Shown: in pieces, positions 1 through 64,000 of the stretch
Layout of the letters: every line of letters begins with the position of its first letter
Position numbering within the stretch: position 1 is the first letter of the stretch
Assembly (NCBI GenBank): GCA_025830695.1
Contig: GCA_025830695.1_4111.1
Direction: 5' to 3' (one strand)
Length of the DNA stretch: 64,000 bases
From: a phage
Made by a program: the position numbers and the translations under genes
The notes under the pieces: model-generated
What the model saw: the letters and a program-made list of their open reading frames with translations, nothing else
What the model was told of the DNA's origin: nothing
The model's database searches: none

Positions 1-905
1 TCCGTCGAGCAGTTTTATTCATTGGTGATCGTTGTCAATTGCCTCCAGTTGAGTCAGAAGGAACAATGGGCGAGACTAAATTGTCTCCTACGTTTGATGT
101 ACCTGTTCAATATGAGTTAACTGAGGTTTTACGACAAGCATTAGATAATCCGATTCTGGCAGTTGCAACTGCTATTCGTGAGTGTATTGGAACTAGTAAA
201 AATCCATTTGATATTATGCACCAAACATATGGTTTAAGCACTATTACACCTATTGATGATGAAGATTTGTTTTTGAATGTTTATCGTGAATTCATTATGG
301 AAAACAAGGGGTCATCTAAAAAAATATTTGATTTCGTAAATGAAAATAAAATCTTAGCATATACTAACTATAGAGTTAATTTGGCTAATATCTACATTAG
401 AAGTCAACTATTTGAAGTACCAGATGAATTTACTAAAGGTGAGCCAATTGTTTTTGAAAGCATAACTGAGAATAGTCCATATGTAGTACAACAAATTATA
501 CAATGTCCTGAAGTAAAACGTGAAAGTTTCATGGGAATAGATTGTTGGCAATTCCGTTTACCTAATGGTAGTTATATTTTAGGTGTAGGACCAGAAACAA
601 GAATTGCAATGGACGAAAAACTTGATAAACTTGTTAAGGATATTGAGAAAAAAGAAATAAATCCATTGACAAAGAAACCATATATGTGGCAGGATTACTA
701 TGTAATTAAGAACAAATTACATATCATCAATTATCCTTATGCAACCACTGTTCATAAATCACAAGGAAGTACTTTTGATAACATTTGGTTTGATACTGAT
801 TTTATTGAACGTATTGGTACAAATGATACTAAGTGTAGAATTTTATACACTGCCATGACACGCCCACGCTATAGTGTTATGTTGAGGCAAAATGCACGAT
901 TCTAA
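1..905 (+). CDS. dda: Dda-like SF1 DNA helicase, C-terminal part (5' end lies outside window)
   Basis: Frame is open to window start; upstream codons read ...FIGDRCQLPPV (SF1 motif III GDxxQLPPV); C-terminal YATTVHKSQGSTFD is helicase motif VI. Confidence 0.7.
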   Translation, partial: RRAVLFIGDRCQLPPVESEGTMGETKLSPTFDVPVQYELTEVLRQALDNPILAVATAIRECIGTSKNPFDIMHQTYGLSTITPIDDEDLFLNVYREFIMENKGSSKKIFDFVNENKILAYTNYRVNLANIYIRSQLFEVPDEFTKGEPIVFESITENSPYVVQQIIQCPEVKRESFMGIDCWQFRLPNGSYILGVGPETRIAMDEKLDKLVKDIEKKEINPLTKKPYMWQDYYVIKNKLHIINYPYATTVHKSQGSTFDNIWFDTDFIERIGTNDTKCRILYTAMTRPRYSVMLRQNARF

Positions 906-988
906 AAGACTAAATGTTATACGTAAATATTTTTGATTTTTAATAATAAATAATCAAAAGTGTTTTGTATTATGGAGAAGAATATACA

Positions 989-1555
989 ATGAACAATTTA
1001 CTACAAGTATTTAAAATTGAAGTTGCAGGGACGAACCTAGATAATATCCCATATTATATGTATGGTGATTATGATTCATCTTCCCCAACAACCGCACCGA
1101 CTGACCAGCAAACTATTGATAAGTCAATTGCACTTTTGCGTTACCTACAACTTTCTCGTTTGCTTTCAACTTATTCAGTACCAGTTTATAGCAATGTTGA
1201 ATTTGCTACACCAGGAACTGCAAAAACGATTCCAACTGGTGCAACAATCACCGTTGGATATATTAGTTATCAACCTTTTCTTAGTACTTTGAGTGTTGAA
1301 GAACAAGCAGCACTAACTACTGAAGATATGAAAACAGCAAAAGCTGCTGAGATTATCCAAACACTAATCAATGATTCATTGAAAGGTAATGGCACTAATG
1401 CACTAGAAAATGAAGAAATTACTGTACAAAAAACCATACAACGTATCAAGAATGCTCTTACTACGAGTACTGTTGATTTCATTGAGTATGAGAACGTGTA
1501 TCTTAATGTTCCTTCTGTTTCTGATGCATCTGTAGTATCTTACGTTAAATTATAA
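989..1555 (+). CDS. hypothetical protein
   Basis: ORF-track ORF trimmed to first ATG preceded by GGAG. Confidence 0.5.
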   Translation: MNNLLQVFKIEVAGTNLDNIPYYMYGDYDSSSPTTAPTDQQTIDKSIALLRYLQLSRLLSTYSVPVYSNVEFATPGTAKTIPTGATITVGYISYQPFLSTLSVEEQAALTTEDMKTAKAAEIIQTLINDSLKGNGTNALENEEITVQKTIQRIKNALTTSTVDFIEYENVYLNVPSVSDASVVSYVKL

Positions 1556-1578
1556 TTTTATAACATGGAGTTCTTGAC

Positions 1579-1773
1579 ATGACTGACAAAACATTTTATG
1601 ATCGTATTATTGAAGACAAGGGAGTTTTTGATAAGGTAGTTTATGACCTAGAACTTATGATCAAAGACGCACCGAACCCCCGTGTGCGAACCCAAGCAGA
1701 ATTTGCAAAAACTTATCTTGTTCAAGTTCAAGCAATCTGTGAAGCAATTAAAAAACACAATGATAGTGCTTGA
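1579..1773 (+). CDS. hypothetical small protein
   Basis: 64-aa ORF with GGAG upstream of ATG. Confidence 0.45.
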   Translation: MTDKTFYDRIIEDKGVFDKVVYDLELMIKDAPNPRVRTQAEFAKTYLVQVQAICEAIKKHNDSA

Positions 1774-1798
1774 CAGAACTAATGTTCTATCCTATAAT
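1770..1798 (+). promoter_or_regulatory. sigma70-type promoter (TTGACA-N17-TATAAT)
   Basis: TTGACA at 1770-1775, TATAAT at 1793-1798, 17-nt spacer, upstream of IF3-like gene. Confidence 0.6.
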
Positions 1799-1842
1799 TA
1801 CTATCGAACAAAACATTAAAATCATATTGGAGCTTTTATTAC

Positions 1843-2905
<1,063 letters not shown>

Positions 2906-2918
2906 AATATAGACTTAA

Positions 2919-5082
<2,164 letters not shown>

Positions 5083-5083
<1 letters not shown>

Positions 5084-5874
5084 TGCCAAGTAAGAGTAAA
5101 AGTCAGGCTAAATTCTTCGCAGCCGCCGCACACAATCCAGAATTTGCAAAGAAAGCTGGAATTTCACAAAGTGCTGCTAAAGAATGGAATGCCGCTGATG
5201 AAAAGGAAGGAAATCTTAAAAAAAGTTCTAAACTTCCTAATAAAGTAAAAGAAGCAAGTATGCGTAGTTTAGTCGATATTGTACAAGATGCAGAATTAGC
5301 TGATACAGACGACAGAACTTGTGATATAATGGATTCATGTGAAGACGACAAAGATAAGTTGGATGAAATGCCACAACGTTTCGATAGTTTTCAAGGTCAA
5401 GACCGAGACGAGTTTGTCGATAAAACTGCCGAAATGACAGGTAAGCACAACATGGTTAAGTTCGCAGAACATAAAGACTATGATGTATATATGAACAAAA
5501 ACGGTACTGGATTTATCGCTTACGATAAGTCTGGTAAACAGCTTGCTATAGTTAGTGGGCATTTATCCAATGATGCAGTACTTGGTGTTCAAAACGTTTT
5601 TGAAATTGCCGCAACTGCTTCTAAAACTGGAACTAAAGGTATAATTTATAATATCTTTATGGATATGATATCACATGGTATTAAAGTTCTGAGTGATAGT
5701 CTGCATACTGATGATGCGATTAAATTCTGGACCCGTTTAATTGGTTCCCATCAAGTTTATATTGTTGGTGGCGGTGAAGTACTTGCAAAGGCGAGTCCAG
5801 ATAAGGTTCATAAGTACTGGAGTGATGATGAATCAAGTCCAAGTGCCGAACTTCAACTTATGTTAGTAAAATAA
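5083..5874 (+). CDS. hypothetical protein
   Basis: 263-aa ORF, start overlaps upstream stop (TAATG). Confidence 0.55.
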
Positions 5875-5876
5875 TA

Positions 5877-5913
5877 ATATATCGGGACAAATCGTTCCGA
5901 TATTTTTTTTTTT
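5877..5913 (+). terminator. intrinsic terminator
   Basis: Hairpin ATATCGGGAC/GTTCCGATAT followed by an 11-T run. Confidence 0.7.
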
Positions 5914-5941
5914 GAGACAAACAAAACATTGGTGATACAAT
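5912..5941 (+). promoter_or_regulatory. possible sigma70-type promoter
   Basis: TTGAGA-N18-TACAAT upstream of topoisomerase gene. Confidence 0.35.
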
Positions 5942-5975
5942 GTTTTATGACAAAGAGACATGATAAGGAATTCAA

Positions 5976-7940
5976 ATGGCTAAGAAAGAAAGTGCTGTTC
6001 TACAGGAACATGATGTTCAACGACTAAATGATTATCAACATGCTCGTTTGCGTACCGAGATGTATCTTGGTTCTCGTTCAGTGCATGAAAGTCAAGTACT
6101 GATTTTTGGCGAATCAGGTTATGAGGTTAAGAACGTAGAATGGGTTCCTGCAATTCTTACTGCTACACGTGAAATTATTGATAACAGCTTAGATGAATTT
6201 AAAAAAGCTGGAACCAAAGAACCTGTTTTGAAAGTTGATTTCAATGAAGAAGAACTATCATTTGAAATTAGTGACAATGGACGTGGTATTCCAATTGATT
6301 ATGTTCCAGAGTATCAGAAAAACTTGTGTACTATGGTAATGACTGAAACAAAAACAGGCCGTAACTTTGACGATTCAAAACGTGATGAAACGATTGGTCA
6401 GAATGGTTTAGGTGGTTCTGTTGCAATGATTGTCAGTTCTAAGGCAGAGTTAGAAATTCATCGCCAAGGTCGTCCGTATAAAACACAAAGTAGTAATGAT
6501 GGTTATGATGGGTTTTATAAGTTCAATCAGAAGTTTGAGGAAGGAACTATTATGTTCCCTGAGCTTCATGTACACGAACCTACTATTAGAAAGGTACAAA
6601 CCGATAAAACTGGAACAACAATTCGTTTTACTTTGAGTAAAGAAGTTTTTCCAAACAGAAAACTACCAACCGAATTACTTTATAGTATTCTTAAAGAAAT
6701 GGCAGCAGCTAACCCAACTTATAAAATCTTTCTGAACGGGAAACGTATTGCTATTAAAGGAAACACTGAAAAAGCACTCTTCAATGCATCTAAATTAATG
6801 CAGTTGAATGTTAAAGATGATTCATTCAATTTTAACAGTACTTTTTATATTGTTCCTAATGCAGTAGCTGGCATGAACACGAATTTCCATATGCATGGGT
6901 TGGTTAACAATGCTCCTGCATTTGATGGTGGTACACATCTTGATACATTCAAGAAATTCTTCTCACTCGGTGTAGGAACTGCACTAGAGAAAGAATCTAA
7001 GAAACGTAGGATGAAACCTAATCGTTCTGATATTGAAGAAGGTTTGTTGATTTATAATGTCACAACTATGAAAGCACCTTCATTCAACTCACAGATTAAA
7101 TCTAAACTAACTAATGAAAACGTAATCCGTCCAATTCAACAAGCTATGAATACCGAATGGTTTGATGAATTAGTTAAGAAGAACAAAGAATGGGTTGATG
7201 AAATCTTCGAACGTTGTGCTGCCCGTACAAATAAGAAAGATGCAGAAGAAGATCGTCGCCTAGCAAAGAAACTTCTAAAAGGTAAAGTTGCAAAACTATT
7301 GGATAGTACTGGAACAGACCGTTCACAGTGTATTCTATTGATTGCAGAAGGTGACTCTGCAATTTCCAACATGGCTAGTGCTCGTATACCAAGTATTCAT
7401 GGTATTCTACCATTGCGTGGGAAAATTATGAACGTCAGTGGTACTGAGAAAACCAAAGAATTAATGGATTCAATGGCTTTACATGATATAATGGCTAGTA
7501 TCAACTTAGTTCCAGGTGTTAAAGCAGAACGTTCTGAACTAAACTATGGCAAGCTTTACATCTGTGCTGATGAAGATGAAGATGGGAAGAACATTGGTGC
7601 TCTAGTGTGTAACTTCTTATTTAAATTCTGGCCTGAATTGTTTCAAGACCCAGAAAATCCATTTGTGTATGTATTCAAAACACCATTTATCATTCTTGAG
7701 AAAGGTAAAGAATCAAAATACTACTATGGTCATAATGTGCATGAATATAACCCAGATGATTGGAAAGGCTGGAAAGCAACGCGTGCAAAAGGTTTAGGAA
7801 CTTTAGAAAAAGCAAACTTCCGTGATGCATTCACTAATAGTGTTGCAGTAGCGATCACCGATGATGGCCGTCTTGGTGAAACTCTTGATTTGATTTTCAA
7901 CAAGAAACGTGCAGATGATCGTAAGAACTGGATGGAATAA
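5976..7940 (+). CDS. 39: DNA topoisomerase II large subunit (gp39/gp60-type, ATPase + Toprim)
   Basis: 654 aa; Toprim motif LLIAEGDSA; contiguous with no split; RBS AAGGAA. Confidence 0.85.
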   Translation: MAKKESAVLQEHDVQRLNDYQHARLRTEMYLGSRSVHESQVLIFGESGYEVKNVEWVPAILTATREIIDNSLDEFKKAGTKEPVLKVDFNEEELSFEISDNGRGIPIDYVPEYQKNLCTMVMTETKTGRNFDDSKRDETIGQNGLGGSVAMIVSSKAELEIHRQGRPYKTQSSNDGYDGFYKFNQKFEEGTIMFPELHVHEPTIRKVQTDKTGTTIRFTLSKEVFPNRKLPTELLYSILKEMAAANPTYKIFLNGKRIAIKGNTEKALFNASKLMQLNVKDDSFNFNSTFYIVPNAVAGMNTNFHMHGLVNNAPAFDGGTHLDTFKKFFSLGVGTALEKESKKRRMKPNRSDIEEGLLIYNVTTMKAPSFNSQIKSKLTNENVIRPIQQAMNTEWFDELVKKNKEWVDEIFERCAARTNKKDAEEDRRLAKKLLKGKVAKLLDSTGTDRSQCILLIAEGDSAISNMASARIPSIHGILPLRGKIMNVSGTEKTKELMDSMALHDIMASINLVPGVKAERSELNYGKLYICADEDEDGKNIGALVCNFLFKFWPELFQDPENPFVYVFKTPFIILEKGKESKYYYGHNVHEYNPDDWKGWKATRAKGLGTLEKANFRDAFTNSVAVAITDDGRLGETLDLIFNKKRADDRKNWME

Positions 7941-7951
7941 TATAGACTAAT

Positions 7952-7974
7952 GGGGAACATGGTGTTCCCCTTTT
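7952..7974 (+). terminator. intrinsic terminator (likely partial readthrough)
   Basis: GGGGAACA-TGG-TGTTCCCC followed by TTTT. Confidence 0.6.
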
Positions 7975-7990
7975 ACCAAGAGACAATGGA

Positions 7991-9403
7991 ATGGCTAAAA
8001 GTAAAAAAACAGAAAATCATAATATCGATAACCAAACACTAACTCTACTAGATTATAACAGTTCTGATTATGTGAATACAACATCACTAGAATATTCGAT
8101 GTATACACTAGACCGTGCTATTCCTGGAATTGATGGTCTAAAGAGTTCACAACGTAAAGCAATCTTCACATTATCTAAAATTAGTGGGGAAATTAAAACA
8201 GTATCATGTGCTGGAAAAATGATTAGTGATGGTATCTATCTTCATGGGGACACGTCAGCATCGGGAACACTTCAAAATCTAGCATCTCCAGTAGCTAACA
8301 ACTATCCTCTTATTGGAAAACGTGGTGGTTTTGGTACACAAGTAAACAGTACACCAGCATCTGCTCGTTACACTTATGTTAAAAAGAATAAGAGTACTGA
8401 GATGCTTGTTTTGCGTGATGCTGATATTATACCAATGAAAGAGAACTATGACGGGACAACATATGAACCTGTTCATTTCTTGCCTATTATTCCATTATCA
8501 TTGTTTGGTAATGATAGTATGTCAGTTGGTTATAAGAGTACAATTCTACCACATAAAATTGAAGATATTATTGATAATTGCATTCGTGCTATTGATAAAA
8601 AACCACTAAAAGAAATGACCCCATATTATGTTTCATGTGGTGCAAGTGATGTTGTGACTAAGCTTGATGAAAATAAGTATGAATTCTATGGTAAAGCTGA
8701 GGTTATTGATGCAAGCACTGTTAAAGTAACAGGCTTACCACCTAATTACAGTATTGAGAAATTCATCGAAAAACTAATCAAAATGAGTGATGATGGTGAG
8801 ATTCGTGATTATGACAATGATAGTACTGATGTAATTGATATTACCATTAAACTTCCACGTGGAACGTCAGCTAAATGGACAGAGATGGATGTTATTGAGT
8901 ATTTTGGCATTAACAAAAAAATGACTCAACATTTAACTGTTCTAGGTGAAAATGGCAAAGTGAAAGTTTACGATACTACGATGGATTTGATTAAAGACTT
9001 CGTTGATTTCCGTTTCAAATATTACATCAAGCGTTATGAAAAGAAACTTGATGATTGTGCTGCTGAAGTTCGTTATAAAATTCTAATTAAAGAATGTTTC
9101 GATAATGATATGATTGCTAAGGTAAAAGGATTTGCAAACCGTGCTGAAATGGTTGAATTCGTTAAATCGTTAAATACCGAAATTGAAGCGACGGAAGAGA
9201 ATATTCAAAGCATTGTAAACTTCCCTTCATATCGCTGGACGCAAGATAATTATCAATCAGTACTACAAGATATTCAAGATAATCTTGATTTGATGGATAA
9301 GTACAATGAACTGTTATCTAATCATGACTTAATTTGGGACATTTATAAATCTGAACTAAAAGAACTAAGAAAGATTGACTTTACTCCTAAATCAGACAAT
9401 TGA
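7991..9403 (+). CDS. 52: DNA topoisomerase II medium subunit (gp52-type, GyrA-like cleavage domain)
   Basis: 470 aa; N-terminal YTLDRAIPGIDGLKSSQRKAIF resembles GyrA/ParC N-terminus. Confidence 0.85.
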   Translation: MAKSKKTENHNIDNQTLTLLDYNSSDYVNTTSLEYSMYTLDRAIPGIDGLKSSQRKAIFTLSKISGEIKTVSCAGKMISDGIYLHGDTSASGTLQNLASPVANNYPLIGKRGGFGTQVNSTPASARYTYVKKNKSTEMLVLRDADIIPMKENYDGTTYEPVHFLPIIPLSLFGNDSMSVGYKSTILPHKIEDIIDNCIRAIDKKPLKEMTPYYVSCGASDVVTKLDENKYEFYGKAEVIDASTVKVTGLPPNYSIEKFIEKLIKMSDDGEIRDYDNDSTDVIDITIKLPRGTSAKWTEMDVIEYFGINKKMTQHLTVLGENGKVKVYDTTMDLIKDFVDFRFKYYIKRYEKKLDDCAAEVRYKILIKECFDNDMIAKVKGFANRAEMVEFVKSLNTEIEATEENIQSIVNFPSYRWTQDNYQSVLQDIQDNLDLMDKYNELLSNHDLIWDIYKSELKELRKIDFTPKSDN

Positions 9404-9413
9404 TATATTTAAT

Positions 9414-9444
9414 GGAAGACCTTATGGGTCTTCCTTGTCCTTTA
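9414..9444 (+). terminator. intrinsic terminator (weak U tract)
   Basis: GGAAGACC-TTAT-GGGTCTTCC hairpin followed by TTGTCCTTTAT. Confidence 0.5.
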
Positions 9445-9452
9445 TATAAATA
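9445..9452 (+). promoter_or_regulatory. T4-type late promoter motif TATAAATA
   Basis: Exact TATAAATA about 40 nt upstream of ATG 9491. Confidence 0.45.
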
Positions 9453-9490
9453 ATCTATAGATAATGGCAGCTTGGCTATGGAGAATTATA

Positions 9491-11884
9491 ATGACAACTT
9501 TTACCCCACGATGGGATATAAAAGCCGATGCTCGATATATACAAGAAGGACAAGACATTCTTGTGCGTTTGAGTATCAATAAAGAAAGCACAACGGATGA
9601 TAGCTATGTATTAAATGAAGATGAATACTTAGAAATGATTCTTAACATACAATGCTTGGATAGTTCAGGTGCTGTATTTGATCCAGAACCACATTATACT
9701 TTTTATGTTGGTAATGACGAAAATACTTTTGTTCCTATTTCAGATGGTACAACTGGTAATAAATTAGTAAATGGTAAGCATAAGTGTAAAATCAGCAAAA
9801 ATGAATTTAACTTATCTGCAAGTACTAATAGTGAAGATGTTTATTTTATAAAAATTCATTGTAAAAATGATGGAACCTATAATAATACAGAAATTATAAA
9901 TTTTTATTTACAAGCAGTAAATGTTATGTATTTTGGAAATATTTCACCAAGTGGTGTTCTAGGATTAACTGATACATCAATAACATATGATAGTCAAGAA
10001 GTTTGGGTTACACCCGGAGTTGAGATTGGTGATGACAAAAAGCTTTATTGTATTGGTGATGTTGAGTATGGCTCCAACAGTACATTGTTCGTTCAAGGAT
10101 TTGGAAGAAGACGACCTTTCATTTTGGGTACTGACATGACTACTGATATTACACCTCGTGTCTTTTTTCCAGCATATCGTTTGATTGACATGGATATTTC
10201 TGAAGTTCCAGATAAACATATTACGAATGATTTCGCAGTATTCAAGCCAGCACAATCAACATGGCCTATTTCTGGTATAAACAAAGAAGTAAAAGTTAAT
10301 ATTCAAAATAGAAATGGTAATTTAATTGACACTGGAATGGTGTTCAACCCAAATGGGCAATTATTGCAAACATTTTTATATGACTCAGATGCTTGTGATG
10401 CATATTTTAAAGTTGAGATTGTTGATATATTAAGTACATACACCGAAGAAAGTGAAAGGTTTGCTATCAATCAACGATATAAAGCATATCAAATGTGGGT
10501 TTGTCCTGAAGACATAGATACTATATATTCTATTTCAGAAAAACCACTACCCAATCATTTATATCAATTAAAAGATAATGTTGTGTATCCATACGTAATT
10601 AGTGGTGAATACGATAATGGAACAATTAAGCCCGTTTATGATAGTAGTGATTGGATTGATTTAGGATATTATGACTCTACTCTTGGTGATAATATCATTG
10701 GTATGCAAAAAATGTTCAGGGTTTTGATAAACGCAGAAGAAGGTAATAATATAAACTTTATTACTGATAGTGATTTAGGAACCATACATGTTGGTGAATA
10801 TTTTGGAGACAGTATATATCCTAAAATTGAAACTGATAGCTCTAATCAAGTTTCGTATGTTTTAGATGGTGGTGATGACATTAGAAAGTATGGGATAGAT
10901 TTGACACCAGATGGATATCTTGTAGGAACTGCATATGCCAAAAGTATTGATTTTAGTGAAAATGATGATATTAAATTATCGTTTTATGTTAAAGCATTTA
11001 GTACTGAAGGTGGTGAAGCAAGAAAAATATTTAACCTTAAGATTGTAAGAGGATTCGGACAGAATTATTTGAGTGCACATGTATTACCTTCGGTTGCATT
11101 TGAGAGAGAATGGTTTAAATGTATAAGTACTTCATCATTCACTAATCAACTATTTTTCCGACAATCTGACAATAGATATGGTCTTCAGAAAATACCGAAG
11201 ATGTTATTGAAAGAAAACTTCCTAAGTCAAACGTATCCATATACTAACCTTTCTGATATCAAGAAAGTATTGAGAAATAGTATAATTAACCCAAATGGAA
11301 CTACTATTCCAAATGGAAAATTTAAAATGGTAATGGGTAATTATAAAATAATATCAGCACTTGACAATCAAGGTAACTTACAATATGATCTATTATATAG
11401 AGAGGTTTTACCTGAAGGTTCTTTAGTATCTGTATCCAAAAATCCACGTCAATATACTCAAATCGACAACGGTCAGCTTGGTGAATTATTTGGTTTACGA
11501 CAAAATATTTTTCAGGCTATTGGTGAAGACACAACCAACTTAGTAAAAGACCCAACCGATTTACAAAATCGTGGTCTATACGTTGATGCGATACCAAGTA
11601 TCAGTGATGAAATGCTTGATACGGTTCCAAGATTTATGAATCACCCATACATTGAAGATGGTATACAGAAAAAATTCATGCCTATCATTCCAGTTGCATA
11701 TTGTCAACCAGGCAAAGGTGAAGCATTTTTCAACACTTTACTTCAGAACAATGAACATGGTACAATGGTAGGTGTAGAGTTCGAAATCACATCGGTTGAA
11801 TTCGGATACTTTTCGCATGAATCAGTGAATTATGTTTCAGATACATTTTTGATTACATTGCAAAACAATAACATAGGAGGTTAA
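9491..11884 (+). CDS. large hypothetical protein, possibly a virion structural protein
   Basis: Long ORF; start set at ATG 9491 after GGAG; late-promoter motif upstream; no catalytic motif recognised. Confidence 0.55.
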   Translation: MTTFTPRWDIKADARYIQEGQDILVRLSINKESTTDDSYVLNEDEYLEMILNIQCLDSSGAVFDPEPHYTFYVGNDENTFVPISDGTTGNKLVNGKHKCKISKNEFNLSASTNSEDVYFIKIHCKNDGTYNNTEIINFYLQAVNVMYFGNISPSGVLGLTDTSITYDSQEVWVTPGVEIGDDKKLYCIGDVEYGSNSTLFVQGFGRRRPFILGTDMTTDITPRVFFPAYRLIDMDISEVPDKHITNDFAVFKPAQSTWPISGINKEVKVNIQNRNGNLIDTGMVFNPNGQLLQTFLYDSDACDAYFKVEIVDILSTYTEESERFAINQRYKAYQMWVCPEDIDTIYSISEKPLPNHLYQLKDNVVYPYVISGEYDNGTIKPVYDSSDWIDLGYYDSTLGDNIIGMQKMFRVLINAEEGNNINFITDSDLGTIHVGEYFGDSIYPKIETDSSNQVSYVLDGGDDIRKYGIDLTPDGYLVGTAYAKSIDFSENDDIKLSFYVKAFSTEGGEARKIFNLKIVRGFGQNYLSAHVLPSVAFEREWFKCISTSSFTNQLFFRQSDNRYGLQKIPKMLLKENFLSQTYPYTNLSDIKKVLRNSIINPNGTTIPNGKFKMVMGNYKIISALDNQGNLQYDLLYREVLPEGSLVSVSKNPRQYTQIDNGQLGELFGLRQNIFQAIGEDTTNLVKDPTDLQNRGLYVDAIPSISDEMLDTVPRFMNHPYIEDGIQKKFMPIIPVAYCQPGKGEAFFNTLLQNNEHGTMVGVEFEITSVEFGYFSHESVNYVSDTFLITLQNNNIGG

Positions 11885-11885
11885 T

Positions 11886-12197
11886 ATGTTTAATCCGTTT
11901 TTTGACCCGTCTGGAATGACGGAAAAAGAACTACAGTTAAAAATTAATGAACAGTCAATGCGTTTAACTTCTGCTCGTGCTGCTGGCCTAAGCGACATGA
12001 TTATTGGTAATATGCAAACTGTCTTAAATCAATGTTATGCTGAACTAGAACTTCGCCAAGGACAAAAAGAAAAAACTGTTTATGACGAAGAAGACCCATG
12101 TATCTTCGATATGGATTCATATCTAACTGACAACGAAGAGGCCCAGAAGAAGAAAAATGAAAGTACAAGGAAACAGATTTATAAGTCCCAATGGTGA
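11886..12197 (+). CDS. hypothetical protein
   Basis: 103-aa ORF, strong RBS GGAGG. Confidence 0.55.
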   Translation: MFNPFFDPSGMTEKELQLKINEQSMRLTSARAAGLSDMIIGNMQTVLNQCYAELELRQGQKEKTVYDEEDPCIFDMDSYLTDNEEAQKKKNESTRKQIYKSQW

Positions 12198-12675
12198 TGT
12201 GAAATGTAATCTTAACGCAGTTGTTTATGCAATCAATTGCGGTGCAGATATCCAGTACTTACAATTGCAGGAAATTGATGAACCTGAAAGGTTGAAATTC
12301 AATGATAACTGTAAAAAATTTGGCTTAGAACAACGTATGCTGGATTATACAATTGAGCATGATAAAAATCATGAACTGTGGCGATATGATCCAGTATACG
12401 ACAATATAAATCTGCGTGACTTTTTCTTACAAAAATGCACATCCGATGAAGCACGAAAACGTGTTGAGTATGAACTTGATTTATATGAATATTATAATAT
12501 GACAAAGCTACTAAGATGTATGATATGGCTTGTTGATTATATGGAAGAAAATGAGATCTTTTGGGGTCTAGGTCGTGGAAGCTCTGTTGCATCATACTGT
12601 TTGTTTTTGATTGGACTACATATGGTAGATTCATTGAAGTACGAACTTGATGTTAACGAATTTTTGAAATGGTAG
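12157..12675 (+). CDS. DnaE (Pol III alpha)-like palm-region fragment protein
   Basis: C-terminal GLGRGSSVASY...VDSLKYELDVNEFL matches DnaE GPGRGSGAGSLVAY...DLDPLEFDLLFERFL; ORF stops before the catalytic Asp motif; start uncertain. Confidence 0.45.
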   Translation: MKVQGNRFISPNGDVKCNLNAVVYAINCGADIQYLQLQEIDEPERLKFNDNCKKFGLEQRMLDYTIEHDKNHELWRYDPVYDNINLRDFFLQKCTSDEARKRVEYELDLYEYYNMTKLLRCMIWLVDYMEENEIFWGLGRGSSVASYCLFLIGLHMVDSLKYELDVNEFLKW

Positions 12676-12693
12676 AAAAACATGTGATATAAT
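12664..12693 (+). promoter_or_regulatory. sigma70-type promoter with extended -10
   Basis: TTGAAA-N18-TGaTATAATGTTT. Confidence 0.5.
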
Positions 12694-12716
12694 GTTTATT
12701 GTAGGCTTATATCACA
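12683..12716 (+). repeat. perfect 10-bp inverted repeat TGTGATATAA-N14-TTATATCACA over the -10 region
   Basis: Read directly from sequence. Confidence 0.7.
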
Positions 12717-12738
12717 CATACAATAAAAGGATTTTGAT

Positions 12739-13083
12739 ATGTCTAAACATACAACTTATCGTGGTACAACAATTGACATGGATATGCTCAAGTACCAAAA
12801 TCAACATCAGGTAGCATTAGGTAATGCTAATTTAAACGCACGTGGTGATAAAATCGGTTCAGGTGGAACAATTATTAAAACTCGTGAAGAGTTGATTCAA
12901 GAAAAAGAACGAGAAATGCAAATTCCTGATTATATCCCTGAACATCAACTTCATAGTACTGAACATGGTACGGATGAAGTATGGGATGATGAGAGTTTTG
13001 AAGTTAAGCCCGAAGAACAAGAAGCTGAGGTTTCTGAAGAGAAGAAAGCACCACGTCGAGCTAGAACCAAAGATCAGGAGTAA
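12739..13083 (+). CDS. hypothetical acidic protein
   Basis: 114-aa ORF downstream of promoter. Confidence 0.5.
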   Translation: MSKHTTYRGTTIDMDMLKYQNQHQVALGNANLNARGDKIGSGGTIIKTREELIQEKEREMQIPDYIPEHQLHSTEHGTDEVWDDESFEVKPEEQEAEVSEEKKAPRRARTKDQE

Positions 13084-13091
13084 TATATTAA

Positions 13092-13418
13092 ATGACTAAT
13101 AAAGTAATGACTGCATGTAAAGGTAAAGTACTGGTAACTGAACTGGAACATGGTGAACGCAAAACAGCAGGTGGTATCGTTTTAACAAACGATGACGGTA
13201 AAATTAGAGGTATTCGTTCTCGCTGGGCAAAAGTTTATTCTGTAGGCGAAGACATTACTGATATTAAAGAAGGTCAATGGATTTTAATTGATCATGGTCG
13301 ATGGTCAAGAACTATTGAAGTTGATGGTATTGAATTAAACTTGGTTGATTATCCAGCCGCAGTTAGTTTAGTTTCAGATGAAGATCCACGAACTAAAATG
13401 CTAACCTTTGGTCGTTAA
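13092..13418 (+). CDS. co-chaperonin GroES/gp31-like (Cpn10)
   Basis: 108 aa; mobile-loop-like KTAGGIVLT and overall GroES-like pattern. Confidence 0.65.
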   Translation: MTNKVMTACKGKVLVTELEHGERKTAGGIVLTNDDGKIRGIRSRWAKVYSVGEDITDIKEGQWILIDHGRWSRTIEVDGIELNLVDYPAAVSLVSDEDPRTKMLTFGR

Positions 13419-13432
13419 TAAAATATAATTAA

Positions 13433-13463
13433 AGCTCGGATGAATATCTGGGCTTTTTATTTG
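13433..13463 (+). terminator. intrinsic terminator
   Basis: AGCTCGGAT-GAAT-ATCTGGGCT (two G-U pairs) followed by TTTTTATTT. Confidence 0.6.
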
Positions 13464-13471
13464 GACAGATT

Positions 13472-13744
13472 TTGATGATAACTGATGATGGAAAATTTAG
13501 TTTCAAGGATGTAACATTAGTATCTAAAAACGGAAGATTCATGTTTGAAGATAGAAAAAATACCAAATATGTATATGAAGTTTCACATGATATGTTTAAA
13601 GTTTTATTAGTTGCATCAGCCCAAGCTGAAAGTACTGGGATTAAAAATAAGGCAAATTCTTTTAATTTTTTATTAAATCAATTGGAAATGACAGAAGAAC
13701 TTTTCACGGCTTTATTATATAATTCAGCCGATTGGATTCTATAA
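13472..13744 (+). CDS. hypothetical protein
   Basis: 90-aa ORF. Confidence 0.4.
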   Translation: MMITDDGKFSFKDVTLVSKNGRFMFEDRKNTKYVYEVSHDMFKVLLVASAQAESTGIKNKANSFNFLLNQLEMTEELFTALLYNSADWIL

Positions 13745-13767
13745 CACGTACACATAAGGAAATACAA

Positions 13768-14721
13768 ATGACCACACTATGGACTGAAAAATATCGCCCA
13801 CAATCAATGGAAGATTATGTATCAAAAAACGATGCACTACGCCAGAAAATGGAAGAATGGATTAAGACTGGTGACATTCCACATATTGGGTTTTTTGGCC
13901 CAGCAGGAACTGGTAAAACATCTGCGATCAAAGTACTAATTAATGGACTAGTTCAAAATGGACACCTTGATCCAAGTGATGTGACCACGCTTAACATGTC
14001 CGATGAAGGCATTGATGCTGTTCGTGACAAAATCGATGCCGCAGCAAAGCTATCATGTTTTGGTAGATATCGTATTTTTGTTCTTGAAGAAATGGAGCAG
14101 ATGAACCACAAAGCACAAGGTAGTTTGAAACGTGTAATGGAAGACTATCATGAAAATGCTCGCTTTATTTTAACAAGTAACGAACCACATAAAATTCAAA
14201 AACCTATCATTTCTCGTGTTCAAGTTATTACAATCGAAAAGCATGATATGGAACAATTCATGACTCGAATTTATAATATTCTTCTAGCAGAAGGTGTTGA
14301 TTTGAGTAGTGATGATAGTGTTGAACAAGTTCAAAAGTACATCAATGCTTCCTATCCTGATTTCCGTAAAACACTAAACGTATTGCAAAGTTCAGTTGTT
14401 GATGGTAAGCTAGTAAAACTTGAAGATAGTATTGAAAATTCAGCAGGGTATCGTACTGCAATTGTTGAAGCATTAAAGGCAGGCAACATTCGCCAAATGC
14501 GTGAACAAATTGTACAAAATATCCCTGATGATGAGATGGATGCATTTTTCTCTTACTTGTACAGAAATGCTGAAATGTTCAGTACTGATGAAATCACACT
14601 GATGAAGATTAAAGTTAAAATTCGTGATGCAGTTGTTAAGCAAGCAACAGTATCAGACCGTGAAATGAATCTTAGTGCTTTACTGTGTGAGATTGACCTA
14701 ATTTGTTCGGGGAACATGTAA
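13768..14721 (+). CDS. 44: sliding-clamp loader subunit (gp44/RFC-like AAA+)
   Basis: RFC box LWTEKYRP, Walker A GPAGTGKTS, SRV sensor; start at ATG 13768 after AAGGAAA. Confidence 0.85.
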   Translation: MTTLWTEKYRPQSMEDYVSKNDALRQKMEEWIKTGDIPHIGFFGPAGTGKTSAIKVLINGLVQNGHLDPSDVTTLNMSDEGIDAVRDKIDAAAKLSCFGRYRIFVLEEMEQMNHKAQGSLKRVMEDYHENARFILTSNEPHKIQKPIISRVQVITIEKHDMEQFMTRIYNILLAEGVDLSSDDSVEQVQKYINASYPDFRKTLNVLQSSVVDGKLVKLEDSIENSAGYRTAIVEALKAGNIRQMREQIVQNIPDDEMDAFFSYLYRNAEMFSTDEITLMKIKVKIRDAVVKQATVSDREMNLSALLCEIDLICSGNM

Positions 14722-15347
14722 TGAAACCACGTTGTATAGTTTTTGATTGTGATGAAGTTCTATTGGACCATATGGGTATGCTTTCTGAGTTTGTAAAACA
14801 AACTTATAATATCACACCATCAACACCATACCCATTAGAATATGATTTATCAGACTGGTTGGGTGTTCCTCAACCTGAAGTTAAAAAGATTCTTGAACAG
14901 TTCAACCAACAATCATATTTGTTTGGGTTGTTAAAGCCAGTCGAACCAAATACAGTTGATATTGTACAAGAGCTACGTGATCGTTTTCATAAAGAAAAAT
15001 TCGTAGTACTCACAAAATGTGGTAAAAAAGGCTATGGTGAAGTTTTACGAAATGTAAATCTAATGCGTGAATTTGGTGAAAACTGCTTTGATGAGATTAT
15101 TATCATAGAAATGAATGAATCAAAGAAAGAAGCATTAGAGGATTTACAAACACGATATGATGTAAAACTAATGATTGATGATTATATCAATAATATTGAA
15201 ACTGCTATGGGTCTTGGTATTCCATCAGTTATGATGGGATGTTCTCATAATACTATGTATAAGAATCATAGTGGTTTTGAATATATCGAAAACTGGACAG
15301 AACTTAGACTGAAAATTTATTCAGTACTAGGTAAATATTACAAATAA
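14721..15347 (+). CDS. HAD-superfamily hydrolase (putative nucleotidase/phosphatase)
   Basis: HAD motif I FDCDEVL, motif II VVLTK, motif IV MIDDY; start overlaps upstream stop (TAATG). Confidence 0.5.
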   Translation: MKPRCIVFDCDEVLLDHMGMLSEFVKQTYNITPSTPYPLEYDLSDWLGVPQPEVKKILEQFNQQSYLFGLLKPVEPNTVDIVQELRDRFHKEKFVVLTKCGKKGYGEVLRNVNLMREFGENCFDEIIIIEMNESKKEALEDLQTRYDVKLMIDDYINNIETAMGLGIPSVMMGCSHNTMYKNHSGFEYIENWTELRLKIYSVLGKYYK

Positions 15348-15359
15348 AACTTTTAAATT

Positions 15360-15385
15360 GGGGTTTGATTCAAACCCCTTTTGTT
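15360..15385 (+). terminator. intrinsic terminator
   Basis: GGGGTTTG-ATT-CAAACCCC followed by TTTTGTTG. Confidence 0.7.
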
Positions 15386-15443
15386 GTATTTTAAAAGTAG
15401 TAAATAGTATTATATGTGCTAGTTTTTAAGGATAATATAAAAT

Positions 15444-16007
15444 ATGGACGATTTAGATTATACAGATAATGCTATTCAGCAGTTGTATGATAACAGTGGT
15501 ATGTTAGATATACTTCTTGCTGTAGAGAAATATTTCGATGATAATGATTTATATGCGTATAAAGGAATTATTGAGGGTGAGTTGGTAGAGGGGCCAATTG
15601 TAAGTAAGTATTGGTGTACTGTTACATTTAAATACTATCGTGAAAATTTTCCCGATCCTACCGCATTCTCTATTTTAGAGAAACATGGAACTAAAGTATA
15701 TGTTAAAGCTGATTATGAAATAACTCCTATTAAAGAACCAAATCGTCAAGCTGACATGAAAAGTGTAGCGACACAATCTGGCTCTGTACGTATACCAAAA
15801 AATGAAAGAATCCCAGTACTATTGGTTAGAGTGCAGATTCCACGAAACTTGATTAATCCAGAAAGTTTTGATGAATATAAACTAATGGCAGCAGAATTCA
15901 ATAGTAATCCAATGAATTCTCCTGAGAATATTGAAGAACCTGTAACTGGTGATGATGTGGATTTGGATGTAGAAGTAACGGATGAGACACAAGAAGGTGG
16001 AATGTAA
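15444..16007 (+). CDS. hypothetical protein
   Basis: 187-aa ORF, acidic C-terminus. Confidence 0.55.
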   Translation: MDDLDYTDNAIQQLYDNSGMLDILLAVEKYFDDNDLYAYKGIIEGELVEGPIVSKYWCTVTFKYYRENFPDPTAFSILEKHGTKVYVKADYEITPIKEPNRQADMKSVATQSGSVRIPKNERIPVLLVRVQIPRNLINPESFDEYKLMAAEFNSNPMNSPENIEEPVTGDDVDLDVEVTDETQEGGM

Positions 16008-16687
16008 TGAAAAAGAAATTAAATGAACAAGGCTTACGTCCGCAAGTTCTCAAAGATTTGATTCATCCTATCATTAGTGTTGATGAATATACTCCTAAAA
16101 TTGAAGATAGTAATATTGTTATTATGTTTCAGGTACTTAACAACTTTGATGCAGCATATGATTTATCTTCTTTTATTGAAAAATCACCTATTGACGTAGT
16201 TGATACTGAAGCAGCAGAAACACCAAATCTAGATGGTCGTTATCAAGTTTATGTAGAAATGGAACGAAATGCTGAATTCCCAGAAAAACTATTACGTTTA
16301 ATTAAAACAATTGAAAATATTTGCCCAGACCCTGGTTGGAAAATCCAACTATATGGTGTTAATGATCCAATCGATGTTGATTTTGAAGAAATACAGCAGA
16401 GAATTGATTTGGGTATTCCTAGTTCAATTAGTGAGTTTCTTGATTACGCTGGTGTTTCAGTAATCAAAGAAGGAAACATGTTGACATTAAAAACAGCATA
16501 TGGTAAATTACATTACAGTACTGGAAGCGGTTTTGTTTCAGAAACATATGTGAAAAAGTTATTAAAGAATGATACACAATTAGACACTTCGCGTCTTAGT
16601 TCCATACTAGGGGAAAGCTATACAGTACTACGAAGTGGTGATCAATATGTAATTGGAAGAAACGGGAAATATTTGGTGTTGCGATGA
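16007..16687 (+). CDS. hypothetical protein
   Basis: 226-aa ORF, start overlaps upstream stop. Confidence 0.55.
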   Translation: MKKKLNEQGLRPQVLKDLIHPIISVDEYTPKIEDSNIVIMFQVLNNFDAAYDLSSFIEKSPIDVVDTEAAETPNLDGRYQVYVEMERNAEFPEKLLRLIKTIENICPDPGWKIQLYGVNDPIDVDFEEIQQRIDLGIPSSISEFLDYAGVSVIKEGNMLTLKTAYGKLHYSTGSGFVSETYVKKLLKNDTQLDTSRLSSILGESYTVLRSGDQYVIGRNGKYLVLR

Positions 16688-17502
16688 GAATTTTAAATAT
16701 GCTTAAATCTCTTCACGAAACAACCAAATTACATCAGGATGAAAAGTATCGTCGCAGCCTTACTAAAGATTTAGCATGTCGTATGTATATGCGTAGATTT
16801 GAAATTTCAAGAATTGGTAAAGGCTGGGATGATGTAAATCGTGAAGACATTGATCCAGATGCAATTTTTAAAGCATACATGGCTAGAAAAGTTTTCATAA
16901 ATGAAAAAACTTTTTATATTGATAGTGATAGAGAATTAGAAAATAAATTTACAAAAGGTTTATGGAAGATATGGTGTGTTGAAGTATTCGGTGAAGTATT
17001 ACCTGAGCCACCTGTTCCAGAAACTTATAAAGATTTAAAAAGTATTTTTGATAATGAACATATACATTCAAATTTCTCATTATATGATACTGTGTCAGAA
17101 GCTGTATTTTATGGTGAGTTACATGGTCATAACAAATACTTTGATAGTATGGTTAGTTTTGATTTGTTTTGTCACTTGCCTGGTGTATCAAGTTGGACAT
17201 GTGACCAACACAGAGCAAGTAAGATTGATAAGCGAAAATTCTCGGCCCAAAGATTTATGCAAGTTGCTATGAGTATGTATAAACTTGATTATCTTGGTTG
17301 TCCAGAACCATATAAACATTTTTGGAAAGAAAGAGCACAAAAATGTTTAAACTATTGTATAATCCGTTTAATGGACACATACATTCTTAAGTTTAGAAAT
17401 GCAACTGTATACGACATGCCTGAACCACCAAAGAATGAAAAATATCCACCTGTCAAGACATTTGTATGGTACAAGGATAAAAGTAACAAAAGGATGCACT
17501 AA
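16684..17502 (+). CDS. hypothetical protein
   Basis: 272-aa ORF, ATGA overlap. Confidence 0.55.
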   Translation: MRILNMLKSLHETTKLHQDEKYRRSLTKDLACRMYMRRFEISRIGKGWDDVNREDIDPDAIFKAYMARKVFINEKTFYIDSDRELENKFTKGLWKIWCVEVFGEVLPEPPVPETYKDLKSIFDNEHIHSNFSLYDTVSEAVFYGELHGHNKYFDSMVSFDLFCHLPGVSSWTCDQHRASKIDKRKFSAQRFMQVAMSMYKLDYLGCPEPYKHFWKERAQKCLNYCIIRLMDTYILKFRNATVYDMPEPPKNEKYPPVKTFVWYKDKSNKRMH

Positions 17503-17520
17503 GGTGCGTCCTTTTTTCTT
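17491..17520 (+). terminator. intrinsic terminator overlapping stop codon
   Basis: AGGATGCAC-TAAG-GTGCGTCCT followed by TTTTTTCTTTT. Confidence 0.65.
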
Positions 17521-17528
17521 TTCAGGTG

Positions 17529-17557
17529 TTGACATGTGTAGTCGAAGTATGTACAAT
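17529..17557 (+). promoter_or_regulatory. sigma70-type promoter
   Basis: TTGACA-N17-TACAAT. Confidence 0.55.
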
Positions 17558-17598
17558 ATCACCATAGCGTAAATTTTAATTGATTATGAGGTTTTATA

Positions 17599-18726
17599 AT
17601 GAAAGGTAAATATTTTTTCATTGAAAATGGCAAAGAAGTTGAGATTCAAGAATTTAACTATAATTATGTACTGAACTCTTTATTGAAACAATATGACCGT
17701 TCATCAAACAAAAAATACATTTACAATGTAATTGTACGTCGCACCTATGACTCGCTGGGTAATCCGTTATTTGATGTAAAAACTCTGTCATTAGATGAAA
17801 TCTATTTTGATAATAAACGTCTGAAAGTTCTTGATTTAATGAAGGATAAAATTCATTTTAGTAATATTAGAATTGATCCTAACATGCCAGTACCGCCATT
17901 AGAGCGTGAATATCGTGAATGGAAAGAAGGTCGTGCCAAACCACGTTTAGACTTGGTACAAACATCACCAGATGTACCTGCACCTATTGTTCTTAAGAAA
18001 AAACCTATCAACCCAGACGATAGCAGAATTGATGACATTGAAAGATGGGTTGAATTCCCTAGTACTATTGAAAAGAATTCAGTAAAAGTACTAGACTGGT
18101 TTGTAAACTTACCAGTTTGTGCACAAGAAATTGGAACTAAGATTCAACAAATTTCAGAACGTCAATTGGATCTTAACTCAGCATTACAACAGCATAGTGA
18201 TTATATTAGAATGCTTATGAATAACCTTACTGTTGCGTTGGAAACGTTGTTCCCATTGAAGCCGACCTTTACACAGAAATTGTTTGGTAAAACTGATATC
18301 AAAGTGCAACCATCAGATTTGCCAAAAGTGATGAAAGCACTAAATGAAGCAGTTAAGTATGACACTAATAAGTTTAGTGGTCTTAGTACGATGTTTTCAG
18401 AACTTAGAAACGAAGTTAATGAAATCAAAAATGAACTTGAATATGGTAAGTTGGGTTGTGAATACGCACTACGTTGTGTGGATGATGCGTTTGAATATGA
18501 ATTAACATTAGAACGTATTATGAAAATGGGAATCACCACCTCCATGACTGAAACGAGCATTATTGCAACAAGTAAGCAATATCAAGTTGATATGAATCGT
18601 ATGGTAGATATTCAAACTATTACTATTCCTTTGATTATCAATCGTTTACAATCACAGACAGGTAAAGCTGTGGATGAGAGTACTGTAGAAATTATTCGTA
18701 ATCTGGCATATGGTAACAAAGAGTAA
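17599..18726 (+). CDS. hypothetical protein
   Basis: 375-aa ORF, RBS GAGG. Confidence 0.55.
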   Translation: MKGKYFFIENGKEVEIQEFNYNYVLNSLLKQYDRSSNKKYIYNVIVRRTYDSLGNPLFDVKTLSLDEIYFDNKRLKVLDLMKDKIHFSNIRIDPNMPVPPLEREYREWKEGRAKPRLDLVQTSPDVPAPIVLKKKPINPDDSRIDDIERWVEFPSTIEKNSVKVLDWFVNLPVCAQEIGTKIQQISERQLDLNSALQQHSDYIRMLMNNLTVALETLFPLKPTFTQKLFGKTDIKVQPSDLPKVMKALNEAVKYDTNKFSGLSTMFSELRNEVNEIKNELEYGKLGCEYALRCVDDAFEYELTLERIMKMGITTSMTETSIIATSKQYQVDMNRMVDIQTITIPLIINRLQSQTGKAVDESTVEIIRNLAYGNKE

Positions 18727-18735
18727 AAAAAATAC

Positions 18736-18764
18736 TTGACTATCATACGTGCTGCCCGTATAAT
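18736..18764 (+). promoter_or_regulatory. sigma70-type promoter
   Basis: TTGACT-N17-TATAATGTTTAT. Confidence 0.6.
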
Positions 18765-18812
18765 GTTTATCACAGAGCAGCACATCATATTAAATTAAAC
18801 GAGGAATACTAA

Positions 18813-19949
18813 ATGTCCGAGAAAGAAATCAATCCTAAAAAAGCATCCACCGCAGCTAAATCAGCAAAACGCACTACTAAAACTGCGTCTAAAGGTCATA
18901 CAATTGATGCAAGTGATATTTTTAACCAAACTACAAAATCACTACCAGTACTGAAAGATGTTAAGGGAAATACTATGTCTCTAACAGTTCAAAACATCAA
19001 TACTGTTGGTACAACTGCTGGTGCTGCTGTTGGGCGTTTGGCTGATGAAATTATGTCTAAAGTTAATGTAACGGATGACAATACCGAGTTTGGTAAATCA
19101 ATCACCACAATTCTTACGTTGACTCGTGCAGTTGATATTGATAGTCTTCAAGAAGATAAATCAATTGTTGGTCGTATTAAGAAATTCTTTGTTAATGCTC
19201 AACAGAAAGTAGGTGATCAGTACAAAAACAGTAAAGAGCAAATTGACGAAATTATGAAAACTCTTCAAACTGGTATTAATCGCCAGCACGGAGAATGTGA
19301 ATGGCTTGATAAAGCATATAATGAAAACAAAGAATATTTGTTTGAATTACGTGATACATTAGTTGGTTTAGAAGAAGTAACTAAAACACAAGATGCATTA
19401 TTATTAGAAATGCAAGCAGACAAAAATGTAGACTCTTTTGCTATTCAAGAGCAAAAGATGATTTGTGAAGCACTTTCTAAACAAGAAGATAAGATTCGTC
19501 GTCTTATCATGATGTGCGAGCTAAGTGGTCCACGTTTGATGAGTATGAAAAAAGTAAACTTGAACACTGTTTCTAAGTTTGAAGATTTAAAATCTGTTGT
19601 TATTCCAGCATGGAAGTCTCAATTGGCTGAACAGTTAATTTCCGAGCGTCAACGTAAGGATAATGAACTAGGCAATCTAATTGATAATGAGACAAACCGT
19701 CTTTTGGAAACTAACTCTAAAATGGTTGCAGCAAATATGTTGGACGCAGCAAAGGCAAACAACCGTGGTATTGTGGATATTAAAACCTTGCGTAATGTAC
19801 ATAAAACGATGATTGACAGTATTGAAGCAGTTATTGAAGAAGAGAAAAAAGGTAAATTGGAACGTGAACGTGCTAAACAGGAAATTGCCCAACTTTCCTA
19901 TGAACTGGAAGACACTCTTCGTGAAATTGCCGAAAAAGCTAACAAGTAA
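18813..19949 (+). CDS. hypothetical alpha-helical/coiled-coil protein
   Basis: 378-aa ORF, RBS GAGGA. Confidence 0.55.
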   Translation: MSEKEINPKKASTAAKSAKRTTKTASKGHTIDASDIFNQTTKSLPVLKDVKGNTMSLTVQNINTVGTTAGAAVGRLADEIMSKVNVTDDNTEFGKSITTILTLTRAVDIDSLQEDKSIVGRIKKFFVNAQQKVGDQYKNSKEQIDEIMKTLQTGINRQHGECEWLDKAYNENKEYLFELRDTLVGLEEVTKTQDALLLEMQADKNVDSFAIQEQKMICEALSKQEDKIRRLIMMCELSGPRLMSMKKVNLNTVSKFEDLKSVVIPAWKSQLAEQLISERQRKDNELGNLIDNETNRLLETNSKMVAANMLDAAKANNRGIVDIKTLRNVHKTMIDSIEAVIEEEKKGKLERERAKQEIAQLSYELEDTLREIAEKANK

Positions 19950-19952
19950 TAG

Positions 19953-19981
19953 TTGACATATGAGTGCGTTTTTAATATAAT
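19953..19981 (+). promoter_or_regulatory. sigma70-type promoter
   Basis: TTGACA-N17-TATAAT. Confidence 0.55.
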
Positions 19982-20004
19982 CTTATTGAAAACGCACTCT
20001 TTTT
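19962..20004 (+). terminator. intrinsic terminator whose loop contains the -10 of the adjacent promoter
   Basis: GAGTGCGTTTT/AAAACGCACTC stem, 16-nt loop, followed by TTTTT. Confidence 0.55.
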
Positions 20005-20028
20005 AATGTACAGATAAGGAACTAACTT

Positions 20029-20718
20029 ATGAAACGTCGTCATATTAGTGTTGATATTGAAGCTCTTGGAACACCTGAACTTTCCGGTTATGATATTATT
20101 ATCCCAAATTACGCAGCAGTAGTAGTTCCAAGTAAACCTGAAAATGACATTCGTCAGTTCTTATATATTAAATTACCATACCAGGATCAAGTTGCTGCTG
20201 GTTTAAAATCAGACGCAGGTGCAATGGATTTTTGGATGAATACATGTCAGAAAGAATACCCTAATGCATATTCTGAAGTTGCCAGTACTATGAAACTCAA
20301 AGCACCTGAACTGTATGGACCGAATGGTCAATCACGACGATTTTTTGCATACAGTAGTATTGTTGATTTCTGGAAAGAATTACGTTACAATGATTATGGT
20401 GAAGAAGTTCCTCATTCAGTCTGGGGCAACGGATGTAACTTCGATTGTAGTATTTTACAAGCAAACCATTTAAAACTAATGAACGCTGGTGAGTTGTGGA
20501 AGTATGATGCACCTGAAAATGCACGCACATTGAAACGTTTATTGAATGAAGAAGCTCGTATTGAAATGGATGAAATCGTTTCGGTACAGTTGGATAAATT
20601 TATCAGATATGCAAATACGTGTGGGATTAATGGGTTGGAGTTACATCACCCACTGTTTGATGCAGCACGTGAAGCAATCCAGATTTCATTCTGTCTAAAC
20701 AAGCTTAAAATGGATTAA
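20029..20718 (+). CDS. DnaQ-like 3'-5' exonuclease (DEDDh), DexA-like
   Basis: Exo I SVDIEALG, Exo II GNGCNFD, Exo III HHPLFDAARE. Confidence 0.65.
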   Translation: MKRRHISVDIEALGTPELSGYDIIIPNYAAVVVPSKPENDIRQFLYIKLPYQDQVAAGLKSDAGAMDFWMNTCQKEYPNAYSEVASTMKLKAPELYGPNGQSRRFFAYSSIVDFWKELRYNDYGEEVPHSVWGNGCNFDCSILQANHLKLMNAGELWKYDAPENARTLKRLLNEEARIEMDEIVSVQLDKFIRYANTCGINGLELHHPLFDAAREAIQISFCLNKLKMD

Positions 20719-20721
20719 TAC

Positions 20722-21816
20722 ATGAATTTCATTATTCTGTTAATACCTGCTCTTATCGTTGTATTCGTTATGAAATACATGTACGATAAGCATATCAGTA
20801 CTAAAGAACTATTGATTCATATTGGTTGTTGTCTGGTTGGTGCGGCTCTTGTTCTTGGTATTTCATACGCAATCAACTATAGCCAGCTTTATGATGTTGA
20901 GATTCTGAATGGTCAAGTAACTTCAAAATACAGCCACAAAGAATATTGCACACAATCTAGTTCATGTAAGCACTATACATGGCATGAGAAGTGCCATACG
21001 CGATATGATAGTAAAGGTAAATCACATCGTGAGTGTGAATCATATAAGGTTTTTGATTACTCATATGAAGTTGATTGGTATGTGAAAAGTACAGTAGGTG
21101 AGTTTGAGATTGAACGTGTGAACCGTCAAGGTACAATGACACCACCACGTTGGCAGCAAGTTATGATTGGTGACTATGCCGCCGCAGAGAGTTCATATAT
21201 CAACTATCTATTTGCTGATAAGAACTCATTGTTTAGTCCTGAAGAACTACACAACATGTATGATGAAAAGTATCTTAGTACTATTCCAGAATACCCAAGT
21301 GTAGTTGATTATTACAAAACACATCACGTAATTAACACTACAAATTACAACGTTGATGGTTACGATGAATACCTTCGTAATGAGCTAAAAACGATGGGTG
21401 CACGAAAGCAGGTAAACATCCAAGTACTAGTTTATGATTACAAAGATGTGGATTTTGTTGATGCTACCCTTGCATCGTGGCGTGGTGGTAAGAAGAATGA
21501 TGTTATTATGTTCTTTGGTATTGACAATGATGGTAACGTTGTCAAATTTTACAGTACATCATTTGCACAAGGAATGAAGAATGAAGAGTTACATGCAAAG
21601 ATGCGTATTGATGCATTAAATGAAAAATTAACTCTTGACTTACTAGTTAAAGAAGTACATAATATTGACACACAGTTTGAGAGACTCTCTAATAAAGAGT
21701 TTGAGTACTTGTCAGTAAAAATGGAACCTAGAAAAGATGTTCTTATCGGTGCTTCCATTGTTTTGTTGATTCTGTCTATTTTCATTGGCCTTTATATGAG
21801 GGATAACGATTTATGA
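20722..21816 (+). CDS. membrane protein (N- and C-terminal TM helices)
   Basis: Hydrophobic N-terminus and C-terminus; Cys/His-rich central part. Confidence 0.55.
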   Translation: MNFIILLIPALIVVFVMKYMYDKHISTKELLIHIGCCLVGAALVLGISYAINYSQLYDVEILNGQVTSKYSHKEYCTQSSSCKHYTWHEKCHTRYDSKGKSHRECESYKVFDYSYEVDWYVKSTVGEFEIERVNRQGTMTPPRWQQVMIGDYAAAESSYINYLFADKNSLFSPEELHNMYDEKYLSTIPEYPSVVDYYKTHHVINTTNYNVDGYDEYLRNELKTMGARKQVNIQVLVYDYKDVDFVDATLASWRGGKKNDVIMFFGIDNDGNVVKFYSTSFAQGMKNEELHAKMRIDALNEKLTLDLLVKEVHNIDTQFERLSNKEFEYLSVKMEPRKDVLIGASIVLLILSIFIGLYMRDNDL

Positions 21817-22367
21817 ATGGTAAACTCCTTGCGTTAATTGGTATTTTGGTAGTTATTGTACTAATGGTGTTTGGTTCTATTAGTATGTATGTTGGTGCAC
21901 ATGATCGTGCAGTTGAGTTTGAAGGAAACATTAAAAAGTACTATGATGCATCTGAAAGTCAACTTAGCAATTATACTCTTACTATTCAAGATAAGGTTCA
22001 AGTAGCAGATAAGTACAAAAATGCGTTGAAAGAAACGATTGAGTCATACTTTAAAGGGCGTGAAGGTGTTGACCAGAAGTTTGTAATGTCACAGATTCAA
22101 CAACAGGTTCCAAATCTTGATCCTAAAATTTATCAGGAATTGATGGTGACAATTGAAGCAGGACGTACAAAGTTCAACAATCTTCAGAAAATGAAAATTG
22201 ACCAGTGTACTGATTATGCTAAGTTCCGCAAAGGCTTCTGGAATTCCAAAATTCTTGATTCGAATACGTTTCCAAGTGAAAATATTGAACACCTTTGTAC
22301 AGTAGTATCTGATACACGTACCAAGAAAGCAATGGATACTGGTATTCAAGAATCAATTAAACTATAA
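21813..22367 (+). CDS. N-terminally membrane-anchored protein (weak LemA-like resemblance)
   Basis: N-terminal TM helix then about 160 aa helical domain; ATGA overlap with upstream gene. Confidence 0.5.
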   Translation: MNGKLLALIGILVVIVLMVFGSISMYVGAHDRAVEFEGNIKKYYDASESQLSNYTLTIQDKVQVADKYKNALKETIESYFKGREGVDQKFVMSQIQQQVPNLDPKIYQELMVTIEAGRTKFNNLQKMKIDQCTDYAKFRKGFWNSKILDSNTFPSENIEHLCTVVSDTRTKKAMDTGIQESIKL

Positions 22368-22376
22368 TTAAATGTT

Positions 22377-22401
22377 GGGAGTACTTTGTACTCCCCTTTT
22401 C
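22377..22401 (+). terminator. intrinsic terminator
   Basis: GGGAGTAC-TTT-GTACTCCC followed by CTTTT. Confidence 0.65.
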
Positions 22402-22414
22402 TATGGGGTGTACT

Positions 22415-23002
22415 ATGTTTTTAAAAAATACTTATGAATTAATTAAAATGCTTCAAAATATGAATTCCGGTGGCTTGTTTCCCTATTACTCTGAGGATGA
22501 AACTCATCGTTTAGTCCTTAAATTGGATGAAACTGGACGTATTATATCACTAAGAACAACAGTCCCCAGTGTAGAACCAGTAATTACCAAATCAACTCAA
22601 AATTCAGGAACTGCTGTTAAAACACCACAAACATACAACTCTAATTACCAACAACCACAAATGTACACGATTAGCACTCCACCTATTAAACGAGTTGCTT
22701 GTATTGTGAATATAAAAGTATCTAAGGACTATCGCGACTTAATATCAGTTGAATGGTCAGAACTAACATCATCATTAGCAACAAATGGATTTGTAGTAAC
22801 AAATACAGGTCTAGCACAAAATGTGAAAGAAGGACAACAGATCATGAGTGCATTGTATCTTAGTAATGGTTGTGTTATCATCAATGGTAAGTTGTATAGC
22901 GATGCCGACCCCACTGCATTCACTGAAGATTTGATTGGTGATAAAGAATACAGCATTCTAGAAATTATGAATTTGAAAAAGGTATATGAAAACCATGACT
23001 AG
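22415..23002 (+). CDS. hypothetical protein
   Basis: ORF-track ORF trimmed to ATG 22415. Confidence 0.5.
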   Translation: MFLKNTYELIKMLQNMNSGGLFPYYSEDETHRLVLKLDETGRIISLRTTVPSVEPVITKSTQNSGTAVKTPQTYNSNYQQPQMYTISTPPIKRVACIVNIKVSKDYRDLISVEWSELTSSLATNGFVVTNTGLAQNVKEGQQIMSALYLSNGCVIINGKLYSDADPTAFTEDLIGDKEYSILEIMNLKKVYENHD

Positions 23003-23567
23003 ATTTCATCAGGATGATTTGCCATTTATCCAAGAACTAGAAGAACTGGTGATAAGTATTATGGATGAAATTAGTACTTGGGATATAACAGTTTTTCGAA
23101 ATGTATATGATAAAGTTGTGAATTTTAAAAATGTTAATATTGAAGTAAAACATAATAATTTTTACTTAACAAAACAATTCATTCTAACTCGACCAGGATC
23201 AAAGCCAGTTAAACGTAATTTATCATTCGGACACCTGATTGGTGCAGAAAATGTACATGATGAATGGGTTGATTCAATCTATTCGTATACAAAAGAACTT
23301 ATTCCTGATATTGAGAAAAAATATTATCTTAGTATCACATTAGATGAACAAGGAAAACTAAATGCGTATTCCATAAATTCATCAGCACACGTTCCATTAC
23401 ATTCAACGTCAATTGGTGATAAACAATTACTAATCGATTCATCAACATGGCACAATAGGGAAAGTTTCTCCGCTGAAACTTTTCAGTACTCGGTATCTGA
23501 ACCAAAGTCTCCATTTGATTTTGTGTTTGTTAATAACATCCTTTTACGTTTTGGTGTAGGAGTCTAA
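22986..23567 (+). CDS. hypothetical protein
   Basis: 193-aa ORF. Confidence 0.5.
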   Translation: MKTMTRFHQDDLPFIQELEELVISIMDEISTWDITVFRNVYDKVVNFKNVNIEVKHNNFYLTKQFILTRPGSKPVKRNLSFGHLIGAENVHDEWVDSIYSYTKELIPDIEKKYYLSITLDEQGKLNAYSINSSAHVPLHSTSIGDKQLLIDSSTWHNRESFSAETFQYSVSEPKSPFDFVFVNNILLRFGVGV

Positions 23568-23569
23568 TT

Positions 23570-23923
23570 ATGCTAATTTATTTGAGTGTTCTTGTTATTT
23601 CATTACTGGTATCATTAGCAGTACTGAAAGCTGTTGCCATCGGTCGTAGTAAAATTGACAGTACTGAAACGAGTTCCGTTCTAGATTTGATTATGGATCA
23701 TCCTAAAGTCTGTGGTATTATTGTATTGTTTGTTATTCTGATTAATACGTATATTGTCAGGGATCATTTATATAATATGTATGATTGTAGTGTTAGATCT
23801 ATATCACAAGGTGTTGAAACTGACTATAGCTGGTACTATGAGAAATGTAGATTTAAAAATCAGCATGGTATTTGGGTTGATTTTGACAAACTACGTGGAA
23901 CTCCTTCAGGAGAAGAAGAATAA
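23570..23923 (+). CDS. small membrane protein
   Basis: Two hydrophobic segments. Confidence 0.5.
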   Translation: MLIYLSVLVISLLVSLAVLKAVAIGRSKIDSTETSSVLDLIMDHPKVCGIIVLFVILINTYIVRDHLYNMYDCSVRSISQGVETDYSWYYEKCRFKNQHGIWVDFDKLRGTPSGEEE

Positions 23924-23925
23924 TT

Positions 23926-24417
23926 ATGTTTGAGTTCCCAGAAGAGTCATTTGACTTTATTGACCCTACTGATGATGGATACCGACACATTAACATTTAT
24001 AGTAAAGCTAGAACTAAGTTAGGTAGAGATCTATCTAACTTTTCTTCACATAGCTTCACACTTGAGCCATATGGTTGGTTCCCTTCAGTTGAAACATTTT
24101 ACTTTTGGTTTTTAACTGGGCAAAAACATGATGACCTTAGAAAAGTATCTGGTGCAGCAGCAAAAGCAGCCGCTAACAAATATATGCATGATCGAATTGA
24201 AATGACGGATGATTGTATTTCTATTATTCAAGATGCTATTTGTGCTAAGATAATTCAAAATCCAGAGTTAGCCGAAAGATTAAGAAAAAGCAAGTTACCT
24301 TTTTACCATTACTATGTATATGGTGGTAAAGTTGTAGATGTATCCGACGAACATGATTGGTTTGTTAAAACATTCGAATATATAAGAACGGTGTTAAAGG
24401 AAAACTATAATGGGTAA
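23926..24417 (+). CDS. hypothetical protein
   Basis: 163-aa ORF. Confidence 0.5.
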   Translation: MFEFPEESFDFIDPTDDGYRHINIYSKARTKLGRDLSNFSSHSFTLEPYGWFPSVETFYFWFLTGQKHDDLRKVSGAAAKAAANKYMHDRIEMTDDCISIIQDAICAKIIQNPELAERLRKSKLPFYHYYVYGGKVVDVSDEHDWFVKTFEYIRTVLKENYNG

Positions 24418-24688
24418 ATGTTGGGTATGCTTCAAGGTGTTTGATGAAGAATATGAAATAATATTAGATGTATTGCCACAGCAGTACATGGTGTGTAATG
24501 AAAAATACAAATTGGACACCTACCCGACCCCCAAGTACATGGGAATATGTCCTTTGTGTGATGCAAATGGCGTGTCCAATAGTGAGATTTCATTCACTAA
24601 CCAAGCCACAACTAACTGTGTATCTGGGTATATAAGAGAGAATCGAGAATATTTTATTAGGAGATTATATGAACGACAAAATCTTTGA
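24410..24688 (+). CDS. small Zn-ribbon-like protein
   Basis: CWVC...CPLC cysteine pairs. Confidence 0.45.
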   Translation: MGKCWVCFKVFDEEYEIILDVLPQQYMVCNEKYKLDTYPTPKYMGICPLCDANGVSNSEISFTNQATTNCVSGYIRENREYFIRRLYERQNL

Positions 24689-24899
24689 TACATATGACAT
24701 CGATACTTTACTAACACCATCTGATAACAGTACTGTTAAAATGGACATGTACTGGATTGTCGTTGATAAAAAAGTATTTAGACATAAAATTACTAAAGTT
24801 TGGCAATGTAATAAAAACAAATCTATTGTTGAAGGATTGGCACAATGCATTCCTAATGCAGAGGTTTTATTTTTACCATATGCATATACAAAGGAATAA
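24669..24899 (+). CDS. hypothetical protein
   Basis: 76-aa ORF, RBS GGAG. Confidence 0.5.
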   Translation: MNDKIFDTYDIDTLLTPSDNSTVKMDMYWIVVDKKVFRHKITKVWQCNKNKSIVEGLAQCIPNAEVLFLPYAYTKE

Positions 24900-24900
24900 A

Positions 24901-25062
24901 ATGAAAAAAACTTGGAAAATATTCACAATACCTGCTATAATGTTGTTATTGGCACTTTTCACACCGCAGAGTCATGTATTGTCTCTTAACATTGTGGAAA
25001 TAATTCTTCTTGTAATTCACTGTGTCGTGTGTTATAATTATGTAAAAGGTGATAAAGAATGA
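24901..25062 (+). CDS. small membrane protein
   Basis: Start at ATG 24901 after AAGGAA; two hydrophobic helices. Confidence 0.45.
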   Translation: MKKTWKIFTIPAIMLLLALFTPQSHVLSLNIVEIILLVIHCVVCYNYVKGDKE

Positions 25063-25481
25063 AGTTCTTTAAAATTCGAATTGGTGTAAGTTCTGGTTTA
25101 TCTCATTGGGTATTTTATGATTTACCTGATAGTTATACTATTGATGATGTAATTGATTTATATACCGAAGATCAACAATGGGTGTTAGATACCGAAACAC
25201 ATAGAATTGATTGTCAAGAGATTAGTGAAGAAGATTACAAACACGGAAAGCAAGCCATGAAGTATTTTGAAACAAATATCAAAATGCTGACTGAAAACGT
25301 ATTTCCAGTAAAAGAATGGGCAATTTTACTTGCTAATCCTAAAAAACCTGTTAGAATTGGTTATCCAAATTTTCATATGGTGTATCGTATGAATGATAAG
25401 CGAGAGCTTAACTATCAATACGATTACGATTCATCTAAGTTTGGAGTTCTTAAACAATTTTTAAAGGCTTATCCAGTATGA
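25059..25481 (+). CDS. hypothetical protein
   Basis: 140-aa ORF, ATGA overlap. Confidence 0.5.
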   Translation: MKFFKIRIGVSSGLSHWVFYDLPDSYTIDDVIDLYTEDQQWVLDTETHRIDCQEISEEDYKHGKQAMKYFETNIKMLTENVFPVKEWAILLANPKKPVRIGYPNFHMVYRMNDKRELNYQYDYDSSKFGVLKQFLKAYPV

Positions 25482-25813
25482 GTGAAGATAGTAAAGAGTA
25501 TATTTTACGTTGTTCTTGTGGCGATAAAATGGAGCATTGCGTTCACATTGCACAATTTGACTTGACAGAGGAATATGGAGATGATAAACTTGGTCAATGT
25601 CTGATAAGTATGCGTTTAAATCCTTTTTTAAAATGGTATAACCGTGTATGGGTTGCAGTAAAGTATGTTTTTGGTGTAAACGACTATCAATATGTAGAAG
25701 CAACAATTGATGTTGACATTCTAAAAGAAGTTGTGTTACAATTAGAAGATACTAGAACTGATGAGGTTAAAAAAGAACAAAGAGAAAAACGTACTGATGT
25801 GAAGGTTTTATGA
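25478..25813 (+). CDS. hypothetical protein
   Basis: 111-aa ORF, overlapping start/stop. Confidence 0.5.
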   Translation: MSEDSKEYILRCSCGDKMEHCVHIAQFDLTEEYGDDKLGQCLISMRLNPFLKWYNRVWVAVKYVFGVNDYQYVEATIDVDILKEVVLQLEDTRTDEVKKEQREKRTDVKVL

Positions 25814-26004
25814 GTACTGAACTTTATGAAAAAAAGTACTGTACAAATTGCTCAACTGAGTATACAATACAAGGTATGTTGATTTGTACAATATGTCAGT
25901 CAAAGAAATCAGCAACTTTCATCGTTGATGATAGATTTGGTGATTTGAAACAGTTTAAAGCAAACCGCAATCTTCGTATTTTTAGCAATCTAAATAAGGA
26001 ATAA
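25810..26004 (+). CDS. small Zn-ribbon-like protein
   Basis: CTNC...CTIC cysteine pairs. Confidence 0.45.
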   Translation: MSTELYEKKYCTNCSTEYTIQGMLICTICQSKKSATFIVDDRFGDLKQFKANRNLRIFSNLNKE

Positions 26005-26007
26005 TAT

Positions 26008-26436
26008 ATGAATATCGAACAAACTATCCGTGAACATTCTTTCTTCGCTCCAGAAACTGGTCGTGTTATTGAGAGCGTCAAAATCGAAGAACTAATGGTC
26101 AATGTTAAATACAAAGAACCAAATGATGAGATTAGCAGTACTTTTTGTGCTCTACGTGCACCATTCCGTAATGAAAAAGCTAAGAAACCAGCATATGTTC
26201 TTGCCATTGCACTGGGTTGTGTTGTAAAACTTGCAGTTGATGAAAATCTTCTGAATATTAAAGTTGCACCAAGCAATGACGATGAAAACATTGATTTGAA
26301 CTTTGATGGTTCTCTTGATGAAGATGTATTTTTCCAACAGTCACTTGTTTACGACTTCCGTACAGTGACACATTCTCACATCAAGTTCATTAATGAAATG
26401 GTTGAGATTGTTGCTGAATACGAAGAATCTCTCTAA
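26008..26436 (+). CDS. EExFFQxS-motif family protein (member 1)
   Basis: C-terminal DEDVFFQQSLVYD. Confidence 0.6.
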   Translation: MNIEQTIREHSFFAPETGRVIESVKIEELMVNVKYKEPNDEISSTFCALRAPFRNEKAKKPAYVLAIALGCVVKLAVDENLLNIKVAPSNDDENIDLNFDGSLDEDVFFQQSLVYDFRTVTHSHIKFINEMVEIVAEYEESL

Positions 26437-26445
26437 GTAAATACA

Positions 26446-26470
26446 AAAGCCTCCATTATGGAGGCTTTTA
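26446..26470 (+). terminator. intrinsic terminator
   Basis: AAGCCTCCA-TTA-TGGAGGCTT followed by TTATC. Confidence 0.6.
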
Positions 26471-26489
26471 TCACATAAGGAAATGAAAT

Positions 26490-27041
26490 ATGATAGACCA
26501 AATTAAAATCCTTACAAAGCAAATCACTGATTTTCTTTCTGATAAAGATGGATTTAATACAGAAGTAAAAATGCACGGTGTTAGTGTTGATGTAATTGCA
26601 CCAAATGGTAATGTAACAAGTTACGACATGTATGAATTACTTCTTTATACTCTAGCAGTACGTAAACTAGGTAGTGATATTGAACTCAATATCAATACTG
26701 ATGAAAGTGGGAATAAAATTTTTGCAATCAACACCAGTGCTAAATTCGATATCAGTACTGAAATTAAAAAAATAAATGAAAGTTTTATTGGCTTTAAGCA
26801 TGAATCAATTCAAAGTGTTTTTATTGGAAAGCAAACTTCTAATAGTGAATGCCCATATTGTGTAATGACTTTATATAAAGATGGAAACTGGATGCGTCAA
26901 GATTTAGTATTTGCTGAACTTCTGTATGCATTTACACATGAACTTAAAATCGAATTGGACGATAGTGTTTATTGCTTTAAGAAAATTCGAAATATAACTA
27001 AAGATATACAAACCCAACTTAAAGAATTAAATGATAAATAA
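26490..27041 (+). CDS. hypothetical protein
   Basis: 183-aa ORF, RBS AAGGAAA. Confidence 0.55.
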   Translation: MIDQIKILTKQITDFLSDKDGFNTEVKMHGVSVDVIAPNGNVTSYDMYELLLYTLAVRKLGSDIELNINTDESGNKIFAINTSAKFDISTEIKKINESFIGFKHESIQSVFIGKQTSNSECPYCVMTLYKDGNWMRQDLVFAELLYAFTHELKIELDDSVYCFKKIRNITKDIQTQLKELNDK

Positions 27042-27147
27042 ATATACCAGAAATGGTTAACATATCATGTTACTTTCCTCCCTTACATAATAATGATGCG
27101 TTATTATATTTTCATTTTGTTCTTATTCCCCTTTTGGTACAAAATCA

Positions 27148-27170
27148 TTTTAGTACTGCCCCGATCTTCG
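27148..27170 (+). terminator. intrinsic terminator
   Basis: GCCCCGA-TCT-TCGGGGC followed by ATTTTT. Confidence 0.65.
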
Positions 27171-27201
27171 GGGCATTTTTCTTATCTAAAATTGAGGATA
27201 T

Positions 27202-27597
27202 ATGAAGAACAATATTGGAACTTCAATAATTAAACCACTTTCTTATTACCTTGAAAAATTTAGAAGCACAAATGGTAATAAATTTAATAATATATTTCAG
27301 TTCTCTCATAAAGAATATATTACAATTGATCATTTTTCAAAGAAACTAATGTATGTAAATGATAATAGTCATATTATTAAATTATCATTCGATATTGAGT
27401 TAGATAAATTAACATTTACGGAATACATTAATCAAAAAACTTCTTTTTTATGTCAATACAATAGGAAAGTATATAGTAATATTTCTATGTATCTAAATGA
27501 TGAATATCACTTTCAACAATCTACAATAGAAGAAGTATTGTTCAGTACTGAAGAATTAAAAGAACTATATTACTGGTATAATTATTTCACATCTTGA
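27202..27597 (+). CDS. EExFFQxS-motif family protein (member 2)
   Basis: C-terminal NDEYHFQQSTIEE. Confidence 0.6.
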   Translation: MKNNIGTSIIKPLSYYLEKFRSTNGNKFNNIFQFSHKEYITIDHFSKKLMYVNDNSHIIKLSFDIELDKLTFTEYINQKTSFLCQYNRKVYSNISMYLNDEYHFQQSTIEEVLFSTEELKELYYWYNYFTS

Positions 27598-27652
27598 CAT
27601 TATTGTGGGTTTATCCTACAATACATGATGATGCTGCATTGAGGATAAATTT

Positions 27653-28063
27653 ATGAGTTTAGATTTACACAATGAACTAAAATATTTTTTAGATTTGGAC
27701 ATATCAGAATTGAACCACCACGTCAATCATATGACTAGTACTGTATGGTGGTCTAATGATCAAGACGACCCAATTATCCAACTAAGTGATGAATCGTCAA
27801 TTATGCGATTTTATAAGATTAATTATAAAAAGAACATCAAGATCACATATGTACCATACAAAAACATACTACTAGTCGAAACACTTAATCCAAGTTCTTT
27901 ATTAAAAATCACAGATTTAGATACATTACAAACAAGTGAATCTTTATTCCAACGTTCATTAGTTGATGATCTTGGTGGTATTACTTTTGAAGATATATTA
28001 CAATTGAAGAATATGTATAGTGAATTGTTGGAGATTAAAAACACTTTAGTAATGGGGAATTGA
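27653..28063 (+). CDS. EExFFQxS-motif family protein (member 3)
   Basis: C-terminal SESLFQRSLVDDLGGITFED. Confidence 0.6.
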   Translation: MSLDLHNELKYFLDLDISELNHHVNHMTSTVWWSNDQDDPIIQLSDESSIMRFYKINYKKNIKITYVPYKNILLVETLNPSSLLKITDLDTLQTSESLFQRSLVDDLGGITFEDILQLKNMYSELLEIKNTLVMGN

Positions 28064-28064
28064 T

Positions 28065-28469
28065 ATGGTAAGTTTACTAGATATTGATAATACCAGTTTA
28101 GTGCTGGTGAAAAAAGGTTTAATTCCCAATTCTACAAAAATTGATTATGCTGTTATTGAAACAAATATTGGAAATATCTGGTACGACTCTGAAAGGGATA
28201 TTGTGTTTAGCTGTGTAGACAGTGATCGATCTGAATGTTGTAGAGTCGGTCATGACGGACAATTTGTTTTTGAATTTCGTTATTGGAAGGACGCAAAATT
28301 TCACCAAGAACTGGTTGCTTTGTCAAATGAACTATATACAGAAGAATCGTTCTTCATGGCTAGTACTATTAATGATTTTGGTTCAGTTACATTTGAGTAC
28401 TATAAAAAGATATACGCACTATCCAGAGAAGTTATGAAAATTATCAGAACTGCTGAAGGTAAAGAATAA
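28065..28469 (+). CDS. EExFFQxS-motif family protein (member 4)
   Basis: C-terminal TEESFFMASTINDFGSVTFE. Confidence 0.6.
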   Translation: MVSLLDIDNTSLVLVKKGLIPNSTKIDYAVIETNIGNIWYDSERDIVFSCVDSDRSECCRVGHDGQFVFEFRYWKDAKFHQELVALSNELYTEESFFMASTINDFGSVTFEYYKKIYALSREVMKIIRTAEGKE

Positions 28470-28470
28470 C

Positions 28471-28848
28471 ATGACTACTATATATGATATTTTGGGTGTT
28501 CTGAGTAGAAATATAGATGATGATTTTGTTATTGTTCAAGATACTAGAAATACATTTCAACTACCAATAGGTTCACCAGATAGGTTAATTTTTAATAGAT
28601 ACTCAAATGAACTAACTTACATCCATGATGGGATTGCAATTGTATCAGTTTCTATAAACGACTATACAATACGATATGTATATGACTTCAACGATTATTG
28701 TACAAGAATCCACAGTATTGATATTTCCGAAGAGGAACTATTCCAATTGTCATTGATTGAGAAAAATGTAATAGGAATTACAGAAATTGGTATTATTAAA
28801 AAAGCATTAAACTATACAAATATAAGAATTAATGGTGGGTGCAGATGA
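28471..28848 (+). CDS. EExFFQxS-motif family protein (member 5)
   Basis: C-terminal SEEELFQLSLIE. Confidence 0.6.
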   Translation: MTTIYDILGVLSRNIDDDFVIVQDTRNTFQLPIGSPDRLIFNRYSNELTYIHDGIAIVSVSINDYTIRYVYDFNDYCTRIHSIDISEEELFQLSLIEKNVIGITEIGIIKKALNYTNIRINGGCR

Positions 28849-29300
28849 ATGTTGACGAAATAAAAAATCATTTTGAAATTGCAATGTCATGTGAATTTGA
28901 CACACAACGTGTTCATGACCCGAAAGAACATATACGCATTTGTTGTGAATTGTCAGATGATTGTAATATTTTTATTGGAAAAACCTATGACATGATCGAT
29001 CTTTCATGTATAGATCCATTGGAAAGAAAAACAAAATATTTATATCTGTACAACACAACATCAGATACGATTGCAATACAACTAATATCAACCACAACAT
29101 CCCAAAGTTATTATAACATAACTGAGGTTAGTAGTTTAACGTTAACCGAAGAAGGATTCTTTCAACAATCGCTTATTCGTGAAATTGGTGTTAGTTATGA
29201 TGAGTTAAATGTATTAGTAGATTGTTTCGAAAAATTGAGTACTTTTGTATTATCCCTTTTTAATATACAGTCGCAAAATCCAATGGTGGTGAAATGCTAA
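28839..29300 (+). CDS. EExFFQxS-motif family protein (member 6)
   Basis: C-terminal TEEGFFQQSLIREIGVSYDE. Confidence 0.6.
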   Translation: MQMNVDEIKNHFEIAMSCEFDTQRVHDPKEHIRICCELSDDCNIFIGKTYDMIDLSCIDPLERKTKYLYLYNTTSDTIAIQLISTTTSQSYYNITEVSSLTLTEEGFFQQSLIREIGVSYDELNVLVDCFEKLSTFVLSLFNIQSQNPMVVKC

Positions 29301-29734
29301 ATCCAAGTAAATTTCTCCACTTACTTTCGATAACATCAATACCGGATCTTACCAGTGAAACTAATGAATATCGTGAAGCTGGGGTGGTGTCTATGGAACT
29401 CGATACATTTGACCACAAATGCTATGTGACATATGACCCACCGCGTTATGGTAAAGAACATTCTTCTTTTATTTTTGTATTCGTATACACTGTATATGAT
29501 AATACAACACTTGATGATGTTTGTATTGACACTTACGAAATTTGTGATAATATCATAACTGATGACAACAATAACTCATTTGATATGTCACTATATAACA
29601 CAGAAGAATCGTTGTTTCAACTTAGTACTGTTATTGATGCACCATCATTAGAAGATATAAAACAATTTCAAGAACATCTTGACGCAGTTCGTGAGATGTT
29701 CTATAATCATTATCCAGAAGTAGAGTTCAATTAA
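29294..29734 (+). CDS. EExFFQxS-motif family protein (member 7)
   Basis: C-terminal TEESLFQLSTVID. Confidence 0.6.
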   Translation: MLNPSKFLHLLSITSIPDLTSETNEYREAGVVSMELDTFDHKCYVTYDPPRYGKEHSSFIFVFVYTVYDNTTLDDVCIDTYEICDNIITDDNNNSFDMSLYNTEESLFQLSTVIDAPSLEDIKQFQEHLDAVREMFYNHYPEVEFN

Positions 29735-29748
29735 CTAAAGGTAATAAG

Positions 29749-30009
29749 ATGACTAAAGTAGTTCGTAAACGCCACATGATGAACATGGATGAATTTCGCA
29801 CATTTGACAAATATCGTACTATGTTTCGTATGCTTTCACAGGGCCGTCCAATCGTCATTGTAACAGAGAATTACATGTCACCTGAGATTATGTTTGGTAA
29901 TTATGAAAAGGTCTTCATGTTGTACGTGAAGCGTGGATTACTTACAATCAAGACATTAGCTGAAGCAACTGATGAAGATATGGATGGTGATAATACCTTT
30001 ACCATGTGA
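29749..30009 (+). CDS. hypothetical protein
   Basis: 86-aa ORF, RBS AAAGG. Confidence 0.5.
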   Translation: MTKVVRKRHMMNMDEFRTFDKYRTMFRMLSQGRPIVIVTENYMSPEIMFGNYEKVFMLYVKRGLLTIKTLAEATDEDMDGDNTFTM

Positions 30010-30081
30010 GGAAATATATGTCTGAAAAGCCAAAAGAACCATTAGATCGTGATGATGATTTTTATGACGAACGATATGGAG

Positions 30082-30339
30082 ATGATGATGAGTGAACATA
30101 GTGCTGTGCTTAAAAAGATTTTAAAGGAACTTGATGGTGAGTTTAATGTCACAGAAGAAGACTATCAGCATTGGAAGAAAGGTTTTGAACAACTAACCGA
30201 GTATGATAAAGTGTTCAATATGATTGGCGTAATTAGCCAGTACTTACTCGGTGGAGGACGTGCAAGTGCTTCAATTCTGGCATCTGCAATCATCTGTACA
30301 TCACGATGGTGTGATGAAAAAAGTTTGGAAGATTTCTAA
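30082..30339 (+). CDS. hypothetical protein
   Basis: ORF-track ORF; start among clustered ATGs after GGAG; exact start uncertain. Confidence 0.4.
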   Translation: MMMSEHSAVLKKILKELDGEFNVTEEDYQHWKKGFEQLTEYDKVFNMIGVISQYLLGGGRASASILASAIICTSRWCDEKSLEDF

Positions 30340-30391
30340 ATAAGATGCTATAATATATTATAGTACCTTAACAATATAAAAAGGATTTTAT

Positions 30392-31252
30392 ATGAAACCT
30401 ATCCGAGTACTTTCTCTTTTTAATGGAATGAGTGTGGGATATATGGCATTGCAAGATGCTGGTATCCCAGTTGAAAAATATTATTCATCCGAAATTGATA
30501 AGTACGCAATAGCTGAATCTCAATCTAACTTTCCTGATATTATCCAATTGGGTGATGTAACTAAGTGGAGAGAATGGGATATTGAGTGGGACAAAATAGA
30601 TTTATTAATGGGTGGTTTCCCATGCCAAGCCTGGTCAGTTGCAGGTAAACAGGGTGGTTTAAATGATATACGTGGGCAGTTATTTTTAGTAATGGTTGAA
30701 ATTTTTGATCATATCAAAAGTCTCAATCCTAACTTGAAATTTCTGTTTGAAAATGTTAAAATGAAGGAAGATTTCAAAGAATACATTAATAGTATTTTAG
30801 GAATCACGCCAGTACTGATAAACTCCCAGCATTATACGCCTCACTTCAGGCAGAGATATTACTGGTACAGTACTGATAAGCTTTTTATACCACCTGCATT
30901 ATCCAATGCACCTAAACTTCAAGATATTATTGAAGATGGTTGGTACACTGACAGAACCGCTTCGTACTGTATAGATGCTAACTATTTTAAAGGTGGTGAT
31001 TGTAACCAGTACTTTAATAAATCCAGACGACAATTGGTGTTTCGTGACCCAGTGATCAGTCGTCAATATCTATTAGAGAATGGCAAAAGAAATATTGACT
31101 ATAGACACTTAAGTGTAGTAGAATGTTGTAAATTACAGGGTGTTCCTGAAGATTTCTTTAAAGTGTCTAGTAAGACACAAGCATACAAAATGCTTGGGAA
31201 TGGATGGACTATGCCAGTTATATCACATTTACTAAGAGAGATATTCTTTTGA
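30392..31252 (+). CDS. DNA (cytosine-5)-methyltransferase
   Basis: Motif I-like LFNGMSVG, motif IV GFPCQAWSVAG, motif VI FENVK, motif X MLGNGWTMPV; preceded by TGcTATAAT. Confidence 0.75.
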   Translation: MKPIRVLSLFNGMSVGYMALQDAGIPVEKYYSSEIDKYAIAESQSNFPDIIQLGDVTKWREWDIEWDKIDLLMGGFPCQAWSVAGKQGGLNDIRGQLFLVMVEIFDHIKSLNPNLKFLFENVKMKEDFKEYINSILGITPVLINSQHYTPHFRQRYYWYSTDKLFIPPALSNAPKLQDIIEDGWYTDRTASYCIDANYFKGGDCNQYFNKSRRQLVFRDPVISRQYLLENGKRNIDYRHLSVVECCKLQGVPEDFFKVSSKTQAYKMLGNGWTMPVISHLLREIFF

Positions 31253-31734
31253 ACATAAACAAATACCAAACTTATATAAAACGTACAGAAAGTTTCAAAC
31301 GGCTGGCTGTAAAATCTGAATTAGAATTTAATTTGTATTATCCTAATATTGGTGATGAGGTATTTTATTGCTCTCATTCAAAGAATGGAACTTTACTTAA
31401 ATCGGGTAAAGGAACTATTGTTGATATGACCGCAAATTTCAGAGGTAAACTTAATGTAATGTACAAAGTACAAGATTCAAGTACTGAGTGTATTCATGAA
31501 GTGATGCATAACATACCTGCATATCCAAAAGATTTTGTTCAGCTAATATCTCGAAGGGAGAAACCTATGTTTTATTGTGGTTACGATAAATTAACCAAAC
31601 AAATTATTCCTAATACTATGGGAAAATTTAAAAGTGATGTGAAATCTGAACTTGAAAAGAAATTTGGCACGTCATGGGAAACTGAAAACGAGTTTATCGA
31701 AATTCGTTTAATTGAAATTACTATACTTGAATAA
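31249..31734 (+). CDS. hypothetical protein
   Basis: ORF-track frame; possible TTG start overlapping MTase stop; start uncertain. Confidence 0.4.
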   Translation: MNINKYQTYIKRTESFKRLAVKSELEFNLYYPNIGDEVFYCSHSKNGTLLKSGKGTIVDMTANFRGKLNVMYKVQDSSTECIHEVMHNIPAYPKDFVQLISRREKPMFYCGYDKLTKQIIPNTMGKFKSDVKSELEKKFGTSWETENEFIEIRLIEITILE

Positions 31735-31740
31735 TTACAA

Positions 31741-31765
31741 ATCCACGCATTGCGTGGATTTTTCA
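31741..31765 (+). terminator. intrinsic terminator
   Basis: ATCCACGCA/TGCGTGGAT palindromic hairpin followed by TTTTTC. Confidence 0.6.
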
Positions 31766-31776
31766 TAGGTGCATAT

Positions 31777-32292
31777 ATGCCAATTCCTTATGTTAAAATT
31801 ATTAATAATATTCTCGATTCATGGGAAGATGTTATTACTGGTAAAAAGAAACCATCACCAGTACATGCTTTATCTGGGAAACTTCAATTCAGAATGTCAA
31901 ACCAAACTGAAACATTTAATAATCATGATATTTGCATTACATTAAAAACACCTGTTAGTATTGTAATTAAAAAAAATAAAGATGATGAATTGACATTATC
32001 TATTGGTCGTGATAAAATCATTTTAAGTAATTTGTCTGAAGAAGAATTCTTTCAAAGAAGTACTATTATCGATATGAAAGATTTCACATATGAATCATTG
32101 GTTGAACTCAATACACGTTTTAACGATATTCAGGAACGATTGCGACCAATTCTTCGTATCGAAGAAGAAGCCTGGATTGAAAGTATTAGGAAGATGCAAG
32201 AAATGTTGAAAGAAAATATTAACAATCTGGGTAAAGCTACAATGGAATTTGGTAAAACTTTTAAACTGAACTTTTCAAAGGATCGTAAATGA
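31777..32292 (+). CDS. EExFFQxS-motif family protein (member 8)
   Basis: SEEEFFQRSTIID; start trimmed to ATG 31777 downstream of terminator. Confidence 0.55.
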   Translation: MPIPYVKIINNILDSWEDVITGKKKPSPVHALSGKLQFRMSNQTETFNNHDICITLKTPVSIVIKKNKDDELTLSIGRDKIILSNLSEEEFFQRSTIIDMKDFTYESLVELNTRFNDIQERLRPILRIEEEAWIESIRKMQEMLKENINNLGKATMEFGKTFKLNFSKDRK

Positions 32293-32744
32293 AAATTGAT
32301 AATTTGATTCATGTTTTAGGATCTTTACATAAAATATTATCACATCTACATGAGATAAAGAAACTGGGATTTAACATCTCAAATTCAATTGAAACTACAT
32401 TTAAATATCAATCAATTACTGGTGATGGTTATTACATAATCGAATATACTTATGAAACCGATCCAGACTTCTATCCTCTTACGTTGAGAATTTATCCAAC
32501 AAATCCGAGAGGAATTCACGACATATCATCAATTTCACTTGATCCAGATGGTGAAACGAGTATTGAATACAATAATGATTCAAAACCAGAATTTTACATT
32601 GATGATATTAAAATGATGTTCAACGATGAATATGTTTTCCAACAAAGTACTGTGCATGATGTTGGAAGTACTAATGGACAATTTTGGAATACATGTTATT
32701 ATCATATGATTGAAATTTGTAAATTACTAAAAGGTGATGAATAA
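32289..32744 (+). CDS. EExFFQxS-motif family protein (member 9)
   Basis: NDEYVFQQSTVHD. Confidence 0.6.
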   Translation: MKIDNLIHVLGSLHKILSHLHEIKKLGFNISNSIETTFKYQSITGDGYYIIEYTYETDPDFYPLTLRIYPTNPRGIHDISSISLDPDGETSIEYNNDSKPEFYIDDIKMMFNDEYVFQQSTVHDVGSTNGQFWNTCYYHMIEICKLLKGDE

Positions 32745-33127
32745 TGAAATACTGCATTGAAGTACATTACACTACAGGGGACACTGAAACTGAAGATTCA
32801 GTTACCAATACATTGGATGTTCAATGGGAATCAAAGGATGAGGCAGTTGTAGCATTACAGTCTTTGAAAGAGCATTGGGTATTCTTTAAGAAACTCGATG
32901 ATGCATATAGTAACGAACGTGCTACAATAATCGATGAAGCCAAACATAAAGAATGGTTTGATCCAATGTCATGTGAATTCTCTTTCTTTGTAAAAATTGG
33001 AGATGAAAAAATCCCAGTACGTACACCGTGGAACGGCTACTTTGAAACTCTTCATAATGCACGAGTTGTCGCTGTTGATAATCCTGAACAAATCGATTTC
33101 GATTCATTGGACTGGAAAAAACTATGA
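32744..33127 (+). CDS. hypothetical protein
   Basis: 127-aa ORF, overlapping start/stop. Confidence 0.5.
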   Translation: MKYCIEVHYTTGDTETEDSVTNTLDVQWESKDEAVVALQSLKEHWVFFKKLDDAYSNERATIIDEAKHKEWFDPMSCEFSFFVKIGDEKIPVRTPWNGYFETLHNARVVAVDNPEQIDFDSLDWKKL

Positions 33128-33567
33128 CAGTACTGCACCAATTGAAGAAGGTTAAGCATCCAGTTGTATATGAGGACTGGAAACGTCAGAAGCTGATGGG
33201 TGATTTTTATTTCCCAAAATCTAAAGTACTAGCAACGTCAAAAGCTATATACTTGAAATATAAGGATGAAGATTGTTTGTGTATTCAAATGGGATTCCAT
33301 CCTAAAGTTGGTTTGTTTACAACAAATCAAACATTTTATAAATTTAGAATTCAAAAAGATACATTTAGTATTCATATCGAAAAACATGATGTACAAGATA
33401 CAATTTATCGTGTGGAAAGTGAGCCTTTGAATCTTGTTGAGATCCCGTACAATAATTTAGAAGAAATGTACTTTCAGCAGTTGACAATACAAGAAGACTT
33501 TGGTATGATAGGACTTCAAGAGTTAGAGATGATTAAACAAATTCGTGATATCTACTTTAAGGAGTAA
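33124..33567 (+). CDS. EExFFQxS-motif family protein (member 10, divergent)
   Basis: LEEMYFQQLTIQEDFG. Confidence 0.55.
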   Translation: MTVLHQLKKVKHPVVYEDWKRQKLMGDFYFPKSKVLATSKAIYLKYKDEDCLCIQMGFHPKVGLFTTNQTFYKFRIQKDTFSIHIEKHDVQDTIYRVESEPLNLVEIPYNNLEEMYFQQLTIQEDFGMIGLQELEMIKQIRDIYFKE

Positions 33568-33569
33568 CT

Positions 33570-33713
33570 ATGCCAGTACGTAACAGTACTTCACGCTTTA
33601 CGCTTCAACAGAAAGCAGATCTTTTGAATATGGCAAACAAAGATTCTAATTTTCACTATCTAGTGCTCGGTGGGTCAGTAGAAAAGATTGACCTACGTGA
33701 GTGTATGAAATAA
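33570..33713 (+). CDS. small hypothetical protein (47 aa)
   Basis: Not in ORF track (under 60 aa); strong RBS AAGGAG before ATG. Confidence 0.4.
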   Translation: MPVRNSTSRFTLQQKADLLNMANKDSNFHYLVLGGSVEKIDLRECMK

Positions 33714-33727
33714 CAAAAGGGGCTAAA

Positions 33728-33898
33728 ATGAGTCTACGTGAATCATGGGAACAATTTAAAGAAGAGATTGGTTATCGTGGTGTTAAGATTGAACCAATCA
33801 ATCGTACTGAAAGCATCAAAGCTAGTACTAATGGTACTACCTATGATCGTTATGATGAAAAGTATGGTTTACATTCTAAACCAAAGGATACTGAGTAA
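33728..33898 (+). CDS. small hypothetical protein
   Basis: ORF-track ORF trimmed to ATG after AAAGGGG. Confidence 0.4.
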   Translation: MSLRESWEQFKEEIGYRGVKIEPINRTESIKASTNGTTYDRYDEKYGLHSKPKDTE

Positions 33899-34037
33899 TG
33901 GTGTATACTAATATTTTTACTGGTATTATGCGTAAATTTATTAATGGTACTGGATACGTATCTAATGATAACGGTAGTACATGGGTAAAAAATAATACGT
34001 CTGAATCTTTAGTAAAAAGTCTTCCGTATTATAAAGC

Positions 34038-34066
34038 TTGACACATGAAAATGGAGTATATATAAT
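34038..34066 (+). promoter_or_regulatory. sigma70-type promoter
   Basis: TTGACA-N17-TATAAT. Confidence 0.55.
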
Positions 34067-34098
34067 ACTCCTATATTAATTAAACGAGGATATACGAA

Positions 34099-34671
34099 AT
34101 GGCTGGTGTTGATAAAATTTGTGAATTCAGTTCAGATTATGAAGGTTACGAGATGTACAAGTCCAAGCGTAATCACATTCAAGTACTGTCAAAGTACCGT
34201 AAAGAATTCAGAGGCCACAAAGCAACATTGTATGTTTTTGAGAATGGATATTCTGAAGTTTTTACAAGTGGTGGGTACAGTACAGCTAACATGGCACATA
34301 TCAACCCAAACCCAACTGAAGATGATTGGAATAGTGGTAACGCTTTTCGTATTTCAATTTTGAATAAAATGAATCGTTACGACCGTTATTGTACATTCTT
34401 TGAAAATATTTCAGAATACAAGCAAGCATTAAAGAAATATAATCAACGCTTACTAATGAATTATGATTACATTCTTCATGTGCCAACTGTTCCAGGTCAG
34501 GTTAATGGTCTGTATACGAATAGTACACATGATTTAACTGCGGTGAAGCGTCGCCTCAAACGTATGTTGGGTTGTCGTAATTTAACAATCAAGGTTGTGC
34601 GTAATGAATCAATGTATAACTTTTTAGATGTACTACACTACACATTGAAGGATAATAATGGAAACGATTAA
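34099..34671 (+). CDS. hypothetical protein
   Basis: 190-aa ORF, RBS GAGGA. Confidence 0.55.
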   Translation: MAGVDKICEFSSDYEGYEMYKSKRNHIQVLSKYRKEFRGHKATLYVFENGYSEVFTSGGYSTANMAHINPNPTEDDWNSGNAFRISILNKMNRYDRYCTFFENISEYKQALKKYNQRLLMNYDYILHVPTVPGQVNGLYTNSTHDLTAVKRRLKRMLGCRNLTIKVVRNESMYNFLDVLHYTLKDNNGND

Positions 34672-34855
34672 GTTTATGTTTGAGGTGTTTGTTGCATTCA
34701 TCTTATGTGCTGTGTCTATTACTATTGCTTTAATCCCAGTAATCGTTTACCAAGTTAATGGTGGGACAGATCCAACAATTGATATTTTACTTCGTTGTTT
34801 CGGGTTTTTTATATGGTTGGCGATGTTTATGTACTACATGCATCTTGAGGATTGA
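34658..34855 (+). CDS. small membrane protein
   Basis: 65 aa with two hydrophobic helices. Confidence 0.45.
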   Translation: METIKFMFEVFVAFILCAVSITIALIPVIVYQVNGGTDPTIDILLRCFGFFIWLAMFMYYMHLED

Positions 34856-35688
34856 TTATGTCATTAGAAAAAATAATCATTTCTGAATTCCGAAAGTATA
34901 TCATGGATTGTGATAGAGATGTACAGCGTAAGTTCAATGAGTACCTTGACAAATATCCGTATTTGATGTTTAATCCGTTTGAAACTGATGATGATTTATA
35001 TCTTGGTTTTTACATAGGATTTACTCAACGAATTCTTCATAAAGATGAAATGAAACAATCTGAGATTTGGGTAGAAACTGACTCATCCGAGTCTAATGTT
35101 TTTTATCTTTATACATATTATGCCGAAATTGTTAGAGATACGACACCTGATGGTTGTCTATTTGTACAATCTTCTGATATTGAAAGAATATATATCGAAC
35201 CTGTATCTTTAGATATGGTTGCACAGCTTCCAACTATCCAACAGTTAGGTGCAGACGAATTAACTTATTCTGTATTTGAATATCTAGGTAGAGATGATTT
35301 GACTCAAGAAATTGATAAAATGGTTTCTAAATATACTTCATCACTTATTTCGAATGGTAAACTTAAATTAGAATTAATTTTTGAAGATACTAGTATTAAT
35401 CCAGTAAGAGGGGTTACAATTGGAAAAGTTACCATACGTGTTGTTTACGATAATGAAGTACTAGGATATATTTCAAAACGTGGACATGATTTATGTATAA
35501 TTAGTACATTCGTTATTTCTCGTAAAAAATGGAATGATTTAATGCAAAAAATCGTGGACGGCAGTAAAATTCGTGATATAATATGTAATGACATGGTAAT
35601 TATGAATCCTGATGTTGACTGTGATGTATATTTTCCAGTTCCTGGATTTACACGAGAAAACTTTAGTAAATTGAAGGATACGAAATGA
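34852..35688 (+). CDS. hypothetical protein
   Basis: 278-aa ORF, ATGA overlap. Confidence 0.55.
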   Translation: MIMSLEKIIISEFRKYIMDCDRDVQRKFNEYLDKYPYLMFNPFETDDDLYLGFYIGFTQRILHKDEMKQSEIWVETDSSESNVFYLYTYYAEIVRDTTPDGCLFVQSSDIERIYIEPVSLDMVAQLPTIQQLGADELTYSVFEYLGRDDLTQEIDKMVSKYTSSLISNGKLKLELIFEDTSINPVRGVTIGKVTIRVVYDNEVLGYISKRGHDLCIISTFVISRKKWNDLMQKIVDGSKIRDIICNDMVIMNPDVDCDVYFPVPGFTRENFSKLKDTK

Positions 35689-35975
35689 AAATTTTAGAAG
35701 TCTTGCTAGAAAAAGATGCATCTGGTACTCTTTATGTTGGTAATGAGTTCAGTCCAGATCCAATTGATATGTTACAGAGAATCCAAACACTGACTCAAAA
35801 CATCTCGGTTAAAAAACCGTTTCAGAAAGAATTGGAAATCTTTTGTGATAAAGATATTGAACAGCATGATAATGTGATTTCAGATATTAAAAGTCTATTG
35901 ACAAAAAATGGTTATGTAGAGTATAATCCTCCTATCGTAATCGTTATTCCAGACTTCATGAAAGGAACAATCTAA
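35685..35975 (+). CDS. hypothetical protein
   Basis: 96-aa ORF. Confidence 0.5.
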   Translation: MKILEVLLEKDASGTLYVGNEFSPDPIDMLQRIQTLTQNISVKKPFQKELEIFCDKDIEQHDNVISDIKSLLTKNGYVEYNPPIVIVIPDFMKGTI

Positions 35976-36244
35976 TGACTAAAGACGAAATGAAATCTCG
36001 CTTAAGCGAACTGAAGAAAGAACGTAAACTAGTACGTTTAGACTGGGATATCCTTAACAGGAAAGATGAGCAATCATATGCTAACTGGAGTTCTGATAAA
36101 GTACGAAATGACCGTTCTAAAGAAGATGCAAAGCAATTCATGGCATTATCGAAGCGACTATCATCTTTGAACAGTGAAATTACTGGCCTTCAGAAAGAGA
36201 TCATTTCCATTCTTAAAGCGGAGATTGAATCACTCTATGAATAA
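35975..36244 (+). CDS. hypothetical protein
   Basis: 89-aa ORF. Confidence 0.5.
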   Translation: MTKDEMKSRLSELKKERKLVRLDWDILNRKDEQSYANWSSDKVRNDRSKEDAKQFMALSKRLSSLNSEITGLQKEIISILKAEIESLYE

Positions 36245-36533
36245 ACATGAAGTAATTCATTTTGATGATAAGATCTATATTCCAAATATTGATAGTACTG
36301 AAACATATTACCTAATCAATAAGATTATGGCTGAAACAAATACGTGTTGTCGTCAACAGCCAGGAAAATATGAGTTCAGTCAGACTATTGGTTATTACCG
36401 ATATGATATGTTAGAATCATTTACAATTGATAAGTCTAAAGTTATTGACATTCTTGTACAGAATGGATATAATGAACAACGTGTAAATGATACAGATTTA
36501 CCAGTTTCAAAAATTGTTCTTTCTAATAATTAA
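36237..36533 (+). CDS. hypothetical protein
   Basis: ORF-track ORF trimmed to ATG 36237. Confidence 0.45.
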   Translation: MNKHEVIHFDDKIYIPNIDSTETYYLINKIMAETNTCCRQQPGKYEFSQTIGYYRYDMLESFTIDKSKVIDILVQNGYNEQRVNDTDLPVSKIVLSNN

Positions 36534-36536
36534 AAA

Positions 36537-36565
36537 TTGGACAAGAACAGATATTGTGATATAAT
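36537..36565 (+). promoter_or_regulatory. sigma70-type promoter with extended -10
   Basis: TTGGAC-N17-TGaTATAATGTTT. Confidence 0.55.
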
Positions 36566-36648
36566 GTTTGTTATCGGCAGATATTAAAATGCAAACCATT
36601 CCTCAATGATGAGGGTTTTTCATAAAAAAGAAATAAAAGGGTATTAAA

Positions 36649-36858
36649 ATGGCTAAAGAAACTAACGCACAAGTACTAGATATCACCGACTTCGACCGCA
36701 CTGTGAACTACATTCAATTCCAGATTCATCAAGCAGAAGAAGCTCTAGCAGTATTCCACGGTACTGGTGCAAGGCCAATCCGTTTTGCTCACTTGATTGC
36801 ATGGAAGAAAAGTCTTCAAGAAGAACTATCTGAACTGCGTAAAGCAAATCGTAAGTAA
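36649..36858 (+). CDS. hypothetical protein
   Basis: 69-aa ORF, RBS AAAGGG. Confidence 0.5.
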   Translation: MAKETNAQVLDITDFDRTVNYIQFQIHQAEEALAVFHGTGARPIRFAHLIAWKKSLQEELSELRKANRK

Positions 36859-36869
36859 TTTATCTTACC

Positions 36870-36897
36870 GCCTCATCATTTTTGATGGGGCATTTTA
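36870..36897 (+). terminator. intrinsic terminator
   Basis: GCCTCATCA-TTTT-TGATGGGGC followed by ATTTT. Confidence 0.6.
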
Positions 36898-36923
36898 ATC
36901 ATATAAAGTAAGAGGATTTATAA

Positions 36924-37430
36924 ATGAGTGTTGAATATTGGTTTTTATTTGTGTGTATTGGTACACTTGCATTAATCACCATTGGATTGATTTTCAATAC
37001 CATGATTAGTGGAAGTAAGTACTTTAAGACATTCCAACTTTTAATGTCTGCTATGCCATATAGTGCTGATGCCGAAAAAACAATTTCTCTAATTTTAGAT
37101 AAGTTCGATGCAAATCTTTTGGTGGCTAAAATTTCAGCATGTGATACAAATATTTCATTCTACTCGGTAGACACGGATCTAGATGGAATTGATACACAAT
37201 ACTCAAATCCAGTAGTTGCTGAAATTTTCATTGGTTCAAAATATTATGCATATGGATATGTAAGAAAATATTATTCAGAAGCAAAAGCTGAGTTGACGAA
37301 GAAGCGACCATCAATAAAAACTTTAAAACGCATCATTGCGTTGGAAAAATCACTTCGTGGTCAAACAAGCGTTAATGAGCCACCATCAGTGATTAAATCC
37401 AAAAAAAGTAATGTTGTGGAGTTGGAGTAA
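36924..37430 (+). CDS. membrane-anchored protein
   Basis: N-terminal TM helix; RBS AAGAGGA. Confidence 0.5.
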   Translation: MSVEYWFLFVCIGTLALITIGLIFNTMISGSKYFKTFQLLMSAMPYSADAEKTISLILDKFDANLLVAKISACDTNISFYSVDTDLDGIDTQYSNPVVAEIFIGSKYYAYGYVRKYYSEAKAELTKKRPSIKTLKRIIALEKSLRGQTSVNEPPSVIKSKKSNVVELE

Positions 37431-37720
37431 TGGAACCAGAAAAATCAAGAAAAATTCTTATTGATGTCCAAACTAAATTACTAGATATTATGGAAATCAT
37501 CAATGAGTTACCACAGGGTTATCAGTACAAAGTTCGTGAAATGTTATCTTGTGCCGAAACCGTTGTTTCTATGTACGATGATATTCAACATGGTATTATC
37601 CCTGATATTCTCAAAGATGACGTAAATATTAACACTGAGGTAAAAGAAACTAAATTAGAATCAGAAACAGTATCTAATAAAAAAGTTCTAGACCTTAGTG
37701 GTATAAAAATTAATATCTAA
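37430..37720 (+). CDS. hypothetical protein
   Basis: 96-aa ORF, overlapping start/stop. Confidence 0.5.
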   Translation: MEPEKSRKILIDVQTKLLDIMEIINELPQGYQYKVREMLSCAETVVSMYDDIQHGIIPDILKDDVNINTEVKETKLESETVSNKKVLDLSGIKINI

Positions 37721-37742
37721 AAAACATCCAATAGGAGAAGTA

Positions 37743-37892
37743 ATGAGTAATCAAAAAATCGACTTAGTAGTAAAACTTCAAGAGATTCAAGCACTAGCTA
37801 AAGACCTTGATAACACACGTGCATCAGTAGTTGATTCACTATGTGCAACAATCCTGACTGTTTTTACAGATTACGAAAAGAAATCTGATTAA
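37743..37892 (+). CDS. small hypothetical protein (49 aa)
   Basis: Not in ORF track; RBS AGGAGAAG before ATG; followed by terminator. Confidence 0.4.
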   Translation: MSNQKIDLVVKLQEIQALAKDLDNTRASVVDSLCATILTVFTDYEKKSD

Positions 37893-37905
37893 ACGTTACT
37901 TTGTA

Positions 37906-37937
37906 AATACCCAGTCAAGTACTGGGTATTTTTTTAA
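37906..37937 (+). terminator. intrinsic terminator
   Basis: AATACCCAGT-CAAGT-ACTGGGTATT followed by TTTTTT. Confidence 0.7.
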
Positions 37938-37946
37938 GGAAATAAA

Positions 37947-38339
37947 ATGACTGAATCAGAACTACACGAAATGATAGATTTCATTTATGAAATGGTACAA
38001 GATAAAAATAACATCAATACAATTGCATCAGGCCCAAGACAAATTGGTAACCAAATAACATATTCTTTGTCCTTATGGTTACACCCGTGCATTAAGGTTG
38101 ATTGTTTGTATTTCCGTCCTGATATTGATGCTTATTATTTTGTCAATCATGATGCATTAATGAAACCACATAATCGTCCAGTTGATGATACCTTTGTGAC
38201 ACACCCATTTTACCTGGCTGATTCCGAAGAAGATGAGTTTCAAAAGAACACAACGTTAAGCCCAGGTGAAATTTGCATCCCTTACGTACTTAAAGATAAA
38301 ATGAATCACATCACAGAAGTTATGAAAACATGCTGGTAG
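37947..38339 (+). CDS. EExFFQxS-motif family protein (member 11, EEDEFQK subtype)
   Basis: SEEDEFQKNTT. Confidence 0.5.
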   Translation: MTESELHEMIDFIYEMVQDKNNINTIASGPRQIGNQITYSLSLWLHPCIKVDCLYFRPDIDAYYFVNHDALMKPHNRPVDDTFVTHPFYLADSEEDEFQKNTTLSPGEICIPYVLKDKMNHITEVMKTCW

Positions 38340-38387
38340 ATGCAATGAAACTCTGATATAATACAAATAATGATAATAGGAGGATAT

Positions 38388-38606
38388 ATGAAATTTATTG
38401 ATTTTGATATTTCTAAGGCCAAAGAATTATTTGTAAGAAATGAAGTTTATGATATCATGTTACATAACGGCACTGTACAAGAAGATGTTGTGTTGTTTTC
38501 GTTTGATGGTGAAAATCTCGAAACTATATATAAATTCAGCAACTTAGATGGTGACTTTTGGGAAACCAGTGCTGTTAAAATGTATAGAATTAAAAAGGAG
38601 CATTAA
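38388..38606 (+). CDS. hypothetical protein
   Basis: Trimmed to ATG after AGGAGGA. Confidence 0.5.
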   Translation: MKFIDFDISKAKELFVRNEVYDIMLHNGTVQEDVVLFSFDGENLETIYKFSNLDGDFWETSAVKMYRIKKEH

Positions 38607-38607
38607 C

Positions 38608-39096
38608 ATGCCAATTCGTGGTGTACCAGAACCATTAATGGAAGTTATTAAGCATGTTCGCATTGGAGATCGAGAAGTTAATCTTCGCCGTAATAACATT
38701 TATTACTTTAAAACTTCAGAAATGAGTTCTGTACAGATTGTCATTGGTACATCTATTAAGATTACTCGTGTACTTGATGGTAGTACTGACTTCGTTGAAT
38801 ATAATGTACTTACTAATAAAGTAACGCATATATATAAATGGAGTGGGTATAAAACTATTAAGTATGAATTTGACTTAGCTAGAACTGAAGAAGAACGATT
38901 TATGCTGAGTACTATCAATCCAGCAAACTATCCCGATCTTGATGCATTTTTGCTAATTTTAAAATTGTATAATGAAGCAAATCAGAAAGCTAAAGAGTAT
39001 GATAGAATCATGTATGAACGCCGAAAAGAACGTGCACAAAAAAGTTATGATCTGTATGATAGCCCATACGTGAAATATAGTAAGGGGTCGAAATGA
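38608..39096 (+). CDS. EExFFQxS-motif family protein (member 12)
   Basis: TEEERFMLSTINP; start at ATG after AAGGAG. Confidence 0.55.
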   Translation: MPIRGVPEPLMEVIKHVRIGDREVNLRRNNIYYFKTSEMSSVQIVIGTSIKITRVLDGSTDFVEYNVLTNKVTHIYKWSGYKTIKYEFDLARTEEERFMLSTINPANYPDLDAFLLILKLYNEANQKAKEYDRIMYERRKERAQKSYDLYDSPYVKYSKGSK

Positions 39097-39497
39097 ATAA
39101 AGAAGTTCAAATTATCATAACTCCACCTATACAAAGTCTGGATGTATCCATTAGTGATTTTTTGGAAAAATACTATGAATGGTTTAATGAAGATTCAGTA
39201 ATTTATAACCATTCATTACCAGATGGTTTCGTGGAGCTTATCGAATTAAATTCAAAATCACTATACTTCTGTGTTGAATACAATGATTATATGACAGATG
39301 AAGCTTATCGCTTTCGTTGTACATTGTATCCGAATTATTTTTCAATAGGTTATAAAGATTACCAGTACTGTACCACTAACTATAGTGTTGAGGAAGAATT
39401 TCAGTACAATTTACTTTATCCTGATTTAGATTATACGATTGCAGTACTGTTGACTAAAATCATGGATTTTTATAAAGATAAATATAATGCAGCCTAA
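39093..39497 (+). CDS. EExFFQxS-motif family protein (member 13, divergent)
   Basis: VEEEFQYNLLYPD. Confidence 0.5.
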   Translation: MNKEVQIIITPPIQSLDVSISDFLEKYYEWFNEDSVIYNHSLPDGFVELIELNSKSLYFCVEYNDYMTDEAYRFRCTLYPNYFSIGYKDYQYCTTNYSVEEEFQYNLLYPDLDYTIAVLLTKIMDFYKDKYNAA

Positions 39498-39672
39498 GAC
39501 ATTTGATGAGTGGTTTAATCTACACTATAATATAAATGCAGCAGATATATACTATTTTAAGCTTGAATTGTATATATCATTGCGTAACCCAATTGAGTAC
39601 TATAACAACATTATCAATTGTGATGATTTTGGTACATATTTTAGTATAGCCGTTATGGATATTAAGAGATGA
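39487..39672 (+). CDS. hypothetical protein
   Basis: 61-aa ORF. Confidence 0.4.
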   Translation: MQPKTFDEWFNLHYNINAADIYYFKLELYISLRNPIEYYNNIINCDDFGTYFSIAVMDIKR

Positions 39673-39848
39673 CACATGAAGAATGGATGGCAATGATGAA
39701 AAAACGTTATGACCAGTTTGGAAATGGATTTATTGATGGTCATTTCGATATTTTACGAGACAAATATAAGTTCGAATCATATGTACTAGATGAGAATGGA
39801 AATCGTTGGTTCATCTATGAGCTTGCGGTTAGAGACAAAAAAATATAA
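39669..39848 (+). CDS. MTHEEW-family small protein (member 1)
   Basis: Not in ORF track; ATGA overlap; MTHEEWMAMMKKRYDQFGNGFIDGHFDILRD... Confidence 0.5.
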   Translation: MTHEEWMAMMKKRYDQFGNGFIDGHFDILRDKYKFESYVLDENGNRWFIYELAVRDKKI

Positions 39849-39865
39849 TAACCTTTTCCATTGTC

Positions 39866-39926
39866 CATTGCAATGCTTTCTTTACAGAAGAATAAATGAA
39901 ACACTTAATTGAACTGGATACATAAA
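39866..39926 (+). pseudogene. decayed remnant of the 3' end of a paralog of gene 40229-40444
   Basis: Near-identical DNA to 40386-40444 but with an in-frame stop. Confidence 0.4.
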
Positions 39927-40103
39927 ATGACACATGAAGAATGGATAGAGTCACTAAAATATAAACATGATCATTTTGGATTTGGTATACGCCAAGGCCA
40001 TTATGATGTTTTGAACGATAAAAAAACGTTCGAATCATTGGTTTTGGACGAAGATTCCAACCACTGGTTCATCTACGAGCTTGCTATTAGAGATAAAAAA
40101 TAG
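39927..40103 (+). CDS. MTHEEW-family small protein (member 2)
   Basis: MTHEEWIESLKYKHDHFGFGIRQGHYDVLND... Confidence 0.55.
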   Translation: MTHEEWIESLKYKHDHFGFGIRQGHYDVLNDKKTFESLVLDEDSNHWFIYELAIRDKK

Positions 40104-40108
40104 TAAGA

Positions 40109-40444
<336 letters not shown>

Positions 40445-40445
40445 A

Positions 40446-40628
40446 ATGACACACGAAGAATGGATGTCCAAACAGCATAAAGAACATGACTGCTTTGGGA
40501 ATGGCATTCGTCAGGTACATTATGATATATTAAGAGATGAAAATCTTTTCAGGTCATATGTTTTGGATACCAGAAAACCCTGGTTTATATGCGAACTGGC
40601 ATTTAGAAAGTCAAATAATCAAAACTAA
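40446..40628 (+). CDS. MTHEEW-family small protein (member 3)
   Basis: MTHEEWMSKQHKEHDCFGNGIRQVHYDILRD... Confidence 0.55.
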   Translation: MTHEEWMSKQHKEHDCFGNGIRQVHYDILRDENLFRSYVLDTRKPWFICELAFRKSNNQN

Positions 40629-40644
40629 ACAAGGAATACAAAAA

Positions 40645-40863
40645 ATGGAAACAACTTTATTTGAAGTTATTCAATCATTAAAACCTGAAGATGAGGTTCA
40701 AGTACTACTACATGGTTATCGTGTAAAAGGTACTGTGGTTTTAGTCAATGATACAACATTGGTTATTACAGAAACAAACCCATATGATAGTAATCAACTT
40801 GCCAATATCCATATCGATATCACTGGAATTATTGGTGTCGGTGTATCTAAAACACTTGCATAA
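40645..40863 (+). CDS. hypothetical protein
   Basis: Trimmed to ATG after AAGGAA. Confidence 0.5.
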   Translation: METTLFEVIQSLKPEDEVQVLLHGYRVKGTVVLVNDTTLVITETNPYDSNQLANIHIDITGIIGVGVSKTLA

Positions 40864-40916
40864 ATCATTAATTCATTATATAATGATTATCACTGGTTCT
40901 AGATGAGGATAATATT

Positions 40917-41189
40917 ATGCATTTTGAAAAATTCAACGTAAATCGTAACACACGCATTGAAGTTCTTTATGAAACTCAAGACACCATTAGTATTCGTACA
41001 AGTAGTGGGGATGTATATCATGACTGTACGATTGGCTGGGAACAGGGAAGGACGCGTAGTGCAGTATTTGATAATTATCGCTTTTATCAAGGAGACACTA
41101 CGATTTGGCCTGAATACGTAGAAGATATTGCGTTTGAAGATGAACATAAAGATGAATTTATCAAATTTAATCCTCAAACTGAATCATAA
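40917..41189 (+). CDS. hypothetical protein
   Basis: 90-aa ORF, RBS GAGGA. Confidence 0.5.
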   Translation: MHFEKFNVNRNTRIEVLYETQDTISIRTSSGDVYHDCTIGWEQGRTRSAVFDNYRFYQGDTTIWPEYVEDIAFEDEHKDEFIKFNPQTES

Positions 41190-41193
41190 ATAA

Positions 41194-41323
<130 letters not shown>

Positions 41324-41326
41324 AAT

Positions 41327-41427
<101 letters not shown>

Positions 41428-41429
41428 CA

Positions 41430-41590
<161 letters not shown>

Positions 41591-41594
<4 letters not shown>

Positions 41595-41751
41595 CACATG
41601 AAGAATGGATGAATGACATTAATTTTAGATATTCGGGTATCGGTAAATGGCTAAAGTATCATTGGGAATTCATTTCAGAGCCACATCTGTATGATAAACT
41701 TATCAACGATCCAGCATATGAAATGTACTTAATTGAACTACTGGTACGATT

Positions 41752-41755
<4 letters not shown>
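41591..41755 (+). CDS. MTHEEW-family small protein (member 5)
   Basis: 54 aa, about 80 percent DNA identity to member 4; ATGA overlap. Confidence 0.5.
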
Positions 41756-41917
<162 letters not shown>

Positions 41918-41925
41918 AAAAAAAG

Positions 41926-42335
<410 letters not shown>

Positions 42336-42339
<4 letters not shown>

Positions 42340-42371
42340 CTAAATAATTCAGTACTGAGGATATTAATATG
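42336..42371 (+). promoter_or_regulatory. degenerate copy of the promoter cassette
   Basis: TTGACTAAATAATTCAGTACTGA then a poor -10. Confidence 0.3.
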
Positions 42372-42396
42372 TTTAAAGATGAACGTCCAGATTTGT

Positions 42397-42444
<48 letters not shown>

Positions 42445-42449
42445 ATCAG

Positions 42450-42782
42450 ACGTATATGGTGTAAGTTACGTCGATGCAATCCAGAACAAGATCTCTGGTA
42501 CTCTAGGAAGTGGTGAATGTTAACCTAGACGGGTTTGATAATTGGACGATAGGCAATTATTACTTGACTAGCAGGTTTAAACTAGAGGTGACTATCCTTC
42601 ACCAAACTGGAAAACCGGATGGACTTTTATTTAAAAGGGTAAGGCGTGGAAATATGTTTACAGAAGTTGCTTTTAGTAGCCTGTACGCCCCACGTCAAGG
42701 TAGCCGAAAGGCAAGTTAAGACGGGTGGTTATAAAGCTGAATTAACAGCGGCGTTTAAAAGCGTCACCATCCATTTTTTTTT
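42450..42782 (+). ncRNA. candidate structured non-coding RNA
   Basis: About 330 nt without a credible ORF, visibly GC-richer than flanks, promoter upstream and T9 run at 3' end. Confidence 0.3.
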
Positions 42783-42798
42783 AATTAAAGTTGGTGAT

Positions 42799-43608
<810 letters not shown>

Positions 43609-43632
43609 ACGAAATTACAATAGGAAATTAAA

Positions 43633-43818
43633 ATGCAACTTTTAATTCTTTCAATATTGTATATTATTATAATGGTTCCGATATCAATACGTTTAATTAC
43701 ACTTGAACGATTTTTATCGAAACATGGAAATAGATCTATGATCTTAGTACCAATCGGGCTTATATTGTTTGGTATTTTTGCATTTATAATGGGAATTAAC
43801 GCTACATTCATTTCATAG
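43633..43818 (+). CDS. small membrane protein
   Basis: 61 aa, two hydrophobic helices. Confidence 0.45.
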   Translation: MQLLILSILYIIIMVPISIRLITLERFLSKHGNRSMILVPIGLILFGIFAFIMGINATFIS

Positions 43819-43827
43819 GAAACAAAT

Positions 43828-44085
<258 letters not shown>

Positions 44086-44093
44086 GAATTTAA

Positions 44094-44495
44094 ATGAAAA
44101 AGAATGACTTGATCAAAATGCTTCAAGAAATTGACGGCAATCCAGAGATTGTTATTTGGAATGGATACGTCGATGATTATATGAACATCGAAAAAGGCTT
44201 GACTAAAATCACTCTAGTCAAAGAAACCGAACAGTTTCTTCAGGGTGCATTAGAGCACGAATGGTGTGAACGTAACAATACATTCGACATTCCAGAAGAC
44301 CAACGAACCAAGATTGCAGAACGTGCTAAAGAACTGCATAAGAAACGTGAATACGATTTCCAGAACCCATATGTCACTGAAGACGAATTCAATCGCTGGT
44401 ACGGTAAAAAGAAATTGATAAAGTATGTCCTTTCACCTAAACTACGTGGTAAGACTTCACTTGGTGTATTCAACGCCGCAGACTTAAACTACTAA
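44094..44495 (+). CDS. hypothetical protein
   Basis: 133-aa ORF. Confidence 0.5.
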   Translation: MKKNDLIKMLQEIDGNPEIVIWNGYVDDYMNIEKGLTKITLVKETEQFLQGALEHEWCERNNTFDIPEDQRTKIAERAKELHKKREYDFQNPYVTEDEFNRWYGKKKLIKYVLSPKLRGKTSLGVFNAADLNY

Positions 44496-44507
44496 GAGAG
44501 TATTTAA

Positions 44508-44981
<474 letters not shown>

Positions 44982-45016
44982 CAGGGGAGGTTGTGATTCC
45001 CGATTCAGTAGCTTAT

Positions 45017-45139
<123 letters not shown>

Positions 45140-45140
45140 T

Positions 45141-45275
<135 letters not shown>

Positions 45276-45277
45276 TA

Positions 45278-45334
<57 letters not shown>

Positions 45335-45419
45335 AGTAAGAGTAAAAATGAAAGTAAGTAAAAAAACTACCAAGCAGCTTGAAGAACTTTGTAGTGCTGC
45401 ACCTATGCCGACTCTTGGC

Positions 45420-45520
<101 letters not shown>

Positions 45521-45532
45521 TATCTTACTTCT

Positions 45533-45622
<90 letters not shown>

Positions 45623-45628
45623 TACACT

Positions 45629-46054
45629 ATGAAATACAACATTGTTAAAATGGTGAACTATATATTAAAAAACAACGCATGGTCACTGCATGATGTACAA
45701 TTAGAAGATATTGGTGAAGTTAGAGTATTTTGCTATGATCCAGATTTGAATCAAACCACAGATTTGAGTAAATGTTTTAATATTTTTCTTGGTTATGAAT
45801 TCAATAATCATTTTTATTCATTTGATGTGTATTTTGAAAAAGTTATATTCAGAAGTTATGAATGTGATAATGAAGATTATGATTATGATGATGAATCAAT
45901 TGAATTGAATGTTAACGATATTGATACTGAAGAAAAATTCTTCCAGTACTGCCTCCTTAACGACACATTAGGATTAACATTTGAGGACATTAAAGCTATA
46001 CTTAAAGTTCAAAAGTTGATTCCAGAAGAGGTTCTAAATCCATTAAATGACTAG
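45629..46054 (+). CDS. EExFFQxS-motif family protein (member 16)
   Basis: TEEKFFQYCLLNDTLGLTFED. Confidence 0.55.
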   Translation: MKYNIVKMVNYILKNNAWSLHDVQLEDIGEVRVFCYDPDLNQTTDLSKCFNIFLGYEFNNHFYSFDVYFEKVIFRSYECDNEDYDYDDESIELNVNDIDTEEKFFQYCLLNDTLGLTFEDIKAILKVQKLIPEEVLNPLND

Positions 46055-46412
46055 TCTAATAGTACGTATAATGCAAGATGTTTGTAATAACCTTTATACA
46101 GGCAATTTTGACGATCCGAACATAAAAATATTATGTTATGATGGTTTTACAATGGTACATCCATCCTATTCAAATAATATCTACGTAGCATATACAGGTG
46201 AAAATCTATTATATCAATTTGATATATATAGTACAATGACAAAGATAATTTTGGATGCCTCTAAACCAGCAATCTTTATTGCTTCTCATGATTACCATTA
46301 CACTGAAGAATCACTATTTCAGTACTCAATGATTAATGACATTGGTGGGTTGACATTGGATGAGGTTAATGCTATACTAGCTGTCTCACGTTTGGTTAAA
46401 ACCCACAATTAG
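46047..46412 (+). CDS. EExFFQxS-motif family protein (member 17)
   Basis: TEESLFQYSMINDIGGLTLDE. Confidence 0.6.
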   Translation: MTSLIVRIMQDVCNNLYTGNFDDPNIKILCYDGFTMVHPSYSNNIYVAYTGENLLYQFDIYSTMTKIILDASKPAIFIASHDYHYTEESLFQYSMINDIGGLTLDEVNAILAVSRLVKTHN

Positions 46413-46421
46413 GAGATTCAT

Positions 46422-46613
46422 ATGTTCTGGAATTTATTATGCTTGTTTGGTCGTACATTGGTTCTTGCTATTATTCATACACCTGGTATTCGTAATTATG
46501 TTTCTTATGAATTTAAGAAAAATTATCACAACAATACTGAAGTTCGTACAACTAAGATGTGCAAAGACTTCAAGGTAGATGTTCCACCATTCAAGAAGTA
46601 CGAGGATGAATAA
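46422..46613 (+). CDS. small membrane-anchored protein
   Basis: 63 aa, RBS AGGAG. Confidence 0.5.
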   Translation: MFWNLLCLFGRTLVLAIIHTPGIRNYVSYEFKKNYHNNTEVRTTKMCKDFKVDVPPFKKYEDE

Positions 46614-46897
46614 TGGAATTCATTGTTGCACCTGATGAACTTAAAACATTCACGTTCAGAGATAATAACAATTATCCTTATACAAATCATTCATTGAATT
46701 CATTACATGTTATTGCAATCATTGCATCTGAATACAGGGATAATCCATGTATTGATTTTAAAACCACTGATGGCGAATATACATGGGTGATCCCAAAAGA
46801 TAAATATAGTTATCAAGGGGCAGTAGAAATTCGTGACTCGATTCTAAAACAAATCGAAGATGGAAATACTCATCCTAAACTAAACACTCAGTACTGA
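46613..46897 (+). CDS. hypothetical protein
   Basis: 94-aa ORF. Confidence 0.5.
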   Translation: MEFIVAPDELKTFTFRDNNNYPYTNHSLNSLHVIAIIASEYRDNPCIDFKTTDGEYTWVIPKDKYSYQGAVEIRDSILKQIEDGNTHPKLNTQY

Positions 46898-46910
46898 AAT
46901 CGTTTAACCC

Positions 46911-46966
46911 GATAGCTTCTAGTCAGTACTGATTCCTCCTTATGTATAGAAGCTATCACTTTTTTA
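46911..46966 (+). terminator. hairpin with large loop plus T-run (terminator-like)
   Basis: GATAGCTTCTA/TAGAAGCTATC stem, 25-nt loop, followed by TTTTTT; flanked by TCAGTACTGA copies. Confidence 0.4.
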
Positions 46967-47085
46967 CGTATAATGATATTACCCTCAAATTCATTATATT
47001 CGTTACCCTCTAACAGTATCTTTTTATTCCTCTTGGATGCTGTAATTTAGAAGTTGACTTTTTAACTTCTACTGTGTTATACTTA

Positions 47086-47114
47086 AGGCTGATTCGATGA
47101 ATCGGCCTTTTTTC
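47086..47114 (+). terminator. intrinsic terminator
   Basis: AGGCTGATTC-GAT-GAATCGGCCT followed by TTTTTTC. Confidence 0.65.
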
Positions 47115-47122
47115 TTATATAG

Positions 47123-47551
47123 GTGAATGCAATGAGTTATTTGTTTACTTTAATTGATAAGTATGTTGACATTGTATACCGTCAAGTTTGTAGTGATACG
47201 TTTGAAACAAAAAACCCAATTAGAGATGGCATTTTTGATGTTGTCGTTGGATCATTTTTGAATGGATACACCGAGACATTATACAACAGTAATAATATTT
47301 TTATTTCAGTTCAATCCAGACATACATCAGACTATGCTGTTAGCATTGATATTTGGGAAAATAATATAGAAATAGATATAACGGAACATACTAACATTCA
47401 TGTTGATGATACATTTAATCAATTAACTGAAGAAATGTACTTGCAGTTGAATTTTGTACATGATCTTACAAATATCAGTTATGATACATTAAGGAAAATA
47501 TGTTTTCTTAGTGGGGCGATCCGTAGTAATATGAGTAAGGATGGGAAGTGA
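47123..47551 (+). CDS. EExFFQxS-motif family protein (member 18, divergent)
   Basis: TEEMYLQLNFVHD. Confidence 0.5.
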   Translation: MNAMSYLFTLIDKYVDIVYRQVCSDTFETKNPIRDGIFDVVVGSFLNGYTETLYNSNNIFISVQSRHTSDYAVSIDIWENNIEIDITEHTNIHVDDTFNQLTEEMYLQLNFVHDLTNISYDTLRKICFLSGAIRSNMSKDGK

Positions 47552-47552
47552 A

Positions 47553-47969
47553 ATGTTAAAAATTCCACCTAAGTCGTTAACACATCTTATTGAATGTGGT
47601 GTAATATTTTCCGAAGGTGATACCTCATCATACACATTGGTCGATGAACCTTATAATTTTTCATACCAATCTTATAAAAATAATTCTAAAATTTCTTGTA
47701 GAGATGCTGAAAACATATTAATAGATGTTTCGTTACATAATGTTCCGAAATTTTACATTGATATCTTTGGTGATTCTTTGACAATTCGAACATATGATTA
47801 TTTTATTAATAACGACCTCTTGAGTCTTCCAATTGAACATGATACTATAGATTCAGAGATGTTCTTTCAACTATCAACAGTTTACGATTTACAGGGTTTA
47901 ACTGTTGAGCAGTTGAATGGAATATTTGAGATTTCACGAAACATACGAAGCAGGAATAAAAATGTCTAA
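47553..47969 (+). CDS. EExFFQxS-motif family protein (member 19)
   Basis: DSEMFFQLSTVYDLQGLTVEQ. Confidence 0.55.
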   Translation: MLKIPPKSLTHLIECGVIFSEGDTSSYTLVDEPYNFSYQSYKNNSKISCRDAENILIDVSLHNVPKFYIDIFGDSLTIRTYDYFINNDLLSLPIEHDTIDSEMFFQLSTVYDLQGLTVEQLNGIFEISRNIRSRNKNV

Positions 47970-48378
47970 TATTTTAAATGAAAAAACAGTTGATGTTGTT
48001 ATTGGTGTTCTTAACACCGCAACTTCATTTCAGAAGAAACACAGTACTGTATACTTCGGTGACGATTGTTGGCTGAACTATACATCTGATAATTCGTTTA
48101 TAATTCGTGTTGAGAAGGGTGATATTGGATTAACGATACATGCTTCCCACACTAAAACTGATAAGAAAATCACTGTTATTGCAAACAAGCCAAGTGTCTC
48201 AGATTTCTGGGATAGAATTGATGATTGCGACCATTTCATGTCAACATTCTATAAAACAGAAGAAGAACATTTCATGGATAGTACGGTCAAAGAATTAGCT
48301 ATTCCATTTAAACTTATGAAAGCAGTAAGAGATTTTATTTTAAAATACAAAAAAATAGGAGTTACTAATGCAATTTAA
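47962..48378 (+). CDS. EExFFQxS-motif family protein (member 20)
   Basis: TEEEHFMDSTVKE; start trimmed to ATG after AGGAA. Confidence 0.5.
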   Translation: MSNILNEKTVDVVIGVLNTATSFQKKHSTVYFGDDCWLNYTSDNSFIIRVEKGDIGLTIHASHTKTDKKITVIANKPSVSDFWDRIDDCDHFMSTFYKTEEEHFMDSTVKELAIPFKLMKAVRDFILKYKKIGVTNAI

Positions 48379-48814
48379 TGGTAAAGTTTCCAAAGTAGGT
48401 TTGGTTTTTGAAAACTGTGAATTTGTTGATATTGATGTAAAGAATGTTTTATGGATGCATATTGCTGATGAGAAGACTCTTTGTAGCCGTTTTTCAAACG
48501 GACTGACAATTAGTACTGTTATCGGTGAGTTCGGTATTGCATTACGCAGCAATACACCATCGGATTTCATGGACAACTCTACACTGTTAGACCGTTTAAA
48601 AATGCGTGACGTTACACATGTTTATCTATATGATACTAACGGTGTTGAACAGCGTTATGTAGTTGAATGGGCTAATTATAACCTTAGTGATCAATATTCA
48701 GTAAACCAGCGTGTTCAACTCACCCCTGGTGGTAATATTGTGTTTGTTAGTTCAACTGGTAAATTAATCAGTGTAGATGATAAAAACATTGACCTATTCA
48801 CCGCATATAACTAA
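48368..48814 (+). CDS. hypothetical protein
   Basis: 148-aa ORF, RBS AGGAG. Confidence 0.55.
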   Translation: MQFNGKVSKVGLVFENCEFVDIDVKNVLWMHIADEKTLCSRFSNGLTISTVIGEFGIALRSNTPSDFMDNSTLLDRLKMRDVTHVYLYDTNGVEQRYVVEWANYNLSDQYSVNQRVQLTPGGNIVFVSSTGKLISVDDKNIDLFTAYN

Positions 48815-48825
48815 TACGAGCTTCC

Positions 48826-49245
48826 ATGAAAACAATCCAAATTCATTTCAAAGACACTTGGACAGAAGTAAGTACTGGTAATATTCAGGATATTTTATAT
48901 AGTACTGAAACTATTCATGTTTATGATGAAGAGACTGCTTCCGAGCAGTTAAAAGTTTTGCATCGTAGTGTTGGTGTGCACACTGAATATGGCATTAAAC
49001 ATACTCGTGAATTACTTAATACTAATCACATTGAAACCCGTAAAGCAAACTTATCAAAAGAAGAAATGTTCGATTTCATCCTGAACCATAAAGTTCATAT
49101 TGAGCCTGATGGGTCTATATGGGAGAACACTGCTGGACAAAAAGTGCTGAAAAAATATCATGTTTCAATTGATAATGTAAAAATGTCAGGGTATGATTTG
49201 GAAGATGCAATTAATGAATATGTATCTAGGCAGAGGGCAAATTGA
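48826..49245 (+). CDS. hypothetical protein
   Basis: 139-aa ORF. Confidence 0.5.
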   Translation: MKTIQIHFKDTWTEVSTGNIQDILYSTETIHVYDEETASEQLKVLHRSVGVHTEYGIKHTRELLNTNHIETRKANLSKEEMFDFILNHKVHIEPDGSIWENTAGQKVLKKYHVSIDNVKMSGYDLEDAINEYVSRQRAN

Positions 49246-49616
49246 TGAGCTTGATAACATTTACAATTATTTGTTGCATTACTATTGTACTTTGTCGCCT
49301 GATTCATGTATACTCATATCATAAAGCGTTGCGAATCGAACAAGAGATTTACAACGAAAACCGAGAACCAGAACCAGTCAAGAAGCCACCATCACCTTAT
49401 GGGTTGAAACGTGAGATGCATTCTCAAAGTAAAAAGTGGGGTTATGCAATTACTAAAAATGGCTACATCTATACTGCAAGTAATGGTTATTTTCAAATTC
49501 ACCACGAATTAGAAGTGGCAGTTCAAATTTTGTGGGAGATGGAGGACATTGGTGGTTATGAGCGTACTAAGTTTGAATTCATATCAAATGATCCAGGAAC
49601 TTCACGAGAAACATGA
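49242..49616 (+). CDS. membrane-anchored protein
   Basis: N-terminal hydrophobic helix; ATGA overlap. Confidence 0.5.
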   Translation: MMSLITFTIICCITIVLCRLIHVYSYHKALRIEQEIYNENREPEPVKKPPSPYGLKREMHSQSKKWGYAITKNGYIYTASNGYFQIHHELEVAVQILWEMEDIGGYERTKFEFISNDPGTSRET

Positions 49617-49761
49617 TATAATTGTTGATGTGGAGAAGAAGGAAGTCGTTATGAAAAAGCAAGCATATAGAATTTTAGAAGACTTCCATCTAAAAGCATT
49701 TATAATGAAGTTCTGTACAGATGAACATCTTACCGGACGAGTAATACGTAAGGAGTTGTAA
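49558..49761 (+). CDS. hypothetical small protein (start uncertain)
   Basis: ORF-track ORF overlapping upstream gene; alternative start ATG 49651 after GGAGAAGAAGGAAG. Confidence 0.3.
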   Translation: MSVLSLNSYQMIQELHEKHDIIVDVEKKEVVMKKQAYRILEDFHLKAFIMKFCTDEHLTGRVIRKEL

Positions 49762-50103
49762 ATGAACTTAAGTTCAACAATTCAGTACTTGAGCAGTAAC
49801 TTCGAGAAAATTATTTCTCGCGGTGGGATGATTGTACACCCAGAAACAGAGGAAATGTACATCATTGGATTTGATAAAAATTCTTATGATCAAGTACTTG
49901 TAATTTCCAAGTTAGAAAGTTATAATGAAGTTGTTCAGTTTTGCTGTACCGAATTTGGTATCTATATTAAAGACGCTGAAACTAATACAATTTCGCATTA
50001 TTTTTACCACACACTGATGGGTACTAAAGACTTCGGCTTGAAGTTCGATGATTTAGTACAATGTCACTATATGTTTAAAACCTTCCCAGCTAGTGGGCAT
50101 TAA
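49762..50103 (+). CDS. hypothetical protein
   Basis: 113-aa ORF, RBS AAGGAG. Confidence 0.55.
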   Translation: MNLSSTIQYLSSNFEKIISRGGMIVHPETEEMYIIGFDKNSYDQVLVISKLESYNEVVQFCCTEFGIYIKDAETNTISHYFYHTLMGTKDFGLKFDDLVQCHYMFKTFPASGH

Positions 50104-50116
50104 GGAGTATATCAAT

Positions 50117-50905
50117 ATGAGCAACATTTTCTTCAAAACTATTTCTTTCAAAAAAGCATCTTACTCCTACGCCTACGTTGATGGTAAAGTGCTTAATATT
50201 GTACTGGATGGTGTTGACGTACCAGTTGAATTTAAAACACATGAAGAAGCAGTTGAAGGTGCTAAAGAATTGAATTCAATTCTTAATGGTGAAGTAAGTC
50301 AAAAACAACATGTAAAATCTGATTTAGATGTACTTTTGGAAAAAATCAAAACTGGTGAAGTATTAGAAATTTTAGACAACTGTAATGAAAAACTTCGTAA
50401 TGTAGTTAATAATGTTCGTGACCAGATTCAAGAAAAAGCACTAGAGCAAGCATTCAAACATGTATCCAAGAATGCTGAATCTCGTATTGACGGTATGGTT
50501 AAAAATCTTGATGATGTACTATCTCATCTCTTTACTAAAGAATACGAACAAGAAGTTGAAGAAGAACCAGTAAAAGAAACTAAAAAAGAAAAACGTAGCT
50601 TTGGCTCAGGTGATGATGTGTTTGGTTTTACGAATGTCCGAACAAGTGCAGATGAACCAAAAGAAATTAGTGAGATGCTCATTGGTGACATGACAACTAA
50701 GCAGCTTCGTAATGAAATTGACAAGTTTGTAACTAGTTGTATCAAATCAGAACGTGCACAAAGTATGTTTAAAAGCATTAGTGAGAACTTTGGTCCAGAA
50801 GCAACTGAGCAGGCACTAACTGCATTTAAAGAATTGATTTATAATGTAGCCATTAGCAATCCAGATAAAACACTTGAAGAAGTTCTACGTGACAATTTCA
50901 AATAA
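50117..50905 (+). CDS. hypothetical protein
   Basis: Trimmed to ATG after AAGGAG. Confidence 0.55.
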   Translation: MSNIFFKTISFKKASYSYAYVDGKVLNIVLDGVDVPVEFKTHEEAVEGAKELNSILNGEVSQKQHVKSDLDVLLEKIKTGEVLEILDNCNEKLRNVVNNVRDQIQEKALEQAFKHVSKNAESRIDGMVKNLDDVLSHLFTKEYEQEVEEEPVKETKKEKRSFGSGDDVFGFTNVRTSADEPKEISEMLIGDMTTKQLRNEIDKFVTSCIKSERAQSMFKSISENFGPEATEQALTAFKELIYNVAISNPDKTLEEVLRDNFK

Positions 50906-50918
50906 TTAGATAAAATTA

Positions 50919-50947
50919 AAGCCACTACAATGTAGTGGCTTTTTTTA
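50919..50947. terminator. bidirectional intrinsic terminator between convergent genes
   Basis: AGCCACTACA/TGTAGTGGCT palindromic hairpin followed by TTTTTTT on + and an A-run upstream (U-run on minus). Confidence 0.65.
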
Positions 50948-52102
50948 TTATGCGTTGTAACCAACTATTACGACTGAGCAGTCAAGCGGTTCTACTACTT
51001 TAAGAATTACATTATCATCTTCATCCACTTGTATTTCACTATGAACTACATGATTGTCTGAAGAATATAATTGAACTTGTGGTAGTGCTTTACCATGTTC
51101 AGTTACTGGAACTGAGATAGAGTACATAGAGTCTTCACCGAGAACCCACTCACTTAAAGTATATTCTTTATGGAAAGGAGTAGTATGCAGTGTTTTTCCG
51201 ATTATACTCAAAGAAACAGGTAAATTGTCAGTTTGATACACAGTAATATTACCTTCTGCGTCTACAGAAAGATCTACACCAACTTGATATAAGTCACCAC
51301 TGTATGCTTGAAGTGCTAAGTACTGTCCACGATCATGAACATCAAATGGAACAACCGCAGAAAATACACCTTCCGAAACAGGTTCAAATTGGGATAGAAG
51401 AACTGATGTAACAAAATCAATATCCTCACCACTTTCAAGAACATCAAATTCCACCACTTTAGTGTTATAATATGGAGAAGTGAGTGTAGCAGTACCTTTT
51501 CCTGATTGTGTGATAACATCAACTGGAATTGTAAATGCATCATTAACAAATTGGGTAGTAAAGTATTCTGTTCCGTCTGGTAATACGATTGTTATTACCA
51601 TACCGTTAGTATCAATTTCTGAACCAGTATTGAATAATTTACCACTAATTGAGTCATTACCAACAAATACTGGTGAAATGAGAATATTATCTATATCACG
51701 ATCTATAATACCACATTCAGGTGTATACATATGATACAAGGTTTGTGAACTACCTAAAATTGTTCTATGTAGCATGAATTTATATACAAATCCAGTATCA
51801 GTTTCTTGTGGCTCTTCAGAATATCCACGAACAAAGAAACAATTTTTATTAATTTCACTTAATAGTTGGTCATTAGTTTTATTGTAATTTAATAGATAAC
51901 CTTTATTATCTTTAGTTGTTATTTGTACTTTACGATATATTATATTAGTTCTTGGATCAACTAAATCATATAATCTATGGCTTCTTTGGCGATAGATTCT
52001 AATATTTTTTAGTCTAGTTCCATCATTGAGGATTGCACCATCAACAACATAACCACATTCACCAAACTTATAGCGTCCAGCCGCAGCAATTGACCTTGAC
52101 AT
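50948..52102 (-). CDS. hypothetical protein; only sizeable minus-strand gene in the window
   Basis: 384-aa ORF on minus strand; strong RBS GGAGGG; own promoter; no motif recognised. Confidence 0.6.
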   Translation of the reverse strand: MSRSIAAAGRYKFGECGYVVDGAILNDGTRLKNIRIYRQRSHRLYDLVDPRTNIIYRKVQITTKDNKGYLLNYNKTNDQLLSEINKNCFFVRGYSEEPQETDTGFVYKFMLHRTILGSSQTLYHMYTPECGIIDRDIDNILISPVFVGNDSISGKLFNTGSEIDTNGMVITIVLPDGTEYFTTQFVNDAFTIPVDVITQSGKGTATLTSPYYNTKVVEFDVLESGEDIDFVTSVLLSQFEPVSEGVFSAVVPFDVHDRGQYLALQAYSGDLYQVGVDLSVDAEGNITVYQTDNLPVSLSIIGKTLHTTPFHKEYTLSEWVLGEDSMYSISVPVTEHGKALPQVQLYSSDNHVVHSEIQVDEDDNVILKVVEPLDCSVVIVGYNA

Positions 52103-52124
52103 TTATCCCTCCATTGGTATAATT

Positions 52125-52153
52125 ATTATAACGTATTTATTATGCATATCCAA
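52125..52153 (-). promoter_or_regulatory. sigma70-type promoter for the minus-strand gene
   Basis: On minus strand TTGGAT-N17-TATAAT. Confidence 0.45.
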
Positions 52154-52163
52154 AAAATGAGCT

Positions 52164-52192
52164 TGACTGGTGTATGATTTGGTGTTATCATG
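52164..52192 (+). promoter_or_regulatory. sigma70-type promoter, divergent from the minus-strand promoter
   Basis: TTGACT-N17-TATCAT. Confidence 0.5.
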
Positions 52193-52218
52193 TAGTGAAT
52201 GAATAATGAGGTGTTTTT

Positions 52219-52803
52219 ATGAATGTTATTGATAATAGATTAGTACTGAAAAATGGAAAAATGACTGTTAAGTTATATAAAGATGAAGCTGATTCTTTTA
52301 TGGCAAAAGCGATTGAAAAATCAGAACGATATAAACTTTTGGCTCCAGCAAGTAAATCGCCATATGGTTTTAATCATGCACATAGTCATTTTGTTGGTAT
52401 GGTGTGTGAGCACGCATCTTTAGTACTTTTTAATGAAATTGAAAACAATACTGGTATTAAACTTAATATCGATCCAGCATTCCAAAATGAAGCACGTGAC
52501 GGTGAATGTGATATTAAGGTAAACAACCTTCGTATTGAAGTAAAAGGTATCAAGTATAAATCATGGACTGACTTTGGACCATGTGTTAGTACTCGACAGT
52601 TAAAAAATATCCAGAAAAAAGCTGACGTAATACTATGGGTATTGTATAATGAGAAAAAACAAGAGTTCACGTTTGAGGGATTCAACTATGTAAAAGATAT
52701 TAGTTCTATCCCAGTTATCCTCACTGGTGTACCAGGGCGACCAATGATTGAAAATCACCCAGTACTCGGTATTATGAAACCACTACAGGAGTTACCATTG
52801 TGA
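52219..52803 (+). CDS. hypothetical protein, possible PD-(D/E)xK-like nuclease
   Basis: Motif GECDIKVNNLRIEVKG resembles D...(D/E)xK. Confidence 0.5.
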   Translation: MNVIDNRLVLKNGKMTVKLYKDEADSFMAKAIEKSERYKLLAPASKSPYGFNHAHSHFVGMVCEHASLVLFNEIENNTGIKLNIDPAFQNEARDGECDIKVNNLRIEVKGIKYKSWTDFGPCVSTRQLKNIQKKADVILWVLYNEKKQEFTFEGFNYVKDISSIPVILTGVPGRPMIENHPVLGIMKPLQELPL

Positions 52804-53027
52804 TTACTGCAACTGTATATCAAGATATCAATGAAGAATTTCATTCTAAAATTGCGTTCTTATCATTTCCTGTACTCCCAGCAGTTGGGTCAACGTTGAA
52901 TCTTACCATTTGTGGTTTTGAGAAATATTATAAAGTACTAGATATTGAGTACTGTGCTGATGTATATTCATGTAATAGTGAAATTGCAATTCCAGTATCA
53001 ATCGATATTATTGTAAAAGAGGTTTGA
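52800..53027 (+). CDS. hypothetical protein
   Basis: 75-aa ORF. Confidence 0.45.
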   Translation: MITATVYQDINEEFHSKIAFLSFPVLPAVGSTLNLTICGFEKYYKVLDIEYCADVYSCNSEIAIPVSIDIIVKEV

Positions 53028-53485
53028 TTATGTTTAAGAATTTTATGGTTATCGTAGCAGTACTGTTTGGTACATCATGTTTCATTTCCCCAGTACACGC
53101 AGAAGAACAACGTCAAACTATTAAAACTATTGGGACTGGTAAAACTCCCCCTAAACGTACTGCTGAAGAATACATGCCTGAAATGCGTGAACGTTATCGT
53201 CAGACATACAGGGAAAAACATGCTAATGATAAACCCATCAAGAAGCATAAATGGGAAGTTGTTAAATCTCCTTCATTTTGTGCTGGATATGCTAAAGTAA
53301 AGATTGAGCAGCACAAAAACCAGTACTATAAAGATATGTATTCCTTCTATGACTCCAGAATTTCTGACACAGATATGATGGCAGGGAAGGTTGATAAAGA
53401 AGAATTTCTACAAGGCTATGATATGATGGACGATGACAAAATCATGGAATGCGTTGAAGTGTATGAAAAATACAGAGGCTTCTGA
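53024..53485 (+). CDS. secreted/periplasmic protein
   Basis: N-terminal signal-peptide-like VIVAVLFGTSCFISPVHA. Confidence 0.5.
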   Translation: MIMFKNFMVIVAVLFGTSCFISPVHAEEQRQTIKTIGTGKTPPKRTAEEYMPEMRERYRQTYREKHANDKPIKKHKWEVVKSPSFCAGYAKVKIEQHKNQYYKDMYSFYDSRISDTDMMAGKVDKEEFLQGYDMMDDDKIMECVEVYEKYRGF

Positions 53486-53961
53486 TGTTAACAATAGTGT
53501 TGTTGGTAAGTCCATTTGTGTATTTTGTGCTGTATAATATTTTTAGTAATGCTAATCATTTTAAATATGCACAAACAATTGCAAAGCATGAAGGTTTTTG
53601 GAATTTTTTCCCAGCATTACTATGCTCATATCTATACCATGAACGCTATTTCATTTTTCCTGAATATAAAAATTATGGTTATGATTCTAAAGTAAATGGT
53701 ATAATTGAGTACTGTATAAGAAATTATCTTAATAATAATGATAACGTCCAAGTAAGAATAGGAAATGGTAATATATCAAGAATAGTTTTCATACCTGATA
53801 TACAAGATCCAATATACTTATATCCATATGATTATAGTATTAGTGTAGGTTGTTCGATACATGGTAGTAAATCTATGTACGATTACTTTATCTTACCACC
53901 AACACAAATTAGATTAATAGAAAAATATTTGAGGGAAAAGTTTGACAACAAAGATTCTTAG
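53485..53961 (+). CDS. hypothetical protein
   Basis: 158-aa ORF, hydrophobic N-terminus. Confidence 0.5.
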   Translation: MLTIVLLVSPFVYFVLYNIFSNANHFKYAQTIAKHEGFWNFFPALLCSYLYHERYFIFPEYKNYGYDSKVNGIIEYCIRNYLNNNDNVQVRIGNGNISRIVFIPDIQDPIYLYPYDYSISVGCSIHGSKSMYDYFILPPTQIRLIEKYLREKFDNKDS

Positions 53962-54002
53962 TATTATAATTAACACACCAAGTAACCCAAGGGGGGTGGA
54001 AA

Positions 54003-54461
54003 ATGGATGTATTAGCTACAAATTTCAAACGTAATGTTGAAGAGCGTGAAGGTTATTTTAGTATTAGTGAAGTTGTCGATGACAATTTTAAACAATACAT
54101 TTTTAATAGTGCAATTAAATTAAAATGCACAAAAGATTCACCTGATCGTAGCTTTACTAAATGGATTGCGTATTGGGAAGATTCACCAGTTGCAATTGAA
54201 ATGACTGTGATTACAACAGTACTTGAAACTGGTTACATCAAAGCCATTATAGTTGATAAGAAAGTCCGTACTCTTGATGAAATTAATCCATATCCAGCCC
54301 GAAATTCTAAAGTTTTTGGTGTGTTGGTTGATGGTAAATTTATGATAGAAAAAGATGCAAAGGAATATGTAATTAATAAACTTCAAACTACATCAGAAAA
54401 AAAGGAAGTAGTGGACCAAAACTCTGTTGATGCAATCAAAAAAGCATGGGGACTAAAGTAA
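54003..54461 (+). CDS. hypothetical protein
   Basis: 152-aa ORF, RBS GGGGGTGG. Confidence 0.5.
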   Translation: MDVLATNFKRNVEEREGYFSISEVVDDNFKQYIFNSAIKLKCTKDSPDRSFTKWIAYWEDSPVAIEMTVITTVLETGYIKAIIVDKKVRTLDEINPYPARNSKVFGVLVDGKFMIEKDAKEYVINKLQTTSEKKEVVDQNSVDAIKKAWGLK

Positions 54462-54462
54462 T

Positions 54463-54885
54463 ATGTTCACACTAAGTAATGCAAAATATCTTTTTCTTAT
54501 TAGTATTATTGGTTGGGTTATGGCTCCAGTGCTAAATGCACTGGGGTTTTCCGATGAACATAAACTTTTAAATGTTTCAGGTTTAATTCAGGGTATTTCA
54601 TGGTATACATTAATTACATTTTCAGTGTGCATCAATACATTTGCCCGTGATTATCGACGTTTGTTATATCTGAAAGTATTTGGAACTACACGATATAGTT
54701 TTGTTTACACTTTCATTTTAGTACCGTGTATGTTATATGCATTTGTATTTGATTACTATACATATCTATGGGTATGTGGAACTATGTTTGTTATGTTGGA
54801 ATACATCAGAACTGTTCAAAACTCATATGCCGATGAGTTTCATGATCTAGAAGTTAAACGAAAATTAACGGAGCTAAACAAATGA
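54463..54885 (+). CDS. integral membrane protein
   Basis: Several hydrophobic helices. Confidence 0.5.
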   Translation: MFTLSNAKYLFLISIIGWVMAPVLNALGFSDEHKLLNVSGLIQGISWYTLITFSVCINTFARDYRRLLYLKVFGTTRYSFVYTFILVPCMLYAFVFDYYTYLWVCGTMFVMLEYIRTVQNSYADEFHDLEVKRKLTELNK

Positions 54886-55307
54886 GAGGCTATAATAAGA
54901 TTTGTATTTTTGTATTTTTAGTTTGTGCATTCAATTCGTTTGGTTACTACTGTACAGAAAATAATATTTCATATGGTTTAAATCCTTTGTGGTTTACAAT
55001 TTCCAATGTAGCACAAATTGGTATTGCTCTTATGTCTGCACTTATGTTCTGTCCAATTGTCACTATGGATACTGATCATGAAAGGCTTGGATTTCTCCGT
55101 GATACTGGAGACGAACCTTACAGTAGATTGATTGTGTTGTATCCATTTATTGTTATTTTAGGTACTAACATCCAACTTGGGTCATTATCTAATAGTGTTA
55201 CATCAGCAGCTATTGCTATATTTGCATTCACATTTTTTATGGTACACAAATCAGTACTTAATTGGTATATCACAAAAATGGCAGAAGAAGGTACTAAAAA
55301 TACTTGA
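54882..55307 (+). CDS. integral membrane protein
   Basis: Several hydrophobic helices. Confidence 0.5.
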   Translation: MRGYNKICIFVFLVCAFNSFGYYCTENNISYGLNPLWFTISNVAQIGIALMSALMFCPIVTMDTDHERLGFLRDTGDEPYSRLIVLYPFIVILGTNIQLGSLSNSVTSAAIAIFAFTFFMVHKSVLNWYITKMAEEGTKNT

Positions 55308-55332
55308 CATAATTTAGTATGTTATATATAAT
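55304..55332 (+). promoter_or_regulatory. sigma70-type promoter
   Basis: TTGACA-N17-TATAAT. Confidence 0.55.
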
Positions 55333-55366
55333 TATTTTGTTAAAAACAAATTAGAGTAAGGAACTT

Positions 55367-55618
55367 ATGAACATCGATAAGGTCAAAGAACTTAGTGCTG
55401 CACTAATTAAGAATGAAGAAGTTTGTGAAGAACTTCGCAGTACTATCAAAGTTGAGTACGCACGACTCCAAGGTATGCTTCAAGAATCAGAATGGGTAGT
55501 AACTAAATCTATCGAAGCAATCTATAAGGATATCGAATCCCTTTTCAACAAGAAAAGTAAGATTGAATCTGATTCATATAACAAACGTAAAGAGTTATCT
55601 ACTGCACTTGGTATCTAA
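55367..55618 (+). CDS. hypothetical protein
   Basis: 83-aa ORF, RBS AAGGAA. Confidence 0.5.
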   Translation: MNIDKVKELSAALIKNEEVCEELRSTIKVEYARLQGMLQESEWVVTKSIEAIYKDIESLFNKKSKIESDSYNKRKELSTALGI

Positions 55619-55624
55619 AAGTAT

Positions 55625-55653
55625 TTGACATAACAAATAATATGGAGTACAAT
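55625..55653 (+). promoter_or_regulatory. sigma70-type promoter
   Basis: TTGACA-N17-TACAAT. Confidence 0.55.
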
Positions 55654-55692
55654 GTGCTCCTAATTTAATTATCAGCTAGAAAGGAAAACATT

Positions 55693-55953
55693 ATGAAATC
55701 TATTCTCGTTGCAGTTAACTTGGTTGCTTCCCCATCTTTCAACTTCAAACAAGTTGTTGCTGATAATCTGAAGAAGATCTGTCCAAACGCTGAATTAACT
55801 TTCTGTGTGTTTGATTCAGAAAAAGTAACTAAAGTTGATCTAAACTATCTTTTGAACGAAGTAAAAAGCGTTTCTGGTGAAAGTAACTTAAAAGTTCTTC
55901 ATGATATTGCTGATGATTATGATGATACACTTGTAATTTCGGAGAAATTCTAA
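55693..55953 (+). CDS. hypothetical protein
   Basis: 86-aa ORF, RBS AAAGGAAA. Confidence 0.5.
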   Translation: MKSILVAVNLVASPSFNFKQVVADNLKKICPNAELTFCVFDSEKVTKVDLNYLLNEVKSVSGESNLKVLHDIADDYDDTLVISEKF

Positions 55954-55958
55954 ATAAA

Positions 55959-56378
55959 ATGTTTAGATTTCTTCAGTACTTAATCATTAAGTTCTTTGGT
56001 TATCATACGATTGAAGGAAAAGCTACACTTGCACATAAAATCTTTGTAGCATTATGTACGGGTGATTATGACGTATTGAATAAGTACTGTAAATCGCAAG
56101 CATGTATTGATATAATGGCACTTCGTATCTATGAGTGCCAGTTCAATAGATATAATTTTTACCAGTACAGATTTGATAAAGAAGAATTTGATAGCATCAA
56201 AATGCTAAAGAATTTATGTAACAATAAAAAGAATATGCATATATCAGAATTTGTTGCTTTGTATTTTTATTTAAAAAGTTCATTGTATATGAACACGATG
56301 CAAAGATTCGATACTAGAATTAATGTATTCACCGATAAAGAATTTTATATATACGATAAATTCTTAGATAAGGTTTAA
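55959..56378 (+). CDS. hypothetical protein
   Basis: 139-aa ORF. Confidence 0.5.
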   Translation: MFRFLQYLIIKFFGYHTIEGKATLAHKIFVALCTGDYDVLNKYCKSQACIDIMALRIYECQFNRYNFYQYRFDKEEFDSIKMLKNLCNNKKNMHISEFVALYFYLKSSLYMNTMQRFDTRINVFTDKEFYIYDKFLDKV

Positions 56379-56379
56379 T

Positions 56380-56877
56380 ATGACAACTGTTTATATTGAT
56401 AAACGATTAAATTTATTGATTACCGATTCTAGAGTTACGTCAACTATACCACGAAACTTATTTGGTTTTTTCCCACTAAGACCAAAATATCAATATGGAG
56501 TTGTTAATCAAAAAACTTTATATGTACATGACCGTTTATTCAGTGCTAGTGGGGTAGTAAGTGAAATTGATAAAGTACTGGATTGGTTAATTAATAAAGT
56601 ACCAGTTATACCTGACAGAAAGTTAAGTTGCCATTGTGTGCTTCTTTCTAAAGATTATGTTATTCATATGATTTTAACTAAAGGAAAGTTTATTAAAAAA
56701 CTTGAATATCTACATGAAGACTACACTTTCTTTATGGGAAGTGGTGGAGAATACATGCTAGATGCTGCTATTCATGAAGAACATACAACTTTATATGATA
56801 AAGTGTTTAGTACTTTCATGGATGTGCACAACCATGATTGCTTCACAGATGATAATATTAATGTATATCGATTTTGA
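56380..56877 (+). CDS. hypothetical protein
   Basis: 165-aa ORF. Confidence 0.5.
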   Translation: MTTVYIDKRLNLLITDSRVTSTIPRNLFGFFPLRPKYQYGVVNQKTLYVHDRLFSASGVVSEIDKVLDWLINKVPVIPDRKLSCHCVLLSKDYVIHMILTKGKFIKKLEYLHEDYTFFMGSGGEYMLDAAIHEEHTTLYDKVFSTFMDVHNHDCFTDDNINVYRF

Positions 56878-56898
56878 TTTCGTCATTAGGAGATGTAA

Positions 56899-57864
56899 GT
56901 GAAAAAGCTTGATTTAAATACAATTGCCGAAGAAGTTCTGGATGAATGTTTTGCTAATGAAGAAGTCAACACACTAGAAGCCTTAGATTTCGTTGAAGAT
57001 AAAGATGATAATGAAGGTAAAGTACAAAGCAGTTTCAAATATAATATTACACTTAAGCGACCACCAAATGTTTCCAATGAAGATCTAATTCGTGATATTC
57101 AAGCTGGTATCAATGTAAAGAAAAACACTGAACTGTTAGTTCGTTACAATTATGGACTGATTATTGATGTAGCAAGTAAATGTACTTGTTATATCCCATT
57201 TGAAGATAAGATTTCATATGGTGTTGAGGGGTTCATGAGAGCACTAAAAACCTTTGATCTTAATAAGAATGTTAAGTTCATTACCTATGCTTCTTCTAGT
57301 ATTTACATGACAGTCTATAACGAAAGTTCTGACGCTAACTATATGGTACACTTCCCACGTTATATGAGTGTTCATAAGATCAAAGTAAAAAGATTCTGCC
57401 AGGAATATATGCGTAAACATGGTGTTCGCCCAACACCTGAAATAATCTCAGAGGGTACTGGGATTGAGATTCAGCATGTTAATAATTGTTTATTATTTCA
57501 AAGCGAATACACTTCACTGGATGCACCATTAGACGGTGTTACAGATGGTACATTAGGTGACATTATTCATTCACCTGCTTCTGATTTTAACCTCAATGTT
57601 GATAGTATCCGTGCACCTTTACGTTATGCTATCAATGAACTAACTAACGAATTGAGTACTAAAGAACGTGAGATTATCCAGCGTGTTCATGGTCTAGGTG
57701 AATATGAACCTGAAACGCTTCGTGAGATTGCTGATAATGGTTTTGTTGATGATAATGGAAAATATGTTAAATCCCGTTCATCAATACACCGAAAGTACAG
57801 TGAAGCTATGCAAAAGCTTAAGAAGTTAGTACTTGCAAAAGGGTACGAATACGAAGATTTCTAA
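56899..57864 (+). CDS. phage sigma factor (sigma70 region-2 homolog, gp55-like but longer)
   Basis: GTG start after AGGAG; YGLIIDVASK...GVEGFMRALKTFD...KFITYASSSIYMTV matches sigma region 2 / T4 gp55 pattern. Confidence 0.55.
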   Translation: MKKLDLNTIAEEVLDECFANEEVNTLEALDFVEDKDDNEGKVQSSFKYNITLKRPPNVSNEDLIRDIQAGINVKKNTELLVRYNYGLIIDVASKCTCYIPFEDKISYGVEGFMRALKTFDLNKNVKFITYASSSIYMTVYNESSDANYMVHFPRYMSVHKIKVKRFCQEYMRKHGVRPTPEIISEGTGIEIQHVNNCLLFQSEYTSLDAPLDGVTDGTLGDIIHSPASDFNLNVDSIRAPLRYAINELTNELSTKEREIIQRVHGLGEYEPETLREIADNGFVDDNGKYVKSRSSIHRKYSEAMQKLKKLVLAKGYEYEDF

Positions 57865-57872
57865 AGAACAAG

Positions 57873-57897
57873 GGTTGGCTTATGCCAACCTTTTTTT
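57873..57897 (+). terminator. intrinsic terminator
   Basis: GGTTGGC-TTAT-GCCAACC followed by TTTTTTT. Confidence 0.75.
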
Positions 57898-57918
57898 ATG
57901 GGATGAAGTAAAAGTTTG

Positions 57919-57927
57919 TGATATAAT
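57919..57927 (+). promoter_or_regulatory. extended -10 promoter element (TGaTATAAT), weak -35
   Basis: Same TGTGATATAAT element as other promoters; lies in front of ORF-free segment. Confidence 0.4.
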
Positions 57928-57934
57928 TATCTTG

Positions 57935-58400
57935 TACAATTCTGTTGGCATGATATTCATGTACCTGATCCACTCGAAAACGTAGAGGGCAGTTGAGCAG
58001 TCCGACAGTGCGAACAGCAAAAGAAACCCGTTAGATGTGGGCATAGTTTGAACCCCTCACGGCAATGCGGCTGTATAAAGAACCACGTTAGGATAGCTGG
58101 TGGTTCCTTGATAGACATATAAGGATAACACCTTACGAATTATCTAAGGGAGAGTTATCGAATTTTGTACAGGAAAGTTGCGTCCAAAATTTGAGTACTC
58201 ACATTAAGTATTTGATTGCATAGATACTTAATGAAGATACACTATGTTTAAAAGTGTAGACCGTCATATGAAACTGAAGTAGAGAGAAACAGGATGACCC
58301 GCTTTCGCACTCGTTATGAGTAATCTTCAATGCAATAGCTCTGATACCATCAGCGTCAAATTTCCCTCCTTGTGGGGGGAAGAAAAATCCCTTCCTCAAA
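57935..58400 (+). ncRNA. candidate structured non-coding RNA
   Basis: About 470 nt with no + strand ORF, visibly GC-richer than surrounding coding DNA. Confidence 0.3.
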
Positions 58401-58421
58401 TCCCGTCAATATTAAAAGTCC

Positions 58422-58450
58422 TTGACAGTTATTAATCATTCGCGTAGAAT
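58422..58450 (+). promoter_or_regulatory. sigma70-type promoter
   Basis: TTGACA-N17-TAGAAT. Confidence 0.5.
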
Positions 58451-58514
58451 ACGTAGTATTAGAAGCGAACAGACATCTCGAAGAGATGGATGATTAACCA
58501 TTAAGGAATATCCA

Positions 58515-58724
58515 ATGAATTCAGTAATCTTTTTAGTAATAGCTTTTTCTGTTAATTCCGGTGTACAAATAACCCCAATGAATTCCATGAATCAATGTAT
58601 AGCAGTACGTGATAGTACATACGAACAAGTAAACAAAGATATTTGGATTACAGTTAATAAAGAACAAATGTGGTGTTACAATAGTAATACTAACACAAAG
58701 CTTATTGTAGGACAAACTCAATGA
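58515..58724 (+). CDS. small secreted/membrane protein
   Basis: Hydrophobic N-terminus; RBS AAGGAA. Confidence 0.5.
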   Translation: MNSVIFLVIAFSVNSGVQITPMNSMNQCIAVRDSTYEQVNKDIWITVNKEQMWCYNSNTNTKLIVGQTQ

Positions 58725-58951
58725 GTTATGGCGTTCGTTTTGAGATTCGTTCTATTGTCATCAGTGCAGAGAAACAAGTATCGTTGGATGGTGATATACG
58801 TGAAATTTATCTATCATGTATCCGTGCGAAATCTGAAGCAGATGCCTTAGTACAAATGTATAGTTTTAACTTTTCAAATGGATTCTATTTGGTACGAGTT
58901 ATTGAAGTGAAAAAAGTACTTATTGGTTGTAGCATAGAAGGATTAATGTAA
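58721..58951 (+). CDS. hypothetical protein
   Basis: 76-aa ORF, overlapping start/stop. Confidence 0.5.
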   Translation: MSYGVRFEIRSIVISAEKQVSLDGDIREIYLSCIRAKSEADALVQMYSFNFSNGFYLVRVIEVKKVLIGCSIEGLM

Positions 58952-58952
58952 A

Positions 58953-59741
58953 ATGAGCACTATAGATGAACTGATTCGACGGAATTCAAAATATTACCAA
59001 CCATCAGAAATTGTAGGTAACATTACCAAATCAGAGTTTGGTCCAAATACTCGAAAACTCATTCATGTAATGTCACGTGATGGCTTTAAATGTGATTGTT
59101 GCGGTGAATCTAATGTAGTATTCACTTTACACAAGCACAGTACTAAAGATCGTTATAAATTCAGACCTTATGTACTTAAAGGGAAACGCCTTGTACGCAT
59201 GACGTTAGACCATAATGTACTGGACTGTCTTCAGGGCGGTAATGATAAAGAGAACATGACTGCACTGTGTGAAGATTGTAACGCATTACGCCAGCATAAG
59301 TTTGCTGAATACAGTGAGTTTAAACACTGGTATCATAACGCGGATCGTTCAATCGAGCCTGACGTTAACTACTGCTTCATTGAGTACATTAAGAATGCCA
59401 AAGATACATACATTCTTAAATCAATGTCACCTATTACCGTGTTTCCTGAGAACCTATTCACTACATTAAAGAATAGTTTTATTGTGGGTGATATTGATGC
59501 ATTCAAGTATTTTGACAAAGGTGCAAAACATTTTGAAATTCAATGTCTTAGTACTGCACTATGTGAACTCATTAAAATTTACATAAAAGAGTATTTGGGT
59601 ATTGACAATGTACGTGTACCAGAGTATACTTTTTCTATTGAATTCGATTGTGAATCAATCAAAGAGTTTGGAATTCTTTTCAATAAACAAATAGAACTTG
59701 CAATTCAAAACGAAATCAAGTACTATACTACTAACATTTAA
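58953..59741 (+). CDS. HNH-family endonuclease
   Basis: FKCDCCGES...LDHNVLDCLQGGNDKENMTALCEDCN (Cys pairs, His-Asn-Asn pattern). Confidence 0.55.
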   Translation: MSTIDELIRRNSKYYQPSEIVGNITKSEFGPNTRKLIHVMSRDGFKCDCCGESNVVFTLHKHSTKDRYKFRPYVLKGKRLVRMTLDHNVLDCLQGGNDKENMTALCEDCNALRQHKFAEYSEFKHWYHNADRSIEPDVNYCFIEYIKNAKDTYILKSMSPITVFPENLFTTLKNSFIVGDIDAFKYFDKGAKHFEIQCLSTALCELIKIYIKEYLGIDNVRVPEYTFSIEFDCESIKEFGILFNKQIELAIQNEIKYYTTNI

Positions 59742-59756
59742 TCAGAGGAAATTATC

Positions 59757-59939
59757 ATGCAAATTATCATTCTTATCGTTGGCATCATGCTGGGTGTTTA
59801 CGGTCACTCCTGGATGAACGAGAAGTTTCCTAATACGCGTCCTGAGTATTGCAGTACTAATGTATTCCAGAATGGTGAGAAACCAAAGGAAAGCATTGGT
59901 AAAAAGCTGGATAAAGTACTTGATGTGATCAATGAATAA
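59757..59939 (+). CDS. small membrane protein
   Basis: 60 aa, hydrophobic N-terminus, RBS GAGGAAA. Confidence 0.45.
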   Translation: MQIIILIVGIMLGVYGHSWMNEKFPNTRPEYCSTNVFQNGEKPKESIGKKLDKVLDVINE

Positions 59940-59949
59940 GGGCCATAAA

Positions 59950-60150
59950 ATGTTTAAACCGAATTCCAATGTTGGTAAGAAAGTTCAATTACTTGAAGAT
60001 GTATCCACCATGAGTGGAATTTTCCCAAGAGGTCACATCATGACTATTATTGCCGAAACATCCCGTGGGTGGGATTTGGAAGATGCTGATGGTAATCGCA
60101 TCCTTGAGGCTGGATTCTATGGTCATCGTGAATATAAAATCGTTGATTAA
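59950..60150 (+). CDS. hypothetical protein
   Basis: Trimmed to second ATG. Confidence 0.45.
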   Translation: MFKPNSNVGKKVQLLEDVSTMSGIFPRGHIMTIIAETSRGWDLEDADGNRILEAGFYGHREYKIVD

Positions 60151-60246
60151 GGATACAACATGACTTTAGAGATTGTCTTTGGTATTGTTAGCTTAGTCGT
60201 CTGTGTGGGTTGGTTTGGGTATCTGATGATTTTTAGTGATTAATAC

Positions 60247-60274
60247 TTGACATAAGATATCAGTACTGTATAAT
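60247..60274 (+). promoter_or_regulatory. sigma70-type promoter
   Basis: TTGACA-N16-TATAATGTTTAT; spacer contains TCAGTACTG. Confidence 0.6.
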
Positions 60275-60319
60275 GTTTATATCAAACGAAATCCACTTTA
60301 ACAAATGATAGGAAATATT

Positions 60320-60598
60320 ATGTCTTTTTCTAAAGAAGAACGTGACCTTATTAAAAAAGCAATTTGGTTTTATGCTAATGAAGGGAAGTGCGATGAAGAA
60401 AAAGCACGTGAACTGTGTAATATCCTTGAGAAGAAACAAGAACTGAAAGTGTATCGTATCCGTGATTTGGATGAAGGGGATCGTATTGTCCTAGCTGAAA
60501 CAAAAGAAGAAGCAGAACAAATCTTCACTGATAAAAACGAAAATCCACATTGGATGGAAGAAGTCTGTGATGTTAAAAAAGGTACTTATATCGATTGA
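60320..60598 (+). CDS. hypothetical protein
   Basis: Trimmed to ATG after AGGAAA. Confidence 0.5.
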   Translation: MSFSKEERDLIKKAIWFYANEGKCDEEKARELCNILEKKQELKVYRIRDLDEGDRIVLAETKEEAEQIFTDKNENPHWMEEVCDVKKGTYID

Positions 60599-60623
60599 CA
60601 GTACTGAATAATAGCAGTATTAT
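60595..60623 (+). promoter_or_regulatory. sigma70-type promoter overlapping upstream gene end
   Basis: TTGACA-N17-TATTAT; spacer contains CAGTACTGAA. Confidence 0.5.
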
Positions 60624-60636
60624 GTTTTATATAAAA

Positions 60637-60697
60637 GGGAATGCAGTGAAAGGAAAGACAGCATAATCGTACTCGTCACTGCGTTCCCGCCCTTTTA
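60637..60697 (+). other. long hairpin (13-bp stem, 26-nt loop) followed by GCCCTTTT
   Basis: GGGAATGCAGTGA pairs with TCACTGCGTTCCC (one G-U). Confidence 0.5.
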
Positions 60698-60717
60698 AAT
60701 TAAATGAGGAATTAACT

Positions 60718-61026
60718 ATGTTTCAAACTAACACTCAAGGTTTTGTAATCATCGATTTGAATCAAAACAGCGGTCATTGGATGAAACCTACTGACGCATG
60801 TATGCAGTTTGATTTCTTAGGTTACAAAATTAGTGTAAGTACTGGTGCTTCTGTACTGAGAGGTGGTTGTATCGTTGAACATCTGGTAACTGATCCAGAA
60901 GGTCGTGAGTATGAAATCGCAGGTTCAGTACAAGATGCCATTATGTTTGTATGTCAGCGTGAAATGAATGGTTCGAATTCAAATGCACTGACTCATGCTC
61001 TTTCTCAAGAAGTGGAGGTTCGTTAA
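60718..61026 (+). CDS. hypothetical protein
   Basis: 102-aa ORF, RBS GAGGAA. Confidence 0.5.
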   Translation: MFQTNTQGFVIIDLNQNSGHWMKPTDACMQFDFLGYKISVSTGASVLRGGCIVEHLVTDPEGREYEIAGSVQDAIMFVCQREMNGSNSNALTHALSQEVEVR

Positions 61027-61271
61027 TGAAATACATTGTAGCAGTACTCGTCGCATTTCTACTCACTGCATGTGATGCTTCTACCAAAGAACGTACAAGT
61101 GATTTTGTTCTACCTGCTGAATTAAAAGAAGCAGGGTGTAAGATTTATCGTATGCAACAAGATGGTGCTGGTGCGACTTTATACACTGTGTACTGTCCTA
61201 ATGCAAACACTTCTACGTCGCATACGAGTGGGAAAATTCGTATGAATACATCAGTGGTTCATGGAGAATAA
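61026..61271 (+). CDS. putative lipoprotein
   Basis: Signal peptide ending in lipobox-like LTAC. Confidence 0.5.
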   Translation: MKYIVAVLVAFLLTACDASTKERTSDFVLPAELKEAGCKIYRMQQDGAGATLYTVYCPNANTSTSHTSGKIRMNTSVVHGE

Positions 61272-61273
61272 CA

Positions 61274-61642
61274 ATGAGTCTTGATACAACTCGTGCAGCA
61301 AATATCTTAGAACGTTTGAATGATGAAGAATATCTTGCTAATGCAAAATATCAGCTTGAAAAACTCATTCGAAATGTAAAATATGTTGATATCACTACAC
61401 AGCTTCCACTAGATGAATATCACAAGCTAAACGAAAATATTGTATATCACCCAAATGAAATTTGGATTGAGTGGGAATCATGGACCCATTCGGTTCTCCG
61501 TATCGAGGGCTATTGTGTGAAATATGAAAGTTCACCAGGTGATTTTACAAAAAAACTGTCGATATTGTGCACTGACACACATGAAATAGTTGAGGTGAAT
61601 TTGAATCATATGAAGGGTTGCCGTTGGGGAGATCTTAAATGA
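61274..61642 (+). CDS. hypothetical protein
   Basis: 122-aa ORF. Confidence 0.5.
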   Translation: MSLDTTRAANILERLNDEEYLANAKYQLEKLIRNVKYVDITTQLPLDEYHKLNENIVYHPNEIWIEWESWTHSVLRIEGYCVKYESSPGDFTKKLSILCTDTHEIVEVNLNHMKGCRWGDLK

Positions 61643-61914
61643 TTAAAAAACTATTGACTGTGTTTGTTGTATTCTGTACAATGTTTCTTACAGCATGTAA
61701 TGATGACGGCAGGTTTAGTGCAAAAGACTTAGTTCGTCAGGATTGTACATTCACAGGCAAGTCTTTTATTAACGAGTATGAAATATGTACACAATCAGGT
61801 CGTATCTGTGGTGGTTGGGAAAAACGTCAGGAGCGATTGTATGTATATGAATGCCCTGGACATCACAACAAAGTACTAAGCACACACAAACTTGTTTATG
61901 ATAAGGTTGAATAA
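61639..61914 (+). CDS. putative lipoprotein
   Basis: Signal peptide ending in lipobox-like LTAC. Confidence 0.5.
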   Translation: MIKKLLTVFVVFCTMFLTACNDDGRFSAKDLVRQDCTFTGKSFINEYEICTQSGRICGGWEKRQERLYVYECPGHHNKVLSTHKLVYDKVE

Positions 61915-62129
61915 TGACTACCAATGAAATGATGCAGGTTATTTGGGATAAAGGTTGTGATATTAAAATCACTAGTACTGATGTTCGTGTATTCAAAACT
62001 GAATATATGGAGTACTTGGATCTTGATACTTATAATAATATTGTATCAATCGAACACAAAGGTGCAGTACTGGAAACGATTGATGTAGTACTCAAGAAAG
62101 CTACCGACCTATTAGGAGTGGCAGTGTGA
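61914..62129 (+). CDS. hypothetical protein
   Basis: 71-aa ORF. Confidence 0.45.
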   Translation: MTTNEMMQVIWDKGCDIKITSTDVRVFKTEYMEYLDLDTYNNIVSIEHKGAVLETIDVVLKKATDLLGVAV

Positions 62130-62283
62130 ATAACAAAGAGTGGGAAGATTACCGCAAGAAGTGCCGAGAGTTTGATAAAGAACTCACAGGTGCAGTGAAC
62201 GCGGTAATGTGGGTATCTGCAATTATTGCAGTACTTGGTTTGGGTGCTATTATTATTATTAATAAATTATTGTAAGGACTAAT

Positions 62284-62484
62284 ATGTTTACTTTATATCT
62301 TGCAGTAGTACTAACTAATGGTGAAATCACTCGCACCGTTGGTGAAGGTGTATATAAAACACCTGAGCAGTGTTACTCTGCAACTCATTGGCCTCGTGAT
62401 GCTGGTGATGAATCTCGCACTGAATACAAATGTATGAAGGTTAAAGGTGATTTTGTAAATCTAAAGGTTATTGAGACTAAGTAA
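62284..62484 (+). CDS. hypothetical protein
   Basis: 66-aa ORF, RBS AAGGA. Confidence 0.5.
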   Translation: MFTLYLAVVLTNGEITRTVGEGVYKTPEQCYSATHWPRDAGDESRTEYKCMKVKGDFVNLKVIETK

Positions 62485-63002
62485 TGGATATTAATGAGTT
62501 GTTGAAATTAGTGTTTAATCGTGAACGCCGCGATACAAGACCAATTGAATATCAAGATGTGATACGCATTGAAACTGATTTCTGTTATGGTAAAACAACT
62601 CATGACCTTTTGAATCTCTCTGGAAAACGCTATGCTGATGTTTGTTTTTCAGAGAGAAGTGATGGTTCAGAAATAACGAGTACTGATATTGTTTGTTACG
62701 CACGCAGTGCTGATAAATCTTATGAAATAGAACTTATATATTCCCCTAGTTCTAAAACAAATCATCACCGCCATATTTTATATGATGTTTACACACCACC
62801 TGGTATTGCTGAATATTTTGTTATTGATTATAGTACTGAAGAAAATGTGTTTCAACAAAGTTTGATTCATAACTTTGAGGTGAATGATCCATTAGTACCA
62901 AAGTTGTTCAAACTACTTGACACCATAGATGTTGATTTTGAATTTGTTATGTGCATTAGAACTTCTTTATTCAATGAATTCATGGAACTTTTTAATATAT
63001 GA
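62484..63002 (+). CDS. EExFFQxS-motif family protein (member 21)
   Basis: TEENVFQQSLIHN. Confidence 0.55.
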   Translation: MDINELLKLVFNRERRDTRPIEYQDVIRIETDFCYGKTTHDLLNLSGKRYADVCFSERSDGSEITSTDIVCYARSADKSYEIELIYSPSSKTNHHRHILYDVYTPPGIAEYFVIDYSTEENVFQQSLIHNFEVNDPLVPKLFKLLDTIDVDFEFVMCIRTSLFNEFMELFNI

Positions 63003-63220
63003 ATAGATACTATGTTGTGTATGAACACGTCTCTGAATTTAATAACATACGCGGGTTTTCCAGAGTAGTCACCAAGATGGATGTATTCATTCGTGCTCTT
63101 AGTGAAGTAGATGCACTGTTTAAATTGTTTGATGAAATTACAAAGTATAACACACCTAAAACACACCGCTATGTGGAAACTGTACATAGCATTATGCTAA
63201 CTGAAAGTGATGAGGAATGA
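62999..63220 (+). CDS. hypothetical protein
   Basis: 73-aa ORF. Confidence 0.45.
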   Translation: MNRYYVVYEHVSEFNNIRGFSRVVTKMDVFIRALSEVDALFKLFDEITKYNTPKTHRYVETVHSIMLTESDEE

Positions 63221-63223
63221 TAA

Positions 63224-63442
63224 ATGAATTTATATCTAGTTGAAGGTTTAGTACAAGTCTATAAACCAGAAGGTGAAGGTCAACGTTTTTCACACGTAGA
63301 AGAATTTAAGTACGTTGTACAGGCTGATGGTCAGTACGATGCGGAAATTCAAGTAGATGAATCATTACGTAAGAAAAATGAAATTGGTAAATTTCAATAC
63401 CAGAACTTACAATATAAAGTATGGCCTAGTATAAATGACTAA
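63224..63442 (+). CDS. hypothetical protein
   Basis: 72-aa ORF. Confidence 0.45.
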   Translation: MNLYLVEGLVQVYKPEGEGQRFSHVEEFKYVVQADGQYDAEIQVDESLRKKNEIGKFQYQNLQYKVWPSIND

Positions 63443-63650
63443 GATGTGGTGGTGTCATGGTGTATATAACGTGTATGTAAATGGTAGATATAAAATGTCT
63501 AGTACCTATGCAAGACGTGTTAATGCGAACAACCAAGTTGATGCTGCTTGTGAGATCATTGAGTGGTATGCTGAGTTCAATGCACCTGACTATATGTACG
63601 AAATAGTTACAATAAATGTTGTACAAATCGATACATCTTTGATACAATAA
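63435..63650 (+). CDS. hypothetical protein
   Basis: 71-aa ORF. Confidence 0.45.
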   Translation: MTKMWWCHGVYNVYVNGRYKMSSTYARRVNANNQVDAACEIIEWYAEFNAPDYMYEIVTINVVQIDTSLIQ

Positions 63651-63682
63651 CCACATCAAAAAAATTGCATCTGAGGATACTT

Positions 63683-64000
63683 ATGTTAGTTAATCTTAAT
63701 TTCATCACTTCACCTGACTGGGCATTACGTGGAGTTTCTTTAAACTTCAAGGAAACTATGTTTGACTACATTGGTGAGTGTACATTGGTAAATGCAACTT
63801 TTGATCCAAATCATCCGTTTTGGGCTGAAATTCATGATCCAAATGTAAACAACAATACATCTGTTATGACTATTGTCCAGACTAAACATGCAGGTATCCT
63901 TGCAGGTTATCGACCTGCACATGCAATTGAACACTTCACTGATTACGATGTCGTGGATGAATACCCAATGATCCATGAAGATGGAAGTCTATACACATCT
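63683..64000 (+). CDS. hypothetical protein (3' end outside window)
   Basis: ATG 63683 after GAGGA; frame open to window end (MLVNLNFITSPDW...). Confidence 0.4.
   Translation, partial: MLVNLNFITSPDWALRGVSLNFKETMFDYIGECTLVNATFDPNHPFWAEIHDPNVNNNTSVMTIVQTKHAGILAGYRPAHAIEHFTDYDVVDEYPMIHEDGSLYTS

Follow-up and report, generated by a model that had tools for sequence, protein, structure and literature searches.

The intein-split DnaE proteins of cyanobacteria (Ssp and Npu DnaE) are encoded by two distant genes that carry split-intein halves, and the two products are ligated by protein trans-splicing; the split lies deep in the fingers. A split family-B polymerase, gp43 (PolB), is found in some T4-like phages. 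In phiKZ-like phages, a multi-subunit RNAP is encoded in pieces (PMC7824862). The description that comes closest to the locus studied here is that of Iyer, Anantharaman, Krishnan, Burroughs & Aravind (2021, Viruses 13:63; PMC7824862), who reported a split "minimal" Pol III alpha in group 2.2 (T4-like, PolB-bearing) jumbo phages; the phage group contains Atu_ph07, which is named in the paper. In that system, distant genes encode a stand-alone, phage-specific N-terminal unit that binds NTP and a C-terminal unit that binds Mg2+ and the template; a family-B polymerase accompanies them, and further Pol III domains are absent (PMC7824862). Cooperation with PolB in the synthesis of one strand, or repair, was suggested as their function, and the split protein was proposed as a model of the ancestral form of Pol III (PMC7824862). 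Furthermore, the genome paper of phage CBB (PMC5259590) had noted CBB_328 as a 172-aa "truncated" Pol III alpha, and later genome papers list the N-terminal gene simply as "DNA polymerase III DnaE." Split Pol III alpha is, thus, already known as a computational prediction made in 2021, and we found no experimental characterization of the split enzyme in the literature beyond the genome papers and the study of Iyer et al.

Here, we analyzed a 64-kb stretch of phage DNA, referred to below as the window, with a focus on one stand-alone open reading frame (ORF) (Table 1). In our estimate, with a probability of about 75%, this ORF encodes the N-terminal subunit (N-half) of a two-gene, non-covalent, minimal C-family (Pol III alpha-like) nucleotidyltransferase, the other subunit of which (C-half) is gp488 in the closely related phage PBECO4. 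Positions 11000-14000 of the window are 99.4-100% identical to about 20 Asteriusvirus jumbo phages of E. coli and Salmonella (PBECO4, SHEFM2K, BAU.Micro_ELP-22, and others) and 94% identical to phage 121Q, and the entire window maps onto PBECO4 (NC_027364.1) 252588-189456 on the reverse strand with 93-99.6% identity. The source is an Asteriusvirus (PBECO4/121Q-like, ~348 kb) and belongs to the Rak2-like, T4-related group of myoviruses. The ORF corresponds to PBECO4 gp449 (annotated "DNA polymerase"), 121Q gp56, and CBB_328 and is a full-length member of PHROG 11127 (1-171 of 171 matched, E=3e-87). Labels for this gene differ among records and include "hypothetical," "truncated," "DNA polymerase III," and "membrane protein."

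Table 1. Features of the N-half gene, its partner gene, and the distances between the two genes in different phage lineages
Feature	Position or distance	Strand	Remarks
N-half gene (NTP-binding unit, split minimal Pol III alpha)	12157..12675	+	ATG to TAG, 172 aa
Family-specific N-terminal region, aa 1-91	12157..12429	+	beta-hairpin and helices
Pol III alpha palm homologue, aa 92-172	12430..12672	+	E. coli DnaE ~305-394; PF07733, hhalign, BLASTP
R102...E106, helix ahead of the palm core	12460..12474	+	100% invariant; hhalign to E. coli R324, E328
GS loop G137-L-G-R-G-S-S-V-A-S146	12565..12594	+	counterpart of DnaE GPGRGSxAGS (E. coli R362-G363-S364)
C-terminal end: F169, L-K-W, stop	12661..12675	+	F169 = E. 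coli F391 of ERFLNPER; conserved split break point
C-half gene gp488	PBECO4 270767-271405	same as gp449	30.3 kb from gp449; 212 aa, starts MQDSTDSKHYRKARTDIDIDF
N/C separation, Alishewanella	~10 kb		cross-record estimate from two sister phages
N/C separation, CM1 and Xoo-sp13	14 kb		
N/C separation, Asteriusvirus and other Rak2-likes	30-34 kb		
N/C separation, PA5oct-likes	43 kb		
N/C separation, Atu_ph07	182 kb		
N/C separation, Phosso	224 kb		

The preliminary description of this sequence had likened the 172-aa product to an internal piece of DnaE, and the resemblance proved to be significant and far above chance. Pfam PF07733 (DNA_pol3_alpha) matches residues 92-171 with profile positions 16-95 of 260 (E=1.9e-9; 37.9 bits versus a cut-off of 23.9), BLASTP places residues 98-170 on E. 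coli DnaE 320-392 (E=1e-4), and hhalign aligns residues 91-172 of the N-half family profile with E. coli 305-394 in the DnaE profile (96% probability, E=3e-9). At E<=1, the family profile has nine matches in PDB, each of them a Pol III alpha chain. The alignment of the C-terminal residues with the DnaE segment GPGRGSGAGSLVAY...LDPLEFDLLFERFL was recovered as it had been proposed. The palm segment terminates in the loop ahead of the DxD strand, at the equivalent of E. coli ~394, five residues short of the D399-F-D401-V-D403 strand; the observation that the ORF stops before the catalytic PDFDVDF motif and has no continuation behind it was, therefore, correct. The downstream gene (12739..13083) has no Pfam match and no polymerase similarity, and the 63-nt spacer that follows the stop codon contains no significant hairpin (z=-1.7) and no T-tract.

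Closer inspection of 148 cluster representatives with 27-50% identity to the query revealed that R102, E106, G137, G139, R140, G141, and S142 are 100% invariant. The region R102...E106 is aligned to DnaE "RLETEL," the glutamate of which (E328) is also invariant in three reference DnaEs, and G137-S146 is the NTP-binding hG[GS] loop known from the Pol-beta-like nucleotidyltransferase fold. In 140 of 149 sequences (the 148 representatives and the query), the C-terminus lies 2-4 residues past the F169 column. The region ahead of the palm segment (aa 1-91) has no detectable PHP or other Pfam match, and a PHP domain was not found anywhere in the ORF in a Pfam search at E<=10. Alignments with distant homologues begin only at about aa 68, and W75 and Y81 are near-invariant in the family. 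AlphaFold2 (AF2) gave a confident fold for aa 1-91 (block pLDDT 69-93) and a mean pLDDT of 87.5 for the N-half modeled alone. In this model, DSSP assigned no strand at residues 132-146, and the block 131-140, which includes the start of the GRGSS loop, had the lowest pLDDT there (74), as would be expected if the stretch 131-146 needs the strands of a partner.

In an exhaustive HMM search against 1.84 billion cluster representatives, 478 N-half clusters (at 50% identity) passed E<=1e-30 and 962 passed E<=1e-10. The best 150 representatives are all 152-196 aa long, with the match reaching the C-terminus, and no fused N+C form is among them; an intact gene in relatives, for which the preliminary description had proposed to look, was thus not encountered in this set. 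With tblastn, full-length 172-aa N-halves with 77-100% identity were found in Rak2-likes of Escherichia, Klebsiella, Salmonella, Cronobacter, Pectobacterium, Erwinia, Serratia, and Yersinia, and remoter stand-alone ORFs of 170-183 aa were found in PA5oct-like Pseudomonas phages, XacN1, Atu_ph07, RsoM2USA, and CM1. The N-half is under purifying selection: compared to the 121Q gene, it has 20 synonymous and 0 non-synonymous changes, and dN/dS is 0.01 versus fEgEco12 and 0.06 versus RaK2, both being rough values with saturated dS (2.3-3.4).

Besides gp449, two other genes of PBECO4 are called "DNA polymerase" in RefSeq, gp512 and gp488. The 1001-aa product of gp512 has both the exonuclease and the polymerase domain of a family-B polymerase and is complete. 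The product of gp488 is a full-length member of PHROG 11778 (E=2e-108); its gene was sought in the 64-kb window and is absent from it. The gp488 family comprises 785 clusters at 90% identity (word-indexed search) with lengths of ~190-220 aa, in which D16, D18, D20, H48, G51, G77, K80, D82, R149, P150, K152, H190, and Y194 are invariant, and DxDxD lies 1-19 residues from the N-terminus in 120 of the 120 C-half homologues listed. By sequence alone, the evidence for homology of the C-half to DnaE is weak: Pfam reported only the finger domain, below threshold (E=0.045), a 3-sequence DnaE HMM gave E=9, hhalign of the C-half alone gave 65% probability, and the PDB profile search gave only two matches, to M. 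tuberculosis DnaE1 (E=0.37-0.95), in which four motifs are colinear (DIDIDF, a second stretch, VFQL...RPG, and FNKSHA). Since detection by sequence only is weak, profile-profile and fold comparisons were needed, and the combined and structural evidence is strong. The AlphaFold2 model of the C-half has a mean pLDDT of 94.8 and a sheet of strands 17-21 (DIDID), 34-41, 44-53, and 80-85 (KVDIL), and the 12 best Foldseek matches are all Pol III alpha. The best structural matches of both halves are exclusively C-family replicases, and ~190 of 212 C-half residues align, finger helices included. The DnaE/PolC-specific finger motifs RPG and KxHAxAY are kept and invariant in the C-half family, with ~36 residues between RPG and KxH versus roughly 110 in E. 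coli; equivalents of E. coli R709/R710 were not identified in the C-half fingers.

When the family profiles of both halves were concatenated, hhalign aligned them with DnaE over 219 columns, continuously across the junction (97.8% probability, E=9e-13). The N-half part (99-172) is placed on E. coli 321-395 and is followed in the C-half part by TDIDIDF on 399-406, PHNSGV on KHAGGV (~511), QKVDIL on VKFDFL (553-557, with K553 and D555), and AMIRPGK on ALFRPGP (~637-645); the thumb (~E. coli 415-505) is deleted, and the alignment stops at ~645. When the 2955 ORFs of >=40 aa in PBECO4, the closest complete genome, were scanned with the DnaE profile, the N-half scored E=2e-9 and the C-half E=9; no other ORF had an E-value under 0.8, and no PHP, OB, HhH, or other Pol III piece was detected. 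The search for remaining DnaE segments in the genome, which had been proposed from the window sequence, gave no significant piece besides the N-half.

The two halves are present together in every lineage checked. In tblastn counts by genus, from which the true full-length phage DnaEs (Streptomyces, Bacillus) are left out, the searches with the two halves agreed, with 34/34 in Escherichia, 11/11 in Pseudomonas, 8/8 in Salmonella and in Erwinia, 4/4 in Yersinia and in Xanthomonas, and 10/11 in Klebsiella, the one additional record being an 86-kb fragment. The presence of each half was verified one by one in PBECO4, 121Q, RaK2, GAP32, CBB, fHe-Yen9-04, PA5oct-likes, Atu_ph07, Phosso, CM1, and Xoo-sp13. 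Use of the Atu_ph07 N-half as the query extended the N-half to Phosso, Xoo-sp13, and Slicko01, an Alishewanella phage of 141 kb; the C-half search had already revealed the C-half in Phosso and Xoo-sp13 and in Slickus01, the sister phage of Slicko01. In all cases, the genes for the two halves share a strand and are not neighbors but lie 10-224 kb apart (Table 1), and their relative order differs among lineages. The N-half gene lies 3-4 genes upstream of an RFC-like clamp loader gene, with conserved synteny, and the C-half gene adjoins primase and DnaB-like helicase genes. The ~30 kb between them contain dozens of core genes, including those for a topoisomerase, a Dda-like helicase, and RNR. Each half also has a conserved small neighbor gene, gp448-like beside the N-half and gp487-like beside the C-half; the latter, convergent gene was considered as a missing part of DnaE and rejected (hhalign probability 0.1%, no PDB sequence match). 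HNH endonuclease genes are present in this phage genome as well.

Compared to the split minimal Pol III alpha of Iyer et al. (PMC7824862), nothing essential differs, and its features were re-derived independently here. The ORF is a small NTP-binding palm subdomain alone (172 aa, PF07733 on residues 92-171 only, GRGSS), gp488 is a separate, distant unit with the Mg2+-binding acidic residues and a template-binding part, and the genome is that of a T4-like jumbo phage (348 kb) with a family-B polymerase (gp512) and without other Pol III alpha domains. From these matches with the published description, we infer that the ORF is the N-terminal unit of that system, and by the same features the Rak2-likes are placed in the Atu_ph07-containing group. 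What is added is the break point to within a few residues, the strength of selection, a family size of at least 478 clusters at 50% identity, the occurrence in non-jumbo (141-kb) Alishewanella phages, the replication module in which each half resides, and the two conserved small neighbor genes.

The likeness to DnaE/PolC (PDB 2HNH, 2HPI, 3F2B), which are the best structural matches of both phage halves, extends over the Pol-beta-like palm, the GS loop, the DxD motif with the third Asp, and the colinear RPG/KSHA motifs. However, DnaE/PolC are single chains of 1100-1400 aa in which the GS loop and the three Asp residues reside in one polypeptide, whereas the phage proteins are two polypeptides of 172 and 212 aa, with the GS loop in one and the Asp residues in the other. 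PHP is missing, the thumb (~E. coli 415-505) and most of the fingers are deleted, and neither a beta-clamp motif nor HhH, OB, or a tau-binding region is present; as regards PHP, thumb, full fingers, beta-clamp motif, HhH, and OB, this holds for the ORF and for the genome-wide scan. If the DnaE/PolC family is strictly defined by a single chain with PHP, thumb, OB, and the other domains, the split enzyme does not belong to it. As in the cyanobacterial intein-split DnaE, a dnaE homologue is present as two genes far apart, but the position of the split is a different one and split-intein halves are not found at the ends of the phage fragments. The phage halves have neither intein sequences nor room for them, and therefore, any assembly would be non-covalent. 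The phiKZ-like RNAP and split gp43 are alike in that a catalytic core is distributed over separate polypeptides that are expected to reassemble; they belong to other folds or families, and in the phage Pol III the cut runs through the nucleotidyltransferase core, between the GS-loop strand and the DxD strand.

Enzymes with the Pol-beta-like nucleotidyltransferase fold have the hG[GS] loop behind core strand 1, the two metal-binding Asp residues on strand 2, and a third Asp on strand 3. In the phage proteins, the split lies past the helix that comes after the GS loop but ahead of the DxD strand, in the loop that corresponds to E. coli 392-398, so that strand 1 and the NTP loop are provided by the N-half and all three acidic residues by gp488. 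In our model, the N-half would contribute the first core strand together with the helical scaffold and the GRGSS loop, which binds the triphosphate; gp488 would contribute the strand with DxDxD, the third catalytic Asp (KVD82IL), and much reduced fingers (IRPGK, FKKxHAxAY). The active site would be a composite one that is formed only in the non-covalent heterodimer of N-half and C-half. The predicted enzyme would lack PHP, most of the thumb, the clamp-binding motif, HhH, and OB and would most likely work beside the phage's own family-B replicase in short-patch or primer-extension DNA synthesis, in the replisome or in repair. A low-processivity role, such as primer extension with the primase-helicase, gap filling, or repair, seems most plausible from the sequence, because there is no PHP proofreading domain and no clamp motif, most of the thumb is gone, and the fingers are shortened. 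Templated, processive synthesis is uncertain in view of the missing thumb, HhH, and clamp-binding elements, and it is not evident why a phage whose family-B polymerase is complete and includes an exonuclease domain should need a second polymerase.

A more far-reaching version of this model, which we regard as tentative and rather doubtful, is that the two halves are a working second DNA polymerase of the replisome, perhaps recruiting the gp448-like and gp487-like proteins and/or the stand-alone DnaQ-like exonuclease gp495. Such an enzyme may act as a Pol-alpha/DnaE-like primer extender that is coupled to the adjacent primase-helicase and hands off to the family-B polymerase. If true, this would be a natural two-polymerase system of the B and C families, with the smallest known C-family catalytic core and an active site across a subunit interface.

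The main rival, although an improbable one, is that the composite nucleotidyltransferase is real but is no templated DNA polymerase and catalyzes untemplated 3' tailing, modification of primers or DNA ends, or the synthesis of a nucleotide signal or an anti-defense molecule. Many enzymes of the Pol-beta nucleotidyltransferase superfamily are not polymerases, a complete PolB is already encoded in the genome, and the heavily reduced fingers together with the absence of thumb, HhH, OB, and clamp-binding parts would suit such a function. However, the best structural matches of both halves are C-family replicases only, the invariant RPG and KxHAxAY motifs are specific for DnaE/PolC, and both genes reside in replication modules, one with the clamp loader and the other with the primase-helicase; these findings argue for a polymerase. 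That the 172-aa protein acts alone as a co-opted, non-catalytic domain, for example, as a regulator that binds replisome components of host or phage or nucleotides, is more improbable still. The connection to the C-half would then consist only of shared ancestry and a shared genome, which would be in line with the confident fold of the N-half alone, its family-specific 90-residue N-terminal region, and the fact that the two genes are never adjacent. This possibility, which had been raised in the preliminary description, is not supported by our data: the 100% invariant residues are those of the catalytic NTP-binding loop, the pLDDT of the model dips in the block that leads into this loop and no strand is assigned at residues 132-146, the break point complements the start of the C-half in every lineage, and a partner with exactly the missing catalytic residues always co-occurs.

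The preliminary description had also considered the ORF as the first half of a gene split by an element elsewhere in the genome. The two-gene part of this idea has held, with the C-half being a separate gene outside the window; the element has not. Large phages often have genes that were split by homing endonucleases or inteins, and the classic example of a protein split by an intein is DnaE; together with the HNH endonuclease genes of this genome, this would speak for a recent split by a mobile element, for trans-splicing of inteins as in cyanobacterial DnaE, or for recoding. Nevertheless, such an origin is very unlikely. No Hint/intein domain was found in the N-half or the C-half in Pfam, even at E<=10, and the junction of the two halves shows no intein, homing endonuclease, or recoding signal. 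With 2-4 residues after F169 and 1-19 residues before DxDxD, there is no room for an intein either. The genes are separated by dozens of core genes, the split is common to lineages at 27-50% identity that differ in spacing and gene order, and the best 150 representatives do not include a fused form. A break point that is fixed to within a few residues across these lineages argues for an ancient split that was not caused by an element.

The weakest explanation, a decaying remnant of a once complete dnaE, for which the length of only one seventh of DnaE and the label "truncated" in the CBB paper (PMC5259590) could be cited, is refuted by a dN/dS of 0-0.06 with only synonymous changes relative to 121Q, by at least 478 clusters with the same length and architecture, and by the invariant functional motif and conserved synteny. 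Of the marks of a pseudogene, relaxed selection, variable truncation, and patchy distribution, none was found: the end point is fixed to within a few residues, and the gene is present in all Rak2-like and related lineages examined.

In sum, the split is real, ancient, and conserved. The discovery as such is not new; the value of the present analysis is the confirmation of split Pol III and the clean rejection of the remnant reading. N-half proteins form a large family, with hundreds of metagenomic clusters. An active heterodimer would represent the minimal catalytic core of the bacterial replicase family, with ~380 residues in two chains compared to >1100 in one chain, and a natural example of fragment complementation that creates an active site. 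One would then also have to ask why T4-like giant phages keep a C-family enzyme although their family-B replicase is complete. The system is of relevance for ideas on the origin of Pol III, for gene annotation, and possibly for enzyme engineering.

The two genes predicted to encode the split minimal Pol III alpha, N-half (the NTP-binding unit, PBECO4 gp449) and C-half (the DxDxD-bearing unit, PBECO4 gp488), have small neighbors that recur with them. In PBECO4, gp487 slightly overlaps the 3′ end of the C-half gene in a tail-to-tail arrangement, and in the lineages whose coordinates were compared (RaK2, PA5oct, Paride, Atu_ph07, Phosso, and SCTP-2), the gp487 homolog is likewise directly adjacent and convergent to C-half. 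A tblastn search found gp487 in 89 phage records, whose distribution over genera matches that of both halves. An invariant WWW..R..P motif and a basic tail at the C terminus characterize the protein, which showed no similarity to any Pfam family, PDB entry, or DnaE. It is possible that gp487 is an accessory factor of the split enzyme. The gene directly downstream of N-half, gp448, also has the genus profile of both halves (84 phage records) and had no match in a Pfam search. Its position is kept in PA5oct-like phages and Atu_ph07, with similarity in the N-terminal ~55 aa (E values of 1e-8 to 1e-15).

Features around the two halves and elsewhere in the window (positions in the PBECO4 and Atu_ph07 loci are locus-internal)
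Feature	Location	Strand	Description
Virion-protein gene	window 9464-11884	+	806 aa
TATAAATA motif	window 9445-9452	+	T4-type late promoter motif; 11 nt 5′ of virion-protein gene
gp450	window 11886-12197	+	103 aa, PHROG 15348; upstream of N-half
Predicted sigma-70 promoter	window 12664-12693	+	near-consensus, extended −10; TTGAAA, 18-nt spacer, TG, TATAAT; 11/12 matches
gp448	window 12739-13083	+	114 aa, PHROG 14844; directly 3′ of N-half gene
NT5C/HAD-type 5′-deoxynucleotidase	window 14703-15347	+	214 aa, PF06941 (E = 1e-8); after clamp-loader gene
gp487	PBECO4 locus 17428-17781	+	117 aa, PHROG 11637; outside window
gp495	PBECO4 locus 22742-23560	−	272 aa, stand-alone DnaQ/RNase T-like 3′-5′ exonuclease
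C-half, gp074	Atu_ph07 (NC_042013.1) locus 3986-4561	+	full ORF
N-half match	Slicko01, OQ508956.1, 79035-79262		141-kb Alishewanella phage
C-half match	Slickus01, OQ508957.1, 68370-68840		141-kb Alishewanella phage

The replication module of PBECO4 that holds C-half also holds gp495, whose C terminus has weak Pfam matches to ExoX-like_C/QSregVF_b. Because the mini Pol III is without a PHP domain and PolB, the family B polymerase gp512, has an exonuclease of its own, gp495 could be the proofreader of the split enzyme, which is pure speculation.

As judged from its sequence, the sigma-70 promoter, which contains the N-half stop codon, would drive the genes downstream of N-half. A hairpin close to it (12684-12715) was not significant. 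Upstream, the gp450 ORF begins two bases past the stop codon of the virion-protein gene, and its final 41 nt run into the 5′ end of N-half. Only two TATAAATA motifs are present in the window, versus about 12 expected by chance. Given the motif before the virion-protein gene and the tight spacing of this gene, gp450, and N-half, N-half may additionally be expressed as part of a late transcript.

Between window positions 38400 and 45350, short blocks with 93 to 98.7% identity to PBECO4 are separated by gaps, with flanks of 99.6% and 97.8% identity; the window is therefore from a relative of PBECO4 and not from PBECO4 itself. The counterpart of the deoxynucleotidase gene is annotated in PBECO4 as hypothetical only.

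In the RefSeq entry for Atu_ph07, the CDS given for C-half begins at an internal Met (locus position 4067) and therefore lacks the DIDIDF catalytic strand; the true start, MKNIPDIDIDF, lies about 27 codons upstream. Several other records label C-half "putative membrane protein" or "hypothetical." In Escherichia phage CMSTMSU (MH494197.1), two places match N-half, and the match at 229549-229962 is limited to residues 1-139 (69% identity), which suggests a frameshift, a sequencing error, or a disruption in that genome.

N-half also has a match in Slicko01 and C-half in its sister phage Slickus01, about 10 kb apart as estimated from coordinates across the two records. Since these genomes have 141 kb, the split enzyme probably extends below the usual jumbo threshold and is not limited to genomes of >200 kb.

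Follow-up and report, generated by a model that had tools for sequence, protein, structure and literature searches.

The small proteins described here belong to a multigene family that is specific to the clade of Rak2-like jumbo phages; an Asteriusvirus genome carries about 51 of the genes. The window, i.e., the whole stretch of 64,000 nucleotides that was analysed, is DNA of an Asteriusvirus-type jumbo E. coli phage of the PBECO4/121Q group. It contains 21 family members of about 115-180 aa, and all of these share the C-terminal consensus [TS]-E-E-x-[FYL]-F-Q-x-S-[TL]-[VIL]-x-D…[TS]-x-[ED]-[ED]. The distance from the N-terminus to the start of the motif is 83-114 residues, and 32-50 more come after it, with longer tails in two members. 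A sequence-only reading of this DNA had placed 21 ORFs in the span 26008-48378; that number is correct for the window, but 20 members (18 robust and two divergent) lie in the span, and the 21st is found outside it, at 62484-63002. The 20 span members add up to 2,883 aa, about 8.7 kb or 13.5% of the window, in agreement with the earlier estimate of more than a tenth. The family that had been noticed is real, but less than half of its members had been seen (21 of about 51 per genome).

A loose regular expression of the motif gave 20 matches in + strand reading frames and none in the other frames or on the other strand; a 21st, looser copy is present in SVEEEFQYNLLYPDL (39093-39497, 134 aa; leave-one-out E 0.028, family-wide E 8.9e-8). 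When leave-one-out profiles of the C-terminal block were searched against the 254 ORFs of the window, all 20 span members were recovered (E 4.5e-12 to 0.048), and TEENVFQQSLIHNFE (62484-63002, + strand, 172 aa), which was never in the training set, was found at E 6.5e-5 with the block profile and at 2.1e-5 with an independent profile. Family-wide profiles left a clean gap between the 21 members (E ≤ 1e-5) and the next ORF (E ≥ 0.12). The independent profile, trained on 40 members solely from other arrays and another phage, detected 16 of the 21 window members at E ≤ 3e-5 and three more at 0.02-0.07. The two that it missed are divergent 'EEDEFQK' variants that are alike at the motif level, namely SEEDEFQKNTTLSPG (37947-38339, 130 aa; leave-one-out E 0.048, family-wide E 7.4e-6) and DEEDEFQKRTVYEN (42796-43176; 1.5e-3 and 4.5e-7, respectively); the ORF of the latter extends from a GTG at 42646, and the ATG at 42796 is its likely start.

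All members are encoded on the + strand, and leave-one-out E-values are given for them below, followed where available by those of the independent profile. A near-consensus σ70-type promoter (11/12; 25713-25742, + strand) precedes the first run of members. DEDVFFQQSLVYDF (26008-26436, 142 aa; 6.6e-4, 3.1e-5) has RaK2 ORF184 as its N-terminal orthologue, and is followed by NDEYHFQQSTIEEV (27202-27597, 131 aa; 2.1e-7, 2.1e-8) and by TSESLFQRSLVDDLGGITFED (27653-28063, 136 aa; 3e-9, 3.7e-7), which has a near-consensus σ70 promoter (27594-27622) 31 nt upstream. TEESFFMASTINDFGSVTFE (28065-28469, 134 aa; 4.5e-12) has a full-length orthologue in RaK2/K64-1 at 30% identity. Next to it lie SEEELFQLSLIEKN (28471-28848, 125 aa; 1.9e-4, 1.2e-5), TEEGFFQQSLIREI (28839-29300, 153 aa from GTG; 2.3e-10, 3e-10), for which the ATG at 28845 is the likelier start, and the most acidic member, TEESLFQLSTVIDA (29294-29734, 146 aa; 3.1e-8), with a net charge of -21. 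SEEEFFQRSTIIDM (31750-32292; 9.2e-8) carries a long C-terminal extension, and the annotated start in its relatives corresponds to 31777, as mapped from phAPEC6 gp121c; NDEYVFQQSTVHDVG (32289-32744, 151 aa; 2.6e-4, 2.8e-5) and LEEMYFQQLTIQEDFG (33124-33567, 147 aa; 2.2e-3, family-wide 8.4e-11, independent only 0.051) are located downstream. TEEERFMLSTINPA (38548-39096; 4.5e-5) has a basic C-terminal extension, a RaK2 orthologue recognised by its N-terminus, and relatives with an annotated start at about 38608. A σ70-like promoter (41927-41954) lies upstream of TEEEYFQMSTVQEP (41986-42339, 117 aa; 1e-8); a near-consensus σ70-type one (11/12; 42406-42434, + strand) precedes 42510-42719 and the member at 42796-43176; and a perfect σ70 consensus (12/12; 45219-45246, + strand) precedes tRNA-Thr and the members TEEKFFQYCLLNDTLGLTFED (45629-46054, 141 aa; 2.2e-7) and TEESLFQYSMINDIGGLTLDE (46047-46412, 121 aa; 7.2e-12). 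The last members of the span are TEEMYLQLNFVHDLTNISYD (47123-47551, 142 aa; 5.7e-3, 2.1e-7), DSEMFFQLSTVYDLQGLTVE (47541-47969, 142 aa; 1.3e-10), which is variably present in relatives (in 28 phage records, absent from the Ecwhy_1 locus), and TEEEHFMDSTVKELAIPF (47917-48378, 153 aa, start uncertain; 4.7e-5, 5.4e-7).

With profiles built from the window, about 30 additional members were found in other parts of PBECO4. The 51 members of this genome all lie on the gene strand and occupy 22.9 kb (6.6% of the genome), in arrays at 99-126 kb (26 members) and 205-227 kb and as scattered copies; no reversed-sequence decoy was matched in this search. The syntenic RaK2 locus holds at least 14 members. 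Across 50,697 phage records, the consensus module matched 72, which are mostly Enterobacterales jumbo phages (roughly 310-386 kb), together with one Xanthomonas phage and a few fragments; the isolated phages that carry the module are exclusively Rak2-like jumbo phages. A search of 1.84 billion proteins yielded 161 clusters at 50% identity in which the motif is retained, and at least 10 members were found within 20 kb of a metagenomic contig. Altogether, the family was found across eight or nine host genera.

Searches of Pfam, NCBIfam, PADLOC and PDB sequences returned no relative of the family: none of the 21 members matched the defence and anti-phage components of PADLOC, and the named families of NCBIfam gave three chance-level matches only (E ≥ 0.03). 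In PHROGs, the family is split among many families that are all of 'unknown function' and are not joined. Window members are full-length members of phrog_17453, 24510, 24941, 23322, 21500, 30841, 30548, 38573, 34619 and others (E 1e-56 to 1e-118), and the C-terminal block also gives weak matches across these families. The earlier impression that the family is not among the described ones is upheld by these searches. A polo-box identity, judged by sequence signature together with a strong fold match, was rejected.

At the sequence level, the N-termini are as unrelated as they had first appeared. BLASTP clustering of the N-terminal parts of 219 family proteins gave 113 clusters, HHalign found no pair of N-terminal profiles at ≥ 50% probability, and weak N-terminal similarity is limited to a few neighbouring pairs (e.g., 45629/46047, E 2e-5). 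The PBECO4 family is very divergent, with 41 of 1,275 pairs detectable in an all-vs-all BLASTP. Five window members were matched to RaK2 genes by their N-termini alone.

Variable heads on a constant tail describe the sequences well but probably not the architecture, since the predicted structures show one compact α-β5-α-α domain. AlphaFold2 models were made for two of the 21 window members, 46047-46412 (pLDDT 88.3, pTM 0.81) and 41986-42339 (pLDDT 88.9, pTM 0.81), and both have the identical element order H-E-E-E-E-E-H(motif)-H although their N-terminal similarity is undetectable; the input alignments held paralogues, and this may have biased the models towards one fold. BFVD models of paralogues (18-30% identity), which were not built from the alignments of this analysis, gave TM values of 0.64-0.76, and in many distant homologues the alignment covers profile positions 5-135. 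Among 214 unique module sequences, the N-cap columns at the two helix starts read T60/S21/D6/N6 and T45/S20/D10, frequencies that fit N-cap preferences, and the motif F is 99% conserved. Variation in the motif helix is restricted to N3, N7 and N11, i.e., one exposed stripe. Because only every fourth position varies, the helix appears to be mostly buried and not a free docking tag, one of the roles originally proposed; in both models it is packed into the fold. According to the models, the conserved block is probably an α2–loop–α3 core that is largely buried and contains helix-capping residues, and not a separable tail.

The polar residues E, E, Q, S and D of the motif are 72-91% conserved in the same 214 sequences, which exceeds strict helix-capping need, and by this pattern they could form a shared partner or ligand site. 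Such conservation, higher than a pure core helix needs, would suit an adaptor in which the helix hairpin docks all members on one common machine, either a hub of the host or the proteolysis/chaperone apparatus of the phage itself, and the variable part picks the cargo, as in F-box/PRANC families. A ClpS-like adaptor is encoded in the window (2360-2905), and HslV-family and ATP-dependent proteases occur in the PBECO4 annotation. The adaptor explanation is nevertheless rather unlikely, considering that the models put the motif helix within a single compact domain and that its one variable stripe points to a mostly buried position.

Orthologues of 18 of the 20 members were found in Ecwhy_1. For these 18 pairs, dN/dS has a median of 0.24 and reaches at most 0.57, and the N-terminal dN (0.151) is higher than the C-terminal dN (0.093) in 15 of them (p=7e-4). 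The paralogues are under purifying selection, and their N-terminal parts evolve faster. The comparison with Ecwhy_1 gave no sign of whole-gene positive selection, and the family dN was not significantly higher than that of neighbouring non-family genes (p=0.16); this lack of a raised dN is a weaker signal than expected for arms-race genes. Core genes have a dN/dS of 0.05, about five times lower than that of the family, which would be in line with relaxed duplicates that arose by tandem duplication along with genome and capsid enlargement, have little individual function and keep the motif for folding. Hua et al. 2017 (PMC5646251) put forward tandem duplication as a route to jumbo genomes and remarked in one sentence on a 121Q array of >30 genes that resemble each other. 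In the present family, variable presence among relatives is seen for at least one member. Such a genome-filler origin is improbable, however, as dN/dS is below 0.6 in all 18 testable pairs, individual paralogues can still be recognised as orthologues when phage genera of Escherichia and Klebsiella are compared, with a full-length identity of about 30%, and the family persists over the host genera and the 161 sequence clusters mentioned above.

The members have a median pI of 4.7, versus 5.8 for ORFs of comparable size outside the family. Acidic proteins of the p32/MAM33 type form doughnut-shaped homotrimers, and by analogy the conserved hairpin might be a homo- or hetero-oligomerisation interface that gives rise to a mixed cytoplasmic assembly, an explanation we consider doubtful. 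Membership of the MAM33/p32 family itself, judged by the Pfam MAM33 signature, a seven-stranded sheet and a strong structural match, was rejected.

A shared processing site and virion targeting, the latter with or without injection, had also been suggested or may be imagined, and the phage does have a prohead protease. There is a superficial likeness between the motif and protease sites of the E-x-x-Y-x-Q|S type. In TEV/3C-type sites, E-x-x-Y-x-Q is directly followed by S or G; here the position following Q varies (Q30/Y16/L14/M7%), the conserved S comes at +2, and the segment is helical within the predicted fold instead of an accessible stretch. The phAPEC6 orthologues of the family are gp083c-gp134c, none of which is among the 62 virion proteins identified by mass spectrometry (PMC7247149, Table 1), a result that is compatible with low-copy packaging, and no member is marked as a virion structural protein in the RaK2 and PBECO4 annotation. 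Packaging and cleavage are both very improbable, the latter because the motif helix is mostly buried in the predicted fold, the members are non-virion and the post-Q residue varies.

Among the three roles first put forward, a common scaffold with diversified specificity fits best. It is tentatively proposed that the family is an early, diversified set of binders on one stable scaffold for host takeover or anti-defence. Each gene would give rise to a small, mostly acidic, soluble, non-virion protein of one compact domain, with a predicted fold in which a five-stranded antiparallel sheet is preceded by one helix and followed by two. The motif would contribute a T/S as N-cap, E-E in the opening turn of the helix, the invariant F and, for the core, [TL][VIL], as well as a second capping box downstream ([TS]-x-[ED]-[ED]); the sheet and the first helix would have diverged past sequence recognition, with each paralogue under purifying selection. 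With regard to expression, 29 near-consensus σ70 sites were found on the + strand and two on the - strand of the window, where 2.8±1.5 are expected, and several directly precede members; weaker matches are not enriched in total. That the genes run in one direction, are closely packed and stand behind near-consensus promoters of the host σ70 type therefore suggests that the host RNA polymerase transcribes the arrays early. The phage codes for sigma factors, its annotation shows no RNA polymerase subunit, and a literature search found no transcriptome for this clade. Each protein may then bind a different host (or competitor) target stoichiometrically via its diversified surface, and distinct targets on a stable scaffold would make up an arsenal of host-takeover or anti-defence binders. 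Binding is, above all other steps, what we infer.

Jumbo phages are known to contain comparable tandem arrays, e.g., that of 121Q and the about 35 zinc-ribbon copies in Bacillus phage G (Iyer et al. 2021, PMC7824862), which likewise consist of dozens of co-directional small paralogues with no assigned function and have been attributed to tandem duplication. The 121Q remark gives no motif, fold, extent or distribution, all of which are defined here, and the present family differs in comprising two arrays plus scattered copies and in being very divergent and clade-wide; the 121Q array may correspond to the 26-member array of PBECO4. Among eukaryotic DNA viruses, multigene families such as ASFV MGF360/505/110 and the poxvirus ankyrin/PRANC and BTB-Kelch proteins generally serve in host interaction or immune evasion and combine variable surfaces with a conserved scaffold or box. 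The phage family resembles these in its arrays of diverged paralogues and in a copy content that varies between strains, whereas it belongs to a bacterial virus, consists of much smaller proteins whose fold is unrelated, shows no evident separate docking box, and has a role that is proposed by inference. About 7% of a jumbo E. coli phage genome is given to diverged copies of one small protein.

The regular expression for the C-terminal block ([TS]EEx[FYL]FQxS[TL][VIL]xD…[TS]x[ED][ED], here referred to as the module), applied loosely, matched 20 times in the plus-strand frames of the window and never in the other frames or on the other strand. A leave-one-out profile of the block recovered all 20 members between 26008 and 48378 from among 254 ORFs (E 4.5e-12 to 0.048), and the same kind of profile found a further member, 62484-63002, that was absent from the training set. 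The claim of the sequence-only reading that this is a real motif family is borne out by these results; its count of 21 for 26008-48378 is corrected to 20 members there, together 13.5% of the window, plus one outside. Broader profiles separate the family cleanly (21 members at E <= 1e-5, next ORF at E >= 0.12). An independent profile, whose training set of 40 members came solely from other arrays and one other phage, retrieved 16 of the 21 (E <= 3e-5), placed three more in the range 0.02-0.07, and missed the 'EEDEFQK' variants 37947-38339 and 42796-43176, which match one another at the motif and, judged by sequence, are best called divergent members. ORFs 26490-27041, 22986-23567, and 49762-50103 were weighed as additional members and rejected (E >= 0.16). 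The plus-strand ORFs 49762-50103 and 22986-23567 carry degenerate motif-like C-termini (…HYFYHTLMGTKDFGLKFDDL… and …SAETFQYSVSEPKSPFDF…, respectively; the RaK2 counterpart of the latter reads EEFSFQNSLIEP) and may be eroded relatives, at a match that is not significant (E >= 0.16). Two plus-strand members, 31750-32292 and 38548-39096, extend 30-45 residues past the module with a basic, predicted-helical sequence, and are the sole basic members (pI 8.6 and 9.4).

Across 214 unique sequences, the module starts as T60/S21/D6/N6 – E91 – E88 – x – F/Y/L – F99 – Q90, continues as x – S88 – T53/L38 – V/I/L – x – D72 – hydrophobic – (G) – x – L/F/I/V, and is followed by a second start, T45/S20/D10 – Y/L/F – E59/D17 – E/D, and an amphipathic helix. 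Two members with mutually undetectable N-terminal similarity were modelled with AlphaFold2, namely 46047-46412 (pLDDT 88.3, pTM 0.81) and 41986-42339 (pLDDT 88.9, pTM 0.81), from alignments that in both cases included paralogues. Both models show the same order of elements, i.e., a helix, five β-strands, the motif helix, a short loop, and a last helix. In both, the motif helix begins directly past the first T/S and the last helix directly past the second. By established helix-capping rules, T, S, D, and N are classical N-cap residues and S/T-x-x-E/D forms a capping box; the residues at both helix starts are accordingly interpreted as N-caps, the second within such a box. Since the variable positions in the motif helix (3, 7, and 11 only) form one stripe, and given both models, this helix is predicted to pack, largely buried, against the sheet and its fellow helices, with most of its circumference constrained. 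BFVD models of paralogues, which were made independently of the alignments used here, match the model of 46047-46412 at TM 0.64-0.76 despite 18-30% identity.

The N-terminal parts are a different matter at sequence level. Those of 219 proteins fall into 113 BLASTP clusters, and HHalign comparisons between N-terminal-only profiles of 13 subfamilies gave none at >= 50% probability and were no better than reversed controls, so that N-terminal homology cannot be shown by sequence; weak similarity is limited to a few neighbour pairs. Many distant homologues align to the profile nearly end to end. The description as variable heads on a constant tail thus holds in that the N-termini are unrelated in sequence, and probably fails in that the models contain one domain rather than a joined head and tail. 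The best reading of the models, subject to the caveat that paralogues were present in both alignments, is one domain in which the core hairpin is conserved while the sheet and first helix are hyper-diverged.

The window contains under half of the family. When 339 kb of the coliphage PBECO4 were assembled and the 1,214 ORFs searched iteratively (member cut-off E <= 1e-3), 51 members were found, all on the gene strand, with no match among reversed decoy sequences; they sum to 22.9 kb, or 6.6% of the genome. Twenty lie at 205-227 kb, which is the array of the window, 26 form a second, larger array outside it at 99-126 kb (NC_027364.1, our loci L004/L005; 103-207 aa, e.g., WDSEEYYFQQSTVYDNEVLD), and five are scattered (29-30, 46, 155.6, and 190.4 kb). 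In the Klebsiella phage RaK2, which belongs to a different genus, a syntenic 40-kb locus holds at least 14 members. A 40-residue consensus matches 72 of 50,697 phage records, most of them phages of 310-386 kb and a few of them fragments, with Escherichia, Salmonella, Klebsiella, Erwinia, Yersinia, Pectobacterium, Serratia, and Cronobacter as hosts, plus one Xanthomonas phage. Searched exhaustively with the profile, 1.84 billion representative proteins yielded 161 clusters at 50% identity (62-249 aa) with the motif kept in nearly all, and at least 10 members lie within 20 kb of a metagenomic contig of 50 kb.

Because BLASTP detects just 41 of the 1,275 member pairs within PBECO4, PHROGs splits the family and annotation has never joined it. 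No member matches Pfam (E <= 1), searches of NCBIfam, PADLOC, and PHROGs gave no informative match, and the best hit of the family profile among PDB sequences was at E 0.68. BFVD yields only uncharacterised proteins of Rak2-like phages (UB, PBECO4, CBB, fHe-Yen9-04, GAP32, RaK2, and pEa_SNUABM_47), the longest distant homologues (185-249 aa) carry no recognisable added domain, and homologue clusters are named only 'hypothetical protein'. Literature on Asteriusvirus and Alcyoneusvirus was searched for a family description, a transcriptome, or functional screens, and only three remarks were found: about 10% of RaK2 proteins are paralogues according to the RaK2 paper; the CBB paper lists 22 paralogous ORFs; and an array of more than 30 similar genes in 121Q was noted by Hua et al. 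2017 (PMC5646251) and restated in a 2026 review. The latter array may be the one at 99-126 kb in PBECO4. The motif, fold, extent, distribution, and function of the family are in none of these accounts. It is an uncharacterised, lineage-specific multigene family in a large virus, a kind already known.

In database comparison, 26000-48400 is 97-99% identical across 87-98% of its length to Asteriusvirus-type jumbo coliphages, including BAU.Micro_ELP-22, SP27, PBECO4, SHEFM2K, 121Q, and phAPEC6. Their annotation of this region is 'hypothetical protein' throughout, except for a membrane protein, tRNAs, and a DNA methyltransferase, the mid-array C5 cytosine enzyme at 30392-31252 (plus strand); the RaK2 array has, in addition, a peptidyl-tRNA hydrolase-like gene. 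Between 40131 and 45612, family members and tiny ORFs alternate with six genes for tRNAs (Gly, Ser x2, Met, Asn, and Thr); five were confirmed by Rfam at gathering score, the exception being tRNA-Gly at 40131-40203. The window has a G+C content of 32-36% and carries nearly all genes on the plus strand, among them those for a homologue of translation initiation factor IF3 (1843-2346, with both IF3_N and IF3_C) and for a KTSC-domain protein (2977-3522).

Orthologues of 18 of the 20 members were found in the comparison genome Ecwhy_1, at 43-98.5% identity (median 75.6%). Their dN/dS ranges from 0.03 to 0.57 with a median of 0.24, compared with 0.05 for replication/structural genes and 0.16 for neighbouring non-family genes. 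N-terminal dN exceeds C-terminal dN in 15 of the 18 pairs (p = 7e-4), and family dN is not significantly higher than that of non-family neighbours (p = 0.16). By these substitution rates, selection maintains the members even though they evolve fast. For five window members, the N-terminal region alone is enough to single out a specific RaK2 partner gene, and 28065-28469 is 30% identical to a RaK2 protein across 98% of its length. The Ecwhy_1 locus used for comparison lacks member 47541-47969, and several close relatives of Ecwhy_1 give no match to it, but other genomes of the sister group to which Ecwhy_1 belongs carry it at 56-58% identity. In phAPEC6 it is unannotated although encoded in the DNA (95% identity); gene content therefore varies inside the array. 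The comparison points to paralogues that are ancient, with some turnover.

By virion proteome and annotation, the members are non-virion proteins. The phAPEC6 orthologues, gp083c-gp134c, are not among its 62 virion proteins (PMC7247149, Table 1), and no RaK2 or PBECO4 member is annotated as virion structural, though neighbouring genes are. Their median pI is 4.7 (5.8 among the remaining ORFs of 100-200 aa), their net charge falls as low as -21, and their hydropathy is throughout negative or near zero; they are predicted to be soluble and acidic. Near-consensus σ70 promoters (>= 11/12) number 29 on the plus strand and two on the minus strand against 2.8±1.5 expected; ten of the 29 are 12/12, and they are spread window-wide, including the replication/structural part at 1-24 kb. 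Those at 25713, 27594, 41927, 42406, and 45219 lie directly ahead of members or member runs, which are so tightly packed that stop and start codons overlap or abut. Enrichment and strand bias are confined to matches >= 11/12, a simple scan that also counted weak matches giving 107 against 110.5 expected. The phage encodes sigma factors, and an RNA polymerase subunit is not among its annotated genes. Transcription of the family is probably by host RNA polymerase, and its expression is probably early. The T4-type late-promoter octamer TATAAATA was not found in the arrays, an absence that tells little given its rarity in the whole window (once per strand, about 7 expected). Its plus-strand copy (9445-9452) lies 12 nt upstream of the gene at 9464, which encodes 806 aa and corresponds to an annotated virion structural protein of PBECO4. 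This points to a T4-like late promoter and to its avoidance elsewhere.

Multigene families in large viruses and early-gene arsenals in phages suggest, by analogy, that the proteins most likely act by binding or inhibiting various host targets stoichiometrically. The data fit free-standing small proteins that share a single stable scaffold, in which the folding core is constant and the exposed surface variable. Each paralogue has been individually conserved over a long time, and its target would differ, in the service of host takeover or anti-defence. In a rival reading, the very high conservation of five polar residues in the module may reflect a partner or ligand site common to all members, and the hairpin would be an adaptor that docks them onto one machine while the variable part picks the cargo. 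This is made attractive by annotated proteases and by the phage's own ClpS-like protein of 181 aa (2360-2905, plus strand; Pfam E 2e-5, 24.7 bits against a cut-off of 23), an N-degron adaptor homologue (ClpS serves the ClpAP protease). In its most specific, F-box-like form, all of the about 50 paralogues would attach to one hub through an invariant E-E…F-Q…S…D face on their α2-α3 hairpin. The hub might be a host machine or the phage's protease machinery (ClpS-like, HslV-like, or ATP-dependent), and through its diversified sheet each paralogue would bring in a different host protein to be degraded or sequestered; we consider this very unlikely, and if true, a bacterial virus would encode a programmable system for remodelling the host proteome. 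Docking of the module to the virion and a shared processing site, both proposed from the sequence alone, are disfavoured because the proteins are non-virion, soluble and acidic, and probably host-transcribed, with a motif predicted to be buried and helical.

Roughly 83% of the genes in these 350-kb phages are without known function, and a single family, a hallmark of the whole Rak2-like clade, makes up about 9% by gene count and 6.6% by DNA length. About 50 'hypothetical proteins' per genome are now joined: their motif is defined, their fold is modelled with confidence, and their profile is non-virion and probably early. This block of dark matter becomes a tractable target, with one scaffold for structure determination, pull-downs, and array deletions. 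If members are indeed target-specific inhibitors, as the binding reading holds, the family would be rich in new activities for host takeover or anti-defence, as well as a natural case of binder diversification on a minimal scaffold.

Follow-up and report, generated by a model that had tools for sequence, protein, structure and literature searches.

A six-gene array in an Asteriusvirus jumbo coliphage is an old part of a very large multigene family specific to phages

The six consecutive genes at positions 27202-29734 form an old stretch of a phage-specific multigene family, which is very large, with about 60 copies per Asteriusvirus genome. The window analysed here (the whole stretch of DNA, 64,000 nucleotides) stems from an Asteriusvirus jumbo coliphage and alone holds 18-19 members of the family; the family size of 7-9 members in the original prediction was therefore far too small. 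As to function, we infer, as our best guess, that the array proteins are early, cytoplasmic binding modules which have diversified to serve host takeover or counter-defence.

Array anatomy and family membership

The predicted tandem array was borne out as six plus-strand ORFs encoding proteins of 125-151 aa, which by annotation correspond to gp83-88 of phage 121Q and gp127c-132c of phage phAPEC6. The individual genes are:

27202-27597, + strand: array gene 1 (a1), 131 aa, 121Q gp83, with SD; leave-one-out E 2e-8; motif NDEYHFQQSTI
27653-28063, + strand: array gene 2 (a2), 136 aa, 121Q gp84; leave-one-out E 6e-10; motif SESLFQRSLV
28065-28469, + strand: array gene 3 (a3), 134 aa, 121Q gp85; leave-one-out E 8e-12; high-confidence AF2 model
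28471-28848, + strand: array gene 4 (a4), 125 aa, 121Q gp86; leave-one-out E 6e-4, the weakest member; motif EEELFQLSLI
28845-29300, + strand: array gene 5 (a5), 151 aa from ATG, 121Q gp87; leave-one-out E 7e-9; hypervariable
29294-29734, + strand: array gene 6 (a6), 146 aa, 121Q gp88; leave-one-out E 9e-10; motif EESLFQLSTV; pI 4.1

The intergenic spacings from gene 1 to gene 6 amount to 55, 1, 1, -4 and -7 nt, the last two being a 4-nt overlap of a4 with a5 and a 7-nt overlap of a5 with a6, and every start is preceded by an SD-like GAGG/GGTG motif at a distance of 5-10 nt. For a5, a GTG start at 28839 is also possible according to the mechanical ORF call. Five of the six proteins are acidic (pI 4.1-4.9), and the proteins of the family as a whole are small (about 105-230 aa) and usually acidic. 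The chance of a run of at least six, with 18 members placed randomly in about 118 genes, is P ~5e-4. The array was also predicted to be uninterrupted, which holds for the window; in phages A4 and RaK2, however, a PTH2 gene lies inside it.

Membership in the family was defined by the motif [TS]EEx[FYL]F[QM]xS[TL][VI]xD at approximately residue 60-150, followed by a helix starting with [TS][FY]E. The motif is found in all six array genes, and the pattern [ST]EE.[FL]F[QM].S[TL][IV] is located ~90-105 residues from the N-terminus in each of the six proteins. In leave-one-out runs, an HMM trained on the remaining 17 members of the window retrieved every array gene (E 6e-4 to 8e-12); of the 253 ORFs in the window, the highest-scoring non-member reached E 2e-3 to 0.06, and a reversed-sequence control of the family HMM resulted in zero matches. 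The array genes are thus true paralogs of a single family. Further members and one borderline case are located in the window as follows:

26008-26436, + strand: family member 5' of the array (member 1 of the original prediction), 142 aa; leave-one-out E 1.3e-5; 48% identical to RaK2 ORF184
31750-33567, + strand: second cluster, with members at 31750-32292, 32289-32744 and 33124-33567 and a non-member at 32744-33127 between them
38548-39096, + strand: dispersed member, 182 aa; leave-one-out E 2e-4
41986-42339, + strand: dispersed member, 117 aa; leave-one-out E 1.2e-8
42646-43176: borderline ORF near the 41986-42339 member; the best "non-member", with E 3e-4 to 0.1 across leave-one-out runs
45629-46412, + strand: adjacent pair of members, 45629-46054 and 46047-46412
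47123-48378, + strand: adjacent triplet of members, 47123-47551, 47541-47969 and 47917-48378
62484-63002, + strand: dispersed member, 172 aa; leave-one-out E 2.3e-5

In the complete genome OR844650.1, 46 members were found in a first pass and 61 after convergence, all of them on one strand and together comprising 28.4 kb, or 8.1% of the genome. On a metagenomic contig of an uncultured phage (L016), 33 of 34 consecutive genes belong to the family. Among 1.84 billion proteins the family is represented by 137 clusters, whose representatives are all single-domain proteins of 60-233 aa with no fusion to another domain. Asteriusvirus genomes also harbor several further tandem families of tiny genes.

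Comparison with established families gave little. Scans of the array members against Pfam, NCBIfam and PADLOC resulted in nothing above noise, the only match at E <= 0.1 being RimP, whose 14 bits fall far short of the cut-off of 163; members from the second cluster and the metagenome had no match in Pfam either. A profile search of PDB sequences gave no significant match (best E 0.1), the a3 model no significant structural match in the PDB, and a word-indexed homolog search close relatives only. For the Polo-box domain (PLK1/2/4, Cdc5, KKT3), a significant structural superposition together with a Pfam POLO_box match was not obtained. The match to p32/gC1qR/Mam33 is not significant (E 0.025, TM ~0.3) and is not accompanied by a Pfam MAM33 match; as far as the alignments show, these proteins do not carry the TEE-FQ-S motif.

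Within PHROGs, each array gene has an entry of its own (33313, 24941, 24510, 36084, 30841 and 30548), and further entries of the family are 23322, 38573, 21500, 17453, 13866, 12674 and 9317. These entries hold orthologs, whereas the weak cross-matches between them reflect the family; each is labelled "unknown function", and they are not merged into one family. A description of the TEE-FQxS family was not found in the literature on jumbo phages (CBB, RaK2, phAPEC6, Sharanji, Iyer et al.). Paralogues have been reported from the same phage supergroup as the array, in 2013 (PMC3622015) and for phage CBB, with 22 paralogous ORFs (PMC5259590). A large part of both sets probably belongs to the family. 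The passages of these two reports that concern paralogues give counts only, and describe neither motif nor fold, nor the anatomy of arrays, rates of evolution or synteny across genera.

Age, rate and mode of evolution

The original prediction described the array as either old or fast-evolving, and it proved to be both. Its age follows from synteny, which extends to phage A4, to Klebsiella phage RaK2 (a different genus) and to a metagenomic contig (L020). Every Asteriusvirus lineage carries all six genes. RaK2 carries four of them, with ORF186 corresponding to a2 (28% identical) and ORF187 to a3 (30% identical); a counterpart of a1 was not found in the syntenic RaK2 locus. Its rate is evident from the comparison of the window with A4, in which the array genes are 24-31% identical and the flanking genes 70-97%. 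The omega values of the array genes are 0.1-0.4 (where dS is informative), compared to 0.02-0.12 for the flanks. The array is under purifying selection, hence its ORFs are genuine genes, yet it diverges faster than its neighbours.

Divergence is not uniform along the array. DNA identity to UE-S1 ranges from 100% to ~52% within the six genes, and a5 has an aa identity of 49-50% with its counterparts in UE-S1 and WPEC5, with DNA identity down to ~52%. The pattern is one in which alleles of genes 5 and 6 have been replaced in mosaic fashion. The pair adjoins a nearly invariant neighbour, and so constitutes a natural experiment in allele exchange.

Repeated duplication, the proposed origin of the array, fits the family as a whole better than these six genes. 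Family-wide, adjacent members are closer to each other than random pairs (mean Smith-Waterman score 86.7 versus 44.4, permutation p < 2e-4), which is what tandem duplication as the array-building process would leave behind. Recent in-situ duplication of the six genes is unsupported: similarity within the array (46) is close to that with other members (42), and the best paralog of an array gene usually lies outside the array.

Transcription signals and virion status

Three putative signals would delimit the transcription of the array:

27157-27175, + strand: intrinsic-terminator-like hairpin just 5' of a1, with a GC-rich 8-bp stem (6 GC pairs) followed by a T-run, TTTTTCTT
27594-27622, + strand: sigma-70-type promoter-like site TTGACA-17-TACAAT between a1 and a2, overlapping the a1 stop codon
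29679-29707, + strand: sigma-70-type promoter-like site TTGACG-17-TATAAT within a6, at its 3' end, and 5' of a conserved gene (29749-30009)

The hairpin is kept in UE-S1, WPEC5 and A4, that is in four Asteriusvirus lineages including the window, and the annotations of G17 and UE-S1 list it as a terminator. The two promoter-like sites bracket genes 2-6, and both are conserved across lineages. The first is kept in UE-S1 and WPEC5 and absent in A4 (three of four lineages with the window); at the position of the second, A4 keeps TTGACA-17-TACAAT, although its a6 protein is just 30% identical. The window as a whole contains 25 sigma-70 consensus sites where 3.5 +/- 1.9 are expected, 24 of them on the plus (coding) strand. 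No plus-strand terminator-like site was found among genes 2-6, the sole site in the span being a weak one on the minus strand (29341-29356). Of the single polycistronic unit originally predicted, genes 2-6 may stand, with junctions of 1 to -7 nt, while gene 1 would be split off by the conserved promoter-like site. Since the hairpin precedes gene 1 and the sigma-70 site separates genes 1 and 2, the tight unit would comprise genes 2-6, judging from the sequence signals.

The array probably makes early non-virion proteins. Early timing is suggested by the density of sigma-70 consensus sites on the coding strand. In phAPEC6, neither gp127c-134c (of which gp127c-132c is the array) nor gp407c-466c (the second cluster, cluster b) is among the 62 virion proteins identified by mass spectrometry, the sensitivity of which is a caveat. 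In RaK2, the homologs found at the syntenic position carry hypothetical annotations, and a neighbouring gene is annotated as a virion protein.

Fold, motif and possible function

The near-invariant motif of the family, [TS]EEx[FY]FQxS[TL][VI]xD, is predicted to form the first C-terminal helix. Across 228 proteins, F is conserved to 99%, Q to 92%, the two E to 89% and 91%, and S to 89%; variable positions of the helix occur only at i, i+4 and i+8, forming a single exposed stripe. Synonymous codons vary freely inside the motif, therefore the constraint acts at the protein level, and a DNA repeat or recombination signal is ruled out. AF2 models were made for two of the six array proteins, a3 and a4. 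The a3 model (pLDDT 92.8, pTM 0.84) consists of seven strands and subsequent helices at 93-102 and 110-130, and suggests a single domain in which a 7-stranded antiparallel beta-meander and two C-terminal helices are packed together. The model of a RaK2 protein (H6X3Z4 in BFVD, 30% identical) superposes on it with TM 0.87. The a4 model is of low confidence (pLDDT 55.9), with the same order of secondary-structure elements as a3.

We assign a probability of roughly one half to the following explanation as a whole: an old family segment that arose by tandem growth would be expressed as an early operon, and its products would use a variable sheet to bind host or rival targets. The family would grow by tandem duplication, followed by divergence and by allele swaps via recombination. 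Host RNA polymerase would transcribe genes 2-6 early from the promoter-like site at 27594, the transcript would be translated as a coupled operon, and polymerases reading through the hairpin at 27157 would reach gene 1. In the protein, the conserved helix hairpin would mainly provide the core of the fold, by way of helix N-caps and the buried residues F, Q, S and T/L, and the variable sheet would be the working surface. The paralogs may in that case each have a binding target of their own, in the host or a rival, resulting in host takeover or counter-defence, similar to the multigene families of large eukaryotic viruses.

The latter resemblance is an analogy. The MGF110/360/505 families of ASFV and the Bcl-2-like family of poxviruses may be likened to the TEE-FQxS family in that they likewise comprise dozens of divergent paralogs in same-strand tandem arrays, encode small non-structural proteins, vary in gene content among close strains and diverge faster than core genes. 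They differ in lacking sequence or fold kinship with it and in having a non-bacterial host; moreover, a role in immune evasion is established for the eukaryotic families and a hypothesis for the TEE-FQxS family. Tentatively, Rak2-like jumbo phages might devote ~8% of the genome to one previously undescribed scaffold, in which an invariant TEE-FQxS helix carries a variable beta-sheet, as a recombining arsenal of early host-targeting or counter-defence binders or as an adaptor library, and thus possess a bacterial-virus counterpart of the ASFV/poxvirus immune-evasion families.

The conserved helix (E-E-x-x-F-Q-x-S-T/L-V/I-x-D) could instead be a shared site that docks one phage or host machine, or a ligand or metal, with the sheet picking clients and the arrays providing a library of interchangeable adaptors or regulators in place of inhibitors that act independently. 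The conservation of five polar residues (68-92%) and of F (99%) in a family otherwise less than 20% identical is consistent with such docking, as are the constraint on protein rather than DNA and the retention of the motif in all lineages examined, including RaK2 and metagenome contigs. We consider a common partner less likely, however, as the conserved positions match the rules of helix capping (T/S as N-cap, E at N1 to N3, hydrophobics at N' and N4), the helical periodicity of conservation with one variable stripe is that of a helix between a sheet and a second helix, a candidate partner or ligand was not identified, and not one of the 137 representatives is fused to another domain. Considerably less probable is that the products are packaged and ejected internal proteins, whose C-terminal part would target them to capsid or scaffold and be cut at [LIM]-[ST]-E-E by the prohead protease, such that the freed N-terminal domains enter the host along with the DNA. 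Cleavage after L/I-x-E is typical of T4-type proteases, and many members have, in a predicted loop directly preceding helix 1, a hydrophobic residue followed by S/T and E-E; 121Q and its relatives also possess an inner body and a T4-like prohead protease. The virion proteome of phAPEC6 disfavours this reading, as does the RaK2 locus with its hypothetical homologs beside an annotated virion gene. The genes are also found among host-type promoters and replication genes, outside the late structural region, and the motif appears in the model as an integral, high-confidence part of the domain and not as a linker.

The size of the family, the second-cluster gene content, which varies among phages at least 96% identical (coverage 44-100%), and the other tandem families of tiny genes in Asteriusvirus genomes would all suit near-neutral padding, that is paralogs of little individual function that duplication drift maintains in a jumbo genome with room to spare. 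We regard this as improbable: omega is well below 1 for every array gene where it is measurable, SD sites, coupled starts and the intact motif are kept throughout, and every Asteriusvirus lineage still has all six genes, and RaK2 four of them, in spite of a sequence turnover of 70%. Hardly credible, finally, are unrelated genes that were acquired separately and share a short convergent motif, the scenario named in the original prediction as its refutation. Pairwise BLAST similarity is indeed mostly limited to 20-40 residues around the motif, and PHROGs assigns each gene to its own family. Yet the leave-one-out HMM alignments cover residues ~25-135 in several members, the a3 model depicts one domain with the sheet packed against the helices, and length, motif position and alternating hydrophobic pattern are held in common. 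Adjacency also correlates with similarity family-wide. Independent acquisition is thus rejected by the HMM, the a3 model and RaK2 synteny.

Two resemblances of the motif are leads at most. Partners of the beta-clamp bind the clamp cleft by means of a QL[SD]LF motif in a flexible segment, which Q-x-S-L-[IV] resembles; in the model, the latter sits inside a confidently predicted packed helix. The motif likewise resembles TEV-like protease sites (E-x-x-Y-x-Q|S), and again it is located within the packed helix.

The majority of jumbo-phage genes, 83% in phAPEC6, have no assigned function; of the jumbo-phage genes considered here, about one in ten can be placed in one and the same family, which has a recognisable motif and a confidently modelled fold. 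The family therefore offers a single annotation handle for dozens of "unknown" PHROG clusters, and its ~60 small, soluble and probably early proteins are a defined set of experimental targets. If they are indeed host-takeover or counter-defence factors, they would be a large new source of inhibitors directed against bacterial proteins and help to explain the large genomes of phages that are candidates for therapy. The array, in which genes 5 and 6 are hypervariable, would be a tractable entry point to the family.

The six-gene array and its family

The original prediction described an uninterrupted tandem array of six paralogs, for which we find the following gene order:

27202-29734, + strand: six ORFs of 131, 136, 134, 125, 151 and 146 aa (gene 1 at 27202-27597, gene 6 at 29294-29734)

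The genes are spaced by 55, 1, 1, -4 and -7 nt, with an SD-like sequence upstream of each of the six starts. In 121Q they are gp83-88 and in phAPEC6 gp127c-132c, with no annotation beyond hypothetical. Five of the six proteins have a pI of 4.1-4.9. All share the motif [ST]EE.[FL]F[QM].S[TL][IV], located about 100 residues from the N-terminus. Pairwise BLAST detects weak similarity, mostly limited to the motif region; profile methods are decisive for membership. Run iteratively over the window's 253 ORFs, an HMM search settles at 18 members and one borderline ORF, with a wide score gap to the remaining ORFs. Genes 1-6 are recovered in leave-one-out runs with E = 2e-8, 6e-10, 8e-12, 6e-4, 7e-9 and 9e-10, respectively (best non-member 2e-3 to 0.06), the reversed-sequence control of the family HMM gives zero matches, and a run of at least six members has P ~5e-4 under random gene order. 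The array is thereby confirmed, but it is a small part of a far larger family with about 60 copies per genome. We consider the array, with a probability of about 0.9, to be an old, fast-diverging and partly mosaic segment of this family, whose members are predicted to share a new small alpha/beta domain.

For a census we used the complete relative OR844650.1 (351,992 bp), in which the window HMM matches 46 ORFs at E < 1e-3 and 61 once the iteration converges. The motif is visible in nearly all of the 61, two or three being doubtful. All 61 are on one strand and amount to 28.4 kb, or 8.1% of the genome, in three groups:

window cluster: 19 members
~267-295 kb: second cluster, 38 members in near-continuous arrays
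~199-253 kb: four scattered copies, one of them doubtful

Searching 1.84 billion cluster representatives yielded 137 proteins of 60-233 aa, each with one matched stretch and nearly all with the motif. Ten distant representative clusters (20 members listed) stem from metagenome-type sources only, and their few named members are all called 'hypothetical protein'. On one metagenomic contig (Logan SRR26954460_1203, 53 kb), 33 of 34 consecutive genes are family members, whose C-terminal extension is longer than in the coliphage members:

188-20256 of the contig: longest array seen, genes of 165-225 aa

Scans of Pfam, NCBIfam and PADLOC return nothing for the family, and in PHROGs the genes are spread over many 'unknown function' clusters linked by weak cross-hits alone. 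That Rak2-like phages are rich in paralogs was already remarked on, in a general way, in 2013 (PMC3622015). In the papers and databases consulted we found no description of the family, its motif, fold or size, or of the cross-genus array synteny. The family is of the same general kind as the lineage-specific multigene families of large viruses.

Duplication, age and mosaicism

Repeated duplication had been proposed as the origin of the array. Family-wide, neighbouring genes resemble each other more than random pairs do (Smith-Waterman 86.7 versus 44.4, p < 2e-4), which supports tandem duplication as the probable generator of the family. Within the array, however, similarity (46 versus a background of 42) has decayed to the family level. 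Independent acquisition of the array genes, as unrelated arrivals, is disfavoured. A recent tandem duplication is exemplified outside the window, in the second cluster of OR844650.1 (281546-283870), where five adjacent near-identical members share W[DG][ST]EEYYFQ[NQ][SN][TL][VIL][YF], with scores that far exceed the family background. Second-cluster content also differs among phages that are at least 96% identical (coverage 44-100%).

The array had further been called old or fast-evolving, and both descriptions apply. Three Asteriusvirus lineages alignable at the DNA level (~99%, 84% and 77% identity) carry six genes collinear with it. In the more distant phage A4 all six positions are occupied by family members, whose proteins are 24-31% identical to those of the window, whereas flanking genes reach 70%, 71% and 97%. 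The locus of Klebsiella phage RaK2 (genus Alcyoneusvirus) is syntenic from ORF178 through the methyltransferase. Four members (ORF186, 187, 189, 191) are located in it, along with a PTH2-type gene and a non-member that has a membrane-protein annotation, and no counterpart of gene 1 was found there. The members are 28-30% identical to the window, most flanking genes 44-76%. PTH2-type peptidyl-tRNA hydrolase genes occur in three lineages:

A4 locus, 4526-4936: between array positions 3 and 4 (Pfam E 2.5e-18, a genuine PTH2 gene)
RaK2 locus, 4901-5314: ORF188, after two consecutive members
metagenomic relative, 3072-3404: directly after three members

Since array synteny extends to RaK2 and the metagenomic lineage, the array is older than the split of these genera. 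The array of the window lineage has no PTH2 gene, which was probably lost in the 121Q lineage.

Omega (Nei-Gojobori, unsaturated dS) is 0.08-0.4 for array genes and 0.02-0.12 for the flanks, the ratio for gene 4 against UE-S1 being meaningless owing to too few substitutions. The proposed comparison of N- and C-terminal dN/dS revealed no consistent difference between the two parts. A strikingly constrained neighbour follows the array:

29749-30009, just downstream: 86-aa ORF, 97-100% identical across Asteriusvirus lineages, omega 0.00-0.03, no Pfam match

Array-gene identity in these lineages is 24-66%. In a sliding comparison of the window with UE-S1, DNA identity is 100% at 28446-28745, falls to ~52% at 28950-29200, and returns to 97-99% in the next gene. 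Genes 5 and 6 have a dS of ~1.2-1.6 beside 0.08-0.3 in the adjoining gene, and therefore resemble old alleles swapped in by recombination; the same values disfavour a recent burst of change.

Fold, motif and candidate roles

An AlphaFold2 model of the gene 3 protein, built from a 36-sequence alignment (pLDDT 92.8, pTM 0.84), consists of:

residues 13-87: seven antiparallel strands, preceded by a short N-terminal helix
residues 93-102: motif helix, T92 placed as N-cap
residues 110-130: last helix, T109 placed as N-cap

The protein is therefore one domain, which contradicts an architecture of variable domain plus conserved tail. Among 228 family proteins the motif residues are conserved at 99% (F), 92% (Q, else M), 89% and 91% (the two E), 89% (S) and 68% (D), and variable positions of the motif helix are spaced i, i+4, i+8 only. 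Judged by general helix-capping rules, this is what a canonically N-capped helix with three buried sides would show. Synonymous codon changes occur freely inside the motif, which places selection at the protein level. A reading of the family as neutral padding is disfavoured by the omega of the array genes, well below 1 where measurable.

A packaged role is likewise disfavoured. The 62 proteins listed for the phAPEC6 virion include, within mass-spectrometry sensitivity, none of gp127c-134c (array and neighbours) and none of gp407c-466c (second cluster). At the syntenic locus of RaK2 the homologs carry no virion annotation, while a neighbouring gene does; together these data argue, within the same sensitivity, against a structural or packaged protein. 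The most probable role, to which we assign somewhat less than even odds, is that of a diversified set of binders aimed at proteins of the host or of competitors. This reading draws on the proteins being small, acidic, non-virion and apparently early, and on the invariant core with a variable sheet, allele exchange and divergence faster than that of neighbours. The binders would serve takeover or counter-defence. The main rival, which we regard as unlikely, takes the invariant helix itself as the shared functional site and the family as an adaptor library. Description and binder function taken together, our overall confidence is evenly divided.

Transcription signals and genomic surroundings

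Promoter-like and terminator-like elements are found at:

27157-27175, + strand: GC-rich hairpin with T-run, terminator-like, upstream of gene 1
27594-27622, + strand: sigma-70-type promoter-like site overlapping the stop codon of gene 1
29679-29707, + strand: sigma-70-type promoter-like site within the 3' end of gene 6
1770, 17529, 19953, 34038, 36445, 53942, 55304, 55625: examples of sigma-70 consensus sites across the whole window

The hairpin is present in all four lineages. The site at 27594-27622 is kept in UE-S1 and WPEC5 but missing from A4, which has a gap of just 17 nt there; that at 29679-29707 is retained even in A4, where the gene 6 protein is 30% identical. Gene 1 lies upstream of the predicted promoter and downstream of the hairpin, so that genes 2-6 are predicted to make up the tight unit with translational coupling. 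A 19-nt element, TTCCTCCCTTACATAATAA, lies at 27075-27093 between the stop of the gene at 26490-27041 and the hairpin. It occurs once in the window, is conserved in both UE-S1 and WPEC5 and almost so in A4, and may represent an RNA element or a promoter served by the sigma factor of the phage.

Consensus sites TTGACA-N17-TAYAAT (at most one mismatch) number 25 in the window, against 3.5 +/- 1.9 expected, and 24 of them are on the + (coding) strand. This excess and strand bias argue that the window would be read by host sigma-70 RNA polymerase, with the whole 64 kb resembling an early-type region.

Across 26000-33200 the window matches Escherichia phage SHEFM2K at 99.9% identity, and 121Q, PBECO4 and phAPEC6 at 98.6-99.7%, all of them Asteriusvirus jumbo myoviruses of ~350 kb. 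The G+C content of the window is 29-37%, and a mechanical ORF map places almost all plausible genes on the + strand. Recognisable genes encode topoisomerase II subunits, a clamp loader, a TelA-like protein, a sigma factor and a cytosine methyltransferase. Further features are:

50948-52102, - strand: 384-aa ORF, the only large one on this strand in the window, no Pfam match
40131-45612: six tRNA genes (Gly-tcc, Ser-tga, Ser-gct, Met-cat, Asn-gtt, Thr-tgt) scattered among family members
39669-39848, 41430-41594, 41591-41755, 41752-41916: second tandem mini-family, ORFs of 54-59 aa all starting MTHEEWM, three back to back with 4-nt overlaps

Outside the window, SHEFM2K (PQ390715.1) harbors further large tandem families at 52.9-60.1, 80.4-85.2 and 85.3-99.9 kb, comprising more than 20 genes of ~70 aa (phrog_4148), about 20 of ~60 aa (phrog_11711 and unclustered), and 14 CDS labelled 'regulator of chromosome condensation' (RCC1-like), one of them a short fragment. 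The seven 'DNA condensation proteins' of the phAPEC6 virion proteome, similar in size, may be candidate counterparts of the RCC1-like genes.

Follow-up and report, generated by a model that had tools for sequence, protein, structure and literature searches.

An intact gene for a stand-alone C5-cytosine DNA methyltransferase lies at positions 30392 to 31252 on the plus strand of the 64,000-nucleotide stretch of phage DNA analysed here (the window). Its product is best explained as an active, SAM-dependent enzyme of Asteriusvirus that methylates the phage DNA against host restriction, a reading to which we assign a probability of about 0.7. The gene is already annotated in phage 121Q (gp91) and in dozens of GenBank records, and the papers on phAPEC6, CBB, RaK2, Sharanji, and UE-S1 have already read it as a source of protective methylation. 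Because the same annotation and interpretation are public, the finding is an ordinary one: the orphan methyltransferase of this phage group is already known, and as it stands its detection here carries little weight, since the gene was annotated and its protective role proposed before.

Gene structure, motifs, and predicted fold

The methyltransferase gene is real and intact. It is an ATG-started open reading frame (ORF) in the window's ORF list that encodes 286 amino acids and ends with TGA, preceded by an RBS and a promoter-like sequence. The features of the locus are as follows.

30325..30354, plus strand: sigma70-like promoter match, TTGGAA, an 18-nt spacer, and an extended −10 element TGcTATAAT (consensus scan, 10 of 12 matches plus the TG)
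30380..30385, plus strand: RBS AAAGGA, 6 nt upstream of the ATG (read directly from the sequence)
30392..31252, plus strand: C5-cytosine DNA methyltransferase coding sequence (ORF list, PF00145, TIGR00675, phrog_116, tblastn, and AlphaFold model)
30410..30439, plus strand: motif I, LSLFNGMSVG, residues 7–16, the S-adenosylmethionine-binding loop (L7, S8, L9, F10, and G12 invariant in 38 homologs)
30611..30637, plus strand: motif IV, GGFPCQAWS, residues 74–82, with the catalytic Cys78 at 30623–30625 (G75, P77, and C78 invariant in 38 homologs)
30740..30757, plus strand: motif VI, FLFENV, residues 117–122 (E120, N121, and V122 invariant in 38 homologs)
30848..30865, plus strand: motif VIII, RQRYYW, residues 153–158, aligning with RARYFW of DNMT3 (R153, R155, and W158 invariant in 38 homologs)
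30869..31096, plus strand: short TRD, approximately residues 160–235 (boundaries estimated from where motifs VIII and IX lie)
31100..31222, plus strand: motifs IX (YRHLSVVECCKLQGVPEDF, residues 237–255) and X (YKMLGNGWTMPVI, residues 265–277) (R238, L240, E244, G269, N270, and G271 invariant in 38 homologs)

The initial annotation had placed a C5-cytosine DNA methyltransferase gene at exactly this position, and the call is borne out by the exact ORF, the RBS, and the profile matches of the 286-aa protein. These are Pfam PF00145 (E = 7.5e-38; 131.2 bits, cutoff 22), TIGR00675 ("dcm"; 119.2 bits, above the cutoff of 100.65), and phrog_116 (E = 5e-60), scores that, as sequence matches, far exceed chance. 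A scan of the region found 47 promoter-like sites, against 44 expected from shuffled sequence; given that there is no excess, the site at 30325..30354 is a plausible rather than a demonstrated promoter. Judged from the sequence, the gene probably has its own host-type promoter, and its expression timing, like its catalytic activity, is something we infer.

All catalytic motifs are present in the canonical order, and their key residues are invariant among the 38 homologs, whose identity extends down to ~50%. Motifs IV (GFPCQ), VI (ENV), and X (GNG), which had been described as clear, are indeed found at residues 74–82, 117–122, and 265–277, respectively, and the catalytic cysteine is retained; motifs II (SSEID), III (LGDV), and V were also located. 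In motif I, the protein has an FxGxS variant; the aligned stretch of DNMT3 is FDGIATG, with the pattern FxGxA. Two cores of the TRD, SYCIDANYFKGG (residues 191–202) and KSRRQLVF (residues 210–217), are conserved in the family. The AlphaFold model (pLDDT 93.1, pTM 0.90) predicts a two-domain Rossmann-type fold with a small TRD, and in a Foldseek search of the PDB the best 50 matches were all catalytic domains of DNMT3A/B/C (TM ~0.75–0.81, E ~1e-22). By family and predicted fold, the protein is thus a complete DNA (cytosine-C5) methyltransferase, with DNA as its presumed substrate in vivo.

In characterised C5 enzymes, the glutamate of motif VI protonates N3 of the target cytosine. By analogy with its family, the phage enzyme would act by base flipping: once the target cytosine has swung out of the helix, Cys78 (PC motif) would attack C6 and Glu120 (ENV) would protonate N3, whereupon the methyl group of SAM would be transferred to C5 and beta-elimination would free the enzyme. 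In its most likely role, the enzyme would act on phage DNA during replication, methylating a short motif, and, alongside very extensive site avoidance, may thereby blunt methylation-sensitive host restriction enzymes at sites that the phage cannot eliminate.

Conservation and genomic neighbourhood

The window derives from an Asteriusvirus jumbo coliphage; it is 100% identical to SHEFM2K over positions 29500–32500 and >99% identical to PBECO4, 121Q, and phAPEC6. The methyltransferase protein is identical in PBECO4, SHEFM2K, phAPEC6, and slurp01, and shares 99.7% identity with 121Q gp91 (tblastn), 75–78% with its counterparts in CBB, GAP32, and Erwinia and Xanthomonas phages, and 63.6% with its ortholog RaK2 gp194. 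An ortholog was present in every one of the 54 Rak2-like jumbo phage records found, the hosts of which include Escherichia, Klebsiella, Salmonella, Cronobacter, Pectobacterium, Erwinia, and Xanthomonas. Relative to phage ECO103, the sole difference in the gene is synonymous, and dN amounts to 0.157 in the comparison with phage A4 and to 0.265 in that with RaK2, dS being saturated; by these sequence comparisons, the gene is under strong purifying selection. Truncated or fragmented copies occur in the Salmonella-propagated SD-1_S14 and SD-6_S16 and in CMSTMSU; on some hosts, these phages may therefore manage without the gene.

In five sister phages (A4, TH47, JNE01, ph0011, and UE-S1), the coding sequence is interrupted, right at the catalytic Cys, by a LAGLIDADG intein; the allele in the window is without it. 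The insertion point corresponds to the junction 30622|30623, and phage A4 reads GGFP|C...VVHN|CQAWS, with canonical residues at the splice junctions of the intein.

The initial annotation had also noted that no restriction endonuclease is adjacent, and this holds by profiles. None of the 10 flanking ORFs had a significant Pfam match, PADLOC returned no match, nuclease included, in any flanking ORF scanned, and the PHROG matches of these ORFs were all of "unknown function". The 176-aa ORF immediately downstream (31204–31734) overlaps the methyltransferase gene and occurs only in Asteriusvirus-like sequences (four homolog clusters); its model is too poor (pLDDT 48.6) for a fold search or a nuclease call. 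Among 80 bacterial loci with homologs, the methyltransferase ORF was called in 77, and these had no recurrent nuclease neighbour; the genes around the bacterial homologs are phage-like, encoding SNF2 helicases, DPPY methylases, and HNH proteins. Because no nuclease is detectable in the flanking ORFs and none recurs beside the bacterial homologs, the label "orphan" stands, as a call based on profile searches, by which restriction enzymes are hard to recognise.

The gene interrupts an array of small paralogous genes in the manner of an insertion, and a tRNA cluster of the phage lies ~9 kb downstream. A search of the window for a second methyltransferase found no ORF of at least 120 aa with a (D/N/S)PP(Y/F/W/H) motif; the adenine methylases known from the literature are encoded elsewhere in the genome, outside the window.

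Target specificity and possible roles of the predicted methyl mark

Knowing the target motif would help to predict which hosts therapeutic jumbo phages can infect and to interpret restriction digests of their DNA. Four routes to it were tried and abandoned. Homology to solved structures failed because none of the solved TRDs matches the TRD half significantly, apart from a weak full-length alignment to DNMT3B/C. The search for a cognate nuclease beside the bacterial homologs was dropped, as no nuclease recurs among the 77 loci. As for a mutational signature, an apparent 1.7-fold excess at CpG between the window and ECO103 (1% divergence), seen when all sites are counted, was gone once only synonymous third positions were considered (odds ratio 1.14, p = 0.57). 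Finally, the sites that escape avoidance follow no consistent rule and were rejected as the basis for a claim.

No report on the methylome of any Asteriusvirus was found in the literature. CpG methylation prevents cleavage by ClaI and NruI, and dcm methylation prevents cleavage by SexAI. DNA of phage fEgEco12, whose methyltransferase is 95% identical to that in the window and differs from it at two residues of the TRD, was reported to be cut as predicted by ClaI (ATCGAT), NruI (TCGCGA), and SexAI (ACCWGGT); this normal digestion indicates that methylation, if present, does not cover these three sites. The RaK2 paper, for its part, states that methylated CpG (5mCpG) was found by bisulfite analysis ("data not shown"), a statement that indicates C5-methylation of the DNA of a phage bearing an ortholog. 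These hints from relatives conflict. The initial annotation took the gene to imply 5mC at a specific motif in virion DNA; this, like the anti-restriction role, is the standard inference and a proposal for this phage.

MG1655 carries McrBC, and the close relatives Sharanji and slurp01 plate on this E. coli K-12 strain. McrBC restricts RmC-methylated DNA; growth on MG1655 therefore either constrains the possible specificities or demands a further counter-measure.

GCGC and many 6-bp palindromes are entirely missing from the genome, whereas GGCC, CGCG, ACGT, CACGTG, GTGCAC, ACGCGT, and CCWGG show weak avoidance or none. Site avoidance is thus extensive, and methylation would be only one anti-restriction layer. 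Palindromes containing CpG (CTCGAG, GTCGAC, TCCGGA, and GCGC) are purged as thoroughly as those free of it, so selection against restriction sites is evidently not relieved by methylation. Many digestion failures in Rak2-like phages could simply reflect missing sites.

A refinement of the preferred reading holds that the enzyme is a CpG-specific methyltransferase of the DNMT3 type, its short TRD reading CpG in the manner of animal DNMT3, and that the phage genome is CpG-methylated; we consider this conceivable though rather unlikely. It draws on DNMT3A/B/C being the best matches in both sequence and structure, with DNMT3B/C aligning over the full length, TRD segment included, and on genomic CpG depletion (rho 0.74) with TpG/CpA excess (1.23), although such depletion is common in AT-rich genomes. 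Between ECO103 and TH47 (15% divergence), C<->T differences at synonymous third positions fall preferentially at CpG (odds ratio 1.76, p = 2e-45). The effect is similar in all four NCG contexts and does not sharpen into a particular 4-mer or 5-mer, and codon usage confounds it; the synonymous signal is missing at 1% divergence. Equal purging of both classes of palindromes also speaks against CpG methylation, which would create McrBC (RmC) targets, and McrA targets as well, yet relatives grow on MG1655. The bisulfite statement for RaK2, whose gp194 is an ortholog, counts in favour, but its data were not shown, and the ClaI and NruI patterns of fEgEco12 DNA count against. A version in which a minimal phage enzyme shares with the animal de novo DNMT3 enzymes the fold, the short TRD, and a CpG-centred specificity, with flanking preferences that possibly spare ATCGAT and TCGCGA, appears a little less probable still. 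Were the enzyme CpG-directed, it would be of interest for the origin of DNMT3 and for small CpG methyltransferases; if the DNMT3-type reading were true, the Rak2-like enzymes would be the closest counterparts of DNMT3 in prokaryotic viruses and a 286-aa tool for CpG methylation, and it would have to be asked how a CpG-methylated phage escapes McrBC, McrA, and Mrr in E. coli K-12.

It is improbable, in our estimate, that the methyl mark serves something other than restriction evasion, such as self-marking against a phage nuclease that degrades host DNA, control of replication or packaging, or gene regulation. Site avoidance is so thorough that the methyltransferase looks partly redundant against classical Type II enzymes, and the gene is conserved in phages whose hosts differ widely, which would not usually be expected of a weapon against specific host enzymes; GCGC, moreover, is missing from two genomes that differ by 15%, which might, speculatively, reflect a GCGC-cutting activity of the phage itself. 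Against such roles, no nuclease partner or methyl-reader was identified near the gene, and the general view of orphan phage methyltransferases is that they counter restriction.

That the gene has decayed, or is merely carried along selfishly as a moron or as a homing target of an intein, and is currently inactive, seems very unlikely to us. Its inserted appearance within the array of small genes, the fragmented copies in a few relatives, and the intein homing site would fit, but the catalytic residues are all invariant, purifying selection is strong, and the protein is 100% identical over many isolates. Inteins, besides, persist in genes with needed products, and the splice-junction residues of the A4 intein are canonical.

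The motif CFT is specific to DNMT2. Least credible of all is a DNMT2-like enzyme that methylates cytosine in RNA, with the tRNAs encoded by the phage as its substrates instead of DNA: a "DNMT2" label in one GenBank record, the tRNA cluster downstream, and detectable homology to DNMT2 proteins (E 4e-10 to 1e-6) might suggest it, but these matches are limited to the N-terminal catalytic half and at least 13 orders of magnitude weaker than those to DNMT3, CID stands at residues 193–195 in place of CFT, the family also occurs in phage genomes without tRNA genes, beside DNA methylases and replication genes, and DNA methylation was reported by bisulfite analysis in RaK2.

Comparison with known methyltransferases

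Returning to the preferred reading of a protective DNA methyltransferase, the closest known proteins are the C5-methyltransferases of Rak2-like phages (121Q gp91, PBECO4, phAPEC6, RaK2 gp194, CBB, and GAP32; PHROG 116), which are the same or an orthologous protein. The locus of RaK2 gp194 (RaK2 alone was checked) resembles the window in that the gene lies among small hypothetical genes, and the window gene differs in nothing of substance from these annotated methyltransferases.

The labels HaeIII, Dcm, and DNMT2 in GenBank are misleading for a methyltransferase conserved in all of these 54 records. M.HaeIII (GGCC) and M.HhaI (GCGC) share the common catalytic core, with motifs I–VI and IX–X aligning (E ~1e-17 to 1e-18); unlike the phage enzyme, beside which none was found, they have a cognate endonuclease. 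In the C-terminal half, motifs IX–X are the only stretch aligning with these two enzymes: against M.HaeIII, the match covers 44 residues of these motifs (E = 8e-5), and the TRD segment scores −1.3 bits. With its TRD unaligned to that of either enzyme and not homologous to that of M.HaeIII, the label "haeIIIM" (slurp01 and Sharanji records) was rejected and is uninformative on specificity. E. coli Dcm and M.EcoRII (CCWGG) are likewise C5-methyltransferases found in E. coli, but the phage enzyme is without the Dcm-type N-terminal extension and TRD; "Dcm" (one record) was rejected on an NF007772 score of 21.4 bits (cutoff 710) and the cutting of fEgEco12 DNA by SexAI. The label "DNMT2" (one record) was discarded because the match is not full-length, covering mainly residues 1–126 and at most 2–157.

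The orphan or multispecific phage methyltransferases (the SPbeta/phi3T family, P1 Dmt, and actinophage methylases) are likewise without a nuclease partner and are thought to pre-empt host restriction. They resemble the phage enzyme in the N-terminal catalytic half only (32–38% identity over ~120–160 aa) and are larger than its 286 aa, and the Bacillus ones among them carry several TRDs. Inteins and other homing elements are known from actinophage methylase genes, as in the sister phages described above.

The catalytic domains of DNMT3A/3B/3C are the best matches of the phage enzyme in both sequence (E ~1e-23) and structure (TM ~0.8, 25–28% identity). By phmmer, residues 2–282 of the phage protein align with residues 4–275 of DNMT3C (E = 3.4e-23), short TRD included, and the match to DNMT3B is also full-length. 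The shared features are the size of ~285 aa, the order of the motifs, A/S where motif I otherwise has its second glycine, and a TRD that is short and holds a Q-L-(V)-F strand. Unlike DNMT3, the phage protein has no PWWP/ADD regulatory domains, its 286 aa corresponding to the catalytic domain alone, and gives no sign of DNMT3L-type or RD-interface oligomerisation; the CpG-reading TRD loop residues of DNMT3A have no confident alignment to it. Taken together, the sequence and model comparisons place the phage enzyme in a DNMT3-like subgroup as what appears to be a bare catalytic domain, distinct in architecture from a DNMT3 ortholog.

A solitary C5-cytosine methyltransferase gene

The initial annotation had proposed a C5-cytosine DNA methyltransferase with motifs IV, VI, and X, and this assignment was borne out by an exact ORF that matches Pfam PF00145 (131 bits, E=7.5e-38, cutoff 22), TIGR00675 'dcm' (119 bits, cutoff 100.65), and PHROG 116 'DNA methyltransferase' (E=5e-60). 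The locus comprises the following features:

30325-30354, +, sigma70-like match TTGGAA-18-TGcTATAAT, 5' of the methyltransferase gene
30380-30385, +, ribosome-binding site AAAGGA, 5' of the methyltransferase ATG
30392-31252, +, methyltransferase ORF (ORF list), ATG start, 286 aa followed by TGA
31204-31734, +, 176-aa ORF overlapping the methyltransferase 3' end by 49 nt

All three proposed motifs are present, as is the remaining canonical set in order: I (LSLFNGMSVG), II (SSEID), III (LGDV), IV (GGFPCQAWS), V, VI (FLFENV), VIII (RQRYYW), IX, and X (YKMLGNGWTMPVI). The catalytic cysteine, Cys78 of motif IV, is invariant in an alignment of 38 homologs that extends to ~50% identity, as are F10, G12, E34, D55, P77, E120, N121, V122, R153, R155, G269, N270, and G271. 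Promoter-like sites in this region number 47, with no excess over shuffled sequence (44.1); thus, calling the sigma70-like match a promoter of the methyltransferase gene is no more than plausible.

The orphan status is also supported. The five ORFs on each side of the gene belong to PHROGs of unknown function and gave no significant Pfam match, and those of them that were scanned with PADLOC gave no match there either. The overlapping 176-aa ORF has no match to a family with known function, and its structural model (pLDDT 48.6) is too poor for excluding a nuclease fold. The ORF is confined to Asteriusvirus-like sequences (4 clusters) and is therefore no regular companion of the methyltransferase family. 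Scanning one genome per bacterial species yielded 80 loci with homologs (identity ≤58%, mostly metagenome-assembled genomes), and no recurrent nuclease was found among the immediate neighbours at the 77 loci with a callable methyltransferase ORF; the recurrent neighbours are phage-like (SNF2 helicase, DPPY methylase, HNH proteins, and primase). Homologs number >8000 at E below 1e-10, and 788 phage records carry one; the family thus consists mostly of solitary methyltransferases borne by phages.

At least 10 small ORFs (125-172 aa; 26008-33567 and 62484-63002, +) share the C-terminal motif EExFFQQS(L/T)(I/V)xD, and their PHROG profiles cross-match each other. These ORFs are diverged paralogs arranged as an array; eight of them flank the methyltransferase gene, and it looks as if the gene had been inserted into this array. 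Six tRNA genes (Gly-tcc, Ser-tga, Ser-gct, Met-cat, Asn-gtt, and Thr-tgt) lie ~9 kb downstream (40131-45612, +); the window aligns poorly with the ECO103 4-12-1 genome at 41-45 kb, indicating a variable region.

Predicted activity, target motif, and restriction-site avoidance

Our main explanation, to which we assign a probability of about 0.7, is an active DNA C5-methyltransferase serving anti-restriction; confidence is high for the enzymology and moderate for the role. A host-type promoter of its own probably drives transcription, and the SAM-dependent enzyme would flip the target base and attack it with Cys78 as nucleophile and Glu120 as proton donor. Replicating phage DNA would thereby be methylated at a short motif and gain partial protection from methylation-sensitive host nucleases.

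The weak part of the initial annotation is 5-methylcytosine in virion DNA, and a literature search found no Asteriusvirus methylome. One refinement of the main explanation, which we hold only tentatively as a minor possibility, is a CpG-specific, DNMT3-type phage methyltransferase. For RaK2, whose gp194 is an ortholog with 63.6% identity, the published account is that the phage DNA yields only to enzymes unaffected by Dam, Dcm, CpG, and EcoKI methylation and that bisulfite analysis found methylated CpG (both 'data not shown'; PMC3622015). The methyltransferase of the relative fEgEco12 is 95% identical to that of the window, with a target-recognition domain (TRD) that differs at two residues only (V222T and S224N), and ClaI, NruI, and SexAI were reported to cut fEgEco12 DNA as predicted. 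CpG methylation blocks ClaI and NruI, and dcm methylation blocks SexAI (suppliers' tables); if these sensitivities are right, ATCGAT, TCGCGA, and ACCWGGT escape full methylation in fEgEco12, which excludes blanket CpG and Dcm-type methylation there.

Three computational routes to the motif were followed, and none is decisive. Neighbouring nucleases at the bacterial loci yielded none, and sites escaping avoidance followed no consistent rule. In the substitution spectra, the two Asteriusviruses ECO103 and TH47 show an enrichment of synonymous third-position C<->T differences at CpG (odds ratio 1.76, p=2e-45), to a similar degree in ACG, CCG, GCG, and TCG and without a prominent longer motif. The window versus ECO103 gave no such signal (odds ratio 1.14, p=0.57). 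Across the ECO103 genome, CpG is under-represented (rho 0.74) and TpG/CpA over-represented (1.23), a pattern that is compatible with CpG methylation, confounded by codon usage, and common in AT-rich genomes. Together, CpG depletion and C<->T enrichment are compatible with 5mCpG deamination, not diagnostic of it. E. coli MG1655, which carries McrBC, is the propagation host of Sharanji and slurp01. Since RmC-methylated DNA is a restriction target of McrBC (PMC12707154), the motif would avoid purine-mC, or a phage counter-measure would exist.

Restriction-site avoidance strongly shapes the genome. GCGC occurs 0 times in the 64-kb window (20 expected), 0 times in the 350 kb fetched of ECO103 (159 expected, z=-12.6), and 0 times in the 350 kb fetched of TH47, where 15% of aligned positions are mismatched with ECO103; GCGC is the sole 4-mer purged to zero. 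Some 20 other sites, GC-rich 6-bp palindromes or degenerate sequences, are likewise missing or all but missing across the genome: CTGCAG, CCATGG, GGTACC, GGATCC, CAGCTG, TCCGGA, GCATGC, GCTAGC, CGTACG, AGGCCT, CTCGAG, GTCGAC, TGGCCA, GAGCTC, GGTCTC/GAGACC, GGYRCC, CYCGRG, GRGCYC, YGGCCR, and RCCGGY. They include the sites of PstI, NcoI, KpnI, BamHI, PvuII, Kpn2I, SphI, XhoI, SalI, SacI, Eco31I, BanI, AvaI, and BanII, both CpG-containing and CpG-free. GATC stands at half its expectation, and CGCG, GGCC, CACGTG, GTGCAC, and ACGCGT show no avoidance. Over-representation was seen for GTAC (1.41-fold) and AGTAC (1.46-fold) in the window and genome; AGTACT has 918 copies in the 350 kb and 147 in the window, spread across the three reading frames and intergenic sequence.

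This purging indicates that methylation by the enzyme is one layer among several and not the main defence, and that much of the 'resistance to digestion' described for phages of this kind may come from a lack of sites. We consider a role other than anti-restriction unlikely, and partial protection stays the preferred role.

Relatives, selection, and an intein

Window positions 29500-32500 are 100% identical to Escherichia phage SHEFM2K and 99.1-99.9% identical to IA-38, SP27, phAPEC6, slurp01, 121Q, G17, Sharanji, and PBECO4, all Asteriusvirus jumbo myoviruses of ~350 kb. Thirteen records carry a protein with 100% identity; for 121Q gp91 the identity is 99.7%. The protective role put forward in the initial annotation has been published before for phAPEC6, and in similar terms for CBB (PMC5259590), RaK2 (PMC3622015), Sharanji (PMC11895373), and UE-S1 (PMC12805682), and in a jumbo-phage comparative overview (PMC7824862); thus, the gene is already known, and the interpretation is the conventional one, only partly supported.

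Synonymous sites are saturated against both the phage A4 extein (dN 0.157) and RaK2 gp194 (dN 0.265), and the sole difference from ECO103 is synonymous. Each of the 54 Rak2-like jumbo phage records found, from seven host genera, has an ortholog. These results argue that the enzyme works and is kept by purifying selection; a decayed passenger gene is very improbable. The match is partial or in pieces in OR699183.1 (SD-1_S14), OR699182.1 (SD-6_S16), and MH494197.1 (CMSTMSU), which could reflect gene loss or sequencing error; SD-1_S14 and SD-6_S16 are Salmonella-propagated and have smaller genomes (311-319 kb).

In phage A4, the ORF (632 aa, CDS 1732-3630) is interrupted at 1963-3000 by a 346-aa intein with Hint and LAGLIDADG domains (junctions GGFP|CFPAGT...VVHN|CQAWS). 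It sits directly before Cys78, which doubles as the +1 extein residue; the homing site in the window is 30622|30623, and the window allele is without the intein. Four further Asteriusviruses (TH47, JNE01, ph0011, and UE-S1) give the same split tblastn match starting at residue 78 and are therefore presumably carriers. The UE-S1 and fEgEco12 papers make no mention of this intein; inteins were already known in actinophage methylases.

Comparison with known methyltransferases

The records of these relatives label the protein 'DNA(-cytosine) methyltransferase'; in some the label is 'modification methylase HaeIII', 'Dcm', or 'DNMT2'. In a search with the C-terminal 161 residues, M.HaeIII matched 44 residues of motifs IX-X only, and the TRD segment gave no alignment with it; the Dcm subfamily model scored 21 bits (cutoff 710); and the similarity to DNMT2 proteins lies mainly in the N-terminal half (E 4e-10 to 1e-6). 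These three labels are therefore unsupported for specificity or substrate, and a tRNA methyltransferase, as the DNMT2 label might suggest, is scarcely credible.

Animal DNMT3C/3A/3B catalytic domains give the best solved-structure matches to this enzyme of the C5-METHYLTRANSFERASE kind (E ~1e-23), with residues 2-282 aligning to DNMT3C residues 4-275; M.HaeIII and M.HhaI rank after them (E ~1e-17 to 1e-18), chiefly over the N-terminal half. A confident AlphaFold model from the 38-sequence alignment (pLDDT 93.1, pTM 0.90) retrieved only DNMT3A/B/C among the top 50 Foldseek matches in the PDB (TM 0.74-0.81, 24-28% identity). The enzyme is thus a compact catalytic domain on its own, with a short TRD. 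The likeness is not new, as virome studies routinely put the KEGG term 'DNMT3A' on such phage genes (PMC11309003). Bacterial restriction-modification enzymes are not the best matches among solved structures; the phage protein resembles the catalytic domain of DNMT3, but without its PWWP and ADD domains.
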